Assembly (NCBI GenBank): GCA_050485485.1 | Contig: JBJHBM010000001.1 | Span: 114,916 to 178,915 of the forward strand | Reading direction: 5' to 3' | Origin: Alphaproteobacteria bacterium | GTDB taxonomy: Bacteria > Pseudomonadota > Alphaproteobacteria > SMXQ01 | Length of the DNA stretch: 64,000 nt | In this document: positions 1 to 64,000 of the stretch, in pieces | Layout of the letters: the number at the start of each line of letters is the position of its first letter | Numbering within the stretch: position 1 is the first letter of the stretch | Position numbers and translations under genes: made by a program | The notes under the pieces: model-generated | The model's database searches: none | What the model saw: the letters and a program-made list of their open reading frames with translations, nothing else | What the model was told of the DNA's origin: nothing

Positions 1-123
1 TCCTCGAGCTTGCGGATCTGCAGGCCCAGCGCCGGTTGGGCCACGTGCAGATAGGCCGCGGCCTTGGAGAAGCTGCGGAGCTCGACGATGCGCAGGAAGT
101 AGCGAAGCTGGCGGATAGTCATT
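1..123 (-). CDS. LysR-family transcriptional regulator, N-terminal HTH part; the gene continues beyond the window start
   Basis: The reverse complement of 1..123 reads [40 protein letters not shown], a typical LysR HTH start. It is divergent from the aldehyde dehydrogenase gene. Confidence 0.7.
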
Positions 124-276
124 TTTCGCCCGCACTCTAGCCTGACTATAACGATAATGTCTATCTGGGCCATTGGTGATCGGGACTCGAAATCGCCTCC
201 GAATGCGGGGACAATGCCGCCAATCAATGCGCTCCGCCGCCGTGGGCGATGCCGGGGCATCGGAAGGGAGAACGGC

Positions 277-1758
277 ATGGCATCCGACACCACCACTCTC
301 AGCAACGAGCGACCGCCGGTTCATGCCGGCCTCCTGATCGAGGGCGCCTGGACGGAGGGTTCGGAACGGATGGACGTGCGCAATCCGGCCCATCCCTCAG
401 AACTGGTCGGCACTGCGGTCCGCGCCACGGAGGCGGACGTGGATGCCGCCGTGGCGGCCGCCAAGGCGGCGCAGCCCGCCTGGGCGGCGAAGGGCTACCG
501 GGCTCGTGCCGCCGTCATCGCCGAGGCCCTCAAGCGGCTCGAGACCGACATCGACGCGCGCGCGCTGCTCTATAGCCGCGAGAATGGCAAGACCCTGGCC
601 GAGGCCAAGGGCGAGCTGATGAGCGTGTTCATGCGCCAGCGCCTCACGCTGGAGCTGGTGGACGAGATCGAGCAGGAGCGGGTGCTGACCGACGACAACG
701 GCCGCACCTTCGTGACCCATATCCCCTACGGTGTGGTGGTTTCCATCGTGCCCTGGAACGCGCCAGTGCCGCTCGCCTTCATGCAAATCGTTCCGGCGCT
801 GCTGGCCGGCAACGCGGTGATCGTGAAACCGCCGGAGACCTGCCCGCTCGCGCTCACCCGCAGCGTCGAGATGATCGCCGACCTGTTCCCGCCGGGACTC
901 CTCGGCCTTGTCACGGGCCTGCCGGCGGAGATCGGCGACCGCCTCACCGGCCATCCCGATGTCGGCAAGGTGGCCTTCACGGGCTCGATCCCGTCGGCGC
1001 GCCACATCGCGGCCAACGCGGCCCAGACCATCAAGGGCATCACGCTGGAGCTCGGCGGCAACGACCCGGCGATCCTGCTCGACGACGTGGACCTGTCGGA
1101 CAAAACCATGAACCAGATGGCCTCGGTGGTGTTCCGCATGTCGGGCCAGGTCTGCATGGCGATCAAGCGGGTCTACGTGCCGTCCCGGATCAAGGATCGC
1201 TTTGTGGACGCCTTCGCCAAGGCCGCCGACAAGGTGGTGGTGGGCGATGGCATCCGGCCCAAGGTCACGATGGGTCCGCTGCATCAGGAGAAGGGGCTGC
1301 TGCGCGGACGCAACCTCGTGGAGGACGCGGAGACGCGCGGCGCGAGCGTGCTCAGGCTCGGCAGGATCGACGACATGGAGACCTTCCGGGAAGGTTATTT
1401 CATGCAGCCGACCATCGTCATGGACATTCCCGACGACGCGCCGCTGATGACGGAGGAGCAGTTCTGCCCGGCGCTGCCGGTTGCCGTCTACGACGACCTC
1501 GACGAGGCGGTCGCGCGCGCCAACGGCACCGTCTACGGCCTCGGCGGCTCGGTATGGAGCAAGGACGTGGACCGTGCCCTCGCGGTCGCGCGCCGCGTCG
1601 AATCGGGCACGGTTTGGGTCAACACCCACGGCACCCAGGCCATCAACCGGCGCGCGCCCTACGGCGGCATCAAGCAGTCCGGCATCGGGCGGCGCGCGGG
1701 GGTCGAGGGGATGCACGAGTACCTGCAGCTCCAGACCATCACCAGCTACGAGGCCTGA
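277..1758 (+). CDS. NAD(P)-dependent aldehyde dehydrogenase
   Basis: The ORF 157..1758 has an internal ATG at 277 preceded by GGAAGGGAG. The protein MASDTTT... (493 aa) has the ALDH family length. It carries ALDH signatures including [10 protein letters not shown], the catalytic Cys region (GQVCMA) and FTGS. Confidence 0.85.
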
Positions 1759-1849
1759 CCGCGCGTCGGGAGACTTGGAGTACGGCGAGAAGCTCTCAAG
1801 GGCCACGCCAGGAACCGCCCCGCGCCGCGGGGCCCAACAGGAGAGGTCA

Positions 1850-2941
1850 ATGAAGACGTCACGCATCATGGGAGCAATGGCGGCGGCCGGGCTCGCCGGG
1901 GCCGTCCTGGCCACGGGCGACGCGCGCGCCGACGCGGTGGCAGATTTCTACAAGGGCAAGACCGTCACCATCTTGATCGGCTACGACACGGGCGGCGGCT
2001 ACGACCAGTACGCGCGCGTGCTCGCGCGTCATTACGACCGCCATATTCCGGGCCGTCCCAGCGTGGTGCCGCGCAACATGACCGGCGCCGGCTCCATCGT
2101 CGCTGCCAACGCGGTCTATAACTCGCTGCCTCAGGATGGCACCAACATCGCCGCGGTCGGCCGTGGCATCGCCATGGAACCGTTGTTCGGCCGCCAGGGG
2201 CCGCAGTTCGAGGGCACCAAGATCAACTGGATCGGTTCCATGAACAACGAGGTCTCGGTGTGCGTCGTGTGGCACGAGGCCAAGGCGCCGCGCATCCAGG
2301 ACGCGATGACGAAGGAGCTGATCATCGGTGGCACCGCACAGGGTTCTGACGGGGTCGATTTCCCGATCATCCTCAACAACGTTCTCGGCACCAAGTTCCG
2401 GCTGATCACGGGCTACCCCGGCGGCTCGTCGCAGATGCTCGCGATGGAGCGGCGCGAGATCGACGGCCGCTGCGGCTGGTCGTGGTCCTCGATCAAGGCG
2501 ACCCGGCCCAACTGGATCCGTGACAAGCAGATCGACGTGACCCTCCAGATCGCGCTCAAGGGCGATCCCGACCTCGACAAGCAGGGCGTGCCGCTGGTCA
2601 TGAACCTCGCCAAGGACGACCGCGACCGCCAGATCCTGCGCCTGATCTTCGCGCGCCAGACCATGGGCCGGCCGTTCATGGCGGGACCAGGCGTGCCGGC
2701 CGAGCGCGTCGCCGCGCTGCGCGCCGCCTTCGACGCCACCATGAAGGACCCGGCGTTTCTGGCGGACGCGGAGAAGGGCAAGATGGACATCGACCCGGTT
2801 TCCGGGCAGGAGGTCCAGGACCTCGTGGCCGAGCTCTACAAGACGCCCAAGGAGCTGGTCGAGGAGGCGGCCCGCGCCACGGCGCGCACCGACCGCACCA
2901 CGATCACCGAACGCAAGGCGGATGAGTCCAAGAAGAAGTAG
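1850..2941 (+). CDS. Bug/TctC-family periplasmic solute-binding protein (tripartite tricarboxylate transporter receptor)
   Basis: Start at ATG 1850, preceded by GGAGAGG. Signal peptide MKTSRIMGAMAAAGLAGAVLA. Family signature ADFYKGKTVTILIGYDTGGGYDQYARVLARHY...PGAGS. 364 aa. The C-terminus ends ...ADESKKK. Confidence 0.85.
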   Translation: MKTSRIMGAMAAAGLAGAVLATGDARADAVADFYKGKTVTILIGYDTGGGYDQYARVLARHYDRHIPGRPSVVPRNMTGAGSIVAANAVYNSLPQDGTNIAAVGRGIAMEPLFGRQGPQFEGTKINWIGSMNNEVSVCVVWHEAKAPRIQDAMTKELIIGGTAQGSDGVDFPIILNNVLGTKFRLITGYPGGSSQMLAMERREIDGRCGWSWSSIKATRPNWIRDKQIDVTLQIALKGDPDLDKQGVPLVMNLAKDDRDRQILRLIFARQTMGRPFMAGPGVPAERVAALRAAFDATMKDPAFLADAEKGKMDIDPVSGQEVQDLVAELYKTPKELVEEAARATARTDRTTITERKADESKKK

Positions 2942-2990
2942 CGCCTTTTTCTCCGGCGCCGTCCGCGCGGACGGCGCCGGACGCTGAACC

Positions 2991-3028
2991 GGGGGCCCCA
3001 TCGTCGATGGGGCCCTTTCGGTTTTTTT
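2991..3028 (+). terminator. Rho-independent terminator after the first tctC-like gene
   Basis: GGGGGCCCCATCGTCGATGGGGCCC hairpin followed by TTTCGGTTTTTTT. It is preceded by a second perfect palindrome GGCGCCGTCCGCGCGGACGGCGCC at about 2955..2978. Confidence 0.7.
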
Positions 3029-3333
3029 CGTGATTTCAGGATATTGCCGGGAGGTTTGGAGAAGAAGAAGGAAGATACCCGAGGGCAGATCGTTCGAATT
3101 ATTATGTTTTTGTTTTTCGCCGGGATTTTGGTTATAAGCGGTGCGCCTGCCTCTCATAACCGCGTGCCATGGAGCCGTCCGGGCGGCGGCCCGGATGCGA
3201 ACGATACGTTTTCGCCTTGCACGCCTGCCGGGGCATGTTTGAATTTCGGTCGTGCCGCGCCTCCGCGCGCCGGCCCCAACCCAGGAAAGCCGGATGCAAG
3301 GTCCGGCTGCCGATACTCAGGAGAGAGCTGAAA

Positions 3334-4812
3334 GTGGCGACAGACACAGCATCCGCGAAGAAGGGCGCCTACAAAGAGTACAGCGCGCCGCATCAGGACC
3401 TCCGCGAATGGCTCGATCGCGTGGACAACATGGGCGAACTGCTCAAGATCGACGGGGCCGACTGGAACCTCGAGATCGGCGCCGTCGCCGAGATGGTCTA
3501 TCACGAGACCCCCGACAATCCCCCGGCGCTGCTGTTCGACAACATTCCCGGCTATCCCAAGGGCTTCCGCATCCTGTCGGGCATGACCAACTCGATCAAG
3601 CGGCTGGCGCTGACCCTCGGCTTCCCCGAGCCCAGCGGGGCCATGGACGTGGTGCGCTGGTACCGCGACCGCATGAAGGATTTCGAGCCGATCCCGTCGC
3701 GCTTCGTCAACACCGGCCCGATCCTTGAGAACGTGGACCGCGACGAGGACGTGGACCTGCTCAAGTTCCCGGTGCCGCTGCTCCATGAGCTCGACGGCGG
3801 CCGCTACATCGGCACCGGCGACGTGGTCATCATGAAGGATCCGGACTCCGACTGGGTCAACTGCGGCACCTACCGCGTGATGATCCACGACAAGAACACG
3901 GTCGGCCTGTGGATGAGCCCGGGCAAGCACGGCCGCCTGATCCGCGAGAAGTACTTCAAGCAGGGCAAGCCGTGCCCCGTTGCCATCAGCGTCGGCCACG
4001 ACCCGCTGATGTTCCTCGCTGCCGGCAACGAGATCCAGTACGGCGTCTCCGAGTTCGCCTATGCGGCGGGCCATCGCGGCGCGCCGTTCGACATGATCAA
4101 GTCGGAACTGCATGGCCTGCCGGTGCCGGCCTATGGCGAAATCTGCATCGAGGGCGAGATCGTCCCCGACGACGAGCGGCCCGAGGGCCCGTTCGGCGAA
4201 TGGACCGGGTACTATGCCTCCTCCGTGCGCGAGGACCCTGTGGTGAAGGTCAAGCGCGTCTATTACCGCAACAACCCGATCATCACCATGGCGCGGCCCG
4301 GCCGCCCGCCGTCCGACTACACGCTCTCCAAGAGCGTCATCAAGTCGGCGCTGGTGTGGGACCAGGTCGAGGGCGCGGGCCTGCCCGGCGTGCAGGGCGT
4401 GTGGTGCCACCAGAACGGCGGCGGTCGCCTGTTCAACGTGATCTCGATCAAGAATTCCTACCCGGGCCATTCGCGTCAGGCGGGGCAGCTGTGCTGCAAC
4501 GTCCATGCCGGCAACTACCTGGGCCGCTGGGTGGTCGTGGTGGACGAGGACATCGATCCGTCCAACCTGTGGGACGTGACCTGGGCGATGGCCTCGCGTT
4601 GCGATCCGATCGAGGACATCGACATCACCCGCCGCGCCTGGTCGGGCGCGCTCGATCCGCGCAAGCGGGCGGGCGATAACTTCAACTCCCGCGCGATCGT
4701 CGACGCCTGCCGTCCGTTCGAGTGGAGGAGCGAATTCCCGCCGGTCGCGGAGTCCTCGCCCGAGCTCGCGGCGAAGACCCTCGATAAGTGGAAGCATTTG
4801 CTGAGCAAGTAA
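3334..4812 (+). CDS. UbiD-family (prFMN-dependent) reversible decarboxylase
   Basis: GTG start at 3334 directly after AGGAGAGAG. 492 aa with the UbiD hallmark E-x-P-E-G-P-F-G-E (RPEGPFGEWTGYY) and overall UbiD length. The codons upstream of the GTG are low-GC and rare, so they are judged non-coding. Confidence 0.85.
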   Translation: MATDTASAKKGAYKEYSAPHQDLREWLDRVDNMGELLKIDGADWNLEIGAVAEMVYHETPDNPPALLFDNIPGYPKGFRILSGMTNSIKRLALTLGFPEPSGAMDVVRWYRDRMKDFEPIPSRFVNTGPILENVDRDEDVDLLKFPVPLLHELDGGRYIGTGDVVIMKDPDSDWVNCGTYRVMIHDKNTVGLWMSPGKHGRLIREKYFKQGKPCPVAISVGHDPLMFLAAGNEIQYGVSEFAYAAGHRGAPFDMIKSELHGLPVPAYGEICIEGEIVPDDERPEGPFGEWTGYYASSVREDPVVKVKRVYYRNNPIITMARPGRPPSDYTLSKSVIKSALVWDQVEGAGLPGVQGVWCHQNGGGRLFNVISIKNSYPGHSRQAGQLCCNVHAGNYLGRWVVVVDEDIDPSNLWDVTWAMASRCDPIEDIDITRRAWSGALDPRKRAGDNFNSRAIVDACRPFEWRSEFPPVAESSPELAAKTLDKWKHLLSK

Positions 4813-4821
4813 ACCGTGTCG

Positions 4822-4850
4822 GCAAGGGCGCCCCGCAAGGGCGCCCTTGC
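4822..4850 (+). other. Perfect 12-bp-stem hairpin immediately after ubiD (GCAAGGGCGCCC-CGCAA-GGGCGCCCTTGC). It has no U-tract, so it may be an attenuator or an mRNA-stabilising stem-loop.
   Basis: Read directly from the sequence. It overlaps the 5' end of the next ORF. Confidence 0.5.
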
Positions 4851-4926
4851 TCCTTGCGTTCGCGCGTCGCGTCCTGACGCCCCGAGGGGCAGCCCCGGCG
4901 GCGCCTTTATTGCACCAGGGGAGCTC

Positions 4927-5502
4927 ATGCGCCGCCCCGGCAAACCCCAGCCTTCATTATTCAGGCAGATTTTCGGCCTGCCGTTCTGGGCCTTCGTCGC
5001 GGTCGCGGCGGCGGCCGGCATCGCCACCTGGGAGATCAAGGGACCGGCTCAGGTCGAGGCGGCCCTGCGCGGCGACCTCGACCTGCTCCTGTTCCTGCTG
5101 CCCCGGGTGCTGGGGGGTATGCTGCTCGCGGGACTCGTCCAGGTGGTGCTGCCGCCCGAGGTGGTGTCGCGCTGGGTGGGGGAGAACTCCGGCCTGCGCG
5201 GCCTCGTGATCGCGACCGTGGTGGGCGCACTCACGCCGGGCGGCCCCATGACCTCCTTCCCGATCGTGGTCGCGTTCTACATGTCCGGGGCCGATCGCGG
5301 GGCGCTGGTGGCCTATATCACGGCATGGTCGTTGCTCGGCTTCCAGCGGTTCCTGGTCTGGGAGCTGCCGCTGCTCGGGCCGGAGATCAGCCTGTTCCGC
5401 ATCCTCGTCGTGTTCTGGATGCCGGTTCTGGCCGGCCTGATCGCAAGGCGCCTGCCGTTCGGCCCGGAGACCGTTCCGCCCTCGGAAAGGGAGGGCCGCT
5501 GA
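4927..5502 (+). CDS. Predicted permease, half-size subunit 1 (YraQ/ArsP-like 'predicted permease' fold split into two genes)
   Basis: ATG 4927 after GGGGAG. Multi-TM protein with GGPMTSFPIVVAFYMSGADRGALVAYITAWSLLGFQRFLVWELPLLGPE. This is clearly paralogous to the next gene. Confidence 0.6.
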   Translation: MRRPGKPQPSLFRQIFGLPFWAFVAVAAAAGIATWEIKGPAQVEAALRGDLDLLLFLLPRVLGGMLLAGLVQVVLPPEVVSRWVGENSGLRGLVIATVVGALTPGGPMTSFPIVVAFYMSGADRGALVAYITAWSLLGFQRFLVWELPLLGPEISLFRILVVFWMPVLAGLIARRLPFGPETVPPSEREGR

Positions 5503-5503
5503 C

Positions 5504-6025
5504 GTGGACCTGCCCGCCTTCGACGTTTCGCTGGTGCTGATCTGGGGGCTGGTTGTCGTGCTCGCATACCTCGCGTGGCGGCGCGGCGAAGGCCGGTTGC
5601 AGCGGGGGCTGCGGCGCGGCATCGACATCTTCCTCGTCAACGGCCCGCGCATCGTCGTGGCGCTGCTGGCCGCCGGCTTCGTCGCCTACCTGCTGCCGGA
5701 AGGCGTGATCGCCCAGTGGCTCGGCGCGGAAGCGGGCTGGCGCGGCATCCTGATCGGCTGCCTGGTGGGGCCGTTCTTCCCCGGTGGGCCGCTCGTCATC
5801 TTCCCGGTGCTGGTGGCGCTGCTCAAGGCCGGGGCGGGGGTGCCGGCGGTGTTCGCGTTCCTGACCGCCGCCTCGCTATGGGGCGTGCATCGCATCCTCA
5901 TGTTCGAGCTGCCGATGATGGGGTCGCGCTTCACCGCCAACCGCATGATCTCCTCGCTGCTGCTGCCGCCGCTCGCGGGCTTCGTCACCGGCGCCGCAAT
6001 GCAGGTGCTGGGCATCGCCTCGTAA
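5504..6025 (+). CDS. Predicted permease, half-size subunit 2 (paralog of the preceding gene)
   Basis: GTG start 1 nt after the previous stop. GGPLVIFPVLVALLKAGAGVPAVFAFLTAASLWGVHRILMFELPMMGSR aligns with the subunit-1 motif. Confidence 0.6.
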   Translation: MDLPAFDVSLVLIWGLVVVLAYLAWRRGEGRLQRGLRRGIDIFLVNGPRIVVALLAAGFVAYLLPEGVIAQWLGAEAGWRGILIGCLVGPFFPGGPLVIFPVLVALLKAGAGVPAVFAFLTAASLWGVHRILMFELPMMGSRFTANRMISSLLLPPLAGFVTGAAMQVLGIAS

Positions 6026-6186
6026 GGGCCGATTTTATCTCAAGTCTTTGATCCGATTTGGATTTGGTGCCTTGCCCGGGGCGTCGGGGCCGGTTATCGT
6101 TCCGGTGGAGGCATAACAAGAAAGCCCAAGATATAGCTTCAACAGGGATGGCGGCAAACAGGGCGCCATCCATCCAACGGGAGATA

Positions 6187-7476
6187 ATGATGACGATTCG
6201 CTACAGTTTCGCCGCGCTGGCGGCCGGCGTCCTTGCCGCGGGCTTCCTGATGGCGCCGGCGCCGGCCGCGGCCGACCCCGTGGCCGACTTCTACAAGGGC
6301 AAGCGGATGGAGATGCTGATCGGCTACTCCTCCGGCGGCGGCTACGACACCTACGCGCGCGTGGTCGCGCGCCACTGGCCGCGCCTGATCCCCGCCCAGC
6401 CCACCATGACGCCGCGCAACGTGCCGGGCGCGGGTTCGATGCGGCTGATGAACGAGATGTACAACACCCGGCCCAAGGACGGCACCGCAGTCGCGACCGT
6501 CAGCCGCGGCATCGTCCACGAGGAGTTGTGGGGCAACCAGGGCGTCCAGTTTAGGGCCAACGAGATGCACTGGATCGGCAGCGCCAATAACGAGGTGAGC
6601 GTGTGTGCGTTCTGGAAGACCGCGCCCGCCGCCACCGTCAACGACCTGCTCAACAACGAGCTGGTGGTGGGCGGCACCGGGCCGGGCGCCGACACCGACG
6701 CCTTTCCGCAGGTGATGAACAACGTGTTCGGCAGCAAGCTCAAGCTGGTGACTGGCTACCCCGGCGGCAACGACATCAACTTCGCGATCGAGCGCGGCGA
6801 GGTCCAGGGACGTTGCGGCTGGTCGTGGTCGTCGGTGGTGGCCACGCGCGCCCAGTGGCTGAAGAACAAGGACATCCTGATCCCGATCCAGATGGCGCTG
6901 ACCAAGCACGCGGACCTGGCGGACGTGCCGCTGGTGATGGACCTCGCGCGCAACGAGCGCGAGAAGCAGCTTCTGACCCTGGTGTTCGCGCGCCAGACCA
7001 TGGGGCGTCCGTTCCTCACCACCGATCAAGTGCCGGCCGAGCGCGTCGCGATGCTGCGCAAGACCTTCATGCAGCTGATGGAGGACAAGCAGTTCCTGGC
7101 GGAAACCGAGAAGGCGCGCCTCGAGATCACCCCGGTTTCGGGTGAGGAGGTCCAGCAGCTCGTCTCCAGTCTGTTCCAGTTCCCGAAGGACGTGATCGAA
7201 GCCTCCAGGCTCGCCGCCAGCGACGCCGCACGCACCCAGGTGGTGAAGGCGGTGGTGCCGGAGGTGACGGTGACGGCGCGGGTCGCAGCCGTGCAGCGCG
7301 GCGGCGAGCGTGTCCAGTGGCAAGGCGACACCGCCAAGGGCCGCGTCAACCTCGACGGCAAGACCGAGGTGACCGTCGCCGGCAACAAGGCTACGGGCGC
7401 CGACCTGAAGGAAGGCATGACCTGCGACTTCAAGATTCTCGGCGTAGAGACGGCGCTGGCGATCGCCTGCAAGTAA
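6187..7476 (+). CDS. Bug/TctC-family solute-binding protein with an extra ~65-aa C-terminal domain ending ...GMTCDFKILGVETALAIACK
   Basis: ATG 6187 after GGGAG. Signal peptide, then ADFYKGKRMEMLIGYSSGGGYDTYARVVARHW...PGAGS. 430 aa versus ~325 aa for a canonical TctC. The C-terminal domain is homologous to the two small stand-alone proteins at 16622..17462 and to the tail of the TctC at 15031..16275. Confidence 0.8.
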   Translation: MMTIRYSFAALAAGVLAAGFLMAPAPAAADPVADFYKGKRMEMLIGYSSGGGYDTYARVVARHWPRLIPAQPTMTPRNVPGAGSMRLMNEMYNTRPKDGTAVATVSRGIVHEELWGNQGVQFRANEMHWIGSANNEVSVCAFWKTAPAATVNDLLNNELVVGGTGPGADTDAFPQVMNNVFGSKLKLVTGYPGGNDINFAIERGEVQGRCGWSWSSVVATRAQWLKNKDILIPIQMALTKHADLADVPLVMDLARNEREKQLLTLVFARQTMGRPFLTTDQVPAERVAMLRKTFMQLMEDKQFLAETEKARLEITPVSGEEVQQLVSSLFQFPKDVIEASRLAASDAARTQVVKAVVPEVTVTARVAAVQRGGERVQWQGDTAKGRVNLDGKTEVTVAGNKATGADLKEGMTCDFKILGVETALAIACK

Positions 7477-7484
7477 CCGTGTCG

Positions 7485-7521
7485 CGCGGGGCCTTTCCGC
7501 GCTCTCGCGGAAGGGCCCCGC
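7485..7521 (+). other. 16-bp-stem hairpin after the tctC-fusion gene (GCGGGGCCTTTCCGCG-CTCT-CGCGGAAGGGCCCCGC)
   Basis: Read from the sequence. It is preceded by the same CAAGTAA-CCGTGTCG junction found after ubiD. Confidence 0.5.
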
Positions 7522-7922
7522 AATCTTGCCGGGCAGGTACGGGACGGAGCGCGAACATCGCCGCGAAGTGCCAGAAAAGTAACGTTTTCATGGCTTAAAG
7601 CTGTTGCATGTTGGGCGCCTCCCTGCCAAATTTCAAAACGTCGGCGGCCTGCCCGGAGGCTGCCCGGACGATGCGCGCAGCCGCGCGTCGTGCAATCAAG
7701 ATGGCCCATCGCGCGTTTGTTCGGAATGGCGGGCGCGCGATCCGAAGAAGCTCCGGGACGGAGGGGGGCTGCCCTTGAAGCGTCGCGCCGGCTCTCGCGG
7801 GCCGGTCGGACCGGGGATTTTCCCTGGAGAAAGTTGACAATGGCTGGACGCTGGTGCGCGGCCGGCCGAGCAGGAGGATGCGCCTGCCCGGAAGGGGCAG
7901 GCCGTAACGGATAGAGGACTGT

Positions 7923-9767
7923 ATGGCAACGACCACCAAGCCCACCGGCGCCCAGAAACCATTTCGCAAGCCGATCCCGACCCCCAAGAAGCCGAAGCTG
8001 AAGACTGCCGGGGCCGGCCGTTTCAATTCCGACGTCATCGTCGACATGCTGCACATGTACGACATGCCGTACGCCTCGCTGAACCCGGGCGCGAGCTACC
8101 GCGGCCTGCACGACAGCATGGTGAACTACGGCGGCAACTGGCCGTACATGATGCTCTGCACCCACGAGGAGACTGCGGTCCAGATCGCCCACGGCTATTC
8201 CCGCGCCACCAACAAGCCGATGGTGGCGATCGTCCACAACCTGGTCGGCCTGCTGCATTCGAACATGGCGATCTACTACGCCTACATCGACCGCGCGCCG
8301 ATCTTCATCATCGGCGCCACCGGCCCGCTGAACGAGACCAAGCGGCGCCCGAAGATCGACTGGATCCACACGGCCAACGGCCAGGGCGCGGCGATCCGCG
8401 AATACGTCAAGTTCGACGCCCAGCCGGCCACCGTGGATGGCGTCCCCGAAGCCTTCGCGCGCGCCTATTCGGTGATGATGACCCAGCCCACCGGGCCGAT
8501 CTACATGTGCTACGACGCGTGGCTCCAGGAGGAGAAGCTCGAGCACAAGGTCGAGCTGCCGCCGCCGTCGGCGGTCAAGGTGCCGTCCAAGATGGCGCCC
8601 GACCCGGAAACCCTGCGCAAGGCGGCCGAGATGCTGGTCGCTGCCAAGTTTCCGATGCTGTTGGCCGAGTTCGCGGGCCGCTCCGAGGACGGCTACAACG
8701 CGCTCGTCGATCTCGCCGACACCCTGCACTGCGCGGTCTATGACCTCGACACGCGCTGCAACTTCCCCGGCACCCACCCCTACAATATGTCGATGATCGA
8801 CGACGTGCTGAAATCGGTGGACCTCGTGGTCGGCCTCGACGCCCAGGACTGGGAGCGCCCGACCACGCGTCTGATTTCCGCCACCCGCACGCGCGAAAGC
8901 AAGATGGCGAAAGGGTGCAAGTTCATCGACATCGGCTTTGGCGAACTCAAGATCTCGGGCTGGTCGCTCGACTACCAGCGCATGATGAACTTCGACTTGC
9001 GCATCCTCGGCGATACCGACATTGCGATCCCGATGCTCACCAAGATGTGCAAGGAGATCATCGCCAAGAGCTCCGGCCTTAAGTCGAAGCTCGAGGCGCG
9101 CGGCAAGAAGCTCGCCCAGATCCACGCGAAGAAGCGGGCGGAATGGCGCAAGGTGGGTCTCGACTCGAAGATGCGCAAGATGAGCCCGATCCCGCACGCG
9201 GTGCTCGCGACGGAAATCTGGGAAGTCATCAAGGAGCACGACTGGGTACTGACCGCGAGCACGCTCGAGGACTGGACCCGGCGCATCTGGGACTTCGATG
9301 CCCACCACCGTCACCCGGGCAAGTCGATGGGCACCTCGACCCAGATCGGCACCTCGCTCGGCGTGGCCCTCGCCAACCGCGACAAGGGGCGGCTCGTGGT
9401 GGACATCCAGCCCGACGGCGACCTCATGTTCGACGCCGGCGCGCTGTGGATCGCGGCCAAGCACAACATTCCGATGCTGATCGTGATGTACAACAACCGC
9501 GCCTACTACAACGACTGGGAACACCAGATCCGCATGGCGCGGCTGCGCAAGACCGACGAAAAGAGGGCGCATATCGGTATGGACCTGTGCGATCCGGACC
9601 CGGACTTCGCCGGCCTCGCCCGCGCGATGGGCTGGTACGCCGAGGGTCCGATCGACCGCTGCGAGGACATCCAGCCGGCGTTGCGCCGCGCGATCGAGCG
9701 GGTGCGTGCCGGCCAGCCGGCGCTCGTGGACACGATCACCCAGCGTCGCGACGCGTGGAACCAGTAG
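7923..9767 (+). CDS. Thiamine-diphosphate-dependent enzyme (acetolactate-synthase / benzoylformate-decarboxylase-like) with a Lys/Pro-rich N-terminal extension
   Basis: 614 aa. PYR domain HEETAVQIAHGYSRATNKPMVAIVHNLVGLLHSNMAIYYAYIDRAPIFIIGATGP. TPP-binding GDG...N motif (DIQPDGDLMFDAGALWIAAKHNIPMLIVMYNN). RBS AGAGGA 7 nt upstream. The 915-aa ORF on the opposite strand (7026..9773) is judged spurious. Confidence 0.85.
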   Translation: MATTTKPTGAQKPFRKPIPTPKKPKLKTAGAGRFNSDVIVDMLHMYDMPYASLNPGASYRGLHDSMVNYGGNWPYMMLCTHEETAVQIAHGYSRATNKPMVAIVHNLVGLLHSNMAIYYAYIDRAPIFIIGATGPLNETKRRPKIDWIHTANGQGAAIREYVKFDAQPATVDGVPEAFARAYSVMMTQPTGPIYMCYDAWLQEEKLEHKVELPPPSAVKVPSKMAPDPETLRKAAEMLVAAKFPMLLAEFAGRSEDGYNALVDLADTLHCAVYDLDTRCNFPGTHPYNMSMIDDVLKSVDLVVGLDAQDWERPTTRLISATRTRESKMAKGCKFIDIGFGELKISGWSLDYQRMMNFDLRILGDTDIAIPMLTKMCKEIIAKSSGLKSKLEARGKKLAQIHAKKRAEWRKVGLDSKMRKMSPIPHAVLATEIWEVIKEHDWVLTASTLEDWTRRIWDFDAHHRHPGKSMGTSTQIGTSLGVALANRDKGRLVVDIQPDGDLMFDAGALWIAAKHNIPMLIVMYNNRAYYNDWEHQIRMARLRKTDEKRAHIGMDLCDPDPDFAGLARAMGWYAEGPIDRCEDIQPALRRAIERVRAGQPALVDTITQRRDAWNQ

Positions 9768-9814
9768 CGGCATAGCGGTACGTCGGACGGCAAGGCCCGC
9801 GGAGCATTGGCCAT

Positions 9815-10402
9815 ATGCGTAGATTGGTCGTAGGCATGTCGGGTGCGTCGGGTGCCATTTACGGCATCCGCTTCCTCGAGGTTCTCAGCAAGGCCGAGGA
9901 CATCGAGGTGCACCTGATCCTGTCGGCTTCCGCGGGCCAGACCATCGTGGACGAAACCGACTGGACGGTGTCGGACGTCAAAGCGCTCGCCGACGTGGTC
10001 TACAACAACCGGGACATCGGGGCGTCGCTGTCGAGCGGCTCCTATCGCCACGACGGGATGATCGTGGCTCCGTGCTCGGTCAAGACCCTGTCCGGGATCG
10101 TCAATTCCTACGACGACAACCTGCTGACACGCGCGGCCGACGTGTCGCTCAAGGAGAAGCGGCGCGTCGTGCTGCTGGTGCGGGAGACGCCCCTGCACCT
10201 CGGCCATATCGAACTCATGGGACGGGCGGCGAGCTACGGTGCCGTCGTCATGCCGCCCGTTCCGGCCTTCTATCATCGTCCTCAGACGTTGGACGACGTG
10301 ATTAACCAGACAGTGGGCAAGGCACTGGATCTTTTCGACATTCCCCACCGGCTGTTCCGGAGGTGGAAGGAGTCGAACAACGGGGGAGGGACGACCGGCT
10401 GA
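9815..10402 (+). CDS. ubiX: Flavin prenyltransferase UbiX/Pad1 (makes prFMN for UbiD)
   Basis: MRRLVVGMSGASGAIYGIRFLEVL... 195 aa, a typical UbiX N-terminus and length. Confidence 0.9.
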   Translation: MRRLVVGMSGASGAIYGIRFLEVLSKAEDIEVHLILSASAGQTIVDETDWTVSDVKALADVVYNNRDIGASLSSGSYRHDGMIVAPCSVKTLSGIVNSYDDNLLTRAADVSLKEKRRVVLLVRETPLHLGHIELMGRAASYGAVVMPPVPAFYHRPQTLDDVINQTVGKALDLFDIPHRLFRRWKESNNGGGTTG

Positions 10403-10489
10403 GCCGCGGGCTCGGCTTTTAACCGGCATCGATCTGCACAACAACGGCGGGCGATGCATCACTCACCACTCGCAAACAGGTGGGGTGAC

Positions 10490-12649
10490 ATGGATTATCT
10501 GATGCTGATGGCGACGAGCGCCGGCGATGCCCTTGCAATCATCGGTGAGCCCTCGCGCCTCTTCTTCCTGTTCAGCGGTGTCGTCATCGGCCTCGTGCTG
10601 GGCGTCATCCCCGGTCTCGGCGGTCTCGTCGGCCTCGCGCTCCTGCTTCCCTTCACATTCGACATGGACAGATATGCGGCCTTCGCGTTCCTTCTCGGAA
10701 TGGGGGCCGTCACGACGACGTCGGATACCATACCGGCAGTGCTGTTCGGCGTGCCCGGCACGACGGGATCGGCCGCGACCATCCTCGACGGTCACCCCCT
10801 GGCGCGCCAAGGCCATGCTGGGCGCGCTTTCGGCGCGGCCTATTCGGCCTCCCTGCTGGGCGGCCTCCTGGGCGCGCTCCTGCTCGCGGTGTCGATCCCG
10901 ATCCTGCGGCCGGTGATGCTCTATCTCGGCTCGCCGGAGCTGCTGTCGTTCTCGGTGTTCGGACTGTCGATGGTGGCGGTGCTGTCGGGTTCCTCGCCGA
11001 TGCGCGGCATCGGCGCGGCCTGCCTCGGCCTCCTGATCGCCATGGTCGGCTCAGACCCGCAGACCGGCACCCTGCGCTGGACGCTGGATTCCCTCTACCT
11101 GTGGGACGGTCTGCCGCTGGTGCCCGTCACCATCGGCCTGTTCGCGCTGCCGGAGCTCGCGGACATGGCGATCAACCGGACCTCGATCGCGCGCGACGCG
11201 AAGAGCGTGAAGTTCGACACCCGTACCGGCCAGTGGCAGGGGGTGCGCGACACGCTCAACAACTGGTGGCTGGTAGTGCGCGTCGCCTGGCTCGGTGCCT
11301 CGCTCGGCGCGATCCCGGGCCTCGGCTCCTCGATCGTGGACTGGGTCTCCTACGGTCACGCGGCCCGGACCGAGCCGCGCGCGGAGGAAACCTTCGGCAA
11401 GGGCGACATTCGCGGCGTGATCGCGCCCGAATCGTGCAACAACGCCAAGGAAGGCGGATCCCTGGTGCCGACCATCGCCTTCGGCGTGCCGGGCTCGGCC
11501 TCTATGGCGATCCTGCTCGGCGCGTTCCTGATCCACGGCCTGGTTCCGGGCCCGGACATGCTGACCAAGCACCTCGACGTCACCTATTCGATGGTGTGGT
11601 CGATCGCCATCGCCAACGTGCTCGGCGCCGGCATCTGTTTCATGTTCTCGGACCAGTTCGCGAAGCTCGCGCTGCTGCGCTACTCGATCATCATGCCGCT
11701 GGTCCTGTGCGTGGTGTTCGTGGGCGCGTACCAGGGCTCGCGGCAATGGGGCGATATCTACGCCCTGCTGGTGTTCGGTACCGTCGGCTGGGTGATGAAG
11801 CGCCTGCGCTGGCCGCGTCCGCCGGTAATCCTCGGTGTCGTGCTGGGCGGAATCGTGGAACGCTACATGTTCATCTCTGTGGAGCGTTACGGCACCGAGT
11901 GGATTTTCCCGACGAGCCTGGAGAGCGTCCGCTGGGTCGTACTGATCATGTTCGCGCTCTCGATCTACGGCCTTCTGCGCCCGCTGATCAAGGAGTACAA
12001 ATACGCCGGCGGCGTCGGCGGGATGCTCCGAAGCATGGAGCCGTCGAAGCCCCACTTCGACGCTCAGACGCTGATGTACCTCTTCTTCATCGGCGTGTTC
12101 GGCTACATGATGTACGAGGCGTCCGGCTGGAACTACGACGCCAGGATCATCCCAAACATCGTGGGCTATTTCGGCCTCACCATCCTGGCGATCAGCCTGC
12201 TCAACCATACCTTCAAGAGCGTCGAGATCACCGCCGCCCAGAGGGCCGAGCAGGCGGACGAGAGCGCCATGGGCCGGCTCAAGCGCAGCATGCATCTCGA
12301 CATCTCGGTGATGGGGCCGCAGATGCCGAAGAGGCTGCTCGCGCTCAGGGCGATCGGCTATCTCGGGTGGCTGTTCTCATTCCTGCTGTCCACGGCGCTG
12401 ATCGGCATGATTCCGTCGCTGTTCCTGCTGGTGGTCGCCTACATGAAGATCGAAGGGCGGGAATCGTGGAAGCTGACGCTGTCCTGCGCGTTCGGCCTCA
12501 TGTTGTTTTCGATCGTCCTGTTCGACAAGCTCCTGGCCCTGCCGTGGCCGCAGACGGAGTTCGGCGATCTCTACCTGATGTTCGATCAGGCGGTGCTGCA
12601 ACCCCTGACCTACTGGGTCGAGGTGCAGATGGGCTGGCGGGATCCTTGA
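10490..12649 (+). CDS. Fused TctA-TctB tripartite tricarboxylate transporter membrane protein (TctA large permease domain followed by a C-terminal TctB-like 4-TM domain)
   Basis: ATG 10490 after AGGTGGGGTG. The first ~500 aa align with the stand-alone TctA at 18389..19897 (GVPGTTGSAATILDGHPLA, ETFGKGDIRGVIAPES, GGSLVPTIAFGVPGS). The last ~200 aa align with the stand-alone TctB-like protein at 17758..18399, including RESWKL. Confidence 0.85.
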   Translation: MDYLMLMATSAGDALAIIGEPSRLFFLFSGVVIGLVLGVIPGLGGLVGLALLLPFTFDMDRYAAFAFLLGMGAVTTTSDTIPAVLFGVPGTTGSAATILDGHPLARQGHAGRAFGAAYSASLLGGLLGALLLAVSIPILRPVMLYLGSPELLSFSVFGLSMVAVLSGSSPMRGIGAACLGLLIAMVGSDPQTGTLRWTLDSLYLWDGLPLVPVTIGLFALPELADMAINRTSIARDAKSVKFDTRTGQWQGVRDTLNNWWLVVRVAWLGASLGAIPGLGSSIVDWVSYGHAARTEPRAEETFGKGDIRGVIAPESCNNAKEGGSLVPTIAFGVPGSASMAILLGAFLIHGLVPGPDMLTKHLDVTYSMVWSIAIANVLGAGICFMFSDQFAKLALLRYSIIMPLVLCVVFVGAYQGSRQWGDIYALLVFGTVGWVMKRLRWPRPPVILGVVLGGIVERYMFISVERYGTEWIFPTSLESVRWVVLIMFALSIYGLLRPLIKEYKYAGGVGGMLRSMEPSKPHFDAQTLMYLFFIGVFGYMMYEASGWNYDARIIPNIVGYFGLTILAISLLNHTFKSVEITAAQRAEQADESAMGRLKRSMHLDISVMGPQMPKRLLALRAIGYLGWLFSFLLSTALIGMIPSLFLLVVAYMKIEGRESWKLTLSCAFGLMLFSIVLFDKLLALPWPQTEFGDLYLMFDQAVLQPLTYWVEVQMGWRDP

Positions 12650-12674
12650 TCCCGGGCCTGGTCCCGTGCGCGAC

Positions 12675-12707
12675 GAGGGCGGGAGCGATGCTCCCGCCCT
12701 CTTTTTA
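12675..12707 (+). terminator. Rho-independent terminator after the tctAB fusion
   Basis: GAGGGCGGGAGC-GAT-GCTCCCGCCCTC followed by TTTTT. Confidence 0.75.
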
Positions 12708-12737
12708 CGTCCGTTCGCGTCGTGCGGGGAGGGGCTC

Positions 12738-13808
12738 TCAGGGATGCTCGATCTGGGTGAACCACTCGGTCGGCAGTTCGCGACCGAGGCCGGCCTCGCG
12801 CGCCTTGCGGTAGGCAAGGCCGCCGACCACGGTGAATTGATAGCCGATGCCGGAATAGTTGAGGAAGCAGGTGGCCTCGCGGTCGTTCGTCCGGCCGGCC
12901 ACCCGGCCGGTGACGAGGTCGGCAAGCTCGGCCATGGATTTCTCGTCCAGGCACGCGTCGGGGGCATGGACGCCCTTGCGATCCTCGGCGAGCTCGACTC
13001 CCTGGGTGCGCACCACGAGGGGCGCGTTGTCGCGCAGATGCACGGCGCGGCGCGCGCAGGCCGCGACCGCCTCGGGCGCGATCTCGGCCGGCTTGATGGA
13101 CGAATAATGCACGCCCTCCCGCACATGGTTGTGGCCGATCACGGGATCGAGGGCATTGGTGGCGCAGGCGACGATATCGGCGTCGCGGACCACCGCTTCG
13201 ACGCTCGCCGCCGCGGCGACCTCGATCCCGAGCCGTGCCGTCATGTCGCGGGCGAAGGCGGCGCGATGGGCGGGGTTGGGGCTGTAGCACACCAGCCTTT
13301 CGAGCGGCCGTACGGCGGCCATCGCCATTGCCTGCGCGCCGGCCTGCCAGCCCGAGCCGATCACCGCCGCCACCCGGGCGTCGGCGCGCGCCATGTGGCG
13401 GGCCGCGATGCCGTTGGTGGCGCCGACCCGCATCCGCTGGACCACGCCGTCCGGGAAGATCGCGAGCGGCTCGCCGTTCTCCGTGGAGAACAGCAGCACG
13501 AGCCCGACGTAGCGTCCGCCGGGCGCGGCCGGCACCTTCTCGCGCCGGGTCGAGCCCGCGACCTCGCGCCAGCCGATGATGTCGGAATTGAGCCGGATGG
13601 AGGCGAATCCCGACGGCGCATGGACGCCGTCCATGCTCTTGAGGGCGTAGACGGTGCCCGGATCGCGGGCGGGGGCGACGATCTCGGCCCGGCCCCGATT
13701 GCCCCCGCGTCCTTCGGCGAGATCGCGGTAGCCCTCCTCGAGAACGGCGATACACTCCGGCATGGCGAGCACGCGGTCGAGCTCGTCGTTGCTGAATATC
13801 CAGGTCAT
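12738..13808 (-). CDS. Ornithine cyclodeaminase / mu-crystallin family protein (paralog 2)
   Basis: 356 aa. MTWIFSNDELDRVLAMPECIAVLEEGY... with a Rossmann-type VIGSGWQAGAQ motif. About 50% identical to the upstream paralog. Confidence 0.85.
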   Translation of the reverse strand: MTWIFSNDELDRVLAMPECIAVLEEGYRDLAEGRGGNRGRAEIVAPARDPGTVYALKSMDGVHAPSGFASIRLNSDIIGWREVAGSTRREKVPAAPGGRYVGLVLLFSTENGEPLAIFPDGVVQRMRVGATNGIAARHMARADARVAAVIGSGWQAGAQAMAMAAVRPLERLVCYSPNPAHRAAFARDMTARLGIEVAAAASVEAVVRDADIVACATNALDPVIGHNHVREGVHYSSIKPAEIAPEAVAACARRAVHLRDNAPLVVRTQGVELAEDRKGVHAPDACLDEKSMAELADLVTGRVAGRTNDREATCFLNYSGIGYQFTVVGGLAYRKAREAGLGRELPTEWFTQIEHP

Positions 13809-13832
13809 GGAAGTTCCCGCCTGTAGGGACGC

Positions 13833-14909
13833 CTACGGATGCACCGTCTCGGTGAACCAGTCGGTGGGCAAGGCGTGGCCGATGCCGCGTTCGACCGCGC
13901 GCTTGTAGATGACCGAGCCAGCCGCCGCGAACTGGTAGCCGAGGCCGAGGTTGTTCAGGAAGCAGGTGACCTCGTCCTGGCCGCCGCGGCCTTGGGCGCG
14001 GCCGACGATCAGGTCGGGCAGGGTGGGAAATTTCCCGAAATCGAGCTTGTTGGCGGCATTCCAGCCCTTTTCCTTGCTCTCCTCCTGGAACGGCGCACCC
14101 TCGGCCACCACGATGATGGGCGCGGTATCATGGGTGTGCACCGCCACCCGGTTGGCGGCGAGGATCGCGGCCGGCTCGACCTCCGGCTTCTTGATGGAGG
14201 AGACGTGCATTCCCGGTGCGATCCACTCCTTGAAGAATACCGGGTCGATGGAATTGGTACCGCACATGGCGACGTCGGCGCCGCGCACCGCTTCTTCGGG
14301 ATGGGCGACCGGACGGATGTCGACGCCGACCACCTCGCTCATGCGGACGGCGAAAGCCTCGCGGTTGTCCTTGTTGGGGGAGAATACCCGGATTTCCTCG
14401 AAGTCGCGCACTGCGCAGGCCGCGGTGAGCTGCGTCTCCGCCTGCCAGCCCGAGCCGAGCAGCCCGAGCACGCGCGAATCCTCGCGCGCCATGTACTTGA
14501 CGCCGAGCCCGTTGGTGGCGCCAACGCGGATATGCTGCAGCACGCCGTCCGGGAAGATCGCGAGCGGCTCGCCGTTGGCGGTCGAGAACAGCAGCACCAG
14601 CCCGACGTAGCGGTCGCCGGGCGCCGCCGGCACCTTCACGCGGCGCTGGGCGTTGCCGATCACCGGGTTGGTAACGATGTCGGAGTTGATGCGGATCGCG
14701 CCGACGCCGAGCGCCGGCACCACCCCGTCCATCGACTTGAGACCGTAGATCGCATCGGGCGCATAGGAGGTGGGGGCGATGCAGTCGGAGCGCTGGCGCG
14801 TGATGCCGCGCCCGTGGGCCAACTCCTTGTAGGCCTCCTCCAGCGCTGCGATGCAGTCCGGCATGGTGAGCAGGGTTTCGACGTCGTCGTTGGACAGGAT
14901 CAGGGTCAT
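13833..14909 (-). CDS. Ornithine cyclodeaminase / mu-crystallin family protein (paralog 1)
   Basis: 358 aa. MTLILSNDDVETLLTMPDCIAALEEAY... RBS GGAGG. Lies 24 nt upstream of paralog 2. Confidence 0.85.
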   Translation of the reverse strand: MTLILSNDDVETLLTMPDCIAALEEAYKELAHGRGITRQRSDCIAPTSYAPDAIYGLKSMDGVVPALGVGAIRINSDIVTNPVIGNAQRRVKVPAAPGDRYVGLVLLFSTANGEPLAIFPDGVLQHIRVGATNGLGVKYMAREDSRVLGLLGSGWQAETQLTAACAVRDFEEIRVFSPNKDNREAFAVRMSEVVGVDIRPVAHPEEAVRGADVAMCGTNSIDPVFFKEWIAPGMHVSSIKKPEVEPAAILAANRVAVHTHDTAPIIVVAEGAPFQEESKEKGWNAANKLDFGKFPTLPDLIVGRAQGRGGQDEVTCFLNNLGLGYQFAAAGSVIYKRAVERGIGHALPTDWFTETVHP

Positions 14910-14963
14910 GGGGCCTCCCGTAGGGCTGTCGTTGAACCGCCGCGGCCGTTGTTCCGGGCGGGC

Positions 14964-15003
14964 AAGGAAAAGGGCGGAGCCGTCCCGCGTCGGCCCCGCC
15001 CTT
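14964..15003 (-). terminator. Rho-independent terminator (minus strand) after the tctC-fusion gene
   Basis: Minus-strand sense reads AAGGGCGGGGCCGACGCGGGACGGCTCCGCCCTT followed by TTTCCTT. Confidence 0.6.
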
Positions 15004-15030
15004 GTTATAGCAGGCTATGAACGCCCGTGC

Positions 15031-16275
15031 TTACTTGCAATCGATGGTGACGGGCTCGTTGTCGCCGCCCGGCTTGTAGTCGATCTCGCACGCCATGCCC
15101 GCCTTGAGGGCCTCCCGGGCTCCGGGCTTGCCGCCGATGGTGATCTTGGTGCGCGCGGCCGAGATCTTGGACTTGACGTCGTTGGCGCCGTGCTTGAAGG
15201 CGATCTCCCGCCCGTCCGGCGACACGGCGGACAGGGCGGTGGCCACCTTGCTGGCGGGCGGCACGATATTCAGGATATCCGCGACCATGGCGACGATTTC
15301 CGGCGGCTGGTCAAGGGCCTCGCGCACTTTGCGCGCGAGCTCTTCGCCGTAGAGCGGGTCGACCGGCCGGTCGGCCTTGATCGCCTGGGCCTGCAGCTCG
15401 GAGTCTTCCATCGCCTTGCGATAGGCCTCGACGAGGGTTTTGGCGCGGTCGGCCGGAATGCCCGGAGGGCCGGCCGTGAAGCGTGCGATCTCTGCCTGGG
15501 AGCCGACCAGCGCGACCACCGCCTTGGCGTTGCGCTCGGTCACGATCTCGGAAAGCAGCGGTACGCCCGGGGCCGCCTTGCCGCCGATCTGGGCGATGTA
15601 GCGGCCGTAGCCGTTCTTCACGAACAGCTCGGCCGAGGACTGGGAGCCGACGGAGGCGTCGATCTCGCCCCGGCGCATGGCCAGCTCCGCGTCGGTGCCG
15701 TCGTAGCCAAGGATCAGCTTCATGTTCCAGCCGAGCACCTTGGACAGCATCATGGTGTCGTTGTAGGCTGAAGAGCCGACGCCCGCCGAGGCAAAGCGGA
15801 CGGGCGCCCTGGCCGTCCTGAGGTCGTCGAGGGTCTTGAGGTCGGTCTGCGCCGCGGCCATGATGACGCGCGGGTCGCTCGCGGCCTTGCCGATCCAGGT
15901 CATCTTGGCGAGGTCGAAGCGCACGCCCTGGCGCCCCAGAAGCTGGGAGAAGATCAGCCCGGTGTTGAAGGTGCCGATGGTCTCGCCGTCGGGCTTCGCG
16001 GCATAGAGCAGGTTGGCGCCGATGATATGGCCGGCACCCGGCACGTTGCGCACGACGAAGGTCGAGCCGGGCAGGTGGTTCTGCATGTATCTGGCCACCA
16101 GGCGGCCGTAGAAGTCGTAGCCGCCGCCCGCCGCCGTTGCCACCACGTAGGTGACGTTCTTGCCCTTGTAGTAGTCGGCACCGTCGGCCGCTGCGGCCGC
16201 GCCCGCGAGCAGGGTAGCCCCGGCGGCGACCGCCGCGCCCAGGCGGAGGCTTCTCGTAAGTTTCGGTGTCATGGG
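15031..16275 (-). CDS. Bug/TctC-family solute-binding protein with the C-terminal small domain (...ALKAGMACEIDYKPGGDNEPVTIDCK)
   Basis: ATG 16275 after AAAGGA. Signal peptide MTPKLTRSLRLGAAVAAGATLLAGAAAA. ADYYKGKNVTYVVATAAGGGYDFYGRLVARYM...PGAGH. 415 aa. Confidence 0.8.
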   Translation of the reverse strand, partial: PMTPKLTRSLRLGAAVAAGATLLAGAAAAADGADYYKGKNVTYVVATAAGGGYDFYGRLVARYMQNHLPGSTFVVRNVPGAGHIIGANLLYAAKPDGETIGTFNTGLIFSQLLGRQGVRFDLAKMTWIGKAASDPRVIMAAAQTDLKTLDDLRTARAPVRFASAGVGSSAYNDTMMLSKVLGWNMKLILGYDGTDAELAMRRGEIDASVGSQSSAELFVKNGYGRYIAQIGGKAAPGVPLLSEIVTERNAKAVVALVGSQAEIARFTAGPPGIPADRAKTLVEAYRKAMEDSELQAQAIKADRPVDPLYGEELARKVREALDQPPEIVAMVADILNIVPPASKVATALSAVSPDGREIAFKHGANDVKSKISAARTKITIGGKPGAREALKAGMACEIDYKPGGDNEPVTIDCK

Positions 16276-16569
16276 ACATGTCCTTTCAAGAGAGGACCGG
16301 ATTCCGTCGGGCCCGGATGGCGCAGGAGCGAAGCGGTGGCTTCTGGGCCGCACCATAGGCTACGCAAACTCGGTACGAGACGTGGCCGGCGGGTAGCAGG
16401 AAAGCATGCGAAGCGATGAGACGGTCCTCGGGGCTTCGCGCCTCCCGATCACAGTCGCCTTCGCCGTAGATGTTGGTAGGCGCAGGCAAAAAGGCAAGAA
16501 CCACCCCCGGGATGGTGATGCTTCGGCTGCGGCACGCCCCGGGGACGGATTCGAAACGTCTCGCGGGTA

Positions 16570-16601
16570 CGAAAAGGGGCGGGCCCGCAAGAGCCCGCCC
16601 C
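16570..16601 (-). terminator. Rho-independent terminator (minus strand) after small secreted protein 1
   Basis: Minus-strand sense reads GGGGCGGGCTCTTGCGGGCCCGCCCC followed by TTTTC. Confidence 0.65.
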
Positions 16602-16621
16602 CCAACGACGGCTATGCCGCG

Positions 16622-16879
16622 TTACTTGCAGGAGACCGTGGTGGCCTTGCCGCCATCGCCCTGCACGTCGCAGGTCATGCCGTCCTGAAGCTGGTCGCGC
16701 TTGGCGGCCTGGCCCTTGATGGTGACCTGGGTGCCGGAGTTGGAGATGGCGAACTCCTGGCCGCCGACGCTGATCTGGCGGCCTTCGTTCATGACCTGAA
16801 TCTTGCCCGACGCGGCATGGGCGCTCGCGATCAGGCCGACGGCGAACACGGACGTGAGAAGAGCACTGGTGATCTTCAT
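16622..16879 (-). CDS. Small secreted protein 1 (85 aa precursor) carrying the stand-alone GMxC...CK-COOH domain
   Basis: ATG 16879 after AAAGGA. Signal peptide MKITSALLTSVFAVGLIASAHA. Mature ~63 aa: ...TQVTIKGQAAKRDQLQDGMTCDVQGDGGKATTVSCK. Confidence 0.7.
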   Translation of the reverse strand: MKITSALLTSVFAVGLIASAHAASGKIQVMNEGRQISVGGQEFAISNSGTQVTIKGQAAKRDQLQDGMTCDVQGDGGKATTVSCK

Positions 16880-17036
16880 TTGATAATCCTTTCGAGACCC
16901 CACTCCCGACGGTGGACGACCTCCCGTGATGGGAAGGGGTGAGATCGTTTCATTTGTGAAGGTGCCGGGCCCTTGCGGGCGAGGCCTCCCGCCGGTACGC
17001 ATCTCCTTCTGATTTGTGCGTGCCCGGTCGTGAAGG

Positions 17037-17065
17037 ATATTGCGCCACTTTTTCGTTATTCGCAA
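17037..17065 (-). promoter_or_regulatory. Sigma70-like promoter for small protein 1 (TTGCGA-N17-CAATAT, minus-strand sense), giving a ~150-nt leader
   Basis: Read from the sequence. The same architecture, with the downstream leader sequence conserved, is found upstream of small protein 2. Confidence 0.55.
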
Positions 17066-17154
17066 GTAGCTCGAGTCATAGAACAATTATGTAAAACAGT
17101 AAGTTAAGATTATTACTTCAAGCGATTTGTCATAATATGTCTGGCGCCTATCGC

Positions 17155-17187
17155 AGAAAAAAAGAGGCGGGCCGTAAGGCCCGCCTC
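17155..17187 (-). terminator. Rho-independent terminator (minus strand) after small secreted protein 2
   Basis: Minus-strand sense reads GAGGCGGGCCTTACGGCCCGCCTC followed by TTTTTTTCT. Confidence 0.75.
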
Positions 17188-17207
17188 TCCACATCGGAAA
17201 TCCGATG

Positions 17208-17462
17208 TTACTTGCAGGCGATCGCGCTGGCCTCGCCCTCGCCGGTGATCTGGCAGTCCATGCCGGACTTCAGGTCGCCGCGGCCGGCGGGATTGCCGCC
17301 GATGGTGATCTGGGTACGCGATGCGGACACGGTGTAGGTCTTGCCGCCCGCTACAACCTCGCGGCCTTCATTCTTGACCTCGATCTTGGCCGCCATGGCG
17401 CCGCTCGACACCAGCATGGCCGCGGCGAAAACCGAAGATACAAGAGCAGTGGAAATCTTCAT
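17208..17462 (-). CDS. Small secreted protein 2 (84 aa precursor), paralog of small protein 1
   Basis: ATG 17462 after AAAGGA. Signal peptide MKISTALVSSVFAAAMLVSSGAMA. ...RTQITIGGNPAGRGDLKSGMDCQITGEGEASAIACK. Confidence 0.7.
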   Translation of the reverse strand: MKISTALVSSVFAAAMLVSSGAMAAKIEVKNEGREVVAGGKTYTVSASRTQITIGGNPAGRGDLKSGMDCQITGEGEASAIACK

Positions 17463-17594
17463 TTTGGTCGTCCTTTTGAAGCCCCTGCCCAGGGCAGGGG
17501 GACAGTTTTGGAGCATGTAGGCTCAGGCCTTTGCGAGGCTCGGCCTCCCCCCGGGCGTTTGCCGTTTTTGATTATCGGGCGCCCGGTCGGTGAG

Positions 17595-17623
17595 ATATTG
17601 CGCCTTCTCCAAGCCCTCCGCAA
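17595..17623 (-). promoter_or_regulatory. Sigma70-like promoter for small protein 2 (TTGCGG-N17-CAATAT, minus-strand sense)
   Basis: Read from the sequence. It is paralogous to the promoter at 17037..17065, and the first ~35 nt of the leader are conserved (CACGACCGGGC...AATCA). Confidence 0.55.
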
Positions 17624-17757
17624 GCGGGATTATGGGAATGCCGAAAGCCTTAACATACCGTTTTACAGGGACTTTTTTGGACGCCCCTGGGAACTTATGG
17701 GAAGGTGCCGGCCCGGCCAGCGCCTCTCTCGGACATCGCCGGCCCGGCCGGCCTGTT

Positions 17758-18399
17758 TCAATCCGGCCGCAGCCAGGTATCGACCACATAGGTGGTCACG
17801 AACCCCTCGAACAGGATCTGCTGCAGCAGGACGGAGATGATGCCGTACATCACGACCCATGACCCGGCGGTGAGGATCGCCGCGAGCTTCCAGCTCTCGC
17901 GCGCATAGTAGCGCAGGAACGCGAGCATGAAGATCGGGTAGCCGAGCCAGAAGCCGAACAGCAGCACGAGCCCGATCAGGGAGAAGAAGTAGCCGAACAG
18001 CAGCGCCTCGCGCTTGTTGCGGCTGCGCGCGGTCGTGCTCGGGTCCTCCACCAGGGTCTGGAGCTGCGTGCCTTCGGCGACGTCCATGCGGACCTTGCCT
18101 CCGGTGCGCTCCATGATCTCGGCCATGTAGCGCTCGAAGCTGGTGCGCGGGTCGATCTTGCCGCCCTGCTTGTGGTAGTTGTGCACGTCGAGCACGAGCT
18201 GGAGCAGGGTGAGTCCCATGCCCGGTATGCCGATCACGTAGGGCAGGAAGTTGGCGGGCCAGGAATAGCCGTGGGCGATCAGCACCATGCCCGCGAAGAT
18301 GGCGAACATGAGCATGGTAAAGAGCGTGCGTCCGTGAAGCAGGGCCTGCAGCACGGTGGGCTTACGCTCCGCGCCGTCGGTGCGGGGATCAGATGACAT
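17758..18399 (-). CDS. TctB-like small 4-TM subunit of the tripartite tricarboxylate transporter, encoded downstream of tctA
   Basis: ATG 18399 after AAGGAG, overlapping the tctA stop (ATGTCATCTGA). Hydrophobic 4-TM protein. Homologous to the C-terminal domain of the fused TctAB (RESWKL...). Confidence 0.7.
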   Translation of the reverse strand: MSSDPRTDGAERKPTVLQALLHGRTLFTMLMFAIFAGMVLIAHGYSWPANFLPYVIGIPGMGLTLLQLVLDVHNYHKQGGKIDPRTSFERYMAEIMERTGGKVRMDVAEGTQLQTLVEDPSTTARSRNKREALLFGYFFSLIGLVLLFGFWLGYPIFMLAFLRYYARESWKLAAILTAGSWVVMYGIISVLLQQILFEGFVTTYVVDTWLRPD

Positions 18400-19897
18400 G
18401 GCCGAGCTCCTTCTGGCTGTCCCTGTAGCCGCGGAAGATTGCATAGGCGATGGTGACCGAGATTAGCCCCATCAGGACGAGCGAAAGCGGGCGGGCGAAG
18501 AAGTCCCAGCCCCACAGCGCCCAGGCCTTGTGGAGCGAATCCTCGGCGATCGAGCCGAGCACGATGCCGATGGCGAAGGGCGGGCGCGGCCAGTCGTACT
18601 TGAGAAGGCCGTAGCCGATCACGCTCAGGATCGCGAGCAGGACCAGGTTCTCCCACTGGCCCTTGGCCAGCAGCACGCCGAACACCACCACCACCAGCAC
18701 GAACGGGATCATGATGCCGCCGCGCAGGAAGGTGAGGAACGCCACCCAGCGGGTGATGAACAGCAGGATGATGACGGCGATGATGTTGGAGATCACCAGC
18801 GCCCAGATCAGGATCCACACGAGGTCGAGCTGCTGGGTCAGCATCATCGGTCCGGGCTGGATGCCGAGGATCAGGAACGCGCCGAGCAGGATCGCCATGC
18901 CGGAGGAGCCGGGCACGCCGAAGAACAGGGTGGGGAGCAGCGAGCCGCCCTCCTTGGAGTTGGTGGCCGATTCCGGCGCGATTACGCCGCGCACGTCGCC
19001 CTTGCCGAAGGTCTCCGGGTTGCGGCAGCTTTGGACCGCGTGGCCGTAGCAGATCCACGCCGCCGCCGAGCCGCCGAGGCCCGGCAGGATGCCGATGAAC
19101 GCCCCGATCATGGAGCACCGGAACATCAGCCACATGTGGCGGAAGGTCTCCATCATGCCCTTCCACTGGGCCCGCACGCCGGTATCGGCCATGTCGCGGG
19201 AGATTGCCGAGATCGCGCCGCCCTTGACCCCGAGGTGGATCATCTCCGGCACCGCGAACAGCGCGAGGACCGCGGTGATCAGGTCGACGCCGTCCCACAG
19301 GAACAGGAAATCTCCCGAGTAGCGCGCGATGCCGGTCTGTGGGTCCATGCCGACGAATGCCAGCATCATGCCGTAGAGGCCCACCACGATGCCCTTGAAG
19401 ATGGCAGAGCCCGACACGAAGGCGACGAAGGTGATGCCGAGCAGGGCGAGGAAGAAGAATTCGGCGGGCGAGAACTTGAGCACGATCGGCTCAATCACGG
19501 GGATCAGCACCGCCAGCACCGCGGCGCCGAGGATGCCCCCTATGCCTGAGGCCATCAGGCTCGCGCCGAGCGCCATGCCTGCCTGGCCCTTCTGCGCCAG
19601 CGGGTAGCCGTCGACGATGGTGGCGGCGTCGTCGCCGGTGCCCGGCACCCCGAACATGATCGACGATATCTGCCCCGCCGTCCCGGTGACGGCGTGCATG
19701 GACAGCAGGAACACCGCGCCCGCGATCATTTCCTGTCCGAACACAAACGGGATCATTATCGCGATCGCAAGTCTTCCGCCGAGTCCGGGCACGGCCCCGA
19801 AGAAGATGCCGATACAGGTGCCGAAGATCATCATCCACAGCACGTACGGCGATGTCATCAAATGCACGAGCGTGCCAAAGATCACATCTATGGACAT
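18389..19897 (-). CDS. TctA large permease subunit of the tripartite tricarboxylate transporter
   Basis: 502 aa with GVPGTGDDAATIVDGYPLAQKGQAG, ETFGKGDVRGVIAPES and GGSLLPTLFFGVPGSSGMAILLGAF. The family's internal duplicated structure is present. Confidence 0.9.
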   Translation of the reverse strand: MSIDVIFGTLVHLMTSPYVLWMMIFGTCIGIFFGAVPGLGGRLAIAIMIPFVFGQEMIAGAVFLLSMHAVTGTAGQISSIMFGVPGTGDDAATIVDGYPLAQKGQAGMALGASLMASGIGGILGAAVLAVLIPVIEPIVLKFSPAEFFFLALLGITFVAFVSGSAIFKGIVVGLYGMMLAFVGMDPQTGIARYSGDFLFLWDGVDLITAVLALFAVPEMIHLGVKGGAISAISRDMADTGVRAQWKGMMETFRHMWLMFRCSMIGAFIGILPGLGGSAAAWICYGHAVQSCRNPETFGKGDVRGVIAPESATNSKEGGSLLPTLFFGVPGSSGMAILLGAFLILGIQPGPMMLTQQLDLVWILIWALVISNIIAVIILLFITRWVAFLTFLRGGIMIPFVLVVVVFGVLLAKGQWENLVLLAILSVIGYGLLKYDWPRPPFAIGIVLGSIAEDSLHKAWALWGWDFFARPLSLVLMGLISVTIAYAIFRGYRDSQKELGHVI

Positions 19898-19930
19898 CGT
19901 CCATTGTCCCCCAATTGTATAGCCTCGCCC

Positions 19931-19973
19931 GACACAAAACGGGCGGCGGGGCGAAAGTCGCCCGCGCCGCCCG
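19931..19973 (-). terminator. Rho-independent terminator (minus strand) after the cupin genes
   Basis: Minus-strand sense reads CGGGCGGCGCGGGCGACTTTCGCCCCGCCGCCCG followed by TTTTGTGT. Confidence 0.6.
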
Positions 19974-20028
19974 CGTGTCGTTATCAGTTCATTCGCGCTG
20001 TTTTTATCATGCGCGTTTCATTTTCAGG

Positions 20029-20592
20029 TCAGGCCTTAACGTTCTCGAACCCCTGGGCGTTTTCCAGCTGTTCGAACCAGTCGAAGCCCATTTTCTTGAT
20101 GATGCGGCTGTTGATGACGACGACCCGCGCTTCGTTCTTCGGATCGGCGTTGACGCGCTGATGGATGACGTAGGGTGGGACATAGACGAAGTCGCCTTCC
20201 TTCCACTCGAACTTCTTGGGCTCCTTCTCCCAGTCCCACTCGAATTCGTCCTTGCAGTCGAAGATCACGTCCCAGTGGAGATCGTAGCCGCGGCCTTCGA
20301 CCACGTACATGATCTCCTCGGTCAGGTGGCGACTCTTGCCGGTGGACTTGCCGGGCTCGATGAACTGCATGTAGGCGTCGATGCACATCTCCGCCGTGCC
20401 CATCTTCTCGTGGATGATGTGCTTGATGAGGCCGTCGGGCGAGCGCTCCATCGGCATCTCGTGGGCCTTCACCACTTTCTTGGCCTTGGTCTTGTACTGC
20501 TGGCGGAAGGCCGCCGATTCCTTGAGGTTCTCGAGGTAGAACGAGCAGTTCTTGTCGCTGCGCGCCTTGGCTTTTTCGTCTGCGAACGCCAT
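20029..20592 (-). CDS. Cupin-domain protein (Trp/Lys-rich), possibly the C-terminal half of a split bicupin dioxygenase
   Basis: 187 aa. The cupin core is GKSRHLTEEIMYVVEGRGYDLHWD...WKEGDFVYVPPYVIHQRVN. RBS GGGAGAG. Confidence 0.65.
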   Translation of the reverse strand: MAFADEKAKARSDKNCSFYLENLKESAAFRQQYKTKAKKVVKAHEMPMERSPDGLIKHIIHEKMGTAEMCIDAYMQFIEPGKSTGKSRHLTEEIMYVVEGRGYDLHWDVIFDCKDEFEWDWEKEPKKFEWKEGDFVYVPPYVIHQRVNADPKNEARVVVINSRIIKKMGFDWFEQLENAQGFENVKA

Positions 20593-20654
20593 CTGACTGG
20601 TCTCTCCCTTGCTTCGGCCGCGGGCGGCCGAGTCCTTAGTCTTTCCCGATGCGG

Positions 20655-21257
20655 TTACAGGTTGGTGGGCGGGGTCCAGCTCTCCTGGCCCGGCGCGGGG
20701 GTCTTCGGCGGATACTCCACCATCTTCTGGAACAGCATGTGCATGAACAGGAACAGCGGCTTCGCCTTCATGATGAGCACCGCCGCGAATTCCTTGGGAT
20801 CGTCATTGAAATGCTGGTGGACGCAGCCGTTCTCGACGATGCAGGCGTCGCCCGCGCTCCAGGGATAGCTGATGCCGTCATGGACGTCGTGCCCGTTGCC
20901 CTTGAGGACGAAGAACACGGCGGAGTTCATGTGGCCGTGCTTCTGGCCGTGGCCGCCGGGGGAATAGCAGTCCAGGTGGCATTCGATCGACTGGGCGATC
21001 TCGACCGCCTGCGGGTTGACGATCTTCTTGCCGTAGTTCTGGGGGCCGCCCTTCCATTTCCAGTCGCCGTGCGAGTAGATGCGGGGCTGGGCGTAGAGGC
21101 TCTTGTAGACCTCGCCGTAGGTGCCCTCGAGCGCGCGCACGAAGGTGCGCTTCTTCTGCCAGCGCTCCCACACCACTTCCTTGCCTTCGTTGTGGCCGGG
21201 CTCGCCCGGTTTCACGTAGGTATCGGTCTCTTTCTGGCTGATTGTCTCGTCAGGCAC
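20655..21257 (-). CDS. Cupin-domain protein with His-rich metal site, possibly the N-terminal half of a split bicupin dioxygenase
   Basis: GTG start at 21257 after GGAG. The 81 codons upstream within the long ORF use rare ATA/TCA/AGA codons and are judged non-coding. GGHGQKHGHMNSAVFFVLKGNGHDVHDGISYPWSAGDACIVENGCVHQHFN. Confidence 0.6.
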   Translation of the reverse strand: MPDETISQKETDTYVKPGEPGHNEGKEVVWERWQKKRTFVRALEGTYGEVYKSLYAQPRIYSHGDWKWKGGPQNYGKKIVNPQAVEIAQSIECHLDCYSPGGHGQKHGHMNSAVFFVLKGNGHDVHDGISYPWSAGDACIVENGCVHQHFNDDPKEFAAVLIMKAKPLFLFMHMLFQKMVEYPPKTPAPGQESWTPPTNL

Positions 21258-21527
21258 GTCGCGTACTCCATGGAATGGCCACAAAGCATAATATCGTATG
21301 CCATGCGGGGATGTCGAACCGGGCGGGGCGAGGCTTGGCGATCTTGATATTATGCGCGGCCGCCGGACGGAAAGCCGACTCATAGCCCATTCCGTCGGTG
21401 CCCGCCATAGGGATTGAGCGCGGCGTGCGGCGCGATCGGCCGCGCTTTGCAAGGGCTTCGGCATCGGTTATGAGCCTTTCCGACCCGGTGTCCCGCACGG
21501 GGTGCCGCCTGCCGACCCGGAGAACCG

Positions 21528-22799
21528 ATGGCCGATACCGATTCCCCCAATCCGGACACGTCCGGCGGCCGCGCCCGGCCCCTGTCGGGGCGGGCCGCCG
21601 TGGGCATCTACGGCACTGCCTTCTTCAGCCTGTCGATGGTGCCGATGTCCTCGGTGCTGGTGCCGCTGTGGATGGTGTCGCTCGGCGCCACCCCGCTGAT
21701 GATCGGGATCGCCATCGGCATGCGCTCGTTTCTGCCCCTGCTGCTCTCGATTCACGGTGGGGTTTTGATGGACCGGCTGGGCGCGCGCCGGGTCACGCTC
21801 GCGGTGGCGGCGGTGACGGTGCTGCTGTTCCCGGCCTATCCGCTGATGCCCTGGTTCCTCGCTATCGTCGTGCTGCAGTCTGTCTTCGGCCTCACCCAGG
21901 GGCTGTGCTGGGTCGGCTCGCAGACCTTCTACGGCAACCAGATGCGCGGCAACGCGGGCGCCGCCGGCCGGTTGGTGTTCTTCTCCAACGGCGGCTGCTT
22001 CGCCGGGCCCCTGATCCTGGGCGCGGTAACCGAGCATCTCGGTGCCCACGCGGGATTCGGCCTCTTGTGCCTGTGGGCGGCGGCGATGGTGCTGTTCACC
22101 CTGCTGGTGCCCGAGACGCCTGGCACCGCGGCCGGGGAAGGGGAGCGGTGCACCGGCGCTTCCGGCTGGCGGGCCCTGGTGCCGCGCCTCGCCGATTACC
22201 GTTCGGCCATCGCGCTGTGCGTGGTGCCGGTGGTCATGATGGTGATGGTATTCACCTTCATTCGCATCGCCAACGCGAGCGTGCAGACCTCGTTCTATGT
22301 GGTGTACCTGGGCGAGATCCGCATGGGCGAGACCCTGATCGGCGCGCTGCTCGGCGTCACCAACCTGGTCGCCACCCTGACGCCGCCGCTGATTCAGCCG
22401 CTCGAGCGCCGCATTCCGGCGCTGTGGGTGCTGGTCGGGGCGACCGTCGCCACCATCGTGTTCATGGGGATCACGCCGCTGCTCACCTCGTTTTGGCTGC
22501 TGCTGCTGGCGGGCGCGCTCTACGGCGCGGGCGTGGGGCTCGGTTTCCCCAACCTTTTGATTCTGCTGTCGCGCGCGATCCCGGCCGGGGAGCAGGGCAA
22601 GAGCGTGGGGCTGCGCACCTCGGTCAACCGCGCGGCCTCGCTGGTGGTGCCGGTGGTGATGGGGGCGGTGGCCGAGGCCTTCGGAATCGGGCCGAGCTTC
22701 GCCGTGGTGGCGGTGGCGCTGCTGGCCGCGACCGCGGTCACGACCCAGTGGGTGGCGCGCCATCCGGGGCTCGCAGGAATCACCCGGACCACCCGGTAA
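21528..22799 (+). CDS. Major facilitator superfamily transporter
   Basis: 423 aa with 12 predicted TM segments, MFS-like loops (GGVLMDRLGARR) and two symmetric halves. Divergent from the cupin genes. Confidence 0.8.
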   Translation: MADTDSPNPDTSGGRARPLSGRAAVGIYGTAFFSLSMVPMSSVLVPLWMVSLGATPLMIGIAIGMRSFLPLLLSIHGGVLMDRLGARRVTLAVAAVTVLLFPAYPLMPWFLAIVVLQSVFGLTQGLCWVGSQTFYGNQMRGNAGAAGRLVFFSNGGCFAGPLILGAVTEHLGAHAGFGLLCLWAAAMVLFTLLVPETPGTAAGEGERCTGASGWRALVPRLADYRSAIALCVVPVVMMVMVFTFIRIANASVQTSFYVVYLGEIRMGETLIGALLGVTNLVATLTPPLIQPLERRIPALWVLVGATVATIVFMGITPLLTSFWLLLLAGALYGAGVGLGFPNLLILLSRAIPAGEQGKSVGLRTSVNRAASLVVPVVMGAVAEAFGIGPSFAVVAVALLAATAVTTQWVARHPGLAGITRTTR

Positions 22800-23025
22800 A
22801 AACTCTAAAAATCCCCCCCTAAATCCGAGGTTAATCTCCTTGCCAGCGGGGGGTGCGGTTGTTACCGTCGACCCGTTTCCGGCGGGGCCGAGGGAGGCAG
22901 GCGCGACGCCGCCGGGAAGCGCAAGGGGGTCCCCTCACGAGACAGGTCCGGGTCAACCGGGCGAACGGCCTGCTGGGCGCACCCGCACGTGGCGCGGGCG
23001 CGCAGGGAGAACGGAGCTCGACCGC

Positions 23026-24369
23026 GTGCCAAGGCCCGATGCCAGGTTCGCAGCCCTGAGGACGCGCCTGCGCGGGCCGGCGCGGCGCCTCCGCGCCGCC
23101 CTCGCCGCGCCGTTCGTCGAGCGCCAGGTCCTGATCCGCGCCGACGGCCGGGTCCGGGCCGCGACCCTGGGGCCCCGCCTGCAGGCCGTCCTGCTCGTCC
23201 TTGCGGTCGCGACCGGCGCGTGGCTGGTCCACGCCTCGGTGGCGCGCATCGAGAGCGAGGGCGCGATCGCCGCCAAGGACCGCGAGATCGGCGCCCTCAA
23301 GCTCGCCTTCCGTAGCCTGCGCAACGACGTCGACCGCTCCGAGGCGCGCCTCAAGGCGCTGGCGCGCACCCTCGAGGCCAAGCACGCCCACCTGGTCGCC
23401 CTGCTCGGGCCCGAGGCCCTCGGCCCCGACGCCGCCCGCACCCTCGGCCTCGCGGAGGGCGACGACGCCCGTGCCCGCATCCAGGCGACCCGCAGCGAGC
23501 TCCTGGCCCAGCTCGGCGCCCTCGAGCTGGTGATGGAGGGGACCGCGCGCGCCGAGGGGCGCGACGACCGCGCCCGCGCCGCCGTGGAGGAGCGCCTGCG
23601 CCTCGGCGCCGCCGAGCGCACCCGCCTCGACCGCGACCGGCGCGAGCTGATCGCGCGCCTCGAGGCGCTGGAGGAGCGCCTCGCCGCCCTCAACCTGTCC
23701 CAGCGCGGCGTCGCCGCCCGCATGGCCGAGCGCACCGGCGACCAGGACGGGCGCATCAAGGAACTGATCGCCTCGGCCGGCGTCAACGTCGATGCCCTGC
23801 TCGCGCGCCTCGCCGTCGAGCCCGGCGGCGGCGCCGGTGGCCCCTTCATCGCCGCCGACGCGGCGACGCCCGCGGCGCGCGCCGTGCCCGCCAGCATCGG
23901 CAGCCTCGACCGCCACCTCGAAGACCTCGGCAACGTCCGCAAGCTCGCGCGCATCCTGCCGCTGGCCGCGCCCTCGGACCATTTCTACGTCTCCAGCACC
24001 TTCGGCAAGCGGCGCGACCCGCTCAACGGCCGCTGGGCGGCCCATTACGGCGTCGATCTCGCCGGCGTCCACCGCTCGCCGGTCCTCGCCACCGCGCCGG
24101 GCACCGTCACCTATGTCGGCTGGAACGGCAATTACGGCCGCATGGTGGAGATCGACCACGGCATGGGCATCCGCACCCGCTACGCGCATCTCCACCGCAT
24201 CCTCGTCAACGGGGGCCAGCAGGTGGACCTGCGCGACAAGGTGGGGGAGATGGGCTCGACCGGCCGCTCCTCCGGCACTCATGTCCATTACGAGGTGCTG
24301 GTCAACGGCCAGCCCAGGGACCCGGTCAGGTTCATGCAGGCAGGTGAACATGTTCTCAAAGGATTCTAA
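23026..24369 (+). CDS. M23/LytM-family metallopeptidase with N-terminal TM segment and long coiled-coil; start codon uncertain (ORF begins 22840)
   Basis: C-terminal M23 signatures HYGVDLAG...YVGWNGNYGRMVEIDHGMGIRTRYAHL...GEMGSTGRSSGTHVHYEV. N-terminal LQAVLLVLAVATGAWLV TM segment, then an Ala/Arg/Glu/Leu-rich coiled-coil. Confidence 0.8.
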   Translation: MPRPDARFAALRTRLRGPARRLRAALAAPFVERQVLIRADGRVRAATLGPRLQAVLLVLAVATGAWLVHASVARIESEGAIAAKDREIGALKLAFRSLRNDVDRSEARLKALARTLEAKHAHLVALLGPEALGPDAARTLGLAEGDDARARIQATRSELLAQLGALELVMEGTARAEGRDDRARAAVEERLRLGAAERTRLDRDRRELIARLEALEERLAALNLSQRGVAARMAERTGDQDGRIKELIASAGVNVDALLARLAVEPGGGAGGPFIAADAATPAARAVPASIGSLDRHLEDLGNVRKLARILPLAAPSDHFYVSSTFGKRRDPLNGRWAAHYGVDLAGVHRSPVLATAPGTVTYVGWNGNYGRMVEIDHGMGIRTRYAHLHRILVNGGQQVDLRDKVGEMGSTGRSSGTHVHYEVLVNGQPRDPVRFMQAGEHVLKGF

Positions 24370-24769
24370 GGGCAGCACGTCGGACGGGCGCGACCGCGTG
24401 CCGTCCATCATCAGCACGAGCCTGCGCATCGTCGGCGACCTCGTCTCGGACGGCGACGTCCAGGTGGACGGCATGATCGAGGGCGACGTCAAGGCGCGCT
24501 CCGTCACCGTCAGCGAAGGCGCCGCCGTGCGCGGCCAGATCGCCGCCGATAAGGTCTGCATCCGCGGCGAGGTCCACGGCCAGGTGACGGCGGGGAACGT
24601 GGAGCTCGGGCGGACCTGCCGCGTGATCGGCGACATCGTGCATCAAAGCCTGAGCATCGAGGCGGGGGCCTTCCTGGAAGGCTATTGCCGCCATCCCGAC
24701 CGGCCCGCGCCGCTGTCCTCGGCACCTGCGCCGGACTCCAAGGAGGCCGTGCGCCCCGTTTCAGCCTGA
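24350..24769 (+). CDS. Bactofilin (polymer-forming cytoskeletal protein, DUF583/CcmA family)
   Basis: ATG 24350 after AGGTGA, overlapping the M23 gene end by 20 nt. 139 aa with beta-helical G-rich repeats (VGDLVSDGDVQVDGMIEGDVKARSVTVSEGAAVRGQIAADKVCIRGEVHGQVTAGNVELG) and a Pro-rich tail. Confidence 0.75.
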   Translation: MFSKDSKGSTSDGRDRVPSIISTSLRIVGDLVSDGDVQVDGMIEGDVKARSVTVSEGAAVRGQIAADKVCIRGEVHGQVTAGNVELGRTCRVIGDIVHQSLSIEAGAFLEGYCRHPDRPAPLSSAPAPDSKEAVRPVSA

Positions 24770-25771
24770 CGCCGCGCCGCGCGCGAGCGCGGCGGCGAAG
24801 GCCGCCGGATCGACGTTGCCGCCCGATGCCACCGCGACGACGGTCCTGCCGCGCAGGTCGAACATCTCCCCCAGCCGCCCCGTCACCACGGCGGCGAGCG
24901 CGATCGCGCCGGACGGCTCCAGCACCAGCTTCAGGTCCGCGAAGGCGGCATGGAGCCCCCGGCAGGTCTCGTCGTCCGAAAGCGCGAGCACGCCCGCCGC
25001 GTTCGCGCGGTTGATCGGGAACGTGATCTCGCCCGGCAGCGGCGCGGTCAGCGCGTCACAGACGGTGGCGCCGGCGCCCGGCCCGCCCTCGGCGCCGACG
25101 CGTCGCCCGGCCGCGAACGAGCGCCGGGTATCGTCGCAGGCGGCGGGCTCGACGAGGAACACCCGCGCCGCGGGCGCGAGCGCCTTCACCGCGGTCGAGA
25201 TTCCGGCGGCGAGGCCGCCGCCGCCGCACGGGATCACCACGGCGTCGGGCACCGTACCCAGCGCCGCCGCCTGGGCCACGATCTCGAGCCCGATGGTGCC
25301 CTGGCCCGCGATCACCTGCGGGTGGTCGAAGGACGGCACGACGGCGGCGCCGCCGCGCGCGCGGGCGATGTCCTCGGCGATCGCCACGCGGTCGTCGCGA
25401 AAGCGGTCATAGAACACCAGCTCTGCGCCCCAGGCGCGCGTGCCCGCCTGCTTGACGGCGGGCGTGTCGCGCGGCACCACGATGGTCGCCGCGGCACCCG
25501 CGAGATGCGCGGCGGCGGCGACCCCCTGGGCGTGGTTGCCGGTGGAGAAGGCGACCACCCCGCGCCGCAGCTCCTCGGGCGCGAGGCGGGAGACGCGATT
25601 GTAGGCGCCGCGGAACTTGAACGAGCCGGTGAGCTGCAGGTTCTCCGCCTTCACCAGCAGGCGGCAGTCGAGGCGCGCGTTGAGCAGCGGCGCTTCGAGC
25701 AGCGGCGTCGCCACGGCCTTGCCGGCGATGCGCGCCGCTGCCTGCCGGATGTCGTCGAGCGTGACCGTCAA
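24761..25771 (-). CDS. PLP-dependent threonine/serine dehydratase-like enzyme (tryptophan-synthase-beta fold)
   Basis: TTG start at 25771 after GGGGAGGACGGA, giving MTVTLDDIRQAAARIAG.... PLP-lysine motif SFKFRGA. Gly-rich loop GGGGL. 337 aa. Confidence 0.8.
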   Translation of the reverse strand: MTVTLDDIRQAAARIAGKAVATPLLEAPLLNARLDCRLLVKAENLQLTGSFKFRGAYNRVSRLAPEELRRGVVAFSTGNHAQGVAAAAHLAGAAATIVVPRDTPAVKQAGTRAWGAELVFYDRFRDDRVAIAEDIARARGGAAVVPSFDHPQVIAGQGTIGLEIVAQAAALGTVPDAVVIPCGGGGLAAGISTAVKALAPAARVFLVEPAACDDTRRSFAAGRRVGAEGGPGAGATVCDALTAPLPGEITFPINRANAAGVLALSDDETCRGLHAAFADLKLVLEPSGAIALAAVVTGRLGEMFDLRGRTVVAVASGGNVDPAAFAAALARGAASG

Positions 25772-25895
25772 TCCGTCCTCCCCGGCGGCGGAGGATAGCG
25801 GAGGCGCCGGGCGCGCAGAAGGGAGAAGGGGGCCGGCTATACAGCGGGGGGGCCGCTCGGGCATACTCGGCGCCGTTTTGGGGAGGCCCGGGGGA

Positions 25896-26426
25896 ATGAC
25901 CGACAATTCCAGCGCGCTCGCCGTCCTGGCGGGGCGGATCGATGCGTTGAACGAGGCGCTCGGGCGCGTCGTCGCGTGGGGCTTCCTGGGGCTGGTGGCG
26001 CTCCAGTTCGCCGCCGTGGTGCTGCGCTACGTCTTCGGCCTCGGCTGGATCTGGCTCGAGGAATCGGTCATCTACGTCCATGCGACCCTGTTCATGGCGG
26101 GCGCCGCCTACACGCTGCTCCACGACGGCCACGTGCGGGTCGATATCTTCTACCAGGAGGCCGGGGCGCGCGCCCGGGCCTGGGTGGACCTGCTCGGCGC
26201 GCTCGGCCTCCTGGTCCCGGTGTCGGCGCTGATCCTGGCCTATAGCTGGCCCTACGTCGCGGCAAGCTGGGCGATCCTCGAGGGCTCGCCCGAATCGGGC
26301 GGTATTCCCGCCCTGTTCCTGCTCAAGTCCCTGATCCCGCTGTTCGCCGTGACCCTGATCCTGCAGGGCCTCTCGATGGCGGCGGGCGCGGCGCTCGCGC
26401 TCCGCCGGCGGGATGCGGCCGCGTGA
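25896..26426 (+). CDS. dctQ: TRAP transporter small permease subunit (DctQ)
   Basis: ATG 25896 after GGGAGG. 176 aa, 4 TM segments, typical DctQ length. The stop overlaps the dctM start. Confidence 0.8.
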   Translation: MTDNSSALAVLAGRIDALNEALGRVVAWGFLGLVALQFAAVVLRYVFGLGWIWLEESVIYVHATLFMAGAAYTLLHDGHVRVDIFYQEAGARARAWVDLLGALGLLVPVSALILAYSWPYVAASWAILEGSPESGGIPALFLLKSLIPLFAVTLILQGLSMAAGAALALRRRDAAA

Positions 26427-27985
26427 TGGCGACGGCGCTCGCCTTCGGCATGTTCGCGACGACCTGCGGGCTCCTGCTCGCGGGCTTTCCGGTCGCTTTC
26501 ACGCTGGCGGGCGGCGCGCTCGCCTTCGCCGTCCTCGGCAGCCTTCTCGGCGCGTTCGACATCGCTTTCCTCGGCGCCTTCGTGCCGCAGATCTTCGGGC
26601 GCATGACCAACGCCGTGCTGGTCGCGGTACCGCTGTTCGTGTTCATGGGCGTGATGCTGGAGCGCTCGCGCGTGGCCGAGGATCTGCTCGAGACTCTAGG
26701 CAACCTGTTCGGGCGCGTGACGGGCGGGCTCGGCATTGCCGTGATCCTGGTGGGTGCGTTGCTGGCGGCTTCCACCGGAATCATCGGCGCGACCGTGGTG
26801 ACGATGGGCCTGATCTCGCTGCCGACCATGCTGCGGCGCGGCTACGATCCCAGGCTCGCCGCCGGCTCGATCTGCGCGGCGGGCACGCTCGGCCAGATCA
26901 TTCCGCCCTCGCTGGTGCTGGTGCTGCTGGGAGAGGTGATGGCGACCGCCTACCAGCAGTCGCAGCTGCGGGCGGGCAATTTCGCGCCCGATACCCTGTC
27001 GGTGGGCGACCTGTTCGCAGGTGCGCTGCTGCCGGGGTTGGTGCTGGTCGGGCTGTTCCTCGTCTATCAGGTCGTGGCCGCCTGGTTGCGGCCGGAGGCG
27101 GCGCCGCCGGTGCGCGCGGCGGGCGAAGGACTCGCGCCGGGGGAAATCCGGCGGGTGGCGGTGGTGCTGGTACCGCCGGTGGCGCTGATCGTCGCCGTGC
27201 TGGGCTCGATCCTGGGCGGAATCGCCACGCCGACGGAGGCCGCGGCGGTGGGGGCCGTGGGCGCGACGCTGCTCGCGGCGCGGCGCATCGACCCCGGCGC
27301 GCGGACGGCGGTGTTCGTAACGCTGGCGGCGCTCGGGGCACTGCTGGCGCTCACCGCCTTCATGGACCTGCGCGTCGGTCGCGCCCAGGCGACGCTGGCC
27401 GAGCGCGTCGGCATCGGCGTCGCGGCCGTGCTGGCGGTTGCCGCGGCCTGGGGCACGGCGACGGCCTTCGTGCGGCTCCATCGTGCGGGCGTGCTCGGGC
27501 CGGTGATGCGGGGCTCTCTCACGATCACGGCGATGGTGTTCGCCATCCTGATCGGCGCGGCGCTGTTCGCGCTCGTGTTCCGCGGCCTCGGCGGGGACCA
27601 TGCCGTGCATGGTTTCCTGCAGGGCCTGCCGGGCGGGGTGGCGGGGGCGGTGATCCTGGTGATGGCGGTGATGTTCCTGCTCGGCTTCTTCCTCGACGTG
27701 ATCGAGATCATCTACGTCGTGGTGCCGATCGTCGCGCCGCCGCTCCTGCTGCTGGGGGTGGACCCGATCTGGCTCGGCGTGCTGATCGCGGTCAACCTGC
27801 AGACCAGCTTCCTCACGCCGCCGTTCGGCTTTGCGCTGTTCTACCTGCGCGGCGTCGCGCCCCCGGAGGTGCGCACCATCGACATATACCGGGGCGTGGC
27901 GCCGTTCATCGCGCTCCAGCTCCTGATGCTGGCGATCCTCGCGCTGTTCCCGGCGCTGGCCCTGTGGCTGCCGCGGGCGTTGTGA
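26426..27985 (+). CDS. dctM: TRAP transporter large permease subunit (DctM)
   Basis: About 520 aa polytopic membrane protein of DctM length, directly coupled to dctQ. Confidence 0.9.
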   Translation: MATALAFGMFATTCGLLLAGFPVAFTLAGGALAFAVLGSLLGAFDIAFLGAFVPQIFGRMTNAVLVAVPLFVFMGVMLERSRVAEDLLETLGNLFGRVTGGLGIAVILVGALLAASTGIIGATVVTMGLISLPTMLRRGYDPRLAAGSICAAGTLGQIIPPSLVLVLLGEVMATAYQQSQLRAGNFAPDTLSVGDLFAGALLPGLVLVGLFLVYQVVAAWLRPEAAPPVRAAGEGLAPGEIRRVAVVLVPPVALIVAVLGSILGGIATPTEAAAVGAVGATLLAARRIDPGARTAVFVTLAALGALLALTAFMDLRVGRAQATLAERVGIGVAAVLAVAAAWGTATAFVRLHRAGVLGPVMRGSLTITAMVFAILIGAALFALVFRGLGGDHAVHGFLQGLPGGVAGAVILVMAVMFLLGFFLDVIEIIYVVVPIVAPPLLLLGVDPIWLGVLIAVNLQTSFLTPPFGFALFYLRGVAPPEVRTIDIYRGVAPFIALQLLMLAILALFPALALWLPRAL

Positions 27986-28069
27986 GGCCCCGAGCCGCCA
28001 CGGAAAAAGGACGCCTCCCGTCAGGGAGGCGCCCCCGGATCCTTCGCGACGGTGCGCGGACCTATTTGT

Positions 28070-29146
28070 TCATTTTTTCTTGGGCTGGCTGCACAGGTCG
28101 CCCTGGCAGCGCCCGATCCCGCTCTCGTCCGCGAGGTATTCCTTGACCCGCGCGATCACCGCGGGCGGCGCGGTGAACAGTTCGTTGAGCAACTTGGCGA
28201 CCTGCTCGCCGTCGCGCGGCGAGATGTCCTGGCGGCGCTTCTCCGCGTCGGCCAGGTACTTCGGGTCCTGGACGGCCTTCGTGAAGGCGGCGCGATGCGT
28301 GGCCACTGCCTCCTTGGGCGTTCCCGGCGCGAGCGCGAACGGGACCGTGATCTCGCTCGGGGTCAGGAACAGCTGCATGGCGAGCTTGTCCTGGGGGTCC
28401 TTGATCAGGTTCATGATGTTGGGCACGCCCGGCGGCAGCTCGGGATTGGGGTCGATGGTCACGTCGAGCAGGAACTTCACCTTCTTCTCGCTGATCCAGT
28501 CGGGGCGGGACGTCTTGAGCGAATCGTAGGTCAGGCAGCGGCCGTCGACCTCGCCGCGCTCGACCGCGAGCACCGAGCCGGCCCCGCCGTAGCCTGCGAT
28601 CGGCTTCATCTTGGTGCCGAGCGTGCGGTTGACCATGATCGGCAGCAGCGTGGAGTTGGACCGCGCTCCGGTGGCGGAGATCGTCATCTCCTTGGCCTGC
28701 ATGTCCGCGACGTTGTTGAAGGGGTGGGTATGCCAGACGAAGCACATGCTGCGCCCGCTGGAAAGGCTGCCGACCCATTCGAAGCCGCGGATGTCGTAAT
28801 CGAGCTTTTCATCGCCGAAGGCCGCGGCCTGGATCGGCCCGCCCGCCATCGTCGTCATGGCGGTGCCGTCCTTGGCGCCCTGGGCGTAGGTGAAGGCGAC
28901 CGCCTGCATGCCGCCCGCGCCGAACATGTTGCGGACGATGATGGTGGGATTGCCCGGCAGGTGGTTGGCGTAATGCGGCATGAAGGTCCGCGTGAAAAGG
29001 TCCACCCCCGCGCCGGGCTGGCCGCCGGCATAGACGGTGATGGTCTTTCCCCTGAAGTCGGTCTGGGCCTGGAGCCCGCCCGACGACCAGAGCCCGGCAA
29101 GCAGCGCGCTCGCCGCCGTGAGCATCAGGTTCCGTGCAATGCGCAT
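28070..29146 (-). CDS. Bug/TctC-family solute-binding protein (orphan) with short C-terminal CxxxxC...KKK tail
   Basis: ATG 29146. Signal peptide MRIARNLMLTAASALLAGLWSSGG. TDFRGKTITVYAGGQPGAGVDLFTRTF...FGAGG. C-terminus ADESGIGRCQGDLCSQPKKK. 358 aa. Convergent with dctM. Confidence 0.85.
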   Translation of the reverse strand: MRIARNLMLTAASALLAGLWSSGGLQAQTDFRGKTITVYAGGQPGAGVDLFTRTFMPHYANHLPGNPTIIVRNMFGAGGMQAVAFTYAQGAKDGTAMTTMAGGPIQAAAFGDEKLDYDIRGFEWVGSLSSGRSMCFVWHTHPFNNVADMQAKEMTISATGARSNSTLLPIMVNRTLGTKMKPIAGYGGAGSVLAVERGEVDGRCLTYDSLKTSRPDWISEKKVKFLLDVTIDPNPELPPGVPNIMNLIKDPQDKLAMQLFLTPSEITVPFALAPGTPKEAVATHRAAFTKAVQDPKYLADAEKRRQDISPRDGEQVAKLLNELFTAPPAVIARVKEYLADESGIGRCQGDLCSQPKKK

Positions 29147-29301
29147 GAGTCTCTCTCTCCTGTTGAACGCGTTCACGTCGCTATTGTCGTTCTTCGCTCC
29201 GGCTCGGGGCCGGTTCCATGTCCGAAGGCGCGGGCAGGGCAGGGGACCGGACCGCCCGTCGAGCGTTGCGACTGTAGCCGCAGAGGCAGGCGCGGGAAAT
29301 C

Positions 29302-31368
29302 CTATTTCCCCAGCTCGTGGGGCGCGGCGACCTGCACCCGTCCGGCGTTGAACACGGCGCGGTAGACCTGGACGTTCTCGATCACGCGCTGGACGTAGTT
29401 GCGGGTTTCGTCGAACGGGATCAGCTCGATCCAGTCGATGGCGTCCACCCCGTCCGTGCGGAAGTCGCCGTTGCGGCGCAACCACTGGCGCGCCCGGCCC
29501 GGCCCGGCGTTGTAGGCGGCGAGCGCGAGGATGTAGGAGCCGTCGAACTCCCGTAGGACGCGCGCAAAATAGGCGGTGCCGATGGCGAGGTTGTAGTCGG
29601 GATCTTCGAGCAGCCGTTCGCGCGAGAACGGCAGGCCGATGTCGCGTGCGACCACCCGGGCCGTCGCCGGCATCACCTGCATCAGGCCGCGTGCGCCGGC
29701 CCAGCTCACGGCATCCGTGTTGAAGCCGCTTTCCTGGCGCATCAGCGCGAGCAGGACGCTCTCCTCCAGTCCGCGCAGGTCGCGCGGCAGCGGCCCGCGC
29801 GGCCAGCCCGCCTCGATCAGATGCACGCCTGCCCTGAGCGAATCCTTGGCCGCCCAGACGGCCACGTCGTGGCGGCCGGCGGCGAGCGCGATCCGTGCCG
29901 CGAGCGCGTGCTCGGCCGGGCTCTCGGCGAGCCGGACGAGATGGCGGACGAAGGTACGGAAGTGATCGGGCTCGCGGCTCGCGGCCATGATCTCCGCGGC
30001 GCGCACGACCTCGCGGCCGGCGAAGGCCGCGACGGCGGCGTCGCCGATGTCGGGCTCGGGCGGGATGGCATGTCCCTGGAGCGGGGCGGCCCCCTTGCCG
30101 TCGAGGCGCGCGACGGCAAGCTGGCCGTAGAACGTGGTGATGTGACGGGCGGCGCGTCCGTACCACGCGAGCGCAGTTTCCGTGTCGCCGAGCGCCTCGG
30201 CGGCGCGTCCGGACCAATAGGCGCCGCGCGCGAGGCTCACCGGGAAATTGACCTTCTCGTGGAGCCGCGTGAAGTGGGTCAGTGCGGTCTGCGGCTCCTT
30301 GAGGAAGCGGAGCGCGATGAAGCCCGCGAGCCACTCGGCTTCCGCGAAACCTTCGCCTTCGGTGTTGGGATGGTCGGCCGCGAGCCGGTAGGCGCGCGTG
30401 ACCTGGCCGGCGTCGAGCGCGCGACGCGCGAGGATATGCTGCTCGGTCCACACCAGGTCGGGGCGCGGAACGGTCTTGGGGATGTCCTTGAGCGCGTCGA
30501 GCGCATCGTCGTCGCGGCCCTTGCGGCGGCGCCAGCGCATGCGTTCGTAGACGAGGCCGGGATCGGAGGCCAGCTCGTCGGGCACGCGCCGGATCGCGCC
30601 GTCCACGCCGCCCTTCATGTCGCGCAGCGCCATGCGCGCGGTGGCGAGCGCGGCATGGCCGGCGCCCACGCGCCGCAGCATCCGGTTGGCCTCCCAGCCG
30701 CGTCCGTCCCACACCAGCCGGTCGAGACGGCGCGCGTGGTCCTCGGCGGTGAGATGGCGGCGGAAGCGGTCGTAGAAGGCGCGCTCCACGGCAGGCGGGA
30801 AATTGTGCTCGACCCAGGCCGCGCGGATCGCCTTTTCGGCGTCGTCGCGGCGGCCCGTGGCGAGCAGGGCGCCGGCGTGGTGCATCGCGCCCTTGGGCGT
30901 CACGGGCGGATATTTCGCGAACCAGTCGGCCACGCGGTCGGCGGGGACGGCGTCGTTCAGGGCCTCCTCGGCGGTCTCACGCATGGCGCGCTGGCGCGGC
31001 CAGTCGGGATGGGCCTCGATGAAGGCGGCAACCTCGTCGAAGGTGGCGCGTTCGCCGCCCGCGCTGAAGCGCGACCACGACACGATCTTCGCCACCACCG
31101 GATCGCCGGTCCGCTCGGCGAGGGCTTGCGCCTTGGGCCAGTCGCGCAGGCCGATGGCGGCGAACACGTGCTCGAGGCTGCGTTCGACGGGGGTGCGCGG
31201 CGGCACGGGGGCGAAGCGCGGGACGCCCGCCTGGGCGCTGCTCGCGCCGCTCGCCTGGGCGGCGCTGCTGGCGATGTCGTCGGCGGCCGCCGCCGCGCCC
31301 TGCGGCACGAGGGCCGCAAGGGCGGCGCACAGCGCGGCCGAAACCACGCCTTTCGGTAGCGAGACCAT
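29302..31368 (-). CDS. slt: Soluble lytic murein transglycosylase (Slt70 family)
   Basis: 688 aa with a signal peptide. Superhelical N-terminal domain. SLT catalytic motifs MRQESGFN, GLMQVMP and AYNAGPGR. Confidence 0.85.
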   Translation of the reverse strand: MVSLPKGVVSAALCAALAALVPQGAAAAADDIASSAAQASGASSAQAGVPRFAPVPPRTPVERSLEHVFAAIGLRDWPKAQALAERTGDPVVAKIVSWSRFSAGGERATFDEVAAFIEAHPDWPRQRAMRETAEEALNDAVPADRVADWFAKYPPVTPKGAMHHAGALLATGRRDDAEKAIRAAWVEHNFPPAVERAFYDRFRRHLTAEDHARRLDRLVWDGRGWEANRMLRRVGAGHAALATARMALRDMKGGVDGAIRRVPDELASDPGLVYERMRWRRRKGRDDDALDALKDIPKTVPRPDLVWTEQHILARRALDAGQVTRAYRLAADHPNTEGEGFAEAEWLAGFIALRFLKEPQTALTHFTRLHEKVNFPVSLARGAYWSGRAAEALGDTETALAWYGRAARHITTFYGQLAVARLDGKGAAPLQGHAIPPEPDIGDAAVAAFAGREVVRAAEIMAASREPDHFRTFVRHLVRLAESPAEHALAARIALAAGRHDVAVWAAKDSLRAGVHLIEAGWPRGPLPRDLRGLEESVLLALMRQESGFNTDAVSWAGARGLMQVMPATARVVARDIGLPFSRERLLEDPDYNLAIGTAYFARVLREFDGSYILALAAYNAGPGRARQWLRRNGDFRTDGVDAIDWIELIPFDETRNYVQRVIENVQVYRAVFNAGRVQVAAPHELGK

Positions 31369-31542
31369 GATCCTCACGCTCGGAAAGTTACGGCACACAG
31401 CGTCTCGGCGCCCCGTCGCGCCGGCTGTCCCCAAGGCGGCCCGTGCCGGCGGCGTGCGCCGGCTATTCTAGGGGAGGTTTTGGTTAATTCAATATTAGCG
31501 CCATTAGCGGCGCCAACGCTGCCGCCGCCGGGTCCGGACCGG

Positions 31543-33186
31543 CTACCGGCCACCCTCCGCCCGCATGAAGGCGCGCAGAGATTCCGCGTTGCGCTCGACC
31601 CAGTCGGCGGCGACGGCGGTGTTGTCGCGCTCGCCGCCCACCATGTCGAAAATCAGCGCGATGAGGTCTTCGTAGTCGATCGCGAACGCCTCCAGGAAGG
31701 CGGCAAGCTCGGGATGGGCCTCGGCGATGTAACGGGAATAGGCGCGGTGAACGGTGACGGGCGGGCCGCCGCAGGCGGCGGTGGAGCGGTCGTACCACGG
31801 GCTGCCCGCGGCGTCGTCCGCGAGCCGGTAGCAGCTCGGCGAATGGGGCCGTTCGTTCAGCACCACGAGGTCGTGCTTGCGCAGGATCCAGTGCGGGCCG
31901 TAGCAATAGAACGCGACCGGCAGTTGTGCCGCGATCAGGCGGTCGAGGCCGCGGTAGAAGTCGCGCTCGCTGCCGGTCACGAGATCGAAATGCTGCTCGT
32001 AGCGGTGGTCGCGGGCCTTGATTCGCTCGATGCGGGTCGATTGCCAGCCTTCCTCGCCGATCCAGATTTGGCCGCGGCCGTCGCCGGTCGTGTCGAACAG
32101 GCGGGCGACGGAGGGATTGGCGAGGGCGGTGCGGCTGCGGACGGAGAAGCGCGCCAGCACGTAGCGCGGCACGCAGATACCCTGGGTCGCGACATAGCGC
32201 GCCGCGCTCAGGTGGGCATGGTCGGTCAGGAAACGGCGGTGGTTGGGGAGCCAGACGTCGGGGTGGATGTCGTAGCTGCGGTCGGACGCCTCGATCCCCG
32301 CGAGGATATCCTCGTTGGGGGCGGACACGACGATGGCCTGGATCGGGAACAGCCGTTCGATCGCCGCCTGGAGGAGATGGCCGGCCACGATGGCGGAATC
32401 CCAGTTGGGGATGCCGATCCGGACCATGCGGCGGGGATCGATCGCGTCGGCTTCAGGGCCCAGGGAAAGCGCCGCCGGGGGCGGCGGGGGCAGGCTGCGC
32501 GAGGCCGATACCTTGGCCCGGGAGGCTTGCGCCGCCGCCAGCGGGCGCCAGCCGCCGTCGCGCAGCGCGATCAGGTTGGCGGAGGGCGTCGCGAAGGCGA
32601 TCTGCGCTTCCTGCGGCAGGCGGCCGAACACGATTCCCACCACCTCGCCTTGCGCGTTGATGACCGGGCTGCCGCTGCTGCCCTGGGCGACGTTGGCGGA
32701 GATCTGGTACATCGGCGCGTCGCCGCGCGTGCGGATGCCGCTCACGAGCCCGTGGGACAGGGTGCGCGCATAGCCGAGCGGGTTGCCGATCACGTAGATC
32801 GTCTCGCCGACCTCGGGCCGGGCCACCGCCTCCAGCCTGAGGGCGTTGGCGGAGCGCTCCACCACCTCGATGATGGCGGTGTCGGCGGCGGGATCCGCGG
32901 CGACCGTGCGGCGCAGGGTGTAGAACGCGCCGTCGGCGTCCTCGATCGTGAGGCTGCGGGCGTCGTTGACGACGTGGTGGTTGGTGGCGATCAGGTGCGG
33001 CGCGACGAAGAACCCCGTACCGCGGAATGCCTTGCCGAGCAGGTCGGTCTTGCCGATCGTGACGACCGCGCGCTCCGACGAACGGAATATCTCCTGCGGC
33101 GTAAGCTCCTGGCCGGCCGCTGGCGCGCCCGCGACGGCGAGGGCGCTCCAGATGGCGGCCAGGAGGACAAGCGTGGTCCGTATCAT
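31543..33186 (-). CDS. Secreted trypsin-like serine protease (S1C) fused to a C-terminal OpuAC/ProX-type (glycine-betaine/choline-type) substrate-binding domain
   Basis: Signal peptide MIRTTLVLLAAIWSALAVAGA. Protease motifs ATNHHVV, ...D and GSSGSPV form the catalytic triad. The C-terminal ~280 aa start VRIGIPNWDSAIVAGHLLQAAIERL..., and with ...IWIGEEGW... they resemble ABC-type quaternary-amine binding proteins. Confidence 0.7.
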   Translation of the reverse strand: MIRTTLVLLAAIWSALAVAGAPAAGQELTPQEIFRSSERAVVTIGKTDLLGKAFRGTGFFVAPHLIATNHHVVNDARSLTIEDADGAFYTLRRTVAADPAADTAIIEVVERSANALRLEAVARPEVGETIYVIGNPLGYARTLSHGLVSGIRTRGDAPMYQISANVAQGSSGSPVINAQGEVVGIVFGRLPQEAQIAFATPSANLIALRDGGWRPLAAAQASRAKVSASRSLPPPPPAALSLGPEADAIDPRRMVRIGIPNWDSAIVAGHLLQAAIERLFPIQAIVVSAPNEDILAGIEASDRSYDIHPDVWLPNHRRFLTDHAHLSAARYVATQGICVPRYVLARFSVRSRTALANPSVARLFDTTGDGRGQIWIGEEGWQSTRIERIKARDHRYEQHFDLVTGSERDFYRGLDRLIAAQLPVAFYCYGPHWILRKHDLVVLNERPHSPSCYRLADDAAGSPWYDRSTAACGGPPVTVHRAYSRYIAEAHPELAAFLEAFAIDYEDLIALIFDMVGGERDNTAVAADWVERNAESLRAFMRAEGGR

Positions 33187-33441
33187 GGCCCACCTCCCGG
33201 TCCTGTTTCTTCCCGGCGCGCCATCTTGTGCGGCGTCGCAATGCCATACACTATCAAATTACCTCAAAAATAGGTAACATATTTGCTTGTTCACGCAAGT
33301 GAGGATGTGGCGTGCCGGCCTTCCCGGTAGCCGGAAGCCGGCCGGGAGCCGGCTTGGCAGCCTCTGCGGCGCGGTCTATGGTGCGCCCCACGCCGCAGGG
33401 CCGGGGCGCGCCGGCGGCCTCGCGAAGCTCGGGAGACGAGA

Positions 33442-34314
33442 ATGTTCAAGGGTTCCTTCACCGCGCTGATCACCCCGTTCCGGGGCGGCAAGGTGGACGA
33501 GAAGGCCTACCGGGACCTGGTCGAGCGCCAGATCGCGGCGGGCACGCACGGCCTGGTGCCGTGCGGCACCACCGGCGAATCGCCGACCCTCAGCCACGAG
33601 GAGCACATGCGCGTCACCGAGCTGTGCATCGAGGTGGCGAAGGGGCGCGTGCCGGTGATCGCGGGGACCGGCTCCAATTCCACCGAGGAGGCGATCACGC
33701 TGCAGCGCCACGCCAAGGAGGCGGGGGCCGATGCCGGGCTGGTGGTGACGCCCTACTACAACAAGCCGACCCAGGCCGGGCTGCTCGCGCACTACCGCGC
33801 GATCGCGGACGCGGTCGAGCTGCCGATCGTCATCTACAATATCCCCGGCCGCTCGGTGATCGACATGACGGTGGCGACGATGGCGGAGCTCGCGAAGCAT
33901 CCCAACATCGTCGGCGTCAAGGACGCGACCGCCGACCTCGCGCGGCCGCTGCGCACCCGGCTCGCCTGCGGCCCCGACTTCTGCCAGCTGTCGGGCGAGG
34001 ACGCGACCGCGGTGCCGTTCCTGGCCCAGGGCGGGGTGGGGTGCATCTCCGTCACCTCCAACATCGCTCCGCGCGAATGCGCCGCGCTGCACGACGCCTG
34101 GATGAAGGGCGACATGGCGACGGTGACGCGCCTCAACGACCTGCTGCTGCCCGTCCACGACGCGATGTTCTGCGAATCGAGCCCGGGGCCGGCCAAGTAC
34201 GCGGCCGAGCTGATGGGCCTGTGCGCGGGCGAGCTCAGGCTGCCGCTGGTACCGGTCTCGGACGCCGCGCGCCGGCGGGTCAAGGACGCGCTCGAGGGCG
34301 CGGGGCTGCTCTAG
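33442..34314 (+). CDS. dapA: 4-hydroxy-tetrahydrodipicolinate synthase
   Basis: [13 protein letters not shown]...GTTGE...active-site Lys region. 290 aa. Confidence 0.9.
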
Positions 34315-34319
34315 CGGCG

Positions 34320-34808
34320 ATGGCGAGGAAGGCCGCGCAGGCCGCCCGCGTCGAGGCGCAGCGCTACGTCGCCCAGAACCGCAAGGCGCGCCGCGACTAC
34401 GAGATCGCCGAGACGCTGGAGGCGGGGCTCGTGCTGACGGGCTCGGAGGTCAAGGGGCTGCGCGCGGGCGGCGCCAACCTCAACGACGCCTACGCGCGCG
34501 AGCAGGGCGGCGAGATCTGGCTGCTCAACGCCCATATCCCGGAATACCGGTTCGCCAACCGCGACGGCCACGCGCCCAAGCGCCCGCGCAAACTGCTGCT
34601 CCACAGGCGCCAGGTGGAGAAGCTGATCGGGGCCACCCAGCGCGAGGGCGTCACGGTGGTGCCGCTTTCGATCTACTTCAACGCGCGCGGCCGCGCCAAG
34701 GTCGAGCTCGGGCTCGCGCGCGGCCGGCGCAAGTTCGAGAAGCGCGAGGTCGAGAAGAAGCGCGACTGGCAGCGCGAGAAGGCGCGCGTGATGCGCGACA
34801 AAAGCTAG
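34320..34808 (+). CDS. smpB: SsrA-binding protein SmpB
   Basis: 162 aa. [13 protein letters not shown]..., [10 protein letters not shown] and [11 protein letters not shown] motifs. Confidence 0.9.
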
Positions 34809-34839
34809 GCGCGCACGATGCGCGGCAGGAGTTAAAGCA

Positions 34840-35532
34840 ATGGGTGGCGGGGACGGCGACGAAGACGAGGTGCCGCTGGCCGGCCGCATCAAGGCGCGGC
34901 TGATCGCGGCCAAGGAGAAGGCCGCGCGCCTGCGCTGCCCGCGCGGCGCCGCGGCCCCCGCCGCCGGCGATTCCGCGCGCGAGCGTCTGCCGCCGGGCCA
35001 GCGCGTGGTCGGGAAGTGGCCGGTGCTTGACCTCGGGGTCACGCCGAGGCTCGACCCCGCCCGGTGGCATCTCGCGGTGGACGGGCTGGTGGCCGCGCCC
35101 GCCGACTGGAGCTGGGAGGAGTTCCTCGCCCTGCCGCAGACCGAGGTGGTCGCCGACGTCCACTGCGTCACCGGCTGGTCGCTCTACGATTCGGCGTGGC
35201 GCGGCGTCGCCGCCCGCGACCTGATCGTCCGCGTGATCCCCGCGCCGGAGGCGCGCTTCGTGCTGTTCCGCGCCCACGACGGCTACACCACCAACGTGCC
35301 GCTGGCGCGCTTCGCGGCCGGCGACGTGATGCTGGCCCATGCCCGCAACGGCGAGCCCATCGGCCCCGAGCACGGCGGGCCGGTGCGCGCGGTGATCCCC
35401 GGCCTCTACTTCTGGAAGTCCGCCAAGTGGGTGAGGCGCATCACCTTCGCCGCGGACGACGCCCCCGGCTACTGGGAGGTGCGCGGCTATCACAACGACG
35501 CCGACCCCTGGAAGGAGGAGCGCTACGGCTGA
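34840..35532 (+). CDS. Sulfite-oxidase-like molybdopterin-binding oxidoreductase domain protein
   Basis: HCVTGWS and GGPVRAVIPGLYFWKSAKWVRRI are typical of the Mo-cofactor-binding fold (YedY/MsrP-like). Confidence 0.7.
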   Translation: MGGGDGDEDEVPLAGRIKARLIAAKEKAARLRCPRGAAAPAAGDSARERLPPGQRVVGKWPVLDLGVTPRLDPARWHLAVDGLVAAPADWSWEEFLALPQTEVVADVHCVTGWSLYDSAWRGVAARDLIVRVIPAPEARFVLFRAHDGYTTNVPLARFAAGDVMLAHARNGEPIGPEHGGPVRAVIPGLYFWKSAKWVRRITFAADDAPGYWEVRGYHNDADPWKEERYG

Positions 35533-35548
35533 CGCCGCGGCGCGGCCG

Positions 35549-36211
35549 TCAGCCGTCCACGGCCGCGCGGGCGGCGCGGATCACGTCCTCGAACATCGGC
35601 ACCGTCAGGCGCCCGGTATTTGTGTTGAGGCGCGAGCAGTGGTAGCTCGCGATCACTCTGAGTCCGCCGGGCAGGCCGTGGTTGCGGCCGTGCCCGAACG
35701 GCGCGTCGCGGCGCCGCAGGCCGAGCGCCCGCACCACCGCGCCGTGGGCGATGTTGCCGAGGGTCACGACGCAGCGCAGCTTCCGCATGGCAACGATCTC
35801 GGCGGCGAGGAAGTCGTGGCAGGTCGCCGTTTCCTCGGCCGTCGGCTTGTTCCGGGGCGGCACGCAGCGCACCGCGTTGGTGATGCGCGCGCCGGCGAGC
35901 GCGAGCCCGTCGTCGCGACGGCCGCCGTAGCGGCCGGTCGCGAACCCGAACTTGAGCAGCGTGGGGTAGAGCAGCAGGCCCGCGTAATCGCCAGTGAACG
36001 GGCGCCCGGTGGCGTTGGCGCCGCGCAGCCCGGGCGCGAGCCCCACGACCAGCAGCGGCGCGTCGAGCGGCCCGAACGAAGGCACCGGCGCATTGTGCCA
36101 GTCGGGGAAGGCGGCGGCGTTGGCGGCGCGGAAGGCGGCGAGACGGGGGCAGAGCGCGCAGTTACGTGCCGGCTCCAACCGACGTGGAGCGGTCGGGGGC
36201 GGCGTCGGCAT
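35549..36211 (-). CDS. Uracil-DNA glycosylase, family 4/5 type
   Basis: CALCPRL...LLVVGLAPGLRGANATGRPFTGDYAG, and HxSRLN near the C-terminus. Confidence 0.8.
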   Translation of the reverse strand: MPTPPPTAPRRLEPARNCALCPRLAAFRAANAAAFPDWHNAPVPSFGPLDAPLLVVGLAPGLRGANATGRPFTGDYAGLLLYPTLLKFGFATGRYGGRRDDGLALAGARITNAVRCVPPRNKPTAEETATCHDFLAAEIVAMRKLRCVVTLGNIAHGAVVRALGLRRRDAPFGHGRNHGLPGGLRVIASYHCSRLNTNTGRLTVPMFEDVIRAARAAVDG

Positions 36212-36216
36212 CGGGC

Positions 36217-36786
36217 TCAGGCGGCGTCGTTGCCCTGGGCGGCCGCGGGCACGTGGTCGCGCGGGCGGCTGATGTTCGGCTCGATGTCGGTCAGGTCGAT
36301 GAACACGTCGGCCTGTCGGCGCAGCTCATCGGCCACCATCGGCGGTGAGGAGCGGATCGTGGACACCACGGTCACGCGCACGCCCCTGTGCTGCACCGCC
36401 TCCACCAGCCTGCGGAAGTCGCCGTCGCCCGAGAACAGCACGATATGGTCGAGCCGGTCCGCCATCTCCAGCATGTCGATGGCGAGCTCCATGTCCATGT
36501 TGCCCTTGATGCGGCGGCGCCCGTCGGGGTCGGTGAACTCCTTGGCGGCCTTGGTGACGACGGCGTAGCCGTTGTAGTCGAGCCAGTCCACAAGGGGCCG
36601 GATCGGCGAATATTCCTGGTCGTCCATCATCGCGGTGTAATAGAACGCGCGGATGAGCCGCGCTTGGCCGCCGAACAGGTGGAGCAGCTTCTTGTAGTCC
36701 ACGTCGAAGCCGAGATTGCGGGCGGAGGCGTAGAGGTTGGAGCCGTCGATGAACAGCGCCAATCGCTCTTCGGGGTAAAAGTGCAT
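36217..36786 (-). CDS. NYN/LabA-like domain protein
   Basis: ATG 36786 after AAGGA. LALFIDGSNLY...VLFSGDGDFRRLVEAVQHRGVRVTVVS. An AT-rich divergent promoter region lies upstream. Confidence 0.7.
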   Translation of the reverse strand: MHFYPEERLALFIDGSNLYASARNLGFDVDYKKLLHLFGGQARLIRAFYYTAMMDDQEYSPIRPLVDWLDYNGYAVVTKAAKEFTDPDGRRRIKGNMDMELAIDMLEMADRLDHIVLFSGDGDFRRLVEAVQHRGVRVTVVSTIRSSPPMVADELRRQADVFIDLTDIEPNISRPRDHVPAAAQGNDAA

Positions 36787-36935
36787 AATTAATTCCTTTT
36801 CTGAAAATCTTATGCGAGTTCTGGAGGTCGGGTTATAAGGTACTGATTTATATGAAAACACTATCTTATGTCTAAAGACATGGCAACCGTATTCGGAACG
36901 CCGGTCCCCGAAGCCGCCCGTTTCCGGAGGCGGCG

Positions 36936-37436
36936 GTGATCCTGGTCGGCCTGGGCGGCAACCTGCCGAGCCCGCGCTACGGCCCGCCGCGCGCGACGCT
37001 GGAGGCCGCGCTCGCCCGCATGGAGGCGCAGGGAATCCGGGTGCTGCGGCGCTCGCGCTTCTACCGCACGGCGCCGGTCCCGGCTTCGGACCAGCCGTGG
37101 TTCGTCAACGCGGTGGCGGCGGTGGAGACCGGCCTCGCCCCCGACGCCCTGCTCGCGGCGCTGCTCGGGATCGAGGCCGAATTCGGGCGCGTCCGCACCG
37201 TACCCAACGCGCCCCGGGTGCTGGACCTCGACCTGCTGGCCTACCACGAGGTCGTCAGCGCGCCGGGGGCGGTGCCGGAGTTGCCCCATCCGCGCCTCGC
37301 GGCCCGCGCCTTCGTGCTGCTGCCTCTTGCCGAGATCGTCCCGGACTGGCGCCATCCGGCCTCCGGCAAGGACGTCGCGACGCTGATCCGGGCATTGCCC
37401 CCGGAGCAGGCGGCGGCTCCGGTCGCCGCCCCTTAA
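36936..37436 (+). CDS. folK: 2-amino-4-hydroxy-6-hydroxymethyldihydropteridine pyrophosphokinase
   Basis: GTG start. ILVGLGGNL...PRVLDLDLL motifs. 166 aa. Confidence 0.85.
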   Translation: MILVGLGGNLPSPRYGPPRATLEAALARMEAQGIRVLRRSRFYRTAPVPASDQPWFVNAVAAVETGLAPDALLAALLGIEAEFGRVRTVPNAPRVLDLDLLAYHEVVSAPGAVPELPHPRLAARAFVLLPLAEIVPDWRHPASGKDVATLIRALPPEQAAAPVAAP

Positions 37437-37537
37437 AACCGCCCCCTTAAAAAGGCCCGAAACCGCGATATTCCTTGCTTTTCGGGGTATCGCTCCCTAT
37501 ATACTGCCCGAAATTTCCCCCCGATTCGGAGACCCGT

Positions 37538-37993
37538 ATGGCCCGCATTACCGTCGAGGATTGCATCCTCCAGATTCCGAACCGGTTCGACCTCGTTCTG
37601 GTCGCGGCGCAGCGCGCTCGCGACATTTCCAAGGGCGGCTCGCTGACCGTGGACCGCGACAACGACAAGAACCCGGTGGTCGCGCTGCGCGAGATCGCGG
37701 AAGAGACCATCGAGCCCGAAGCCCTGCGCCAGGGGCTGATCCAGGGGCTCCAGCGCCACGTCGAGCAGGACGAGCCCGAGGACGAGGACCCCGACCTGCA
37801 GGCGCTGGGCCAAGGCCTCGGCGTGATGAAGCCGGAAGAGGCGCTTCAGCGGCGCAGCCTGGTGGACGAGGAGATCGCCGAAGACGTGCTCACGGTCGGC
37901 GGGGACGCCATCGAGGAAGGGGCGGACATCGAGGAGGAAGCCGGCGAGGACGCCGCTTCCGACACGGAGGAGACGGACGAGCGCCAGGGCTGA
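37538..37993 (+). CDS. rpoZ: DNA-directed RNA polymerase omega subunit with acidic C-terminal extension
   Basis: [30 protein letters not shown]. Located directly upstream of rsh, which is classic synteny. Confidence 0.85.
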
Positions 37994-38092
37994 CCCCGGC
38001 CCGGGGCGGGAGCCCCGGCCGCCGCGCCGGCGCGGCCGGCATTCCGGTCGGGACGGTTCGGGTGCCGGTCGGTTAGGTGATTGGGGCTTGGC

Positions 38093-40249
38093 ATGATCCG
38101 TCAGTTCGAACTCGTGGAAATGATCCGGGCCTACGATCCGGATATCGACGAGGACCTGATCAACCGGGCCTATGTTTTCGCCATGCGCGCCCACGGCTCC
38201 CAGAAGCGCGCCTCCGGCGATCCCTATTTCTCCCATCCGGTCGAGGTGGCCGGCATCCTCGCCGGGATGCGGCTCGACCAGCACACCATCGCGACCGCGC
38301 TGCTCCACGACACCGTGGAGGACACGCTCGCCACCGTGGAGGAGATCGAATCCCTGTTCGGTCCCGAGGTGGCGCGCCTCGTGGACGGGGTGACCAAGCT
38401 GTCGCGCATCGAGCTCCAGTCCGACAACACCCGCGAGGCCGAGAACTTCCGCAAGTTCCTGCTGGCGATGTCGGAGGACATCCGCGTGTTGCTGGTCAAG
38501 CTCGCGGACCGTCTCCACAACATGCGCACGCTCCGTTACATCTCCGATCCCGCGAAGCGCCGCCGCATCGCGGGCGAGACGATGGAGATTTACGCGCCGC
38601 TGGCCGAGCGCATCGGCCTGCACGACTTCAAGGACGAGCTCGAGGACCTCGCCTTCGCCGAGATCAACCCCGAGGCCCGTAACTCGATTCTGGCGCGGCT
38701 CGAATTCCTGCGCGCCCAGGGCGGCGACCTGGACGCGCGCATCATCGAGGAGCTGCGCAACACGCTGGCCGCCGCCGGCGTCGAGGCCGAGGTCACGGGC
38801 CGGGAGAAGCGGCCGTTCTCGATCTGGTCGAAGATGCAGCGCAAGAGCGTTGCCTTCGAGCAACTCGCCGACATCATGGCGTTCCGCGTGGTGGTGAACG
38901 ACCGCGAGGCGTGCTACCGCGCGCTCGGCGTCCTGCACGGCGCCTACCCGGTGGTGCCGGGACGCTTCAAGGACTACATCTCGACGCCCAAGCGCAACGG
39001 CTACCGCTCGCTGCACACCTGCATGATCGGTCCCAACCGCAACCGCATCGAGATCCAGATCCGCACCCACGAGATGCACGACGTCGCGGAGCACGGCGTC
39101 GCCGCGCACTGGGCCTACAAGCAGGACGCCCACGCTGACCGCGAGGGGCGACGCTACGGCTGGCTGCGCGAGTTGCTGCAGATTCTCGACCAGGCGTCGG
39201 GACCGGAGGAGTTCCTCGAGCACACCAAGCTCGAGATGTTCCAGGACCAGGTGTTCTGCTTCACTCCCAAGGGCGACCTCATCACCCTGCCGCGCGGGGC
39301 GACCCCGGTGGACTTCGCCTACGCGGTCCATTCGCGCATCGGAGATACCTGCGTCGGCGCCAAGATCAACGGCCGCATCATGCCGCTCAAGACCCAGCTC
39401 GAGAACGGCGACCAGGTGGAGATCATCACGTCCAAGGCGCAGAGCCCGTCGCCCACCTGGGAAGGCTTCGTCGTCACCGGCAAGGCGCGCGCCGCGATCC
39501 GCAAGTTCGTGCGCTCGCGCCAGATCCAGGAGTACGCCTATCTCGGCCGCGCCATTCTGCAGAAGGCGTTCGAGGAGGTGGGCTACCAGTATTCCGACAA
39601 GGCGCTGAAGGGCGTGCTCCGCGGATTCCGGCACGATTCGGCGGACGAGCTTCTGGCGGCTGTGGGATCGAGCGCCGTCACAGCCCGCGACGTGCTGCTC
39701 GCCGTGTTCCCCGGCCTCAAGGAGGAGCTAGAGCGCGGCACCGTCGGCACCAAGGTCGTGCCGCTCGCCGCCGCCCGCAAGGAACGCGGGCGCGACAAGG
39801 TCCAGGCCGTTCCCATCAAGGGCCTCACCCCCGGCATGGCGCTGCACTTCGCCAACTGCTGCCACCCGCTGCCGGGCGACCGCATCGTCGGCATCCTCAC
39901 GCCGGGCAAGGGCGTGACCATCCACACCATAGACTGCGACACGCTGGAGAGCTTTTCCGACATGCCGGAACGCTGGCTCGACGTTTCCTGGGACGCCGCC
40001 CAGGCCGAGGAGCGCGTGGGGCGCATCAACGTGACCGTCATCAACGAGCCGGGCGCGCTTTCCGCGCTCGCCTCGGTGATCGCCAAGAACTTCGGCAATA
40101 TCCTCAACCTCAAGATCACCCACCGCGCCGCCGATTTCTTCGAGATGGCGATCGACGTGGAGGTGAAGAACGTCAAGCACTTGAGCAACATCATCGCCGC
40201 GTTGCGCGCGACGCCCGCCATCAATTCGGTGGAACGGGCGCGCGGCTGA
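38093..40249 (+). CDS. spoT: Bifunctional (p)ppGpp synthetase/hydrolase Rsh (RelA/SpoT homolog)
   Basis: HD hydrolase motif (HDTVEDT), RelA/SpoT synthetase domain, and TGS and ACT C-terminal domains. About 718 aa. Confidence 0.9.
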   Translation: MIRQFELVEMIRAYDPDIDEDLINRAYVFAMRAHGSQKRASGDPYFSHPVEVAGILAGMRLDQHTIATALLHDTVEDTLATVEEIESLFGPEVARLVDGVTKLSRIELQSDNTREAENFRKFLLAMSEDIRVLLVKLADRLHNMRTLRYISDPAKRRRIAGETMEIYAPLAERIGLHDFKDELEDLAFAEINPEARNSILARLEFLRAQGGDLDARIIEELRNTLAAAGVEAEVTGREKRPFSIWSKMQRKSVAFEQLADIMAFRVVVNDREACYRALGVLHGAYPVVPGRFKDYISTPKRNGYRSLHTCMIGPNRNRIEIQIRTHEMHDVAEHGVAAHWAYKQDAHADREGRRYGWLRELLQILDQASGPEEFLEHTKLEMFQDQVFCFTPKGDLITLPRGATPVDFAYAVHSRIGDTCVGAKINGRIMPLKTQLENGDQVEIITSKAQSPSPTWEGFVVTGKARAAIRKFVRSRQIQEYAYLGRAILQKAFEEVGYQYSDKALKGVLRGFRHDSADELLAAVGSSAVTARDVLLAVFPGLKEELERGTVGTKVVPLAAARKERGRDKVQAVPIKGLTPGMALHFANCCHPLPGDRIVGILTPGKGVTIHTIDCDTLESFSDMPERWLDVSWDAAQAEERVGRINVTVINEPGALSALASVIAKNFGNILNLKITHRAADFFEMAIDVEVKNVKHLSNIIAALRATPAINSVERARG

Positions 40250-40273
40250 GGAACGGGGGCGCGGCGGAAAAAG

Positions 40274-40849
40274 ATGCTGTTCAGGCGGCGCGAGCAATCC
40301 TCCTTCTTCGGGAAGGTCGGCAACTCCCTCTGGCCGCGGTCGGGGTTCCGGCGTGCCGCGCGCTATCTCTCCCACCGCATCCGGCGCATGCCGGGCACCC
40401 CTTATGCCATCGCGGCCGGCTTCGCCTGTGGCGCGGCCGTCTCCATGCTGCCGTTGCCGGGGCTGCATTTCTTTCTCGGCGGGCTGCTGGCCTGGATCAT
40501 GCGCGCCTCCATCATCGCCTCCGCCCTCGGCACGGCGGTCGGCAATCCGTGGACCTTTCCGCTGATCTGGCTATGGATCTTCGAGGTCGGCAACTGGATG
40601 CTCGGTAGCGATGCGGTACTGGGACGCGGGGAGATCACGCTCGGCTTCATCTTCGACCATCCGCTGCAGGTGCTGCTGCCGATGATGGTGGGCGGCCTGC
40701 CGACCGCGGTGGTGACATGGATCGTGTTCTTCTGGCTGGTGCGCCGCATGGTATCGAGCTATCAGGTCCGTCGGCGGCAGCGGCTGGAGAAGGCGGCCAT
40801 CGCCTACCGCGCGCGCCGCATGGCGATCGAACCGGGGAATGTCGAATGA
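40274..40849 (+). CDS. DUF2062-family membrane protein
   Basis: Small polytopic protein. It is commonly found near pdxJ. Confidence 0.55.
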
Positions 40850-41613
40850 GCGCCGCCCGTCCCAGGCACCTTCGTCTCGGGGTCAACATCGACCACGTCG
40901 CGACCATCCGCAACGCGCGCGGCGGGGACCACCCCGATCCCGTGCGCGCGGCGCGCATCGCGGCGCAGGCCGGCGCCGACGGCATCACCGCGCACCTGCG
41001 CGAGGACCGGCGCCACATCTCCGACCGGGACATCCGCGCGCTCGCCCGCGAGATCGAGCTGCCGCTCAACCTCGAGATGGCGGCGACCGGGGAGATGCTG
41101 GAGATCGCGCTCGCGCACCGGCCCCACGCCGCCTGCATCGTGCCGGAGAAGCGCCAGGAGCTGACCACAGAGGGCGGCCTCGACGCGGCGGGAGGGCGCG
41201 CGCACCTTGCGCCGTTCGTCGCCCGCCTCGGCGCGGCCGGCATCCGGGTCTCGCTGTTCGTCGATCCCGACCCCGCGCAGATCGAGGCCGCCGCCGCGCT
41301 CGGCGCGCCGGTGGTGGAGCTCCATACCGGCCGCTACTGCGAGGAGAGCGGCGCCGCACGGACGGGCGAGCTCGACCGCCTCAAGGCGGCGGCGGCGCGC
41401 GCCGCCGCCCTCGGGCTCGAATGCCATGCCGGGCACGGCCTCACCTTCGACACGGTGGGCGACGTCGCCGCCATTCCCGAACTGGCGGAGCTCAACATCG
41501 GCCATTTCCTGGTGGGCGAGGCCATCTTCTCGGGCCTCGATTCGGCCATCAAGCGGATGCGCGCGCTGATGGACAAGGCCCGTGCCGATGCCGCCGGCCG
41601 GCGCTCGGCCTGA
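40846..41613 (+). CDS. pdxJ: Pyridoxine 5'-phosphate synthase
   Basis: [17 protein letters not shown]...[12 protein letters not shown]... 255 aa. Start overlaps the previous stop (ATGA). Confidence 0.9.
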
Positions 41614-41620
41614 GGCGCCC

Positions 41621-42034
41621 ATGCTGATCGGCCTCGGCAGCGACCTGATCGATACGCGTCGCATCGCCCGCGTCATCGACCGCTACGGCGACCGCTTCCT
41701 CGACCGGGTCTTCACCGCGACCGAGCGCGCCAAGTCCGACCGGCGCCGCAACCGCGCGGAGAGCTACGCCAAGCGCTACGCCGCCAAGGAAGCCTGCTCC
41801 AAGGCCCTCGGCACCGGTTTCCGCAAGGGCGTGTTCTGGCGCGACATGGGGGTCGTCAACCTGCCGGGCGGCAAGCCGGGCATGGCGCTGACCGGAGGAG
41901 CCGCGCGCCGGCTCGCCGAGATCACGCCGCCCGGCTGCGAGGCGCGGATCGAAGTCTCGCTGACCGACGAGCCGCCGCTGGCCCAGGCCATCGTCATCAT
42001 CACGGCGGTGCCGTCCGGCGTCCGCAATCCTTGA
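41621..42034 (+). CDS. acpS: Holo-[acyl-carrier-protein] synthase
   Basis: [15 protein letters not shown]...EACSKALG. 137 aa. Confidence 0.85.
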
Positions 42035-42131
42035 CAGGCCTCCGGGCGCGTGCATCCTAAGCCGGCGCTTGCGGGCCCCGGTTCGACGCGCGCAATAGGC
42101 CGGTTTTTCAATTCTTTAGACAGAAAGTTTC

Positions 42132-42899
42132 ATGGACGGCGCAAGCACAAAACCAGGGCCCAAGAGCAAGCGCGGCGGCAGCTTCTGGGACACGCTCAAG
42201 ACGGTCTTCTACGCGGGCCTCATCGCGCTCGGCATCCGGACGCTGGCTTACGAGCCGTTCAACATTCCCTCGAAATCGATGGTGCCGACGCTGCTGGTGG
42301 GCGACTACCTGTTCGTCTCCAAGTTCTCCTACGGCTATTCGCGCCATTCGCTGCCGTTCAGCATTCCGGTGATCTCCGGCCGCATCTTGGAACGCGCGCC
42401 GGAGCGCGGCGACGTCGCGGTGTTCAAGCTGCCGACCGATAACTCCACCGACTACATCAAGCGCATCGTCGGGCTGCCCGGCGACAGCATCCAAGTGACC
42501 GGTGGCATCCTGATGATCAACGGGACGCCCGTGGAACGCCGGCGCATCGGCGAATACGTGGACACGGACGAATACGGCAACGCCACCACCTTTGCCAAGT
42601 ACGTCGAGCGGCTGCCCAACGGCCGCGAGCACGTCATCCTGGAGCGTAGCGACGACGGCCAGCTCGACAACACGCCGGTCTACGAAGTGCCGCCCGGGCA
42701 TTATTTCGCGATGGGGGACAATCGCGACAACTCGCTCGATTCGCGCGTGCTCAACATGGTCGGCTTCATCCCCGCCGAGAACCTCGTGGGGCGGGCGGAA
42801 ATCCTGTTTTTCTCCACCGACGGCACGGCGCGGCTGTGGGAAGTGTGGCGCTGGCCGGGGGCGATCCGGTTCTCGCGCCTGTTCTCCGGGATTTCGTGA
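42132..42899 (+). CDS. lepB: Signal peptidase I
   Basis: PSKSMVPTLLVGDYLFVSKF (Ser region), KRIVGLPGD (Lys region) and GDNRDNSLDSR boxes. Confidence 0.9.
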   Translation: MDGASTKPGPKSKRGGSFWDTLKTVFYAGLIALGIRTLAYEPFNIPSKSMVPTLLVGDYLFVSKFSYGYSRHSLPFSIPVISGRILERAPERGDVAVFKLPTDNSTDYIKRIVGLPGDSIQVTGGILMINGTPVERRRIGEYVDTDEYGNATTFAKYVERLPNGREHVILERSDDGQLDNTPVYEVPPGHYFAMGDNRDNSLDSRVLNMVGFIPAENLVGRAEILFFSTDGTARLWEVWRWPGAIRFSRLFSGIS

Positions 42900-43669
42900 C
42901 GGGGCGCGGCGCCAGCGGCGGCAAGCGGCGGCGGGCGACGGAGGAGTCCTCGCCCGGCGCGGTGGCGGCGGGACGCGATCCGGCGACGCTCGCCCGCGTG
43001 CTCGGCCATGCCTTCTCCGATTCCGCGCTGCTCGCGGAAGCGCTGACCCATTCGAGCGCGGCGGCGGACCGCGGCCATCGGTTCGGCAACGAGCGCCTCG
43101 AATTCCTCGGCGATCGCGTGCTCGGCCTCGTGATCGCGGAGATGCTGATGGCGGAGTTCCCCGATGACGCCGAGGGCGCGCTGGCCCGCCGCCTCACCGG
43201 GCTGGTGCGGCGCGAGACGCTGGAGCATGTCGCCGAATCGCTCGACCTCGGGCGTTACGTCATCCTGGCCGAGAGCGAGGAGCGCGCCGGCGGGCGGCGC
43301 AACCGCAGCATCCAGGCCGACGCCTGCGAGGCGCTGATCGGCGCGCTCTATCTCGACGGCGGCATGGAGGTCGCGCGCCGCTTCATCCTGGAGCGCTGGC
43401 GGCCCCTGATCGACGCGCACGGGCGCGGCCGGCGTGACGCCAAGACGCGGCTGCAGGAATGGGCGCAGGGGCGCGGGCTCGCACTGCCGCACTACCGCGT
43501 GATCGCGCGCGAGGGACCGGCCCATGCGCCGCGTTTCACGGTGGAGGCGAGCGTCGGCGGCTATCCGCCCGCCGTCGGCGCGGCCCCGGCCAAGCGCGCG
43601 GCGGAGCAGAACGCGGCGGCCGCGCTGCTCGACCTGATCGACGCGGCGGGCGAGGGCGGCGATGTCTGA
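42896..43669 (+). CDS. rnc: Ribonuclease III; start codon uncertain (GTG overlapping the lepB stop; the ORF begins at 42836)
   Basis: ERLEFLGDRVLGLVIAEML catalytic signature. C-terminal dsRBD (AKRAAEQNAAAALL). Confidence 0.8.
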   Translation: MTGRGASGGKRRRATEESSPGAVAAGRDPATLARVLGHAFSDSALLAEALTHSSAAADRGHRFGNERLEFLGDRVLGLVIAEMLMAEFPDDAEGALARRLTGLVRRETLEHVAESLDLGRYVILAESEERAGGRRNRSIQADACEALIGALYLDGGMEVARRFILERWRPLIDAHGRGRRDAKTRLQEWAQGRGLALPHYRVIAREGPAHAPRFTVEASVGGYPPAVGAAPAKRAAEQNAAAALLDLIDAAGEGGDV

Positions 43670-44615
43670 GGCGGGGATTCCCGAAGGCGGCGCGCCCGCG
43701 CCCGACCGGCCGCGCATGGGCTTCGTCGCCCTGATCGGGGCGCCTAACGCGGGCAAGTCGACGCTGCTCAACGCGCTGGTCGGCTCGCACGTCGCCATCG
43801 TCTCGCCCAAGGTCCAGACCACCCGGATGCGGATGACGGGCATCTGCATGGCGGGGGAGGCGCAGATCGCCTTCATCGACACGCCCGGCATCTTCGCGCC
43901 CAGGCGCCGCCTCGACCGGGCGATGGTGGCCGCCGCCTGGAGCGGCGTGATGGACGCCGACGCCGTGGTGCTGGTGGCGGACGCAGAGCGCGCCGCCCGC
44001 GCGCCCGCGCGCATCGACCCGGAAACGGCCGAGATCGTGGCCGGGCTCAAGGCGCGCGGCTGCCGCGCGGCGCTCGCGCTTAACAAGATCGACCTGCTCG
44101 CGCGCGAGAGCCTGCTCGCGACGGTGGCGGCCCATGACGCCGCCATGACCTTCGAGCGCGTGTTCCTGGTCTCGGCGCGCGACGGCGACGGGGTCGCGGA
44201 CCTGCGCGACTGGCTCGCGGCCCAGATGCCGCAAGGGCCGTGGATGTATCCGCCCGACCAGCTCTCCGACCTGCCGATGCGCCTGCTCGCCGCCGAGATC
44301 ACGCGCGAGCAGGCGTTCCTCCGGCTTCACCAGGAACTGCCCTACGGCATCGCGGTGCAGACCGAGCGCTGGGAGGAGCGCGCCGACGGCTCGGCCCGCG
44401 TCGATCAGGTGATCCTGGTCGCGCGTGCGAGCCACAAGGGCATGGTGGTGGGGAAGAGCGGCGCCAAGGTGCGCGCCATCGGCGAGGCGGCGCGCCGCCG
44501 CCTCGAGGACATGCTGGGGCGGCGCGTACACCTGTTCCTGCACGTCAAGGTGGACGAGGCCTGGATGGAGAAGCCCGAGCACTACCGCGAGCTGGGGCTC
44601 GACTTCCGCTCTTAG
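43662..44615 (+). CDS. era: GTPase Era
   Basis: GAPNAGKST G1 motif, DTPG, NKID and a C-terminal KH domain. 317 aa. Confidence 0.9.
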   Translation: MSEAGIPEGGAPAPDRPRMGFVALIGAPNAGKSTLLNALVGSHVAIVSPKVQTTRMRMTGICMAGEAQIAFIDTPGIFAPRRRLDRAMVAAAWSGVMDADAVVLVADAERAARAPARIDPETAEIVAGLKARGCRAALALNKIDLLARESLLATVAAHDAAMTFERVFLVSARDGDGVADLRDWLAAQMPQGPWMYPPDQLSDLPMRLLAAEITREQAFLRLHQELPYGIAVQTERWEERADGSARVDQVILVARASHKGMVVGKSGAKVRAIGEAARRRLEDMLGRRVHLFLHVKVDEAWMEKPEHYRELGLDFRS

Positions 44616-44621
44616 CGCCGC

Positions 44622-45581
44622 TCAGGCGGTGCGGACGCGGCGCAGCTTGTCGGTGGCCTCGTTGAGGGCCTCGATCACGAGCTCGGCGGCGCCTTCCTTC
44701 TCCAGCAGCGTCGCCGTGACCGCGAAGGCGTGGAGCTTGAGCAGCTCGTAGAGCTGGCGGCTGGGGGCGGCCGCGACCGCCTCCATCGCCTCGGCCATCG
44801 AATCGGTGATCTCCAGCAGCCCGCCGTAGCCGTGGAGCTGCAGCTCGGAGGCGAGGTTTTCGACCATGCGGGCGAGCTCGGCGTTGCGCTCCATGCGCGC
44901 GGCCGGAAGCTCGGTGCCGGCTGCCTGGGCCGCGACCGCCTGGTCGGCGAGCCAGCCGACGCGCTGGGCGTAGCGGTTGAGGCGGTGGTGGTCGATCACC
45001 GCACGGATCGCGCGGATGCGCTCGCCCGATGCGGCGGCCTCCTGGTCGCCGGTGGCCCGGAAGCGCAGGTTGTTGGGCACCGGGATCGGCGCGAGGCCGA
45101 GCGGGTCGGGGGCGGCGCGGTTGGCGGCGCGGCGGTCGGGGCCGACGTAGCTGGTGGTGACCACGAACCGCTTGCGGTGCCGGATCAGGGCGTCGAGGCG
45201 GTCGGACAGCAGCTTGAGGGAGATCGGCATGGTGACGATGTCGTCGATGCCGGCCTCCATGCCGTTGTTGACCGCCTCCACGCTCGGGTTCCACGACAGC
45301 GCCAGGATCACCGTGAACGGGTCGGCGCACAGGCGCGCCTGGCGCACCTCGCGCACCAGGCCGCACACCGCCTGCTTCTCGCGGTCGAGGTCGAGCAGCA
45401 CCAGGTCGGGGCAGCGCTCGACCATGGCGCCGCGGGCGCGCTCCAGGTCGCCGAAATCGAGGATATTGCGGAAGCCGAGGGTCAGCATGGCGTCGCGCAG
45501 CGTCGCCCGCATCTGCGACAATGGATTGAACAGCACGACCGTCGCCTGCTCGAGCGTATATCGGGAATCGGCCACGGACAC
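44622..45581 (-). CDS. Response-regulator receiver-domain protein with uncharacterised (possibly HPt-like) C-terminal domain
   Basis: N-terminal CheY-like fold (DLVLLDLD...). The C-terminal helical region contains LLKLHAFAVTATLL. Confidence 0.6.
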   Translation of the reverse strand: MSVADSRYTLEQATVVLFNPLSQMRATLRDAMLTLGFRNILDFGDLERARGAMVERCPDLVLLDLDREKQAVCGLVREVRQARLCADPFTVILALSWNPSVEAVNNGMEAGIDDIVTMPISLKLLSDRLDALIRHRKRFVVTTSYVGPDRRAANRAAPDPLGLAPIPVPNNLRFRATGDQEAAASGERIRAIRAVIDHHRLNRYAQRVGWLADQAVAAQAAGTELPAARMERNAELARMVENLASELQLHGYGGLLEITDSMAEAMEAVAAAPSRQLYELLKLHAFAVTATLLEKEGAAELVIEALNEATDKLRRVRTA

Positions 45582-45720
45582 CCCTCTGACACCCCTTCGG
45601 ATCGGGTCCCGGGATGATGCCCCAAAAGCTTGATCAAAACTTAAATTTTAGGTGCATTTTTAGGGAATTTGGACGGAACGGCAGCGAATTCCGGCGCGCC
45701 GTGCTAGCACTGTCCGCGTC

Positions 45721-46473
45721 ATGGAATGGCACGACGAAGCCCTGGTCCTGAGCGTCCGCAAGCACGGCGAGACCGCCGCCGTCGCGAGTCTGCTCACGCT
45801 CGGCCACGGTCGCCGTCTGGGCCTCGTGCGCGGCGGCCAGTCGCGCCGCCGCCAGGGCCTGCTGCAGCCCGGCAACCTCGTCGCCGCGGGCTGGCGCGCG
45901 CGCCTGCCGGAGCACCTCGGCACCTTCACCCTCGAGCCGCGGCGTGACTTCGCCGCGCTCGCGCTGGAGGACCCGGGCCGGCTCGCCGCGCTGGCGGCGA
46001 TGGCGGCGGTGCTCGACGAGGCGCTGCCCGAGCACGATCCCCAGCCGCGGGCCTTCGCCGACGGCCTCGCGCTCCTGGAGGCGCTGGCGGCGCCGCCGGG
46101 CGGGGGGGATCCGATTGGCTGGCTCGCCGCCTATGTGTGCTGGGAGCTTGCGCTGCTGCGCATCCTCGGCTTCGGCCTCGACCTCGGCTCCTGCGCCGCG
46201 ACCGGCGCCACCGCCGACCTCGTCTACGTCTCGCCGCGTTCGGGCCGGGCGGTCTCGGCCGCGGCAGGCGCGCCCTATCACGACCGCCTGCTGCCGCTGC
46301 CCGCCTTCCTGCACGCGGACGACGCGGCGCCAGCGGGTGCCGACGACATCGTCGCGGGGCTCCGCCTCACCGGGTACTTCCTGGAGCGCCACCATTACGC
46401 GGCCCACGGCGGCAAGCCCCCGGCAGCGCGCGCACGGCTCGCGGCCTGGGCCGGGCGCGCGGTAAGAAAATAG
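45721..46473 (+). CDS. recO: DNA repair protein RecO
   Basis: MEWHDEALVLSVRKHGETAAVASLLT... OB-fold N-terminus. 250 aa. Positioned near era. Confidence 0.8.
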   Translation: MEWHDEALVLSVRKHGETAAVASLLTLGHGRRLGLVRGGQSRRRQGLLQPGNLVAAGWRARLPEHLGTFTLEPRRDFAALALEDPGRLAALAAMAAVLDEALPEHDPQPRAFADGLALLEALAAPPGGGDPIGWLAAYVCWELALLRILGFGLDLGSCAATGATADLVYVSPRSGRAVSAAAGAPYHDRLLPLPAFLHADDAAPAGADDIVAGLRLTGYFLERHHYAAHGGKPPAARARLAAWAGRAVRK

Positions 46474-46529
46474 GGGCCCGGCCCCCAACATCTTGTGTTT
46501 TTTGCCCGGCCGGTGCATAGATCGGGCCG

Positions 46530-48767
46530 ATGGCACGACCACCCGCAAAACCCGCTCCCGATCCCGTGATCCGCGACGAGCCGCTCGCGCGCGCGCTGAG
46601 CGAGCGCTACCTGGCCTATGCGCTCTCCACCATCATGTCGCGCTCGCTGCCCGACGTGCGGGACGGCCTCAAGCCGGTCCACCGGCGCCTGCTCTACGCC
46701 ATGCTCAAGCTGCACCTCGACCCCGAGCAGGGGTTCAAGAAGTGCGCGCGCGTGGTGGGCGACGTGATCGGCAAGTACCACCCCCACGGTGACGCCGCCG
46801 TCTATGACGCGCTGGTGCGTCTCGCCCAGGATTTCGCCGTGCGCTACCCGCTGGTGGACGGGCAGGGCAACTTCGGCAACATCGACGGCGACAACGCCGC
46901 GGCCATGCGCTACACCGAGGCCCGCCTGACGGCGGTGGCCAAGGCGCTGCTCGACGGCATCGACGAGGACGCGGTCGATTTCCGCACCACCTACGACGGC
47001 GAGGAGCAGGAGCCGGTGGTGCTGCCGGCGGCCTTCCCGAATCTGCTCGCCAACGGCGCGACCGGCATCGCGGTCGGCATGGCGACCTCGATTCCGCCCC
47101 ACAACGCGGGCGAGGTCTGCGACGCGCTGCTGCACCTCATCAAGTTCCCCAAGGCTACCGTCGGCAAGCTCGCGGACTTCATTCCGGGCCCGGATTTCCC
47201 GACCGGCGGCGTGCTGGTCGAATCGCGCGAGGCGGTGGTCGAGGCCTACCGCACCGGCCGCGGCGCGTTCCGGGTGCGCGCCCGCTGGGAGAAGGAGGAT
47301 CTGCCGCGCGGGTTGTGGCAGGTCGTCGTCACCGAGATTCCGTGGCAGGTCCAGAAGTCGCGCCTGATCGAGAAGATCGCGGCGCTGATGGAGGCGAAGA
47401 AGCTGCCGTTGCTCGCCGACGTTCGCGACGAATCGGCGGAGACCGTGCGCCTCGTGCTGGAACCGCGCTCGCGCGCGATCGAACCCGAGCACCTGATGGC
47501 GCAGCTGTTCCAGCATACCGAGCTCGAGGCCCGCATCGGCCTCAACATGAACGTGCTGGATGGCGACCAGACCCCGCGCGTGATGAACCTGCGCGAGGTG
47601 CTGCAGGCCTTCCTCGATCACCGCCACGCGGTCCTGAAGCGCGTTTCCGCCTTCCGCCTCGGCAAGATCGAAGCGCGCCTCGAGATTCTGGAGGGCTACC
47701 TCGAGGCCTACGGCAAGCTCGACCTCGTCATCAAGATCATCCGCGAGGAGGACGAGCCAAAGCCCAAGCTGATGAAGGCGCTGCGCATCAACGACGTGCA
47801 GGCCGAGGCGATCCTCAACATGCGGCTGCGCGCCCTGCGCAAGCTCGAGGAAAAGGAGATTCGCGCCGAGCATCGTAGGCTCGCCGACGAGGCGAAGGAG
47901 CTGCGCGCGCTTCTCAAGAACGAGAAGAAGCGCTGGACGATCATCGCGGACCAGGTCAAGGCGACCCGGGACGCGTTCGGCCAGAAGACCGCGCTCGGGC
48001 GCCGGCGCACGGAGATCGGCGACGCCCCCTCGGCGGTGGTCATCCCGATCGACGCCGCCATCGAGAAGGAGCCCGTGACCGTGGTTTGCTCGGCCAAGGG
48101 CTGGCTGCGCGGCTTCAAGGGGCATCTCGCGGCCGATGCCGACATCAAGTACAAGGAAGGCGACGGGCCCGGCTTCGTGCTCCACGCGGAAACCACCGAC
48201 AAGCTGCTGGTGTTCGCCACCAACGGGCGCTTCTACACGATCCCCTGCGACCGCCTGCCGCCCGGCCGCGGCAACGGCGAGCCGGTGCGCCTGATGGTGG
48301 ACCTCGGCAACGACCACGACATCGTGCGGCTTCTGGTCCACAAGCCGGGCCGCAAGCTGGTGGTGGCCTCCTCCGACGGGCGCGGCTTCGTCGTGCCGGA
48401 GGACGAAGTTCTGGCGCAGACCCGCGCCGGCAAGCAGGTGCTCAACGTCAAGGGCGACATCGAGGCCGCGGCGTGCCGGCCGGTGGAGGGGGATTCCGTG
48501 GCGGTGCTCGGCAGCAACCGCAAGCTCCTGATCTTCCCGGTCAAGGATCTGCCCGAGATGACGCGCGGGCGCGGCGTGAAGCTCCAGGCCTACCGCGACG
48601 CGACCCTCGACGACCTCGTCACCTTCAACCGCAAGGACGGGCTCTCATGGCGGCAGGCCGACCGCACCCGTACCGAGACCGACCTGACCGCCTGGATCGG
48701 CAAGCGTGCCCAGTCGGGCCGCATGCCGCCGCGCGGCTTCCCGAAGAAGCCGAAGGCGTTTTCTTAG
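46530..48767 (+). CDS. parC: DNA topoisomerase IV subunit A
   Basis: [13 protein letters not shown]..., the active-site Tyr region (AAMRYTE), and a GyrA/ParC C-terminal beta-pinwheel. 745 aa. Confidence 0.9.
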
Positions 48768-48827
48768 GCAGGACGGGATTTCCCGAGTGCCGCACGCAGG
48801 CTGCGCCCGGCATTCGGATTTCCTTCT

Positions 48828-49376
48828 TCAGTCGATCTGGCGGAAGGTGCCGGTGCGGCGATCCACCGCCAGCCGCTGAACCAGAGAGCCGTTCTGCGTG
48901 ACGATCTCGGCCACGATTTCCCCGGTGTCGGTCGGCCGCAACTCACCCAGCTTGAGTCGGGGATTGGCGTGCCAGTCGAGCGCGCGCCGAAGCATCTCCC
49001 CGACCTGCTCGGCGGTGGCTTCACCATGTCCCGCGCGTGGCATGCCGTAGATCGGGCCCGGCCCGATGGCCGGAGGCATCATGCCCATCATGCCGCCCAT
49101 CATCATGGGGCAAGGCATCATGCCGGGCATCATTCCCATCTGTCCCGGCATCATGCCGGACTGTCCCATGCCCTGGCCGCCCATCATTCCGGGCATGCCG
49201 CCCGGCATGTCCTTTGCCGGAGCCTCCTGCGGGGCGGCGGGGGCGGGGGCCGCCTGCGTTTCCGGGGGATGATGCGCATCATGGTCCTGAGGGTCCGTCT
49301 GCGCCATGGCCGAAGGCGGATTGAATAGCAGTAAAAGCCCTGCGACCAGTGCGGTGTGCGACTTATTCATCTTCAT
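48828..49376 (-). CDS. Secreted methionine/glycine-rich protein with C-terminal PepSY-like domain (putative periplasmic copper-binding protein)
   Basis: Signal peptide MKMNKSHTALVAGLLLLFNPPSAMA. Met-rich tract MPGGMPGMMGGQGMGQSGMMPGQMGMMPGMMPCPMMMGGMMGMMPP. C-terminal ...LAVDRRTGTF fold. The start overlaps the DUF2933 gene stop. Confidence 0.7.
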   Translation of the reverse strand: MKMNKSHTALVAGLLLLFNPPSAMAQTDPQDHDAHHPPETQAAPAPAAPQEAPAKDMPGGMPGMMGGQGMGQSGMMPGQMGMMPGMMPCPMMMGGMMGMMPPAIGPGPIYGMPRAGHGEATAEQVGEMLRRALDWHANPRLKLGELRPTDTGEIVAEIVTQNGSLVQRLAVDRRTGTFRQID

Positions 49377-49657
49377 GATTCATGCTCCTTGCTTACTGTG
49401 GATTCTTCATGCCGCTCACTCCCTTGTCCGCCATGCCCGTGATTTCGATGCATGAAGAAATGCATGCCGAGACAGACGGCCAACGGCAGCAGCAGCGGTA
49501 AGGCGGCGAGGAGGCGGAGACGATGTTCCAGCCATAGCACCACGCCGGCGACCGCAAGCAGGACCCAGAGCGCGAAACCCATGGGCGAGCTCAGGAATGG
49601 ACGCTTCCGATTTGCAATAACGGATGAATCGACCGGCTCGTGTTTGCGATAGGTCAT
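49373..49657 (-). CDS. DUF2933-like small membrane protein with His-rich tail (HRNHGHGGQGSERHEE)
   Basis: ATG 49657 overlapping the copA stop (ATGA). 94 aa with two TM segments. Confidence 0.6.
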   Translation of the reverse strand: MTYRKHEPVDSSVIANRKRPFLSSPMGFALWVLLAVAGVVLWLEHRLRLLAALPLLLPLAVCLGMHFFMHRNHGHGGQGSERHEESTVSKEHES

Positions 49658-51966
49658 GTTTTTGCCACCTCCAATCGCGCGCGCTTCAGCAACAGCGAGT
49701 TGCCGATCACGGAAAGCGAGCTCGCGGTCATGGCGATCACCCCGATCATCGGATGGAGAAGGCCCAGCGCCGCGATCGGAATGGCGGCGACGTTGTAGAA
49801 CCATGCCCAGAATAGGTTTTGGACGATTTTGGAGAAGGTGGCCTTGGACAGGCGGATCGCCTCGACCGCCTTGGAAAGCTCGCCCCCCACCAGGGTGACG
49901 TCGGCGGCCTCGATCGCGACGTCGGCACCGGCGCCGATGGCGATGCCGACGTTGGCCTGCTTCAATGCCGGCGCGTCGTTGATGCCGTCGCCGACCATGG
50001 CGACCCCGCCGCCATGACGCGCCTGAAGCTCGCGTATGGCAGCGACCTTTCCTTCGGGCAGCACGCCGGCCCGCACTTCGTCTATGCCGACCCGGGAAGC
50101 GACATGACGCGCGGTGCGCTCGTTATCGCCGGTGATCATGACGGCCTGGATGCCGAGCTCGTGCATGGCGGCGATAGCGGCCTTGGAATCCTCCTTGATC
50201 GTGTCGGCGACGGCGACGAGCCCCGCCGCGCGGTCGTCGATCGCGACCAGCATGGCGGTCTTTCCCGAGGTCTCGAGCCCGGTGAGCTGTTCGTCGAGCT
50301 CGCCGATGGAGATTCCGGATTCTTCGAGCAACCGCCGGCTGCCAACCCGCACCCGGCGGCCTTCAACGTCACCTTCGACGCCGCGCGCCGTGACCGCCTT
50401 GAAGCCCACGACGTCGGGCACGTCGAGGCCGCGCTCCCGGGCGCCAGCGACCACGGCCTGGCCGAGCGGGTGCTCGGAACCGGCTTCGACGGCCGCCGCG
50501 GCCTTGAGCACCTCGGTCTCGTCGAATCCCGGCGCCGTCGCCACGTCGGTGAGCGCGGGCTTGCCCTTGGTGATGGTGCCGGTCTTGTCGAGCACCACCA
50601 CCTTGATGTCTTTCAATGTCTGTATGGCTTCGCCCGAGCGGATCAGCACGCCGCGTTCGGCGCCAAGCCCGCTGCCCACCATGATCGCCGTCGGCGTGGC
50701 GAGGCCGAGCGCGCAGGGACAGGCGATGACGAGCACCGCGACCGCCGAGAGAATGCCGACCATCAGGGGAGCAAGTCCAGGATTGACCCAAGGAAGGAAG
50801 CTCGCGCCCCAGTGGAGGATCGGCCTCAGGCCGTCGTCGAAGGCCAGCCATGCGGCGAGGCTTGCGAAACTGATGAGGATGACCGCGGGCACGAAGTAGC
50901 CGGTGATCCGGTCCGCGAACTCCTGGATCGGCACTTTCGAGCCCTGGGCCTCCTCGACCAGGCGGATGACCTGCGCGAGAAACGTGTCGGCTCCCACCTT
51001 GGTGGCGTGGACCTTCAGCATGCCTTCCTTGTTGATGGTGGCGCCGATGACGGGGTCGCCCGGGCCCTTTTCGACGGGCACGGACTCGCCGGTGGCGATG
51101 GATTCGTCGAGATGGCTGTTTCCTTCGACGATCTCGCCATCGGTCGGAACCTTGGCGCCCGGACGGACCACCATCACGTCGCCGGCGCGTAGCGCCGTTA
51201 CCGCCACCTCGATTTCGTTGCCGTTGCGCAGGACCGAGGCGGTCTTGGCGCCGAGCGTGACCAGCCGCTTGATGGCCTGGCTGGCGCGTCCCTTGGCCCG
51301 GGTCTCGAGATAGCGCCCGAGCAGATGGAAGGTCGTGATGGTCGCGGCCATCTCTATGAACGAGGTCATCGGGTAGAAGAATCCGACGAGGCCGATCAAA
51401 TAAGGCGGCAGGCTGCCCATCGAGATCAGCACGTCCATATTGGCGGTACGGTTGGTGAGCGAGCGCCAGGCGGATCGGTGCGTCGCGAAGCCGCCGTAGA
51501 GGAAGACGACCGGAAACGCGAGGACGGCCACGATGGCGAGGTAGCCCGGGATCGGCTGCCAGAACATGTGCGGCACCATCAGCAGCATGATCAAGGTGGT
51601 CGGGACGGCGGCGATCCAGAGCCTCTTCCATGCCTGCGTCAGGTAGCGTTCCTCGATTTCGCCTGACGCCGTCGGGGAGCCCGACCCTGCGTCTTCGACC
51701 GCGTCGACGTCGTATCCCGCGCGCTCGACGGTGCCTCGTATCCTGGCGGCATCCGTCAGGGCCGGATCGAAATGGACCGTCACGCGGTGGTTTCCGATGT
51801 TGGTCTCGACGCCGGCGATGCCGGGCAGCCGACGGATCGAAGTGGAAACGAGCCCCGCGCAATGGTCACTGCCCATGCCCGGGACGATCAGGCGGGCCGT
51901 TTGGCGGCCGGAAGCTCCGGCGGCATCGCGTGAAACGACTTGGAGGGTATCGTCATTGGTTGTCAT
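49654..51966 (-). CDS. copA: Copper-translocating P1B-type ATPase (CopA-like)
   Basis: CPC (IACPCALGLATP), DKTGTITKG, GDGINDAP and HP motifs. The N-terminal HMA-like domain has a degenerate metal site GMGSDHCAG. Confidence 0.9.
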   Translation of the reverse strand: MTTNDDTLQVVSRDAAGASGRQTARLIVPGMGSDHCAGLVSTSIRRLPGIAGVETNIGNHRVTVHFDPALTDAARIRGTVERAGYDVDAVEDAGSGSPTASGEIEERYLTQAWKRLWIAAVPTTLIMLLMVPHMFWQPIPGYLAIVAVLAFPVVFLYGGFATHRSAWRSLTNRTANMDVLISMGSLPPYLIGLVGFFYPMTSFIEMAATITTFHLLGRYLETRAKGRASQAIKRLVTLGAKTASVLRNGNEIEVAVTALRAGDVMVVRPGAKVPTDGEIVEGNSHLDESIATGESVPVEKGPGDPVIGATINKEGMLKVHATKVGADTFLAQVIRLVEEAQGSKVPIQEFADRITGYFVPAVILISFASLAAWLAFDDGLRPILHWGASFLPWVNPGLAPLMVGILSAVAVLVIACPCALGLATPTAIMVGSGLGAERGVLIRSGEAIQTLKDIKVVVLDKTGTITKGKPALTDVATAPGFDETEVLKAAAAVEAGSEHPLGQAVVAGARERGLDVPDVVGFKAVTARGVEGDVEGRRVRVGSRRLLEESGISIGELDEQLTGLETSGKTAMLVAIDDRAAGLVAVADTIKEDSKAAIAAMHELGIQAVMITGDNERTARHVASRVGIDEVRAGVLPEGKVAAIRELQARHGGGVAMVGDGINDAPALKQANVGIAIGAGADVAIEAADVTLVGGELSKAVEAIRLSKATFSKIVQNLFWAWFYNVAAIPIAALGLLHPMIGVIAMTASSLSVIGNSLLLKRARLEVAKT

Positions 51967-52002
51967 GGCCGTGCCTTCCTTTCCTTTGTCGTTTGACGAT
52001 CC

Positions 52003-53475
52003 TCACGCCTGATATTCCAGTGTCGTCATCATGCCGCCCGCCATGTGGTAGAGGTGATGGCAGTGGAGCGCCCACTTGCCGGGGTTGGCCGCGTCGAAGG
52101 CGATGGTCACGCTGCCGCCCGCCGGCACCAGGACGGTGTCGCGCACCGCGCCCGCGAAGCGCCGTCCGTCGATGGCGACCACCTGGAAGTGATGCCCGTG
52201 CAGGTGCATCGGATGCGCCATCGTGGTGCGGTCCGTGAAGGTGATCTCGACGCGCTCGCCCGCGCGCACGGCGAGTGGCACGTGCGCGCCGTGGACCGCG
52301 CCGTTGAGCATCCAGACGTAGCCCGGAGCCTCGGTGATCGTCACCGCATGGGTGCGGTCGGCGGGGCGGGTGGCGATGGGCCGGGCGGTGCGCAGGCGCC
52401 GCTCGAGGTCGAGGCCGACGGCCGCGGCCGCATGATGGGCCTCCTCGGCGAGGCGTGAGACACGGCCCTTGGCGGTGGCGAGCACGAAGCCGGTGCGCTT
52501 GCGCTCGCCCTCGCGCACCGCGAAGACGGGCCAGGCGCCTTCGCTCCGCGGCAGGTCGATCAGGATGTCGAGCCGCTGGGCGATGGCGAACTCGAAACGG
52601 TTGCCGGCGACGGGCTCGACCGGGACGCCGTCCACCGCGATCAGTCGGCCCTTCAGCCTGTCGAGGTCGATCCAGAAGTTGGTCGCGGTAGCCGCGTTGA
52701 TCAGCCGGAGGCGCACCCGGCCGCCGCGCTCGACCCGATGGACGGCGGGGTCCGCGAGCGTCCGGTCGTCGGCGAGGAAGGCGTCGTAGTCGACATCGTG
52801 CAGATGCACGCCGCCGCCCGGGCCACCGTGGCCCCCATGTCCCGCATGGGGATCGGGCGCGGGGGCGGGGGCGCCGTGCCCCGCATGGCCGCCGTTCGCG
52901 CCGCCGTGTCCCGCGCCGCGCAGGCCCGCGAGGATTTCGGCGGGATCGCGGAAGGTGAAGTCGTGGAACATCACTACGACCTCCTGCACGTCCGCGCCCG
53001 TTTCGGCCGGGTCGCGGACGATCAGCGGCGCGGCCGCCAAGAGCTGCTCCTGGAGGCCGTGGTGCGAATGCATCCAGTTGGTGCCCGGAAGGTCCAGCGC
53101 GAAGTCGTAGTCGTAGGACGCGCCGGGGGCGAGCGCCGGCTGCGAGAGGTCGGGGACGCCATCCTGCCGCCACGGCGGCGTGAGGCCGTGCCAGTGGATC
53201 AGCGTTTTCTCGCCGATGCGGTTCTCGAGGCGCACGCGGAACCGTCCGCCCGCGTCCGCGTAAAGCCCGTGCGTGCCGTCGGGCTGGCGGATGGCGAACA
53301 CGTCGGCGGGCCTGCCGCGCACCTCGATCACGCGCTTCTCGACGCGCAGATCGGTGACGGGATGGCTCGCGGCGCGCGCGGGGGCGCGCGGCAGGAGCAG
53401 GGAAGGGACGGCACCGGCGAATCCGGCGCCGGCGGCCGAGGCCAGGAAGGCACGGCGGGAGAGCGGCATGGTCAT
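52003..53475 (-). CDS. Multicopper oxidase (CopA/PcoA-type), Tat-secreted
   Basis: Twin-arginine signal MTMPLSRRAFLASAAGAGFAGAV. HWHGL and HCHHLYHMAGGMM copper-site motifs. Confidence 0.85.
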   Translation of the reverse strand: MTMPLSRRAFLASAAGAGFAGAVPSLLLPRAPARAASHPVTDLRVEKRVIEVRGRPADVFAIRQPDGTHGLYADAGGRFRVRLENRIGEKTLIHWHGLTPPWRQDGVPDLSQPALAPGASYDYDFALDLPGTNWMHSHHGLQEQLLAAAPLIVRDPAETGADVQEVVVMFHDFTFRDPAEILAGLRGAGHGGANGGHAGHGAPAPAPDPHAGHGGHGGPGGGVHLHDVDYDAFLADDRTLADPAVHRVERGGRVRLRLINAATATNFWIDLDRLKGRLIAVDGVPVEPVAGNRFEFAIAQRLDILIDLPRSEGAWPVFAVREGERKRTGFVLATAKGRVSRLAEEAHHAAAAVGLDLERRLRTARPIATRPADRTHAVTITEAPGYVWMLNGAVHGAHVPLAVRAGERVEITFTDRTTMAHPMHLHGHHFQVVAIDGRRFAGAVRDTVLVPAGGSVTIAFDAANPGKWALHCHHLYHMAGGMMTTLEYQA

Positions 53476-53547
53476 GGTCCTTTCGTTCGTCTGTCCGCCG
53501 CCGGACGAGGGCGCGGCGGAACGGTTTGCGGGACCGCGCGGACGCGG

Positions 53548-53901
53548 TCAGAGCCGAACGAAAAGGGGCCTTGGAGGATGGGATCCGGGCGGAATAACGC
53601 GACCGCCGCCGGCGATGGAGGTTGGAGACGGCGGTGGCGTCTCCATGAGCGAGGCGACGGCGACGTTCCGGGGCAAGGGCACGCAGAAGCCGCAGCCGAG
53701 GCCGCCCGGACAGAGGTCCGCAGTCTTCTGCGCGTCGACGTCGCAGTCGCAATCGCCGTGGAGTGAGCCGTCGGCCTGTGCCACCGGCGGCGGGACATGG
53801 TGGCCGTGCCCGAGCGCCGCCGGGCCGGCGAAGTGGATGACGCCCGCCATCGCGAAGACGAGACAGAGGGTAATCGTCCGTATGAGGCGGACGGCCCTCA
53901 C
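53548..53901 (-). CDS. Hypothetical small secreted Cys-rich protein (HGDCDCDVDAQKTADLCPGGLGCGFC)
   Basis: Signal peptide MRAVRLIRTITLCLVFAMAGV. The start overlaps the htrA-like stop (ATGA). Coding status is uncertain. Confidence 0.35.
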   Translation of the reverse strand: MRAVRLIRTITLCLVFAMAGVIHFAGPAALGHGHHVPPPVAQADGSLHGDCDCDVDAQKTADLCPGGLGCGFCVPLPRNVAVASLMETPPPSPTSIAGGGRVIPPGSHPPRPLFVRL

Positions 53902-54965
53902 GAGATATCTCCCACCACGATCTCGACGGTGCGCGTCTTCCCGTCGCGCATAACGTCGAGCTTGGCGGTCGCGCCGACGCCCATCTCGAACAGGGCTTGG
54001 GCGAGGTCGTGGAAGGTGCGCACCGGATTGCCGTTGATGCCGACGATCACGTCGCCGGGCGCGCCGGTGCGCTCGTCCATGCCCTCGAGTCCGGCCTTCG
54101 CCGCGGGCGAGCCCCGCTGCACGCGATGGACGATCACGCCCGTCACGTTGGACTGCGCCGCCGCCTCGTCGGGCAGCGCGAGGATGCCGATGCCGGGCGT
54201 CGGCACCTTGCCCTCGGCGATCAGTTGCGGCACCACGCGGTTGACCACGTCCACGGGGATCGCGAAACCGACCCCGGCGGAGGCGCCGGAGCCGGACAGG
54301 ATCGCCGTGTTGACGCCGATCAGGCGTCCCGCCGAATCGAGCAGCGGCCCGCCCGAGTTGCCGGGATTGATCGCGGCGTCGGTCTGGATCACGCCCGGAA
54401 TCTCGCGCCCACGCATGGTCGGCAGGCGGCGCTCGGTCGCGCTCACGATGCCGGTGGTGAGGGTGCGCGCGAGGCCGAAGGGATTGCCGATGGCATAGAC
54501 GCGCTGGCCCACCTTGAGGTCGGCGGAACGGCCGATCGGCAGCGGCCTCAGGTTGTTCGGCACGTTGTTGAGGCGCAGCACGGCGAGATCGTAGTCGGGG
54601 GCACGCCCGATCACCTTGGCGGGGATTGCATCGCCCACGTCGAGGTTCACCACCACGGCGTCGGCCTGGGCCACGACGTGGTTGTTGGTGACGACATGGC
54701 CCCGCTCGTCCCAGACGAAGCCGGAGCCGGCCCCGGAGGGCCGTAGATTCTCGGCCGTCGCGCGGGCGCCGCGTGGGATGCGCGCCGTGAAGATGTAGGC
54801 GACCGAGGGGGCCGCCGTTTCGAACAGGGCGGCGTCGCGGGCTTCGTCGGCGGTGAGGGGGCCGCGCGGCGCGACCGGGCGCGGCTCCTGCGCCGCCGCG
54901 AGCAGGCCGCCCGCGACGACGGCGAAACAGGCCAGGGATACGAGGACGGCCTTGCGCAAGGCCAT
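53898..54965 (-). CDS. HtrA/DegP-family periplasmic serine protease with one PDZ domain (DegS-like size)
   Basis: ATG 54965 overlapping the dctP stop. TNNHVV, D, and GNSGGPL form the catalytic triad. C-terminal PDZ domain (GVIVHRVQRGSPAAKAGL). 355 aa. The 686-aa ORF in this frame includes a spurious N-terminal extension. Confidence 0.85.
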   Translation of the reverse strand: MALRKAVLVSLACFAVVAGGLLAAAQEPRPVAPRGPLTADEARDAALFETAAPSVAYIFTARIPRGARATAENLRPSGAGSGFVWDERGHVVTNNHVVAQADAVVVNLDVGDAIPAKVIGRAPDYDLAVLRLNNVPNNLRPLPIGRSADLKVGQRVYAIGNPFGLARTLTTGIVSATERRLPTMRGREIPGVIQTDAAINPGNSGGPLLDSAGRLIGVNTAILSGSGASAGVGFAIPVDVVNRVVPQLIAEGKVPTPGIGILALPDEAAAQSNVTGVIVHRVQRGSPAAKAGLEGMDERTGAPGDVIVGINGNPVRTFHDLAQALFEMGVGATAKLDVMRDGKTRTVEIVVGDIS

Positions 54966-56092
54966 CAGCCGTCTCTCAGCAGGCGGTGGCGCATGTCGAG
55001 GTAGCCGCGGTCGGCGAGCCGCGCCCAGGCGAGGGATTCGTCGCGGAAGCGACGGAACGACTGGTAGGTGCGGCTGGTCAGGTCGTCGGCGTCCTCGAGC
55101 TCGCGCAGCATCTGCTCTGACGCCTTGGCGAGCGCGGCCAGCACCTCGTCGGGGAAGCGGCGGAGCTGGACCTCGTGCTGGCCGACCAGCACGCCGAGCG
55201 CTTCGGCGTTGCGGCGGTTGAACTCGGCCAGCATGGCATCCGTCTCGGCGCGGCAGGCGGAGGCGACGATCGCCTGGAGATCGCCCGGCAGCGCGTCGAA
55301 GCGCGCCTTGTTGACGAAAGCCTCGACCGCGCTGCCGGGCTCGTGGAAGCCCGGCCAGTAGTAGAACTTCGCGATCTTGTGGAAGCCGAAGGCGAGGTCG
55401 TTCCAGGGCCCGACCCATTCGGCCGCGTCGATGCGCCCGGAGGACAGCGCCGGGTACAGATCGGCGCCCGGCAGGTTCTCGGCCACGGCGCCGGCGCGGC
55501 GCAGCACCTCGCCGCCGAGCCCGGGCATGCGAATCTTGAGGCCCCGGAAGTCGTCGAGCGACGTCACCTCGCGCCGGAACCAGCCGCCCATCTGGGCGCC
55601 GGTATTGCCGGCGAGGAACGGCTTGAGCCCGAAGCGCGCGTAGCCTTCGTCGTAGAGCGCCTGGCCGCCGCCTTCGTGCATCCACGCCGAATGCTCGGAG
55701 GCGGTGAAGCCGAAAGGCACCCCGGTGAAGAAATTGAAGGCGCGCGACTTGCCCTGCCAGTAATAGGCGGCGGCATGGCCCATCTCGACGGTACCCTGGG
55801 ACACGGCGTCGAAAACCTGGAGCGGCGGGATGGTGCCTGCCGGCAGAACCCGGACCGACAGCCGGCCCTCGCTCATGTCGGTGATGCGCTGGGCCAGCCG
55901 CTCGGCGCCGGTGCCGAGGCCGGGAAAGCGGTCGGGCCAGGCGGTCGCCATGCGCCACACGTGGCGCTCGCGCACGACGGCGGGTGCGGCAACGGCGGCG
56001 TCCTTGCGGCTTTCCCGCGCGAGGAGGTAGGCGCCCCCCGCTCCGGCGGCGAGGCCGGTCGCTGCGCCCGCGATGAAGTCACGACGGTTCAT
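54965..56092 (-). CDS. TRAP-transporter solute receptor, DctP family (COG4663-type), Tat-secreted; orphan with no adjacent dctQM
   Basis: MNRRDFIAGAATGLAAGAGGAYLLA twin-arginine signal. 375 aa. DctP-like alpha/beta fold motifs. Confidence 0.75.
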   Translation of the reverse strand: MNRRDFIAGAATGLAAGAGGAYLLARESRKDAAVAAPAVVRERHVWRMATAWPDRFPGLGTGAERLAQRITDMSEGRLSVRVLPAGTIPPLQVFDAVSQGTVEMGHAAAYYWQGKSRAFNFFTGVPFGFTASEHSAWMHEGGGQALYDEGYARFGLKPFLAGNTGAQMGGWFRREVTSLDDFRGLKIRMPGLGGEVLRRAGAVAENLPGADLYPALSSGRIDAAEWVGPWNDLAFGFHKIAKFYYWPGFHEPGSAVEAFVNKARFDALPGDLQAIVASACRAETDAMLAEFNRRNAEALGVLVGQHEVQLRRFPDEVLAALAKASEQMLRELEDADDLTSRTYQSFRRFRDESLAWARLADRGYLDMRHRLLRDG

Positions 56093-56129
56093 GAAAGGCG
56101 TTCTCCCTGGGTCACATGTCCGTGGCCGG

Positions 56130-56854
56130 TTACGGCGTACGTGGCTCGAACGGAATCCAGCCGTCGCCCGGATGCAGCGCCTCGAGCGGGCGGAAGCGGG
56201 CTTTATAGGCCATCTTGGCCGAGCGCGCGATCCAGTAGCCGAGATAGACGTAGTCGAGGCCGAGCGCGCGGGCATGTCCGGCGAGCCAGATCACCATGAA
56301 GGTGCCGAGGCTGTCGCGCGGGTCGGCGGGGTCGTAGAAGCTGTACACGGCGGAAAGGCCGTCGCCCGCGCGGTCGGCCAGCATCACGCCCGCCAGCCTT
56401 CCGTCTTCGTGCCGGAATTCGGCAGTGAAGGTCGGGACCGGGCTGGTCAGCATCAGCCCCTCGAACTCGCGCTGGCCCATGCCGTCCATGCCGCCGCCGG
56501 GGTGGCGGGTGGACTGATAGCGCGCGAACAGCGCGAAATGCTCGTCCTCGACGCGCGGCGGCGCGTGCAGCGTGACCGCGAGCCCGGCGTTGCGCCGTGC
56601 GATGCGGGCGAGGGTGCCATGGGGCCGGAAGCGGCGCGCGTCGATGCGCACCGGCACGCAGGCTTCGCAGCCGGGGCACGCCGGCCGGTAGATGATGTCG
56701 TGGGAACGGCGGAAGCCCGCGCGCACGGCAGCATCGTAGATGTCGGCGGCGTCGCTTCCGTTCAGCTCGGCCGCGACGTTGCGCTCCTCCCGGCCGGGCA
56801 GGTAGGGGCAGGGACGCAGGCGTGAGCCGAACAGCGAGATGGAACGGGCGGACA
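56130..56854 (-). CDS. bpt: Arginyl/leucyl-tRNA--protein transferase Bpt (ATE1-like)
   Basis: CPYLPGRE...YRPACPGCEAC Cys cluster of the ATE N domain, and an ATE C domain. 241 aa. Confidence 0.8.
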
Positions 56855-56949
56855 TGGCCGTATTATGCCGTCCCGGACGGCCCGGCCGCAATCGGGGGAT
56901 GGTTCGCCGTCGGAAAAACCGATGTTTCCGGGTATCTCGGGAGCGCCGC

Positions 56950-58005
56950 TCAGTTCCCGGAAGACGGCGGCAAAGCGAGTCCGCTGCTGCGGCTGACGAC
57001 GGGAGGGGGCGGCGAGACGGCGGCCGCAGGCCGGGGCATCGTCTCGTTGACGGCGGGCGGCACCGGCGCCTGGCGCAGCAGCGTGATCGAAAGGCGCCGG
57101 TTGCGCGCCGATTCCGGATCGTCCTTGACGAGATGCTCGGTGTCGGCGCGTCCGACCACGCGCGTGATGCGCTCCCCCGCAAGGCCGAAATGCAGCATCT
57201 CGCGGCGCGCGGCATGGGCGCGGTCGGTGGACAGTTCCCAGTTGGTGTAGCTGGAGCCGCGCGCGTAGGGCGTCGCGTCCGTGTGGCCGGAGATGGCGAT
57301 CTTGTTGGGCAGGCCGGCGACCGCATGGGCGACCATTTCCAGAAGCTGCCGGGTATGCTGGTAGGGCACGGCGGAACCGCGCGCGAACATCGAGGTCTGG
57401 TCCTGGTCCACGATCTGGATGCGCAACCCTTCCTCGGTGCGTTCCACGATCAGGTTCTCGGCGAGGCGGCGTAGCTCGGGTCGCGTCTCGACCGCCCGCT
57501 TGAGCGCCTGCTCGACCTCCTCGAACATCCTTTCCTCGCGCCGGCGCATGATCTCTTCCATCTGCGACTGGGTGAGTTCCTTCTTGGGCGCTTCGGGGTT
57601 CCTGCCGGCGTTGTCGGGATCCTTCACGCGCTCGTCGCGCGTGCCGGCCTCGACCCGATCCTCGGATTCGGCATCCTGCTCGCTCGGCTTCGAGTCGGGC
57701 GAGGGAACCGGCAGGCCGACGGGCGCCCCGCGTCCGCGCTGCGGCCCGTCGAGCGTGATGGTGGCGCCGCCGAGAATCTGGCCGGCGCCGGACGTGGTGC
57801 GCGACACCGATGCGGCGTTGAAGTATTCGGAAATGCCCGAACGCTGTTCCTGGGTGGTCGAGTTGAGCAGCCAAAGCAGCAGGAAGAACGCCATCATGGC
57901 GGTCACGAAGTCGGCGTAGGCGACCTTCCACGCGCCGCCGTGATGGGCGCCGTGATCGCCGCCCTTCTTGCGCCGGACGATGATCGGTGCGGCGTTGGTT
58001 GCCAT
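56950..58005 (-). CDS. motB: Flagellar motor protein MotB (OmpA-like C-terminal domain)
   Basis: N-terminal TM with a conserved Asp region (AYADFVTAMMAFFLLLWL). OmpA-like ISGHTD...WELSTDRA. Confidence 0.85.
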   Translation of the reverse strand: MATNAAPIIVRRKKGGDHGAHHGGAWKVAYADFVTAMMAFFLLLWLLNSTTQEQRSGISEYFNAASVSRTTSGAGQILGGATITLDGPQRGRGAPVGLPVPSPDSKPSEQDAESEDRVEAGTRDERVKDPDNAGRNPEAPKKELTQSQMEEIMRRREERMFEEVEQALKRAVETRPELRRLAENLIVERTEEGLRIQIVDQDQTSMFARGSAVPYQHTRQLLEMVAHAVAGLPNKIAISGHTDATPYARGSSYTNWELSTDRAHAARREMLHFGLAGERITRVVGRADTEHLVKDDPESARNRRLSITLLRQAPVPPAVNETMPRPAAAVSPPPPVVSRSSGLALPPSSGN

Positions 58006-58027
58006 CGTTCCCTGTCCCGTCCCGGCG

Positions 58028-58888
58028 TCAGAGCGCGGGCGCGTTCTGGACCGCGTCCTCGACCTCGTAGAAGGTCGGGCGCACGTCCTCGAACAGCGCC
58101 TTGCGCGCGAACTCGACGGAGACCGACGGCGCGTTGCCCTGCATGTGGGCGAGCAGCGCCACCTTGATGCACTGCAGGTACTTGAGCTCCGCCTCGAAGG
58201 TCGAGCGCATGGAGGCTGCGACGGGACCGAAGAAGCCGTAGGCGAGCAGCACCCCCAGGAACGTGCCGACCAGCGCGCCGCCGATCAGCCTGCCCAGCAC
58301 TTCGGGAGGCTCGGTGATCGAGCCCATCGTCTTGATGACGCCGAGCACGGCGGCGACGATGCCGAGCGCGGGCGTGCCGTCGGCCACCGTCTGGACCGCG
58401 TTGGCGACCTGCATCTCCTCGGCGTGGCGGGCCGCGATCTCGTCCTCCATCAGGGTTTCCATCTCGAACGGATTTTCGGCGCCGAGCACCATCATGCGCA
58501 GGTAGTCGCACAGGAAGGTGAGCGTGTGATGGTCGTTGTAGATCGTGGGGAACTTGCGGAACAACTCGCTTTCGTGGGGATTCTCGACATGGGCCTCGAG
58601 CACCAGCATGCCCTTGGACTTGGCGAGCTTGAAGATGGTGAACAGCAGCGTCAGCAGCTCGAGATAGGCCTGCTTGTCGTACTTCGGGCCCTTGAGAATT
58701 TTACCGAACGCCTTGCCGGAATTGAGCAGCACCGGCTTGGGGTTGGCGATGATGTAGGCGCCGAGGGCCGCGCCGCAGATGATGACGACCTCGAACGGCT
58801 GCCACAGGACGTAGAGCTTGCCGCCCATCGCGACATAGCCGCCGAAAACGCTCAGGACCACTGTGATGACGCCGACGATGAAGAACAT
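58028..58888 (-). CDS. motA: Flagellar motor stator protein MotA
   Basis: 286 aa. 4-TM MotA/TolQ/ExbB family (GIVAAVLGVIKTMGSI...GGALVGTFLGVLLAYGF). Confidence 0.85.
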   Translation of the reverse strand: MFFIVGVITVVLSVFGGYVAMGGKLYVLWQPFEVVIICGAALGAYIIANPKPVLLNSGKAFGKILKGPKYDKQAYLELLTLLFTIFKLAKSKGMLVLEAHVENPHESELFRKFPTIYNDHHTLTFLCDYLRMMVLGAENPFEMETLMEDEIAARHAEEMQVANAVQTVADGTPALGIVAAVLGVIKTMGSITEPPEVLGRLIGGALVGTFLGVLLAYGFFGPVAASMRSTFEAELKYLQCIKVALLAHMQGNAPSVSVEFARKALFEDVRPTFYEVEDAVQNAPAL

Positions 58889-59071
58889 GTCCGCCTGCTT
58901 GGCTGATGTTGACCGGAAGCGTCGCGCGCCTTCGCACGCGCCTCCGTTTGCCCGTGCGGCGAAGCTCGCAGGCTCTTGGTTAAGAACGGGTTTATCCGCC
59001 CCCCGGAACCTGACGCCCCGGCCGCGTTTCCCGGGCCGGGACGAGTCTAGGCGGAGGGAGTTAAGCCGGCC

Positions 59072-61528
59072 TTAAGGCTGGGCCGTCGGAGGAGAGGGCG
59101 GATGGGGCACGAGATGCAGGGTTTCGACCGGCCAGCGCGGCCGCGCGGGCAGCGTCACGAAGCCGCCGTCGCGCCAGCCCTCGGTCAGGTCGGCATAGCG
59201 CGGCGAAAGCGGATTGCCGGACTGCCCGCCCGGCATGGCGTAGAGCGAGCGCTCGAGGTCGGCGAGGTCGTAGATGCCCCGGAACGTGGCGCCATGGACG
59301 TGGGCGAACGGGCCGTCGCCGTATCTCGCGCGCCGTCCCGTGCGGTAGGTGCCGCGGTTGACTGTAAAGTCGTCGCCGTCGGTTTCCACCGTGACGCGGG
59401 TGAGGCGGCCCACCACCGGAATCCAATCGAGGAAGAGGTTGCGGAGGTTGGCCTGGTGCAGCGCTCCCCAGCGCCAGTTCGCGACATCGCCGAGTTGCGC
59501 TTCCAGGTCGGCGCGGGCGTCGTCGAGGGCGGCGGCCAGCATCTCGCCGCAACTTTCGCGCGCTTCGGTCGTGACGTCGTTGCACCAGGCGGTGTCGCTT
59601 TCGATGACGCGCTGGATCAGGCGCGGGCGGACGCGGGAAAAATCGCCGGCGTACGGGCCGAGCTCGTCCGCGAACAGCCGCACCATGATGCGCTCCATCC
59701 AGGCATTGAACAGGAGGGGTTCCATGCGGTCGCGCGCGACGCGGCCGTCCCAGGCGGCGAGCCGCTCGAGCAGCTCCTCCGTTTCGGCACTGCGTGGAGT
59801 TTCGCGCATGAGGAGAGGCAGAAGGTCGCGGGCGGCGTAGGAAACGACGTCCATCAGCAGCGCGCGGCTGGTCGTGACGTCGTGGCGCGGGCGCACGGCC
59901 AGCTGGTCTTCGATGCGCCGCGCCCGGTACGGCTCGTCCCAGTCGCGCGAGATGAGATGCGGATAGGCCGGCCCCACGGCCCGGTTGTTGGCGTTGACGA
60001 TGGTGCCGCGCCCGGGGTTGTAGCTGCGCGGCAGGGCGCCGGCGGGAATGAAGCCTTGCCAGTCGTGCGCAGGGTCGTCGCCCCGGGCGGGCTCTTCGCC
60101 GCTGCCGGCGCCCTGCCCGCGGATCGGGATGCGGCCGGCGACGGAGACGCCGATGTTGCCGTCCGTGTCGGCGTAGAACAGGTTCTGTACGGGGCTTTCG
60201 AAGAACTCCAGCGCCGCGGTGAAGTCGCTCCAGCTCCGCGCCAGGTTGATGCGTCGCAGAGCGTCGCCGGAACGGTCGCCATCGGCCAGCATGGCGGATC
60301 GCAGCACGATCACGGTGCCGGGCGGCACCTCGCCGGAAAGGGCCCCGGCGATGTCGGAGACCACGGGACCGTTGCGGGTCTCGCGCACGGTGAGGACGAC
60401 GTCCTCTCCGCCGCGCACGCGGATGGTCTCCTCGCGGGTCCGGAACGCGCGGGGCCCGTCGGGCGCGAGGTAGCGGCCGGGGTCGGCCGGGTCGAGCCTT
60501 TCCACCACGAGGTCATCCGTGTCCGCGCCGGTCGTGGTCATGCCCCATGCGATGCGCCCGTTATGGCCGAGCACGTGGAACGGCACGCCGGGGGCGGTCG
60601 CGCCGGCGACGGCGAAGTCCGGCGTGGCGATGCGGGCGAGATACCAGACGTTGGGCGCCCGCAGGCCGAGATGGGGATCGTTGGCGAGAAGCGGCCGTCC
60701 CGACGCGGTATGCGTACCCGCGATGGCCCAGGCGTTGGAGGCGCTGTGGCGCGGCGGCGCGGGAGGAAGTGCGGCATCCATGGCATCGAGCAGGCGCAGG
60801 GCATCGGGATCGAGCGCAGTGCCTTGCGGCACGGCGGGCGCGATGCCGGCGAGATCGGTCAGGGGTACCGTCACCGGGGCGTCTTCCGGATAGGGAAGGA
60901 ACAGGCGGCGCGCGGCCTCGGCGCCGAGATGCGCCTCGATCCGCGCGCGCGCCATCTGGCGGCGCCAGTTGCCCGACAGGTTCCAGGCCATGAGCCGTCC
61001 CCAGACGAGCGAATCGGCCGGGCGCCAAGGCTCGGGCTCGAATCCGAGCAGGACGAATTCGGGCGGCAGGGCGCCGCGCCGCGAGGCGATCCAGGCGTTC
61101 ACCCCGCGCGCATAGGCAGCGAGCGCGTCGCGCGTCTCCGGGGAAAGCTGGGCGAGACTCGCTTCGGACCGGGCGTAGAGGCCGATCGTGCGCATCAACC
61201 GGTCCTGGACCAGAACGCGGGGGCCGACCACCTCCGCAAGCCGTCCGGCACCGAGGCGGCGCATCGAGTCCATTTGCCACATGCGGTCCTGCGCATGGGC
61301 GTAGCCGAGGGCGTAATAGGCGTCGTTCGTCGTTTGGGCCCTGATGTGGACGAGGCCGTCGGGGTCGCGGGAGATCTCCGCCGGGCCGTCCAGTCCGGGG
61401 ACGCTCACGCTGCCCTCGGTGACGGGCAGGGAGCTTCTGAGCCATAGGTAGGTGATGCCGGCGCCGATCAGCAGCAGCACCGCCGCGAGCGCCAGCATCC
61501 AGCCTAATATCCGGCTTATAAAACGCAT
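59072..61528 (-). CDS. Penicillin-amidase / acyl-homoserine-lactone acylase family (Ntn-hydrolase S45) protein
   Basis: 818 aa. N-terminal TM/signal. YALGYAHAQDRMWQMD. SNAW nucleophile region (ASNAWAIAG). Confidence 0.85.
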   Translation of the reverse strand: MRFISRILGWMLALAAVLLLIGAGITYLWLRSSLPVTEGSVSVPGLDGPAEISRDPDGLVHIRAQTTNDAYYALGYAHAQDRMWQMDSMRRLGAGRLAEVVGPRVLVQDRLMRTIGLYARSEASLAQLSPETRDALAAYARGVNAWIASRRGALPPEFVLLGFEPEPWRPADSLVWGRLMAWNLSGNWRRQMARARIEAHLGAEAARRLFLPYPEDAPVTVPLTDLAGIAPAVPQGTALDPDALRLLDAMDAALPPAPPRHSASNAWAIAGTHTASGRPLLANDPHLGLRAPNVWYLARIATPDFAVAGATAPGVPFHVLGHNGRIAWGMTTTGADTDDLVVERLDPADPGRYLAPDGPRAFRTREETIRVRGGEDVVLTVRETRNGPVVSDIAGALSGEVPPGTVIVLRSAMLADGDRSGDALRRINLARSWSDFTAALEFFESPVQNLFYADTDGNIGVSVAGRIPIRGQGAGSGEEPARGDDPAHDWQGFIPAGALPRSYNPGRGTIVNANNRAVGPAYPHLISRDWDEPYRARRIEDQLAVRPRHDVTTSRALLMDVVSYAARDLLPLLMRETPRSAETEELLERLAAWDGRVARDRMEPLLFNAWMERIMVRLFADELGPYAGDFSRVRPRLIQRVIESDTAWCNDVTTEARESCGEMLAAALDDARADLEAQLGDVANWRWGALHQANLRNLFLDWIPVVGRLTRVTVETDGDDFTVNRGTYRTGRRARYGDGPFAHVHGATFRGIYDLADLERSLYAMPGGQSGNPLSPRYADLTEGWRDGGFVTLPARPRWPVETLHLVPHPPSPPTAQP

Positions 61529-61586
61529 GAATACAATAAGTTACCCTATTTTTCGAAAGTCATATGGGAAATATCTGGAAACGCCT

Positions 61587-62642
<1,056 letters not shown>

Positions 62643-62836
62643 TCATAGGGCGTGCGGACCGGCGAAACAACCGCCGCAGAGCTTTCCGCGGCGGCCGGAA
62701 CGTCTTTGGCTACAGAGGGTTAGGGGCAATCTCCGGTTAGGACAATGTTAAACTTTGGGGGCGGATAATCGGTTTGCAGACGGGCTCCGACGGGGCCGCA
62801 TGAGGGTCTCAACACAGCGATCGAAACGAGGGTGCC

Positions 62837-63316
62837 GTGGACCATATCTACCAGGACGTGATCTTCCTGATCGAACGGCTGCACCGCCAGTTCCTCGAAG
62901 TGGTGAAGACCGAAATCGACCGCATCGGCATCGAGGACATCAACAACGTGCAGGCGCTGATCCTGTTCAACATCGGCGAAGAGGAACTGACGGTGGGCGA
63001 GCTCACCAATCGCGGCTACTACCTCGGCTCCAACGTGTCCTACAACGTCAAGAAGATGGTCGAGAACGATTACCTCGTGCACGAGCGCTCGACCCACGAC
63101 CGGCGCTCCATCCGCGTGCGCCTTTCGCCCAAGGGGCTCGATCTCTATGCCAAGATGAAGGTGATGTTCGAGCGCCACATCGCCGAGCTCGACGCGAGCC
63201 CGGCGCTCAACGACGAGCTCAAGGGCGCGATCAAGTCGCTCCGCCACATGGAGCAGTTCTGGACCCGGCTCCTGGCGCTGGGGCTGCGCGGCGGCATCAA
63301 CGCCTCGGCCGCGTGA
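62837..63316 (+). CDS. MarR-family transcriptional regulator (noticeably lower GC than its surroundings)
   Basis: 159 aa. Winged helix ELTVGELTNRGYYLGSNVSYNVKKMVENDYLVHERSTHDRRSIRVRLSPKG. Confidence 0.75.
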   Translation: MDHIYQDVIFLIERLHRQFLEVVKTEIDRIGIEDINNVQALILFNIGEEELTVGELTNRGYYLGSNVSYNVKKMVENDYLVHERSTHDRRSIRVRLSPKGLDLYAKMKVMFERHIAELDASPALNDELKGAIKSLRHMEQFWTRLLALGLRGGINASAA

Positions 63317-63365
63317 CGCTTTCCCGGGGTTTCCGGCCTCCCGGCCGGAGCCCGCCATCGCGCCT

Positions 63366-63394
63366 TTGACGACATGCGGGCCGCTTGCTATCAA
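63366..63394 (+). promoter_or_regulatory. Sigma70-like promoter upstream of the gapR-like gene (TTGACG-N17-TATCAA), overlapped by a perfect 10-bp-arm palindrome GGGCCGCTTG-CTAT-CAAGCGGCCC (63378..63401)
   Basis: Read from the sequence. Confidence 0.5.
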
Positions 63395-63444
63395 GCGGCC
63401 CTTCGCTTGTGCGTCAACCGAGCAACGGAAAGGGGCATCTGAAC

Positions 63445-63693
63445 ATGGACGGGGCCGATCCGCAGACCATCGCGCGCCTGAAATCCTTCGTCGAGCGCGT
63501 CGAGCGCCTGGAGGCCGACAAGGCCAACATCGCGGCCGACATCCGCGAGGTGTACGCCGAGGCCAAGTCGCAGGGCTTCGACACCAAGGCGCTGCGCCAG
63601 GTGATCCGGCTGCGCAAGATGGATCCCGCCGACCGCCGCGAGCAGGAGGAGCTGCTCGATCTCTACAAGGGCGTGCTCGGCATGGAGGACTGA
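63445..63693 (+). CDS. gapR: GapR-like nucleoid-associated protein (DUF2312)
   Basis: 82 aa. LKSFVERVERLEADKANIAADIREVYAEAKSQGFDTKALRQVIRLRKMD closely matches the Caulobacter GapR core (...[46 protein letters not shown]...). Confidence 0.75.
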   Translation: MDGADPQTIARLKSFVERVERLEADKANIAADIREVYAEAKSQGFDTKALRQVIRLRKMDPADRREQEELLDLYKGVLGMED

Positions 63694-63787
63694 TCTTGCG
63701 GCGGCGATCGTCCGGTTGCGCCGGTTAGTGTGGCAGCCGTTTCCCGAATGGACTAGATTTCCGCCACGGGACGGCGGGGGGAGCGCG

Positions 63788-64000
63788 ATGACGGACGGGC
63801 CGGGCAAGCGGAGCGGCGGAGCGGCGGCGGACGAGGTCATCGTCGAGTTCCACCGCGTCGGCAACGCGGTCAAGGTTTCGGCCGTCGATACGCGCACCTA
63901 CGAGGAAGTCTCGATCGTGGCCCCGGCGCATTCCACCGAGCGCGAGATGACCGACGCCGTGCTGCGCAAGCTCGCCTGGGTGCAGGCGCGCGGGCCGGAA
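63788..64000 (+). CDS. Conserved hypothetical protein, 5' partial (continues beyond the window)
   Basis: ATG 63788 after GGGGGGAG. MTDGPGKRSGGAAADEVIVEFHRVGNAVKVSAVDTRTYEEVSIVAPAHS... No stop before the window end. Confidence 0.4.
   Translation, partial: MTDGPGKRSGGAAADEVIVEFHRVGNAVKVSAVDTRTYEEVSIVAPAHSTEREMTDAVLRKLAWVQARGPE

Follow-up and report, generated by a model that had tools for sequence, protein, structure and literature searches.

UbiD and UbiX enzymes are known from ubiquinone synthesis and from the hmf upper pathway, in which HmfF/HmfG is the 2,5-furandicarboxylate decarboxylase, PsfA is an aldehyde dehydrogenase, and control is exerted through LysR. Like the locus described here, hmf clusters combine UbiD, UbiX, an aldehyde dehydrogenase, and a LysR regulator (PMC8091172). 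That one of these known pathways is present in disguise is nevertheless highly improbable. The closest solved relative of the UbiD protein of the locus is PhdA, a phenazine-1-carboxylate decarboxylase (359 bits), compared to 234 bits for HudA, 177 for Fdc1, 157 for the HmfF structures, 143 for AroY, and 135 for E. coli UbiD, and the furoyl-CoA genes (hmfABCDE) are absent from the island. A role in ubiquinone synthesis, the housekeeping case against which the initial annotation had asked for a check, was rejected, as the protein scored 141 bits with the model for 4-hydroxy-3-polyprenylbenzoate decarboxylase, whose cut-off is 788. By its sequence relationships, the protein is a catabolic-type, non-housekeeping UbiD. 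Our literature search found no paper describing the gene set of the island.

The window, i.e., the whole stretch of 64,000 nucleotides that was analysed, stems from an uncultured alphaproteobacterium and carries a chromosomal island, probably catabolic, that measures about 22.8 kb. The island had initially been confined to positions 277-12649, which misses half of it, namely two enzymes of the ornithine cyclodeaminase (OCD) family, a third receptor, a second TctAB pair, a pair of cupins, and an MFS transporter. The right edge lies past 12649, out to about 22.8 kb, and is probably formed by the MFS gene, which is followed by a gene for an M23 peptidase; the remainder of the window consists of housekeeping genes. 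The island has the following features:

1..122, minus strand: LysR-type regulator, N-terminal 40 residues only (reverse-frame translation leftward from 122); the gene leaves the window
148..164, no strand assigned: ATA-N11-TAT dyad (ATAACGATAATGTCTAT) between lysR and the ALDH gene, candidate LysR box, read from the sequence
277..1758, plus strand: NAD(P)-dependent aldehyde dehydrogenase, ALDH (Pfam Aldedh, 455.7 bits)
1850..2941, plus strand: SBP1, TctC-like receptor for solutes in the periplasm, from a divergent subfamily (Pfam TctC, 29.8 bits, cut-off 27)
2991..3017, plus strand: intrinsic terminator ending the ALDH-SBP1 unit (12-pair stem with 8 GC pairs, then a T-run)
3334..4812, plus strand: UbiD-family prFMN-dependent (de)carboxylase, 492 aa, uncharacterised clade (three Pfam UbiD domains)
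4927..5502, plus strand: PermA, half-size ArsP_1-like permease (Pfam ArsP_1, 39.1 bits)
5504..6025, plus strand: PermB, the second permease of this half-size ArsP_1-like type (Pfam ArsP_1, 27.8 bits, short of the cut-off of 32.3)
6187..7476, plus strand: SBP2, SBP1 paralogue (52% identity) with a C-terminal two-cysteine domain
7477..7922, plus strand: non-coding gap of 447 nt between SBP2 and the TPP gene, with a hairpin after SBP2 and then a partly conserved stretch
7923..9767, plus strand: thiamine-diphosphate (TPP) enzyme, 614 aa, uncharacterised subfamily (Pfam TPP_enzyme_N, M, and C)
9815..10402, plus strand: UbiX flavin prenyltransferase, predicted to make prFMN for UbiD (NF004685, 270 against 188; TIGR00421, 234.5 against 108.9)
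10454..12649, plus strand: TctA-TctB fusion, membrane part of TTT system 1 (Pfam TctA, 436.9 bits, residues 36-460)
12675..12701, no strand assigned: terminator hairpin where the convergent genes tctAB and OCD1 meet (12-pair stem with 10 GC pairs, T-run)
12738..13808, minus strand: OCD1, NAD(P) enzyme of the ornithine cyclodeaminase/mu-crystallin family (Pfam, 124.5 bits)
13833..14909, minus strand: OCD2, OCD1 paralogue with 49% identity (Pfam, 132.7 bits)
15031..16272, minus strand: SBP3, TctC-like receptor with a C-terminal two-cysteine domain (Pfam TctC, 51 bits)
16622..16879, minus strand: small secreted protein a, 85 aa, with a signal peptide and the two-cysteine domain
17208..17462, minus strand: small secreted protein b, 84 aa, with a signal peptide and the two-cysteine domain
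17758..18444, minus strand: TctB2 (Pfam TctB, 31.1 bits, cut-off 29.1)
18389..19897, minus strand: TctA2 (Pfam TctA, 388.4 bits)
20029..20592, minus strand: CupS, small cupin, 187 aa, metal motif S-x-H-x3-E...H (Pfam Cupin_2)
20655..21464, minus strand: CupL, small cupin with a three-histidine motif (Pfam Cupin_2)
21528..22799, plus strand: MFS transporter, divergent from the cupin operon (Pfam MFS_1, 97 bits)

All genes named in the initial annotation were recovered on the plus strand after the divergent LysR gene, in the order ALDH, SBP1, UbiD, PermA, PermB, SBP2, TPP enzyme, UbiX, and TctA-TctB. Their third-position GC content of 0.84-0.94 is what real genes in such GC-rich DNA (66-70% GC) typically show. 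They form at least three transcription units, separated by the terminator at 2991-3017 and by the hairpin and 447-nt gap before the TPP gene, whereas the genes from OCD1 and OCD2 through SBP3, the small secreted proteins, and TctB2/TctA2 to CupS/CupL make up a minus-strand operon (12738-21464). The gap is probably the promoter region of the third plus-strand unit; a block within it (approximately 7555-7640) is conserved in alignments upstream of the TPP gene in two closely related loci (L006 and L007), and no Rfam family matched the gap. The ubiD and ubiX genes have the same orientation and lie 5.0 kb apart, as originally stated; because of the terminators they are not co-transcribed, and ubiD, ubiX, and the cupin genes each belong to a different unit.

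Our preferred reading, which we advance tentatively, is that of a composite island built from recurring modules and serving the degradation of an imported aromatic or N-heteroaromatic acid with more than one carboxyl group. The anion would be taken up by the three TctC-like receptors and the two TctA/TctB membrane units, and UbiD, loaded with the prFMN made by UbiX, would remove a ring carboxyl group non-oxidatively. CupL and CupS would constitute a split enzyme of the gentisate/salicylate-1,2-dioxygenase type, cleaving a ring with ortho-hydroxy-carboxy substitution at the bond that joins the two carbons bearing these groups and yielding, by the chemistry of that dioxygenase class, a 2-oxo acid. 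The TPP enzyme could decarboxylate this 2-oxo acid to an aldehyde, which ALDH would convert to an acid entering central metabolism, and the two OCD-family enzymes might act on an imine or amino intermediate by reduction or deamination, which would imply nitrogen in the substrate or in an intermediate. PermA/PermB and the MFS protein may carry a product out of the cell or deal with a metal that is either co-transported or needed as a cofactor. The sequences show which genes are present, the families to which they belong, the limits of the transcription units, and the recurrent co-location of these families; the sequence of steps, ring cleavage with oxygen, the roles of the OCD enzymes and of the permeases, the substrate class, and the reach of LysR control are inferred. 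We agree with the initial annotation that the substrate itself cannot be read from the sequence.

The LysR protein would activate at least the adjacent ALDH-SBP1 unit. The island had been described as lying under a LysR regulator; the gene does adjoin it, but its control may not extend to ubiD and ubiX, which lie in separate units downstream of a terminator. LysR-binding sites have the general form T-N11-A, and a promoter-like site for lysR itself is located at 163-134 on the minus strand. Related LysR genes were found near UbiD orthologues in four loci (L006, L008, L009, and L033). ALDH, of unassigned subfamily, reached none of the NCBIfam equivalog cut-offs (best 344 against 521), and its best solved relative is 8yen (330 bits). 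SBP1 has a signal-peptide-like N-terminus.

The ubiD reading frame opens at 3169, and a GTG at 3334 with an AGGAGA ribosome-binding site gives the protein of 492 aa, in agreement with homologues of 489-500 aa. UbiD exceeds the cut-off of the family model TIGR00148 (276.8 against 244.85), whereas every function-specific model stays below its own cut-off, and its EGPFGEWTGY motif aligns with PhdA and HudA. The original proposal of a catabolic-type UbiD/UbiX module beside ALDH, a TPP enzyme, and TTT transport genes, adjoining a LysR gene, is supported.

The TPP enzyme is predicted to be a 2-oxo-acid decarboxylase, and its translation contains the cofactor motifs HE..GY and DG..NN. Its best NCBIfam model, PRK08327, gave 228.6 against a cut-off of 456, and its best PDB match is the benzoylformate decarboxylase 4q9d (91 bits, residues 37-299 only). 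From the mandelate/benzoylformate-type logic suggested earlier, the sequence of 2-oxo acid, aldehyde, and acid gains support, as one related locus (L026, in the order aldehyde:ferredoxin oxidoreductase, TPP, CupL, CupS, UbiD, MFS, OCD) replaces ALDH by an aldehyde:ferredoxin oxidoreductase beside the TPP enzyme. Benzoylformate decarboxylase itself was rejected, since its model gave 135 against 493 and only the N-terminal half aligns; other mandelate-pathway genes, including those for mandelate racemase and dehydrogenase, are absent from the island. The same findings weigh against an Ehrlich-type or mandelate-like order, which we consider unlikely, in which an OCD enzyme oxidatively deaminates an unusual aryl- or heteroaryl-glycine-type amino acid to the 2-oxo acid, the TPP enzyme turns this into an aldehyde by decarboxylation, ALDH oxidises the aldehyde to an aromatic acid, and UbiD decarboxylates that acid last, the neutral product leaving via PermAB or the MFS protein. 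Such an order would leave the cupins, the most conserved partners, without a role, and the substrates known for TTT systems are di- and tricarboxylates, not amino acids. It would, on the other hand, accord with the benzoylformate decarboxylases as nearest solved relatives of the TPP enzyme, with the conserved pairing of TPP enzyme and ALDH or aldehyde:ferredoxin oxidoreductase, with the permease pair directly 3' of ubiD, and with loci of anaerobes, as oxygen is not needed. Some OCD-family members, moreover, are amino-acid dehydrogenases, and OCD2 scored 137.6 bits with the archaeal alanine dehydrogenase model, well below the cut-off of 409.

The best solved relative of OCD1 is a delta1-pyrroline-2-carboxylate reductase (6t3e, 123 bits). 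In related loci, OCD genes recur both with UbiD and with the cupin pair; none of the OCD-family enzymes is known to act in an aromatic ring-cleavage pathway, which counts against the proposed route.

With respect to transport, the "split permease" of the initial annotation proved to be two paralogous half-size proteins (37% identity) rather than the product of a frameshift, since eight other loci also keep two separate genes. The paralogy with PermA and the conserved pairing support the family membership of PermB. The pair adjoins UbiD in seven loci (L006-L010, L035, and L036) and the cupin pair in 13 metagenome loci. SBP2, formerly termed a tctC-fusion, is indeed an SBP1 paralogue with an additional C-terminal domain, but it has no match of its own to any Pfam family at E ≤ 0.001. 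This domain of about 70 aa with two cysteines (roughly 7260-7473) aligns with three other copies in the island. The start of SBP3 is that of the 413-aa gene annotated on a public contig of identical sequence. For the TctA-TctB fusion, an alternative start at 10490 is possible; its C-terminal 260 aa resemble TctB2 (BLASTP E = 2e-8), and the orthologue in L003 carries precomputed Pfam matches to both TctA and TctB.

The CupL family profile retrieved only gentisate/salicylate 1,2-dioxygenases from the PDB (3bu7, 4.6e-11; 2phd and the catalytic domain of 3nst, 2e-5), and CupS matches the C-terminal cupin of gentisate 1,2-dioxygenase 3bu7 (E = 1.4e-8). In the alignment, the first metal-binding histidine is replaced by serine in the CupS of the window, which counts against the proposed route. 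CupL shows 60-91% identity across phyla; its conserved part spans 20655-21266, its start within the reading frame is uncertain (homologues have about 200 aa), and its predicted structure is poor (pLDDT 52). UbiD-CupL-CupS clusters, accompanied by TTT genes, also occur in Paradesulfitobacterium, Desulfobacterales, and Thermodesulfobacteriota, including metagenome-assembled genomes of sulfate-reducer lineages. These groups are anaerobes, and this disfavours an oxygen-requiring dioxygenase. The cupins could instead be metal-dependent isomerases, tautomerases, decarboxylases, or accessory subunits of UbiD in an oxygen-independent system, in which polycarboxylate uptake and product export by PermAB might conserve energy in the manner of precursor/product antiport. 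The TPP or OCD gene is missing from some of these anaerobe-lineage loci, PermAB is present in one of them (L035), and NicO-type and other half-size transporters adjoining cupin pairs in related loci hint at a special metal requirement. We nonetheless regard an oxygen-independent system as quite unlikely, as the sole solved relatives of the cupins are ring-cleaving dioxygenases whose three-histidine site is retained in CupL, Rieske oxygenases and FAD monooxygenases are among the neighbours in aerobes, and the TPP, ALDH, and OCD steps in the window organism point to full degradation. Other genes next to the cupin pair, or next to UbiD proteins of more distant relationship, encode aromatic-acid enzymes, namely Rieske oxygenases, a 3,4-dihydroxyphthalate-decarboxylase-like class II aldolase, GST, FAD monooxygenases, bicupins, and molybdenum hydroxylases.

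The gene set recurs in uncultured bacteria of several phyla. Two loci (L006 and L007) with 94-95% identical UbiD proteins are syntenic (ALDH-SBP-UbiD-PermA-PermB-SBP-SBP-TPP-UbiX-TctAB-OCD). In 16 loci that span at least 12 kb and encode a UbiD at least 65% identical, the neighbours included SBP in 8, OCD in 7, PermAB in 6, UbiX in 5, TPP in 4, and ALDH in 3, and when all genes neighbouring UbiD in 85 loci were clustered without supervision, the families of the window ranked top. In the genome-context comparison called for initially, UbiD orthologues from other genomes had these same families most often as neighbours, which argues that the grouping goes beyond chance. The single catabolic pathway originally envisaged is only partly supported, as the comparisons reveal a composite island whose modules are also found separately. 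In 80 CupL-centred loci, CupS was found in 58, SBP in 32, TctA in 18, and UbiD in only 4, while UbiX and ALDH were found in none; as the cupin pair mostly occurs without UbiD, the modules may serve different substrates. It is accordingly an appreciable, though not the favoured, possibility that the UbiD-PermAB-SBP, TPP-UbiX-TctAB, and cupin-TTT-OCD units handle different, perhaps chemically related substrates and adjoin one another because catabolic genes cluster. Some UbiD orthologues have quite different partners or stand alone among transposases, the units are set apart by terminators and long gaps, and the presence of three binding proteins and of two TctA units points to more than a single ligand. 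What speaks for the composite pathway instead is that the same families co-locate across distant phyla in shuffled orders, that six loci (L003, L011, L026, L035, L041, and L049), which represent at least four phyla, have UbiD, CupL, and CupS side by side, with TPP between or beside them, and that PermAB stands beside UbiD in some loci and beside the cupins in others. The embedding of UbiX in the TPP-TctAB unit, and not beside UbiD, also suggests a functional link between units. A TPP gene lies beside UbiD and/or the cupin pair in eight loci (L003, L011, L026, L113, L136, L142, L144, and L157). In Tunturiibacter (L002), UbiD, OCD, and a bicupin are accompanied by ALDH and a DHDPS-family enzyme; enzymes of this family are pyruvate-dependent aldolases and would offer an alternative means of removing a 2-oxo acid. 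In several loci UbiD is present as two or three paralogues, as would fit substrates carrying several carboxyl groups.

The window is GC-rich (0.62-0.74) and therefore carries many open reading frames on both strands, among which the genuine genes are marked by a third-position GC content of 0.84-0.94. Profile searches identified nine genes on the plus strand between positions 277 and 12649, and every gene that the initial annotation had named there was found to be what it had been called. The right boundary that had been placed at 12649 proved to be merely the end of one transcription unit, as a nine-gene operon on the minus strand converges on the terminator behind it and, together with a divergent MFS gene, extends the island. 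The features are as follows.

First 122 bases, minus strand: LysR regulator, helix-turn-helix N-terminus
148-164: ATA-N11-TAT dyad, candidate LysR box, within the 155-nt divergent lysR-ALDH intergenic region
277-1758, plus strand: aldehyde dehydrogenase (ALDH; Aldedh 455.7 bits)
1850-2941, plus strand: SBP1, periplasmic TctC-like receptor (TctC 29.8 bits, narrowly above the cut-off of 27)
2991-3017, plus strand: strong terminator 3' of SBP1
3334-4812, plus strand: UbiD-family enzyme
4927-5502, plus strand: PermA, half-size ArsP_1-like permease
5504-6025, plus strand: PermB, half-size ArsP_1-like permease
6187-7476, plus strand: SBP2, second receptor, without a Pfam match, 52% identical to SBP1
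7923-9767, plus strand: thiamine-diphosphate (TPP) enzyme
9815-10402, plus strand: UbiX
10454-12649, plus strand: TctA of 731 aa with a TctB-like C-terminal tail of 260 residues (E = 2e-8 against the island's separate TctB, TctB2)
12675-12701: hairpin with T-run, strong terminator, ending the plus-strand unit that finishes at 12649
12738-13808, minus strand: OCD1, ornithine cyclodeaminase/mu-crystallin family, 49% identical to OCD2
13833-14909, minus strand: OCD2, paralogue of OCD1
15031-16272, minus strand: SBP3, third TctC-like receptor
16622-16879, minus strand: small secreted protein, 85 aa
17208-17462, minus strand: small secreted protein, 84 aa
17758-18444, minus strand: TctB2
18389-19897, minus strand: TctA2
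20029-20592, minus strand: CupS, small cupin
20655-21464, minus strand: CupL, small cupin, true start uncertain
21528-22799, plus strand: MFS gene, divergent from the cupins

The island extends roughly from 1 to 22800, because past the MFS gene an M23 peptidase gene and then ordinary chromosomal genes (RelA/SpoT, ParC, HemB, a copper ATPase, and a multicopper oxidase) begin. Its GC content is 0.66 versus 0.70 for the remaining window. Between 16000 and 22000, in the cupin/TctAB2 part, the value falls to 0.62-0.65 against 0.70-0.74 in the flanking chromosome, which could point to a foreign origin. Around this dip, genes of mobile elements were not seen, and no tRNA or integration-site flanks were found in the window.

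The plus strand comprises at least three transcription units (ALDH-SBP1, UbiD-PermA-PermB-SBP2, and TPP-UbiX-TctAB), because the terminator at 2991-3017 follows SBP1 and the TPP gene is preceded by a hairpin and a gap of 447 nt, parts of which are conserved in the two closest relatives. With these boundaries, ubiD and ubiX are not co-transcribed. A regulator of the LysR type is indicated by the N-terminal winged-helix domain, the divergent orientation, and the T-N11-A-type candidate box in the shared intergenic region. The control by LysR that had been proposed for the whole gene set is plausible for the genes beside it, as the divergent gene and the candidate box adjoin ALDH, and less certain for ubiD and ubiX, which lie past a terminator in separate units; ALDH-SBP1 is the only plus-strand unit directly adjoining the LysR gene. 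An Rfam scan of the whole window, including the 447-nt gap, for a TPP riboswitch or other structured RNA found nothing. Upstream of the TPP gene, at 7555-7640, the pattern GAACATC...AAAAG.AACG.TT...TTGCATGTTGGG...CTGCCA.ATTT is conserved with the two closest relatives (L006 and L007) while the surrounding intergenic DNA is not, and this block is probably a promoter or operator. A sigma-54 promoter in this region was rejected by eye for its wrong GG-to-GC spacing and its lack of conservation in L006. The 10-mer CTCATAACCG occurs exactly twice in the 64 kb, at 3153-3162 (plus strand) upstream of ubiD and at 21465-21474 (minus strand) between cupL and the MFS gene; since a shuffle control allowing one mismatch expects 1.9 matches, this candidate shared operator is only a lead. 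GTTAT/ATAAC elements related to the 10-mer are located at 148-164, 3130-3141, and 6092-6103.

The UbiD protein exceeds the Pfam cut-offs for UbiD_N, UbiD, and UbiD_C (46.2, 216.8, and 95.6 bits) and that of the curated family model TIGR00148 (276.8 versus 244.85), and it stays below those of phenylphosphate carboxylase beta (316.4/469), VdcC (282.8/650), BagN/FevL (192.6/1000), the MqnL type (182.2/496), and the ubiquinone enzyme 4-hydroxy-3-polyprenylbenzoate decarboxylase (NF008175, 141.1 bits versus 788). UbiD and the TPP enzyme were placed by bit-score ranking against PDB and NCBIfam, standing in for a phylogeny with characterised members. Among solved structures, UbiD ranks closest to 7pda (359 bits), the phenazine-1-carboxylate decarboxylase PhdA of Mycolicibacterium fortuitum (PMC10850782), followed by HudA (234), Fdc1 (177), HmfF (157), AroY (143), and E. 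coli UbiD (135). The residues E284-GPFG-E289 are invariant in 13 members of the clade, and the loop EGPFGEWTGY aligns with PhdA and HudA; the E-x4-E element is presumably the acidic catalytic pair Glu277/Glu282 in Fdc1 numbering. UbiD is therefore best described as a predicted prFMN-dependent (de)carboxylase outside all named subfamilies. As it scores far below the ubiquinone-UbiD cut-off and matches PhdA better than E. coli UbiD, it is not the housekeeping enzyme, the identity that the initial annotation had named as a ground for refutation, and the ubiquinone-synthesis reading of UbiD and UbiX was discarded on these two comparisons. UbiX, encoded 5 kb downstream of ubiD, passes NF004685 (270 versus 188) and TIGR00421 (234.5 versus 108.9) and does not reach the VdcB exception model (243.7, cut-off 290). 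No second ubiD, ubiX, TPP, or ALDH gene is present in the 64-kb window. Of 8000 candidates scored, 7949 proteins were related to UbiD with E <= 1e-30, and the relatives listed are named only generically as UbiD-family proteins or by an automatic ubiquinone-enzyme label.

The likeness to PhdA covers residues 20-489 and includes the conserved loop, and the combination of a catabolic-type UbiD with a UbiX-type partner, which in the phenazine system is PhdB, is common to both; the similarity is nevertheless far below orthologue level, and nothing in it shows that the substrate of the island is a phenazine. TTT (tripartite tricarboxylate) transporters, TPP enzymes, OCD proteins, cupins, and half-permeases are not known to be part of the phd system. 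HudA (PA0254), a pyrrole-2-carboxylate decarboxylase and thus an enzyme for an N-heteroaromatic acid, aligns over residues 21-428 only, with lower similarity and no common gene context. Closest in architecture is the hmf upper pathway of Proteobacteria, which combines the UbiD and UbiX proteins HmfF/HmfG with the aldehyde dehydrogenase PsfA and a LysR regulator (PMC8091172); HmfF, however, is a distant relative, the furoyl-CoA lower-pathway genes are absent from the island, and hmf clusters lack the TPP, OCD, and cupin genes found here. A furandicarboxylate reading was dropped on the scores of HmfF and PhdA (157 versus 359 bits). That the island serves an hmf-like or a housekeeping function, for which the shared UbiD-UbiX-ALDH-LysR set could be cited, is contradicted by the UbiD profile and PDB scores and hardly credible. 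Dipicolinate catabolism was likewise set aside, as the published dip cluster opens with a monooxygenase, is GntR-regulated, and is described with no mention of UbiD. UbiD/UbiX modules inside LysR-controlled aromatic-acid clusters are a known theme, and the island is a good candidate cluster of this kind rather than a surprise. Its partner set consists of a TPP enzyme whose subfamily has no name, two OCDs, a split pair of gentisate-dioxygenase-like cupins, paired half-permeases, and divergent TctC receptors; in the literature searched, no description of this combination was found, and searches linking UbiD with OCD, cupin, TPP, or TTT proteins gave nothing relevant.

The TPP enzyme passes the Pfam models TPP_enzyme_N (58.5 bits) and C (59.3 bits) and remains below the cut-off for M (20 bits); the catalytic-Glu context THEE..GY and the DG-x26-NN cofactor motif are visible in its translation. 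With its PYR, middle, and PP domains it falls into the ThDP-dependent decarboxylase superfamily. It attains only half the cut-off of the model that fits it best (228.6 versus 456), a 'thiamine pyrophosphate-requiring protein' without a specific name, and belongs to an uncharacterised subfamily. The mandelate/benzoylformate logic of the initial annotation stands in so far as a TPP enzyme is paired with an aldehyde oxidiser, as in MdlC and MdlD, where a TPP 2-oxo-acid decarboxylase is followed by an aldehyde dehydrogenase. Although benzoylformate decarboxylase (BFDC) is the nearest solved TPP enzyme, identity with it was rejected, because the score against its model NF005485 is 135.3 with a cut-off of 493 and the alignment to the PDB entry covers only residues 37-299 of 614, the N-terminal half; in addition, neither a mandelate racemase nor a mandelate dehydrogenase gene occurs among the island genes. 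A 2-oxo acid in this system would more probably arise from ring cleavage or deamination. ALDH stays below every equivalog cut-off. As generic members of their family, the OCD proteins have delta1-pyrroline-2-carboxylate reductase as nearest structure (123 bits); since all known members of the OCD family act on amino or imino acids, they provide the sole hint of nitrogen in the pathway.

Both TctA proteins (436.9 and 388.4 bits) and TctB2 (31.1 versus a cut-off of 29.1) identify TTT systems, and an orthologue of the 731-aa TctA matches Pfam TctA as well as TctB. SBP3 scores 51 bits with the TctC model, and SBP2 was assigned solely through its paralogy to SBP1. In Comamonas, TTT systems take up terephthalate (TphC/TpiBA) and isophthalate (IphC). 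The island resembles these in that a TctC-type receptor and TctA/TctB parts accompany an aromatic-acid catabolic cluster, and differs in its divergent receptors, which match Pfam TctC barely or not at all, in the TctA-TctB fusion, and in a two-cysteine domain on two of the receptors. This domain of about 60-70 aa, with the consensus T-Q/K-I-T-I-x-G ... L-K-x-G-M-x-C ... I/V-x-C-K at the C-terminus, is present in four copies in the island, as C-terminal fusions on SBP2 (7260-7473, plus strand) and SBP3 (15034-15240, minus strand) and, between SBP3 and TctB2, as the two secreted proteins of 85 aa (16622-16879, minus strand) and 84 aa (17208-17462, minus strand), which stand alone. Neither Pfam nor NCBIfam has a match for the domain, and a search for homologues of the 84-aa protein returned only that protein; L006-L008 have the fused form with this motif.

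PermA and PermB each match one repeat of the ArsP_1 fold (PF03773). Of the 'split permease' described before, the two adjacent genes are real and a frameshift is not the cause, because the halves are paralogues of 37% identity and relatives also keep two adjacent genes. An identity as ArsP was excluded, as there are two half-size proteins with PGGP, and no cysteines, at the position where full-length ArsP_1 members carry a vicinal cysteine motif. The pair also stays below the NCBIfam cut-offs (SaoE 44.6 versus 325, SO_0444 34 versus 300); the nearest model, SaoE, is an organometal efflux protein predicted in a preprint. PermA/PermB could export a product or move a metal. In other genomes the pair goes with UbiD or with the cupin pair, and some cupin loci (L168, L169) have a split chromate-transporter pair and a NicO-type transporter in a similar place.

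Single-sequence searches with CupL and CupS against PDB matched gentisate 1,2-dioxygenase 3bu7 only, and a CupL profile built from 24 homologues matched only the gentisate/salicylate 1,2-dioxygenase class (class III cupins; 3bu7, 2phd, 8ch4), including the catalytic cupin of 2phd and 3nst, with the similarity limited to about 70 residues. The three-histidine motif H-x-H ... H of this class is invariant in the 24 CupL homologues, whereas CupS has a His/Glu form of the motif, with Ser in place of the first His in the copy of the window. Known gentisate dioxygenases are single-chain bicupins of about 350-390 residues, whereas the window has two separate genes, whose proteins are about 200 aa (CupL) and 187 aa (CupS) long. 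Small enzymes of this class have their closest precedent in the 208-residue 5-nitrosalicylate dioxygenase, the only small solved chain of the class matched by the CupL profile, with a weak match (E = 0.1). An AlphaFold model of CupL, made with 24 close homologues, has a pLDDT of only 52, too low for use. The cupin pair is as little studied as the UbiD clade, and it is represented by 1262 database clusters and more than 560 metagenome stretches. It differs from the gentisate dioxygenase class also in being found in anaerobe lineages, which speaks, indirectly, against an oxygen-dependent fission of an ortho-hydroxy aromatic ring.

A scan for UbiD relatives in which each species was represented by a single genome yielded 80 loci whose UbiD proteins are 54-95% identical to that of the window, from Alphaproteobacteria, Acidobacteriota, Actinomycetes, Binatia, Gemmatimonas, Burkholderiales, Bacillota, and sulfate-reducer lineages; the clade has a large membership at 65-95% identity beyond the window. 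The two closest loci (UbiD 94-95% identical) are Alphaproteobacteria MAGs syntenic with the window in the order ALDH-SBP-UbiD-PermA-PermB-SBP-SBP-TPP-UbiX-TctAB-OCD. Label-free clustering of the neighbouring proteins placed receptor, OCD, TPP, cupins, TctA, ALDH, half-permeases, and UbiX, the families of the window, at the top, so that the context comparison suggested earlier yields the same partner families around UbiD orthologues. A reverse scan of metagenomes centred on CupL also returned 80 loci. Genes in related loci were called with a simple GC3 filter.

Partner families near UbiD and near CupL (UbiD >= 65% identical, 16 loci of >= 12 kb; UbiD < 65% identical, 44 loci; CupL, 80 metagenome loci)
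TctC-like receptor: 8/16; 6/44; 32/80
OCD: 7/16; 2/44; 8/80
PermA/PermB pair: 6/16; 1/44; 13/80
UbiX: 5/16; 7/44; 0/80
TPP enzyme: 4/16; 1/44; 7/80
ALDH: 3/16; 0/44; 0/80

In six loci, which represent at least four phyla, UbiD, CupL, and CupS are immediate neighbours, and a TPP gene adjoins them in several. One Actinomycetes MAG has the genes in the order aldehyde:ferredoxin oxidoreductase, TPP, CupL, CupS, UbiD, MFS, OCD, so that the TPP enzyme still has an aldehyde oxidiser beside it, though of another kind. Several loci contain two or three UbiD paralogues, and in Tunturiibacter UbiD, OCD, a bicupin, and a second UbiD are accompanied by a DHDPS-family enzyme and ALDH. In Paradesulfitobacterium ferrireducens (L049), a cultured anaerobe, the stretch from 5 to 21 kb of one locus carries three UbiD paralogues, full-length or partial, together with OCD, a TPP enzyme, three small cupins, TTT and TRAP/TAXI transporters, and two MFS genes. 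More distant UbiD relatives adjoin molybdenum hydroxylases, FAD monooxygenases, gentisate-dioxygenase-like bicupins, and amidohydrolases.

In the CupL-centred loci, CupS is adjacent to CupL in 58 of 80 and TctA occurs near it in 18, and UbiD was found in 4, with UbiX and ALDH missing altogether. By these counts, the cupin-TTT-OCD operon is an independent module with UbiD as an occasional partner. The other genes beside the cupin pair are of kinds usual in the catabolism of aromatic acids. They include a Rieske oxygenase, an aldolase of class II with 3,4-dihydroxyphthalate decarboxylase as best model (94 bits, cut-off 200), and a 329-aa protein that may resemble 4,5-dihydroxyphthalate decarboxylase, as well as GST, dienelactone hydrolase, bicupins, a NicO-type metal transporter, and EutA-like proteins. 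In a second architecture (L166, L171-L173, L087-L089), three small cupins in tandem face GST and an OCD gene, so that the cupin-OCD link is independent of UbiD; these loci also hold a ferredoxin-like protein, a protein with a CTP-dependent riboflavin-kinase-like domain, an NMT1_3 receptor, and a TctC receptor. A family of acidic proteins of about 134 aa with a His-rich C-terminus adjoins CupL-CupS or the half-permeases in 15 metagenome loci (among them L090, L119, L126, L130-L132, and L137); it has no Pfam or NCBIfam match and clusters with no protein called in the window island.

From what the genes encode, where the transcription units end, and how often the families recur side by side, we infer, tentatively, that the island degrades an imported aromatic or N-heteroaromatic polycarboxylate. 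The TTT systems would take up this compound, prFMN-UbiD would remove a ring carboxyl group, and CupL/CupS, as a split gentisate/salicylate-type dioxygenase, would open the ring. By the chemistry of the gentisate/salicylate class, cleavage between the carboxyl- and hydroxyl-bearing carbons would give a 2-oxo acid, which the TPP enzyme could decarboxylate and whose aldehyde product ALDH could oxidise, while the OCD enzymes may act on an imine or amino intermediate. This single route is weakened by the rarity of UbiD beside the cupins and by the separate transcription units; the CupL-centred counts and the terminators between the units support, as a rival, a mosaic of independent modules for related substrates, which we consider possible though doubtful, and against which the six UbiD-CupL-CupS loci can be held. 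The single route is further weakened because no role is known for an OCD protein in such an aromatic pathway, and because UbiD-cupin clusters occur in Paradesulfitobacterium, Desulfobacterales, and Thermodesulfobacteriota, all anaerobes, where an oxygen-requiring step is unexpected. No oxygen would be required if OCD deaminated an unusual amino acid, TPP and ALDH shortened the product, and UbiD decarboxylated the resulting aromatic acid, an Ehrlich-type order that leaves the cupins without a role and appears improbable. Even less probable, in our view, is that the cupins act with UbiD independently of oxygen, perhaps with export of the product via PermA/PermB, which would suit the anaerobe lineages and sits less well with the class-specific match of CupL to dioxygenases.

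The degradation of a polycarboxylate by one composite route can be extended to an undescribed lower pathway of aromatic ring cleavage, widespread in soil, sediment, and marine bacteria, which as a joint reading is unlikely and put forward as speculation. The new prFMN-UbiD clade would deliver the ring substrate, and the split two-subunit cupin would open a substituted, possibly amino- or aza-substituted, salicylate-type ring. Where the gentisate pathway proceeds by hydrolysis, the 2-oxo acid would here be shortened by the dedicated TPP decarboxylase together with an aldehyde oxidiser, and OCD-family imine reductases would deal with the nitrogen. In anaerobes the cupins may run an oxygen-independent reaction, which, if true, would be a new activity for the gentisate-dioxygenase class. 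UbiD enzymes are sought-after catalysts for reversible carboxylation and decarboxylation with few substrates known so far, and the present clade has thousands of database members with a distinctive partner set. As the gene set spans Alphaproteobacteria, Acidobacteriota, Actinomycetes, Binatia, Bacillota, and sulfate-reducer lineages, the ligand of the island, once found, would give a function to widespread genes and could reveal the recycling of a common natural aromatic polycarboxylate.

Two further observations concern the chromosomal part of the window. A 547-aa protein encoded at 31543-33186 (minus strand) is an unusual fusion of a Trypsin_2 domain (residues 56-185) with an OpuAC glycine-betaine-type binding domain (255-531). 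At 49654-53475 (minus strand), a copper-type P-type ATPase with an HMA domain lies beside a three-domain multicopper oxidase and forms with it a copper-resistance pair that is unrelated to the island.

Follow-up and report, generated by a model that had tools for sequence, protein, structure and literature searches.

A cysteine-paired OB-fold domain, fused to TctC-type receptors and encoded beside them as small secreted proteins, is linked to TTT transport

The window analyzed here, a 64-kb stretch of alphaproteobacterial DNA, encodes four homologs of TctC solute-binding proteins, two of which carry an additional C-terminal domain. TctC#2 (6187..7476, plus strand; 429 aa) has a signal peptide (…APAAA/DPVADFY) and ends in …AIACK; the second fusion, TctC#3 (15031..16272, minus strand; 413 aa; Pfam TctC E = 1.6e-13, 51.3 bits), ends in …TIDCK. 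A first-pass annotation had recognized the latter gene and its fusion, yet overshot its start by one codon, at 16275. The other two homologs, TctC#1 (1850..2941, plus strand; 363 aa; 31.1 bits) and TctC#4 (28070..29146, minus strand; 358 aa; 28.4 bits), lack the domain and end in …ERKADESKKK and CQGDLCSQPKKK, respectively; the KKK tails reported for both, and the CxxxxC of TctC#4, are present in their translations. TctC#3, TctC#1, and TctC#4 all exceeded the Pfam TctC (PF03401) cut-off of 27 bits. The TctC#2 sequence alone had no match in the Pfam scan; its family profile matched TctC structures (E = 2e-11 to 7e-5), PF03401 appears in the precomputed annotation of many of its relatives, and its AF2 model retrieved TBP 8HK9 in Foldseek (E = 2e-15, TMt 0.80), with Bpro_3516, TphC, BugD, Bug27, MatC, and AdpC at TMt 0.67–0.78. 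The modeled body of TctC#2 has a type II periplasmic binding-protein fold like that of BugD and TphC and, by family membership, the TctC proteins of the window are putative carboxylate receptors delivering to TctAB.

TctC#3 is the last solute-binding protein gene in a minus-strand cluster of the order tctA–tctB–OB–OB–tctC::OB. The cluster starts with TctA (18389..19897; 502 aa; Pfam TctA E = 4e-116) and TctB (17758..18444; 228 aa; Pfam TctB E = 3e-7), the latter directly 5′ of two genes for small secreted proteins, here termed free OB proteins. Free OB protein 1 (17208..17462, minus strand; 84 aa) consists of a signal peptide and a 61-aa domain ending in IACK, and free OB protein 2 (16622..16879, minus strand; 85 aa) ends in VSCK; the two are 45% identical, and both begin with a signal-peptide-like segment terminating in AMA/AHA. 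An intrinsic-terminator-like hairpin (17161..17190, minus strand; 13-bp stem and T run) lies directly 3′ of the first gene, and a G+C hairpin with TTTT, read from the sequence, lies 3′ of the second (about 16570..16600). An ~80-nt block 5′ of both free OB genes was considered as a conserved RNA element and rejected, since its similarity (~70%) is close to that of the coding regions (66%) and its exact motif is absent from other loci; we read it as probably part of a tandem duplication. An Rfam search of 14500..18500 returned nothing credible. On the plus strand, a fused TctA–TctB permease (10454..12649; 731 aa), with Pfam TctA at residues 36–460 and a C-terminal 262 aa matching TctB (E = 2e-8), probably serves the TctC genes of that strand as their membrane partner; five loci have a syntenic ortholog of about 700 aa.

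A domain HMM built from 20 non-window sequences and searched against the six-frame translation of the window recovered four copies of the C-terminal domain (E = 1.3e-20, 1.3e-17, 2.2e-15, and 8.9e-15) and no fifth up to E = 10. These are the OB domain of TctC#2 (7258..7473, plus strand; ORF residues 403–474, E about 2e-20), that of TctC#3 (15034..15252, minus strand; ORF residues 370–442, E about 2.5e-17), and the two free proteins (E about 1e-14 for free OB protein 2). The domain proposed earlier to be shared between two TctC proteins and stand-alone small proteins is thus matched in all four places by a window-independent profile, and the 7264..7476 given for it in TctC#2 correspond to the HMM-defined domain plus the stop codon. 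All four copies align over their full length, the TctC domains being 34–51% identical to the free proteins; this sequence comparison confirms that the extension is a genuine domain, conserved and homologous to the small free-standing proteins.

The scenario that had been named as fatal to the fusion—a frameshifted read-through past the TctC stop, i.e., an annotation or sequence artifact—is excluded by conservation in orthologs and, with nothing seen in its favor, has next to no chance of being correct: the domain is in frame in both window paralogs and in over 100 relatives from the database, where the cysteines are invariant, it is present with both cysteines in 120 of the 120 best TctC#2 relatives (mostly 419–432 aa), GC3 is 0.90 over the entire ORF, and the fused domain receives a confident fold prediction.

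In this prediction (AF2; TctC#2 fusion pLDDT 92.8, pTM 0.84), the strands of the fused domain span residues 359–370, 375–379, 384–397, 400–402, 412–418, and 422–428, with pLDDT ≥ 89 throughout, and the conserved linker to the TctC body is likewise modeled with confidence (pLDDT 89); the free domain reaches pLDDT 96.5. According to these models, the domain is a minimal OB-fold of 60–72 residues, a five-stranded closed β-barrel residing in the periplasm. Exactly two cysteines occur in 125 of 130 domains, at a spacing of 13–18, and the protein ends 0–2 residues past the last one in 129 of 130; in P0267, both are missing together. In TctC#2, one belongs to GMTC and the other is the penultimate residue of …IACK; in the free-domain model, the two cysteines sit on paired strands (46–52 and 54–60). 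The pair (GMxC … xC-end) is predicted to close the last hairpin, β4–β5, as a disulfide; the cysteines are cross-strand neighbors around a hairpin loop of variable length, as is typical of a structural disulfide in the periplasm. A subfamily-specific SGSRTK / GGR motif maps to loops on the face with which OB folds usually bind.

Neither Pfam nor NCBIfam yielded a match above threshold for the domain, and the PDB contained no close relative; Foldseek detected structural likeness there at the generic OB-fold level. While a word-indexed homolog search with the 84-aa free OB protein 1 recovered itself alone, an exhaustive profile search retrieved 622 cluster representatives at E ≤ 1e-3 and 256 at E ≤ 1e-10. 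As judged from these searches, the family appears to be unannotated and the OB extension of TctC not previously described. A domain family of this size, missed by current Pfam and NCBIfam models, also flags many 'hypothetical' secreted proteins of 85–100 aa as OB family members.

Comparing loci among species-representative genomes, we found free OB genes directly 5′ of tctC::OB in nine further genomes. In six of these nine loci, the window order is matched further in that tctA–tctB lie directly 5′ of the free OB gene; a seventh locus reads tctA–tctB–OB up to the contig end. The recurrent order is tctA–tctB–(1–3 free OB)–tctC::OB, an operon arrangement kept in ten different genomes, and TctC#3 orthologs of 409–489 aa occupy the matching position in nine other genomes. 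Free, signal-peptide-bearing OB genes are under purifying selection (dN/dS 0.13–0.31 among orthologs). Most tctC::OB genes, including TctC#2, have no free OB gene nearby. Free copies at six loci lie away from TTT genes, with sensor kinase/response regulator, LysR, or HupE/UreJ genes as neighbors. Fusions, always C-terminal, occur in three or more divergent TctC subfamilies, some receptors carry a tandem double OB (P0123, P0124, P0136, and L079), and three loci (L038, L053, and L085) contain tandem arrays of six to seven different tctC::OB genes. These sequence comparisons show OB to be a bona fide accessory domain of a large TctC/Bug clade, mostly from uncultured Alphaproteobacteria.

Within this clade, the domain has evidently been optional, gained or lost along the way. 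TctC#1, 51% identical to TctC#2, most likely derives from an OB-bearing lineage and lost the domain, because all 26 of its closest relatives (56–76% identity) have it; a search for an OB remnant 3′ of TctC#1, by HMM and in the downstream sequence, found hairpins only. Many relatives of 340–363 aa lack the domain as well, and oligo-lysine tails recur among many OB-less relatives.

The coexistence of free and fused versions had been put forward as a Rosetta-stone argument that the small domain works physically with TctC-type receptors. Because the fusion is combined with conserved synteny, a functional link of the OB domain to TTT transport is well supported at the level of sequence, and this part of the argument holds; physical contact with TctC is a step that we infer, and for the free domain, TctA/TctB, a further OB domain, or a small ligand would be just as plausible as partners. 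The best overall explanation, which we offer as a tentative one, is that the Cys-stapled periplasmic OB-fold docks or tethers TctC receptors irrespective of their substrate. The domain would lie outside the ligand pocket, mediate protein–protein contacts, and hold or orient the loaded receptor on the periplasmic side of the permease TctAB; free paralogs would be subunits in their own right, with an accessory or modulatory role, and would use the identical contact site. Substrate independence is suggested by the arrays of six to seven different tctC::OB genes and by the fact that no solved TctC, all of them ≤ 317 aa, requires such a domain to bind its ligand. In AF3 models of BctCBA, the receptor adjoins the TctA homolog at a periplasmic loop that is acidic (bioRxiv 10.64898/2026.07.27.740893). 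The surface of the OB domain is in most cases very cationic, and it might contact either an acidic loop of the permease or the membrane surface. The fused domains carry a mean net charge of +13.7 over about 72 residues, ~4x the charge density of the body, and the oligo-lysine tails of many OB-less relatives are a further hint from charge. However, the window copies are near neutral (+1 to +3), and the cationic character would in part be a lineage or composition effect, given that the charges of domain and body are correlated (r = 0.78); we therefore downgraded an electrostatic tether as the sole mechanism.

Two further observations run against docking or tethering: the six free-OB loci without TTT genes, and the role of the free copies, which is ad hoc under a tether model. 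A bolder form of the docking idea, which we regard as unlikely, holds that the TTT systems of this alphaproteobacterial clade are functionally four-component, with a disulfide-stapled OB subunit—in cis as part of the receptor, or in trans from the free genes located between tctB and tctC—that docks on TctAB and is required for receptor–permease coupling or gating. If true, it would add to the binding-protein-dependent secondary transporters a type of soluble accessory subunit that is not known for any of them.

It is likewise improbable, in our estimate, that the domain is a decoration peculiar to this lineage and has no specific partner, acting at the receptor C-terminus as a spacer for stability or solubility; the free proteins would then be periplasmic OB proteins of a general, BOF-like kind that happen to be encoded in the operon. 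Its evolutionary dispensability, as seen in TctC#1 and many short relatives, the unrelated contexts of some free copies, and a charge that follows whole-protein composition would all fit such a spacer. A mere spacer is, however, harder to reconcile with strong sequence conservation across hundreds of clusters, loop motifs included, with the conserved and confidently modeled linker, or with the gene order and purifying selection described above for the free genes.

Fused and free barrels may instead associate with each other as an OB–OB oligomerization module, as in Stn1–Ten1, RPA32–RPA14, PriB, or toxin B subunits, so that receptors would be clustered or capped and the one to three free paralogs per operon would complete a hetero-oligomer. 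The position of these free copies directly 5′ of the fused one in nine further genomes and the tandem double-OB receptors argue for this reading, as does the fast divergence of the two window paralogs expected for partner-specific surfaces, although the underlying dN/dS of about 1.2 is unreliable at a GC3 of about 0.9. Since most tctC::OB genes, the six- to seven-gene arrays among them, have no free OB gene close by, and the structural similarity is at the generic OB-fold level alone, we consider oligomerization rather unlikely.

More doubtful still is a role as an accessory ligand- or metal-binding domain akin to CusF, which would bind a metal ion or else an additional anionic ligand and pass it on to the TctC receptor or sense it for that receptor—a function relevant if the substrates were metal–carboxylate chelates, and one brought to mind by BctC, which binds Zn/Ni-citrate. 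Several features are compatible with it: the methionine and two cysteines are conserved, the SGSRTK / GGR motif occupies the usual binding face, one free homolog adjoins a HupE/UreJ Ni/Co permease gene, and the profile also retrieves multi-repeat proteins matching CusF_Ec (E = 4e-12) and DUF5666. Yet the methionine looks like a core residue, because it is conserved in Cys-free DUF5666 repeats, too (LxxGMxV), and the cysteines are hairpin partners, as is typical of a structural disulfide; we downgraded the metal-site reading of GMxC…C on these grounds. Moreover, the domain is found on many paralogous receptors, presumably with different substrates.

TTT transporters are one of the least understood groups of binding-protein-dependent uptake systems; the TTT literature searched makes no mention of an experimental permease structure. 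At stake is how a few permeases are matched with 'orphan' TctC receptors that number in the dozens to hundreds. The domain may offer a concrete handle on receptor–permease docking, because it is found clade-wide on receptors, is absent from the receptors studied, and is encoded in free form between permease and receptor genes. If it proved to be decoration only, a modest improvement in annotation would be the yield.

Among known systems, the TctC/Bug receptors (PF03401; BugD 2F5X, BugE 2DVZ, and Bug27 2QPQ, and further TphC 7NDR, TBP 8HK9, MatC 6HKE, and AdpC 5OEI) share their fold with the N-terminal ~350 residues of TctC#2 and TctC#3, as well as the signal peptide and the association with TctA/TctB genes. 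However, solved or described members comprise about 290–320 residues and terminate after the last helix, none with an OB barrel attached, whereas the window fusions continue into such a barrel, for which we found no mention in the reviews and research literature searched. TOBE and Mop are cytoplasmic OB domains on ABC transporter ATPases that bind molybdate, sulfate, or regulators. They, too, are small OB barrels added C-terminally to a transporter component and also exist in free versions, but the window domain is periplasmic—it follows a signal peptide or a receptor—and predicted to be disulfide-bonded, and its copies had no TOBE or Mop match in Pfam. The periplasmic copper chaperone CusF (PF11604) is likewise a small periplasmic OB barrel, and one distant repeat protein retrieved by our profile matches CusF_Ec; the window domain itself has neither a CusF match in Pfam nor the His/Met/Met/Trp metal site. 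PilY2 (PDB 3TDQ) and an S-layer self-assembly domain (PDB 9FS9) resemble it at the fold level alone (Foldseek E ≥ 0.15, identity 7–23%).

A likeness in sequence exists to DUF5666 (PF18914), a family of secreted β-barrel repeats without known function, with which the domain has the motif skeleton G.I..v......v.v...T.I...G......L..GM.v in common. Against a gathering threshold of 27 bits, free OB protein 2 scored 13.6 bits (E = 0.086) and the other three window copies gave no match. Our profile, in turn, retrieves multi-repeat proteins with whole-protein E-values of 1e-15 to 1e-37 (single repeats, 15–34 bits each), and the two that were scanned (P0150 and P0250) match PF18914 at about 1e-12. The TctC-associated subfamily differs from DUF5666 by its invariant cysteine pair, the SGSRTK motif, and its strictly C-terminal, single copies. 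It may be a remotely related, Cys-stapled offshoot of a DUF5666-like repeat superfamily.

The window (G+C ~68%), in which real genes are marked out by a GC3 of ~0.9, codes for four TctC/Bug-type receptors, the binding proteins of tripartite tricarboxylate transporters (TTT). Two of them—TctC#2 (6187..7476, plus strand; 429 aa, ending in LAIACK) and TctC#3 (15031..16272, minus strand; 413 aa, ending in VTIDCK)—carry an additional C-terminal domain, here called the OB domain, which TctC#1 (1850..2941, plus strand; 363 aa, ending in ERKADESKKK) and TctC#4 (28070..29146, minus strand; 358 aa, ending in CQGDLCSQPKKK) lack. Two small minus-strand genes between tctB and TctC#3, free OB 1 (17208..17462; 84 aa) and free OB 2 (16622..16879; 85 aa), encode a signal-peptide-like N-terminus up to AMA/AHA followed by ~60 residues with a CK end. 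The mature small proteins align across the whole domain with the last ~70 residues of TctC#2 and TctC#3, with T, G, L, G-M-x-C and the terminal C-K among the invariant positions of the four-copy alignment. The first-pass annotation had proposed that the same domain ends both receptors and stands alone, and an independent HMM—built from 20 C-terminal tails of database relatives, window sequences excluded—bore this out: searched against all stop-to-stop segments of at least 40 codons in six frames, it matched the four copies (E = 1.3e-20, 1.3e-17, 2.2e-15, and 8.9e-15) and no further one up to E = 10, delimiting the domain of TctC#2 to 7258..7473.

All of the best 120 relatives of TctC#2 in a collection of 5.8 billion proteins possess the OB domain; their alignments reach the end of the query throughout, GMxC and the terminal Cys are kept, and lengths are mostly 419–432 aa, with a few sequences partial or extended at the N-terminus. 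Given this conservation, the concern that the extension is an annotation or sequence artefact without counterpart in orthologs can practically be dismissed. An exhaustive profile search recovered 622 representatives of 50%-identity clusters at E <= 1e-3 (256 at E <= 1e-10) with four architectures: TctC with a single OB domain at the extreme C-terminus; TctC with two in tandem (P0123, P0124, P0136, and locus L079); free proteins of 85–105 aa with a signal peptide (P0177, P0181, P0206, P0220, P0232, P0234, P0243, P0245, P0268, and others); and long secreted proteins with 3–10 more weakly scoring repeats. The multi-repeat proteins match Pfam DUF5666 (one also CusF_Ec), their single repeats reaching only 15–34 bits against the OB profile. 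Membership in PF18914 (DUF5666) was rejected since the window copies score at most 13.6 bits, below the cut-off of 27, and we treat the TctC-associated domain as a putative separate branch, marked by its Cys, within a superfamily resembling DUF5666.

An AlphaFold2 model of TctC#2, computed from a 74-sequence alignment, was of high confidence (mean pLDDT 92.8, pTM 0.84), with pLDDT values of 89 in the linker and 92–97 in the strands of the extension. Its body adopts the TctC fold, with Foldseek TMt values of 0.67–0.80 to TBP, TphC, BugD, Bug27, MatC, and AdpC, and these PDB entries are also recovered with the family profile (E = 2e-11 to 7e-5). These solved proteins measure at most 317 residues, and none covers the final ~75 profile positions. 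Modelled alone, the free OB domain forms an all-beta barrel (pLDDT 96.5) for which Foldseek returned no significant match (best PilY2, E = 0.15, TMq 0.67), which argues that the prediction is an OB fold in minimal form, with no close counterpart among solved structures. Exactly two Cys are present in 125 of 130 OB domains gathered at genome loci, at a variable spacing of 13 to 18, and in 129 the protein ends 0–2 residues past the last Cys. In the free-domain model, Cys 47 and Cys 60 (mature numbering) lie on the final hairpin strands (46–52 and 54–60) and are register-matched (47 + 60 = 107, turn at 53), and a free homologue, P0267, misses both together. We infer that the two Cys form a structural disulfide across the hairpin strands of a periplasmic domain; a metal site is disfavoured by the hairpin-partner positions and because the Met of GMxC is conserved in Cys-free DUF5666 repeats too. 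Four or five Cys occur in five free variants, most of which have the extra pair in an NVCIKGxCD-type motif. In a subgroup of free OB proteins (L016 3469..3870, L019 2113..2418, L022 8001..8315, L011 7021..7389, L014 8403..8705), this mid-barrel pair (NVCIKGxCD) is additional to the invariant one and always found in the free copy closest to tctC::OB, the fused receptor gene.

On the minus strand, the gene order is tctA (18389..19897), tctB (17758..18444), free OB 1, free OB 2, tctC#3::OB, and two ornithine-cyclodeaminase/mu-crystallin genes (13833..14909 and 12738..13808), each free OB gene being followed by its own terminator-like hairpin. A survey of GTDB representative genomes, one for each species, yielded 78 loci, nearly all of them in uncultured Alphaproteobacteria (Rhodospirillales, Hyphomicrobiaceae, and Xanthobacteraceae among others), which were then annotated using the domain HMM together with TctA, TctB, and TctC of the window as queries. 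Nine further genomes harbor one to three free OB genes directly upstream of a tctC#3-like::OB gene (L011, L013, L014, L015, L016, L019, L022, L061, and L018, which ends at a contig edge). Directly upstream of these free genes we found tctA-tctB in six loci (L011, L014, L016, L018, L019, L022) and, in two others (L013, L015), partial TctA or TctB-like ORFs lie upstream. Free OB orthologues of different MAGs diverge with dN/dS of 0.13–0.31, which argues that they are real, constrained genes.

Downstream, on the opposite strand, the window encodes a 731-aa TctA (10454..12649, plus strand) whose C-terminal ~260 aa are TctB-like (BLASTP against the product of 17758..18444, E = 2e-8); it is therefore a fused TctA–TctB permease. 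Orthologues of ~700 aa are similarly placed in five of the nine loci (L013, L014, L019, L022, and L061). Another unusual binding-protein fusion in the window is a 547-aa protein (31543..33186, minus strand) combining a trypsin-like peptidase domain (Trypsin_2, residues 56–185) with an OpuAC glycine-betaine-type binding-protein domain (255–531).

The two free OB genes of the window are preceded by an ~80-nt block (GGCGCAATATC..CGACCGGGC..AATCA..CCGG.GGGAGGCC; within 16880..17207 and 17463..17760, minus strand) that is ~70% identical, similar to the 66% of the coding regions. The motif was not found in the other loci and had no Rfam match; its probable origin is a tandem duplication in which the leader was included. 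Between the two copies, dN/dS is ~1.2 (pN 0.35, pS 0.31), which may reflect fast post-duplication divergence or be an artefact of strong codon bias.

The association with transporters is not exclusive, as six informative loci with free OB genes and no nearby TTT genes indicate. Here, the free gene follows a MASE3-PAS-HisKA-HATPase-2xREC hybrid sensor kinase (L012 4344..7283), a kinase and a response regulator (L004 597..962 / L005 3..1573; single REC proteins), a response regulator (L003 2..568; a single REC protein), or HupE/UreJ (L002), or lies next to LysR regulators (L009, L010); sensor kinase/response-regulator genes thus repeatedly precede free OB genes outside TTT operons. Most tctC::OB genes have no adjoining free OB gene, and in L038, L053, and L085 six or seven different tctC::OB genes stand in tandem.

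The plus-strand TctC genes sit within a catabolic cluster (157..1758, 3169..4812, 7923..9767, and 9815..10402, plus strand) with genes for an aldehyde dehydrogenase, a UbiD-family decarboxylase, a TPP enzyme whose best NCBIfam match is a generic TPP-requiring protein and whose next is benzoylformate decarboxylase, and a flavoprotein of UbiX type. A TctC#2-type gene is again followed by a TPP enzyme in L088 (6001..9277, on a 6-Mb metagenomic contig), and the cluster and this recurring adjacency suggest an aromatic or 2-oxo acid as substrate. Between the UbiD decarboxylase and TctC#2 lie two adjoining half-size ArsP_1-like permease genes (plus strand), the first (4816..5502) matching the C-terminal half of the Pfam profile (180–292) and the second (5504..6025) the N-terminal half (18–130)—apparently a split and permuted permease.

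As for TctC#1, its 26 closest relatives (56–76% identity, 424–462 aa) all carry the OB domain and its own end falls just past the conserved linker strand (...TITERKADESKKK), so the domain has most likely been lost; downstream of the stop we found no OB remnant, only hairpins. More distant relatives of 330–366 aa lack the domain, and oligo-lysine ends (VEKKKKK, VEKKK, AENKKK, EPKNKK, KKHKKKK, IEKK) are strikingly frequent among OB-less relatives of TctC#1 and TctC#2 (P0302, P0306, P0319, P0324, P0330, P0365, and others), making the KKK tails remarked on in the first-pass annotation a recurrent feature. Such a tail looks like a minimal cationic appendage replacing the cationic barrel. Fused OB domains have a mean net charge of +13.7 over ~72 residues (range +1 to +21), free ones of +7, and receptor bodies of +17 over 330 residues, a ~4-fold higher density in the fused domain than in the body. 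Because domain charge tracks body charge (r = 0.78) and the window copies are close to neutral, we regard the cationic appendage, barrel or K-tail, as a family tendency rather than an invariant and use it as a hint only. In the AF3 models of a recent preprint, BctC, a receptor of Bordetella, lies on the scaffold side of BctA and close to an acidic loop in the periplasm; the preprint also stresses that TTT architecture and mechanism are still poorly defined (bioRxiv 10.64898/2026.07.27.740893).

Collectively, members of a large TctC clade can carry, as an optional module at the C-terminus, a conserved OB barrel that is modelled with confidence and has a putative disulfide. The barrel occurs also as free secreted proteins and is tied to TTT uptake systems through fusion and conserved gene order. 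This upholds the TTT link within the earlier Rosetta-stone argument; the physical contact with TctC receptors that it also claimed is putative. Since many paralogous receptors carry the domain and ligands are bound by solved TctC proteins that lack it, its role is probably substrate-independent. We tentatively favor a protein–protein or protein–membrane contact by which the domain would position the receptor on TctAB; in trans, the same contact would serve the free paralogues. That the barrel is a partner-less, stabilising decoration seems unlikely beside its ties to TTT genes; OB–OB oligomerisation, among fused and free copies, is slightly less probable, and accessory ligand or metal binding is the most doubtful of the three.

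By sequence, fold, and context, the receptor bodies belong to the TctC/Bug family, and fused TctAB permeases are already known, if rare (PMC5812351). The appended OB domain is absent from Pfam, NCBIfam (which also has no model for TctC::OB receptors), and the PDB and goes unmentioned in the literature searched, including a TTT review and the Rhodoplanes TctC expansion paper. A TctC subfamily with an accessory OB domain and trans-encoded copies is previously undescribed, and would be of high interest if the domain were a required fourth component. The nearest concept is TOBE, the 'transport-associated OB' domain of ABC ATPases, which is cytoplasmic and, by a comparison via Pfam only, unrelated in sequence, whereas the OB domain of the window is periplasmic.

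Follow-up and report, generated by a model that had tools for sequence, protein, structure and literature searches.

To our knowledge, tripartite tricarboxylate transporters (TTT) are the least understood family among binding-protein-dependent transporters. The canonical citrate transporters of Salmonella and Bordetella (tctCBA and bctCBA) are encoded by separate genes in the order C-B-A, with a TctA of about 500 residues. TctA carries the motif G-Hy3-G-Hy3-G-Hy2-P-G-Hy-G, which is duplicated in its two halves (Winnen et al. 2003, quoted in PMC5812351). The small subunit BctB has been modelled beside a scaffold domain of BctA made up of residues 145-231 and 393-507 (bioRxiv 10.64898/2026.07.27.740893). 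Other layouts were described by Rosa et al. 2018 (PMC5812351), who reported tctB downstream of tctA in the slcHFG genes and, as a rare single case, a fused TctAB protein in Paraburkholderia caribensis. We found no literature on TctAB fusion beyond that paper. A small and a large membrane subunit are also joined in one chain in the DctQ-DctM fusions of TRAP transporters, such as SiaQM of Haemophilus influenzae, in which the small part precedes the large part and an extra transmembrane helix is needed, giving 17 helices in total.

We analysed a 64,000-nucleotide stretch of DNA (the window) that contains two transporter sets made up of the same three protein families as the canonical citrate transporters, one set on each strand. 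An earlier note had claimed that tctB follows tctA in both sets and that in one set the two are fused. Both layouts are real: the claimed gene order and fusion are supported by Pfam matches that exceed the cut-offs, by pairwise and profile-profile homology, and by the recurrence of this architecture in dozens of other genomes. The window very probably encodes two TTT systems of a TctB-after-TctA sub-type, one fused without an extra helix and the other split and probably translationally coupled. The novelty that the note had implied does not hold, since Rosa et al. 2018 (PMC5812351) had already described both an A-then-B order and a fused TctAB, and the fused proteins form a large family. Although correct, the finding is an ordinary one, as both layouts are common. 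Our addition to the literature is a modest one, namely that the fusion represents a conserved clade, whereas the published example was a rare single case.

The fused TctA-TctB permease gene is located on the plus strand at 10490..12649 and encodes 719 aa plus a stop, with Pfam matches to both TctA and TctB. The list of open reading frames gives its extent as 10454/10490..12649 (+). The ATG at 10490 is favoured as the start by the purine-rich sequence GGTGGGGTG directly upstream, by homologs that begin MDYL, and by a database copy of 719 aa (P0001) that is 100% identical. The TctA domain (PF01970, TC 2.A.80; 10559..11833, plus strand, residues 24-448) scored 437 bits (E 8e-131, cut-off 28.9) over model positions 1-423 of 423, and the two TctA proteins of the window are 43% identical. 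Both copies of the duplicated glycine motif were found in the fusion, the first as GVVIGLVLGVIPGLGG at residues 30-45 and the second as GASLGAIPGLG at residues 269-279, with the motif glycines and prolines invariant or nearly so amongst 47 homologs. TctB was not listed in the Pfam scan of the full-length fusion, and appeared when the C-terminal 229 aa were scanned alone, with a PF07331 match of 33.1 bits against a cut-off of 29.1 at residues 531-687 (12080..12550, plus strand). The C-terminal 200 aa, on whose similarity to TctB the earlier claim depended, do therefore have such similarity.

In an AlphaFold2 model of the fusion (mean pLDDT 78, pTM 0.78 for the whole chain), the last TctA helix (11933..12007, plus strand, residues 482-506) coincides with a hydropathy peak, and by hydropathy peaks corresponds to the C-terminal hydrophobic segment 465-491 of the unfused 502-aa TctA. 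This helix is followed by a non-hydrophobic, K/R-rich linker (12008..12061, plus strand, residues 507-524) which is probably cytoplasmic. Averaged over the 47 homologs, residues 497-526, around the linker, contain 5.1 K+R versus 2.1 D+E, and the loop preceding the penultimate TctA helix has a net charge of +3.4. A K/R-rich linker before helix 1 fits a cytoplasmic TctB N-terminus. The AlphaFold2 model and the charge and hydropathy of the linker show no extra helix there. Placed end-to-end, the split pair (502 + 213 aa) matches the length of the fused 719-aa protein, so that the fused chain does not require an additional helix to connect its parts.

C-terminal to TctA, the AlphaFold2 model has four long hydrophobic helices, at residues 525-544, 549-575, 614-655 (kinked at P641) and 660-681. 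Hydropathy clearly supported three TctB helices, and the first more weakly. TctB subunits are expected to have four or five transmembrane helices and an N-terminus in the cytoplasm. In the fusion, the 614-655 stretch may be either one kinked helix or a hairpin, leaving the topology past TctB helix 3 ambiguous. Helices 2 and 3 are separated by a long loop (12215..12328, plus strand, residues 576-613) with a mean length of about 39 aa and 4.8 K+R across homologs, in which model confidence is low (pLDDT < 50 at residues 582-590). D604 in this loop is invariant in the family and H602 near-invariant (H-x-D), and from this conservation the two residues could form a regulatory or ion-binding functional site without counterpart in canonical TctB. 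The C-terminal tail of the fusion (helix 690-714) is common only to its closest relatives.

The second set is encoded on the minus strand, where the genes on one strand are ordered tctA, tctB, two small ORFs and tctC. Its unfused tctA (18389..19897, minus strand) encodes 502 aa and matches PF01970 with 388 bits (cut-off 28.9). Directly downstream, tctB (17758..18399, minus strand) encodes 213 aa, a length also given by an independent gene call on a public contig, and matches PF07331 with 31.9 bits (cut-off 29.1). The start of tctB overlaps the stop of tctA by 11 nt (18389..18399, minus strand), read directly as ATGTCATCTGA exactly as had been claimed. The ATG of tctB is preceded, at a distance of 7 nt, by a Shine-Dalgarno sequence, AAGGAG (18412..18407, minus strand). 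With this start/stop overlap and a Shine-Dalgarno sequence within the end of tctA, the subunits of the split set would probably be paired via translational coupling. The A-then-B order of this set is kept in five related loci (L006, L007, L015, L024 and L045). By its published description (PMC5812351), slcHFG of Roseovarius nubinhibens and Chromohalobacter salexigens likewise has the small-subunit gene 3' of the large-subunit gene. The minus-strand set differs from slcHFG in having two small secreted-protein genes between tctB and tctC, and in having the binding-protein gene last rather than first.

The C-terminal part of the fusion and the stand-alone TctB are homologous to each other, judging from their sequences. 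BLASTP aligned the two with E 5e-9 and 24% identity, including the RESWKL motif from which, together with the TM pattern, this homology had originally been proposed, and profile-profile comparison gave a probability of 98.2% and E 5e-14 over 154 columns. Both copies have approximately 25-35 residues more than the matched Pfam model positions; in the alignments, the additional residues fall within the long loop that joins helix 2 to helix 3. The TctB parts of the window (about 195-213 aa) have a long helix 2-3 loop, whereas Salmonella TctB is smaller, at 19 kDa (PMC5812351). Their description as divergent from textbook TctB holds only in degree, through these additional loop residues, but both copies do pass the Pfam threshold, narrowly, by 3-4 bits.

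The TctAB protein of P. caribensis MBA4 (668 aa) is of the same family as the window fusion and, like it, is encoded by one ORF in which TctA precedes TctB. Residues 430-719 of the window protein, covering the junction and TctB, are 35.6% identical to it (E 1e-35). The fused clade has three TctB motifs, namely H-x-D (in the helix 2-3 loop), M-[RK]-x-E-[GA]-x-E-x-W and P-W-P; these occur as HLD, MKIEGRESWK and LPWP in the window protein, and as HMD, MRIEGRESW and PWP in P. caribensis, and were also seen in the loci from our genome scan. With these motifs, and with TctA and TctB in one frame without a stop between them, the window fusion belongs to the TctAB fusion clade of P. caribensis type. 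It differs from the P. caribensis protein in its length of 719 aa, with a longer C-terminal tail, and in lying within an alphaproteobacterial-type gene cluster. The TRAP DctQM fusions have no sequence relationship to the window fusion, and are also built differently, since the window fusion has the large part before the small, a soluble linker and no added helix. Membership of the TRAP DctQM fusions was rejected, as Pfam scans of the fusion and of its C-terminal piece gave no DctQ or DctM match and there is no linking helix.

The best 120 database clusters were 59-100% identical to the fusion and 605-965 aa in length, nearly all of them 670-720 aa, and in most of these both PF01970 and PF07331 were precomputed. 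We also scanned genomes, one per species, with a motif pattern. The broader TctB alignment (A3) was too diverse for a search pattern, and the pattern was instead made from a narrower alignment (A4). This pattern is specific to the fused clade, and the resulting counts, 176 confirmed relatives and 78 loci kept, apply to the fused clade only. Complete TctA and TctB were present in one ORF in 69 of the 78 loci. The contig end cuts eight more, in seven of which TctA is still continuous with TctB; the eighth has too little upstream DNA to judge continuity. The one other locus (L003) has a frame break, inside TctA. There was no stop codon between TctA and TctB in any of the 78 loci. By this sequence comparison, the fusion is a conserved clade of well over a hundred species and not an isolated rarity. 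A search with the TctB part among representatives returned mostly short proteins, several of which start within the linker or the last TctA helix; we rejected these as a stand-alone form and take them for fused genes that are fragmentary or have mis-called starts. In annotated genomes the fusion is a single CDS, of 668 or 682 aa, that neighbors a gene for a TTT binding protein, and tctB does not occur there as a gene of its own. Since GenBank/RefSeq label such genes as a single "tripartite tricarboxylate transporter permease" CDS, genomes carrying them can seem to lack tctB.

We considered whether an assembly or sequencing artefact, through a lost stop or a frameshift, had joined separate tctA and tctB genes. 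The 11-nt overlap in the split set means that one indel could join such genes, and a frame break does occur in L003, although inside TctA. However, the single ORF recurs in independent genomes (69 of 78, with no stop between the parts in any) and in no fewer than 120 protein clusters, it is annotated as one CDS in the finished genomes of cultured bacteria, and the linker itself is alignable across homologs, with conserved positions such as G507 and G508. We consider the probability of an artefact to be negligible. It is also highly improbable that the C-terminal 200 aa represent some other membrane domain of four helices, DctQ-like or DUF5391-like and unrelated to TctB, with a weak TctB score by chance. 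Such a reading could appeal to a Pfam score only about 4 bits over the cut-off, to the missing TctB entry in the full-length scan, to a weak DUF5391 match of the C-terminal piece (E 0.03), and to the poor conservation of TctB as a family (PMC5812351). Against this, the TctB match covers positions 5-137 of the 137 in the model, DUF5391 scores 14.9, far short of its cut-off of 25.7, PF07331 is precomputed in most homologs, and the homologous stand-alone protein in the tctA-tctB-tctC operon independently passes the TctB cut-off.

A further alternative accepts the fusion but not its partnership with a binding protein: the fused permease would be a stand-alone secondary carrier in which TctB replaces docking, and the TctC-like genes would serve only the split system or signalling. 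Archaeal TctA homologs have been reported without TctB and TctC (PMC5812351). In the window, two enzyme genes separate the binding-protein gene from the fusion gene, and the nearby binding protein (SBP1) gave no direct match to TctC in the Pfam scan. However, in about 40 of the 78 loci an SBP1-like gene, and in some of them two or three such genes, lies no more than 6 kb from the fused gene, and SBP1-like genes beside fused permeases in annotated genomes are annotated as TTT substrate-binding proteins. In addition, six loci (L001-L004, L007 and L008) share the order SBP1-enzyme-enzyme-TctAB. A stand-alone carrier is therefore very unlikely, and we read the plus-strand set as a putative binding-protein-dependent TTT system.

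SBP1, the TctC-type binding protein of the plus-strand set, is encoded at 6190..7476 (plus strand; start at 6187 or 6190). The TctC-type binding protein of the minus-strand set (15031..16272, minus strand) has 413 aa, matches PF03401 with 51 bits and is 100% identical to a 413-aa database protein (P0290). The two binding proteins share 27% identity (E 2e-45). The neighboring genes encode UbiD/UbiX, a thiamine-diphosphate enzyme, an aldehyde dehydrogenase and a member of the ornithine-cyclodeaminase family, which suggests a catabolised organic acid as the substrate.

From family knowledge and published models of BctCBA, the periplasmic TctC-type protein would deliver a carboxylate to TctA, which the models portray as an elevator-type symporter driven by a presumed coupling ion. 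The same models predict that TctB packs against the static half of TctA, its scaffold, to which the C-terminus of TctA belongs. In the fused protein, the predicted path runs from the last TctA helix through the linker of about 20 residues, probably cytoplasmic, to the first of the four TctB helices. It follows from the fusion that the C-terminus of TctA and the N-terminus of TctB should be close together on the same side of the membrane, in keeping with the published model of TctB as an extension of the TctA scaffold. If TctB does pack on the scaffold in this way, the fusion would fix a 1:1 ratio and the co-insertion of scaffold and accessory. A sequence search of the PDB found no relative, and a Foldseek comparison of the AlphaFold2 model with PDB entries yielded nothing at E < 0.001 (TM-scores about 0.1). 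As no TTT membrane structure was found in the PDB, the scaffold role and the elevator mechanism rest on models. With its fixed stoichiometry and a single gene, a one-chain TctA-TctB would be convenient for expression and cryo-EM.

We also observed a β-module (a β-barrel) of approximately 65 aa with two cysteines, which is C-terminal in both binding proteins and occurs in two free-standing ORFs. The module had no Pfam match, and a profile search with a module alignment, for which the word index was limiting with a 65-aa query, retrieved only three proteins, two of them from the window. It is conceivable, though we think it unlikely, that the module would be a hitherto undescribed fourth TTT component acting, for example, in docking, or in ligand or metal handling with the enlarged TctB; a functional role for D604 and H602, as a separate proposal, is given the same low likelihood. 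Amongst the TctC-type binding proteins of this transporter subfamily, one to three copies of the module are appended. The two free-standing module ORFs of the window encode secreted proteins and lie in the split set, with tctB on one side and tctC on the other.

The gene at 10490..12649 (+) had been read as a TctA-TctB fusion of the tripartite tricarboxylate transporter (TTT) family, and a TctB-like protein had been placed after TctA in both transporter sets. The plus-strand ORF spans 10454..12649, and from the ATG at 10490, with GGTGGGGTG directly 5' of it, it encodes 719 aa. The same start is found in the identical database protein P0001 and in homologues with N-terminal MDYL. Pfam analysis placed the full TctA model (PF01970) on residues 24-448 with 437 bits. 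TctB was absent from the Pfam listing for the full-length scan. When the C-terminal 229 aa were scanned separately, TctB (PF07331) matched over model positions 5-137 of 137 with 33.1 bits, above the curated cut-off of 29.1 bits, so the C-terminus does have the similarity to TctB on which the earlier note had staked its reading.

The same order was present as two genes on the minus strand, where tctA (18389..19897, 502 aa, TctA 388 bits) is followed by tctB as the next ORF (17758..18399, TctB 31.9 bits), which is 213 aa also by the public gene call on the identical contig. The proposed 11-nt overlap is there: ATGTCATCTGA at 18399..18389 contains the start codon of tctB together with the stop codon of tctA, and AAGGAG lies 7 nt 5' of the tctB ATG. 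The two sets share 43% identity in TctA. Their TctB parts, proposed to be homologous, aligned with E 5e-9, RESWKL included, and comparison of a profile of the fused TctB domain with a profile of split-TctB orthologues gave 98.2% probability (E 5e-14, 154 columns). This confirmed the earlier observation of A-then-B order and fusion in every particular, and supported its interpretation.

We considered whether the fusion might be an artefact. The 120 best clusters for the fusion in a large protein collection were 59-100% identical and 605-965 aa long, nearly all 670-720 aa, and most carried precomputed PF01970 and PF07331 together. An alignment of 47 homologues taken from these clusters was collinear across the junction, with P555, S569, D604, R620, G639, M652, E655, E658, F678, L682, W686 and P687 invariant in the TctB part. 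We also derived the motif M[RK][VLI]E[GA]xE[PS]W[KR] from the fused TctB domain and searched for it in a set with a single genome for each species, which gave 176 confirmed relatives and 78 loci kept for an in-frame walk upstream from each TctB match. Complete TctA and TctB lay within a single ORF at 69 of these 78 loci. Eight ended at a contig edge; seven of them still ran from TctA into TctB in one frame, and one had too little upstream DNA to judge. The remaining locus, L003, had a frame break inside TctA. None of the 78 had a stop codon between TctA and TctB. Finally, a junction-plus-TctB query of a plasmid and megaplasmid collection found matches in Paraburkholderia, Burkholderia, Paracoccus, Sinorhizobium, Neorhizobium and Pacificitalea; those annotated were a single CDS (668 or 682 aa) named 'tripartite tricarboxylate transporter permease', adjoining a TTT substrate-binding protein gene and with no separate tctB beside it in those annotated records. 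Recurrence in clusters, in 69 of the 78 loci kept and as annotated single CDSs rules out an artefact. The fused proteins form a conserved clade (at least 176 genome matches), and the two parts are joined wherever the DNA permits checking. Hosts of the fused loci were mostly Alphaproteobacteria (Beijerinckiaceae, other Hyphomicrobiales, Micropepsaceae, Ancylobacter, Terripilifer and Donghicola), with others in Ralstonia, Paraburkholderia, Bordetella and one Gemmatimonas genome bin. At three loci (L021, L024 and L032) the fused gene had a second TctB-like match ~2 kb upstream, which suggests tandem fused or split TTT permease copies.

Four extra membrane helices had been expected at the C-terminus, and an AlphaFold2 model that took the alignment of 47 homologues as input (mean pLDDT 78, pTM 0.78) predicted four long hydrophobic TctB helices, at 525-544, 549-575, 614-655 (with a kink at P641) and 660-681. 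Model confidence was low for the loop of ~40 residues between TctB helices 2 and 3, and only the closest relatives have the tail helix at 690-714. Between the Pfam TctA region and TctB, the model has helices at 444-471 and 482-506, the second of which is the counterpart of the hydrophobic segment at the C-terminus of unfused TctA, and a non-helical linker at 507-524. The split pair totals 715 aa (502 + 213) against 719 aa fused, indicating no insertion at the junction; the fusion is a plain end-to-end join. Over the 47 homologues, net charge was +3.4 in the loop before helix 444 and roughly neutral in the short loop 466-481; K+R was 5.1 against D+E 2.1 in the linker, and K+R was 0.4 in the loop between TctB helices 1 and 2. 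These counts agree with the positive-inside rule and would put the C-terminus of TctA and the N-terminus of TctB on the cytoplasmic side of the membrane.

Both the A-then-B order and a TctAB fusion are already described (Rosa et al. 2018, PMC5812351), and such proteins are regularly annotated, though under names that say little. tctB lies downstream of tctA in some TTT systems, such as slcHFG of Roseovarius nubinhibens and Chromohalobacter salexigens (PMC5812351). On the megaplasmid of Paraburkholderia caribensis MBA4, an ORF of 668 aa shares the HMD, MRIEGRESW and PWP motifs with the window protein, which puts the published fusion in the same family. TRAP DctQ-DctM fusions have small-then-large order and need an extra transmembrane helix (PMC5812351); the window fusion, in contrast, is large-then-small with nothing inserted. 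Our survey adds scale, in the form of a conserved fused clade, and one detail, the plain end-to-end join.

A PDB sequence search found no solved structure of a TTT membrane subunit, and Foldseek of the model gave no meaningful match. In a BctCBA model from a recent preprint, BctA has an elevator domain and a scaffold made up of residues 145-231 and 393-507, BctB lies beside the scaffold as its possible extension, and BctC docks on the scaffold side (10.64898/2026.07.27.740893). If this holds, TctB attached to the TctA C-terminus, a scaffold element, would be structurally natural, and fusion would simply secure a 1:1 ratio and co-insertion. Translational coupling via the 11-nt overlap would be the split set's probable route to the same pairing. 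An A-B fusion needs A-then-B adjacency, and the long helix 2-3 loop and E-x-W motif common to the split TctB and the fused domain are consistent with an origin in an A-then-B operon. The split A-then-B pair was retained in five related loci carrying the fused permease (L006, L007, L015, L024 and L045), as the earlier note had suggested looking for.

The window has four TctC-like genes for two membrane units; fused permeases elsewhere are often near one to three. The binding protein closest to the fused permease, 6190..7476 (+), is not recognised by the Pfam TctC model and gave just a weak NMT1_3 match (E 0.1). It is clearly homologous (E 2e-45) to the second binding protein, 15031..16272 (-), which does match Pfam TctC, and so evidently belongs to a branch that the Pfam model misses. 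Two further genes, 1922..2911 (+) and 28154..29110 (-), encode TctC-like proteins 52% and 31% identical to the 6190..7476 protein and lack the C-terminal extension of the first two. This ~65-aa two-cysteine module (7270..7473 (+) and 15034..15240 (-)) also occurs free-standing in two secreted ORFs between the split-set tctC and tctB (16622..16879 and 17208..17462, both (-); 84/85 aa). Its pattern is …SGSRTKI.I.GK…L..GM.C.I…CK, with two conserved cysteines and CK usually at the end. Nearly all relatives of the second binding protein have one module, and some have two or three tandem copies. We found no consistent Pfam or NCBIfam match for it; AlphaFold2 gave a confident small all-β model of seven strands (pLDDT 85), whose best PDB resemblance, to PilY2, was weak (TM-score 0.56, E 0.09). 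Most binding-protein genes beside fused permeases matched the TctC part of the query only, so the module and the fused permease do not, as a rule, go together. It is the likeliest place for something new in the region.

The order binding protein, thiamine-diphosphate enzyme (7923..9767, +), UbiX-type flavoprotein (9815..10402, +), TctAB and two opposite-strand ornithine-cyclodeaminase/mu-crystallin paralogues (12738..13808 and 13833..14909, -) was retained in L001-L004, L007 and L008, and L001, L002 and L007 also retained the second binding protein, small ORFs and split tctB. Several alphaproteobacterial genome bins show synteny over the stretch that runs from the gene for the thiamine-diphosphate enzyme to those of the cyclodeaminase family. 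Upstream, an aldehyde dehydrogenase (157..1758, +) and a UbiD-family decarboxylase (3169..4812, +) complete a catabolic-looking set; two cupins and an MFS transporter lie downstream of the split set. These neighbours point to an organic acid as cargo, which is then decarboxylated or otherwise degraded. The adjacent ORFs 4816..5502 and 5504..6025 (+) match separate halves of the Pfam 'predicted permease' model ArsP_1, the later half first (positions 180-292, just over the cut-off, then 18-130, just under). They could represent a pair of half-size permeases or one rearranged gene.
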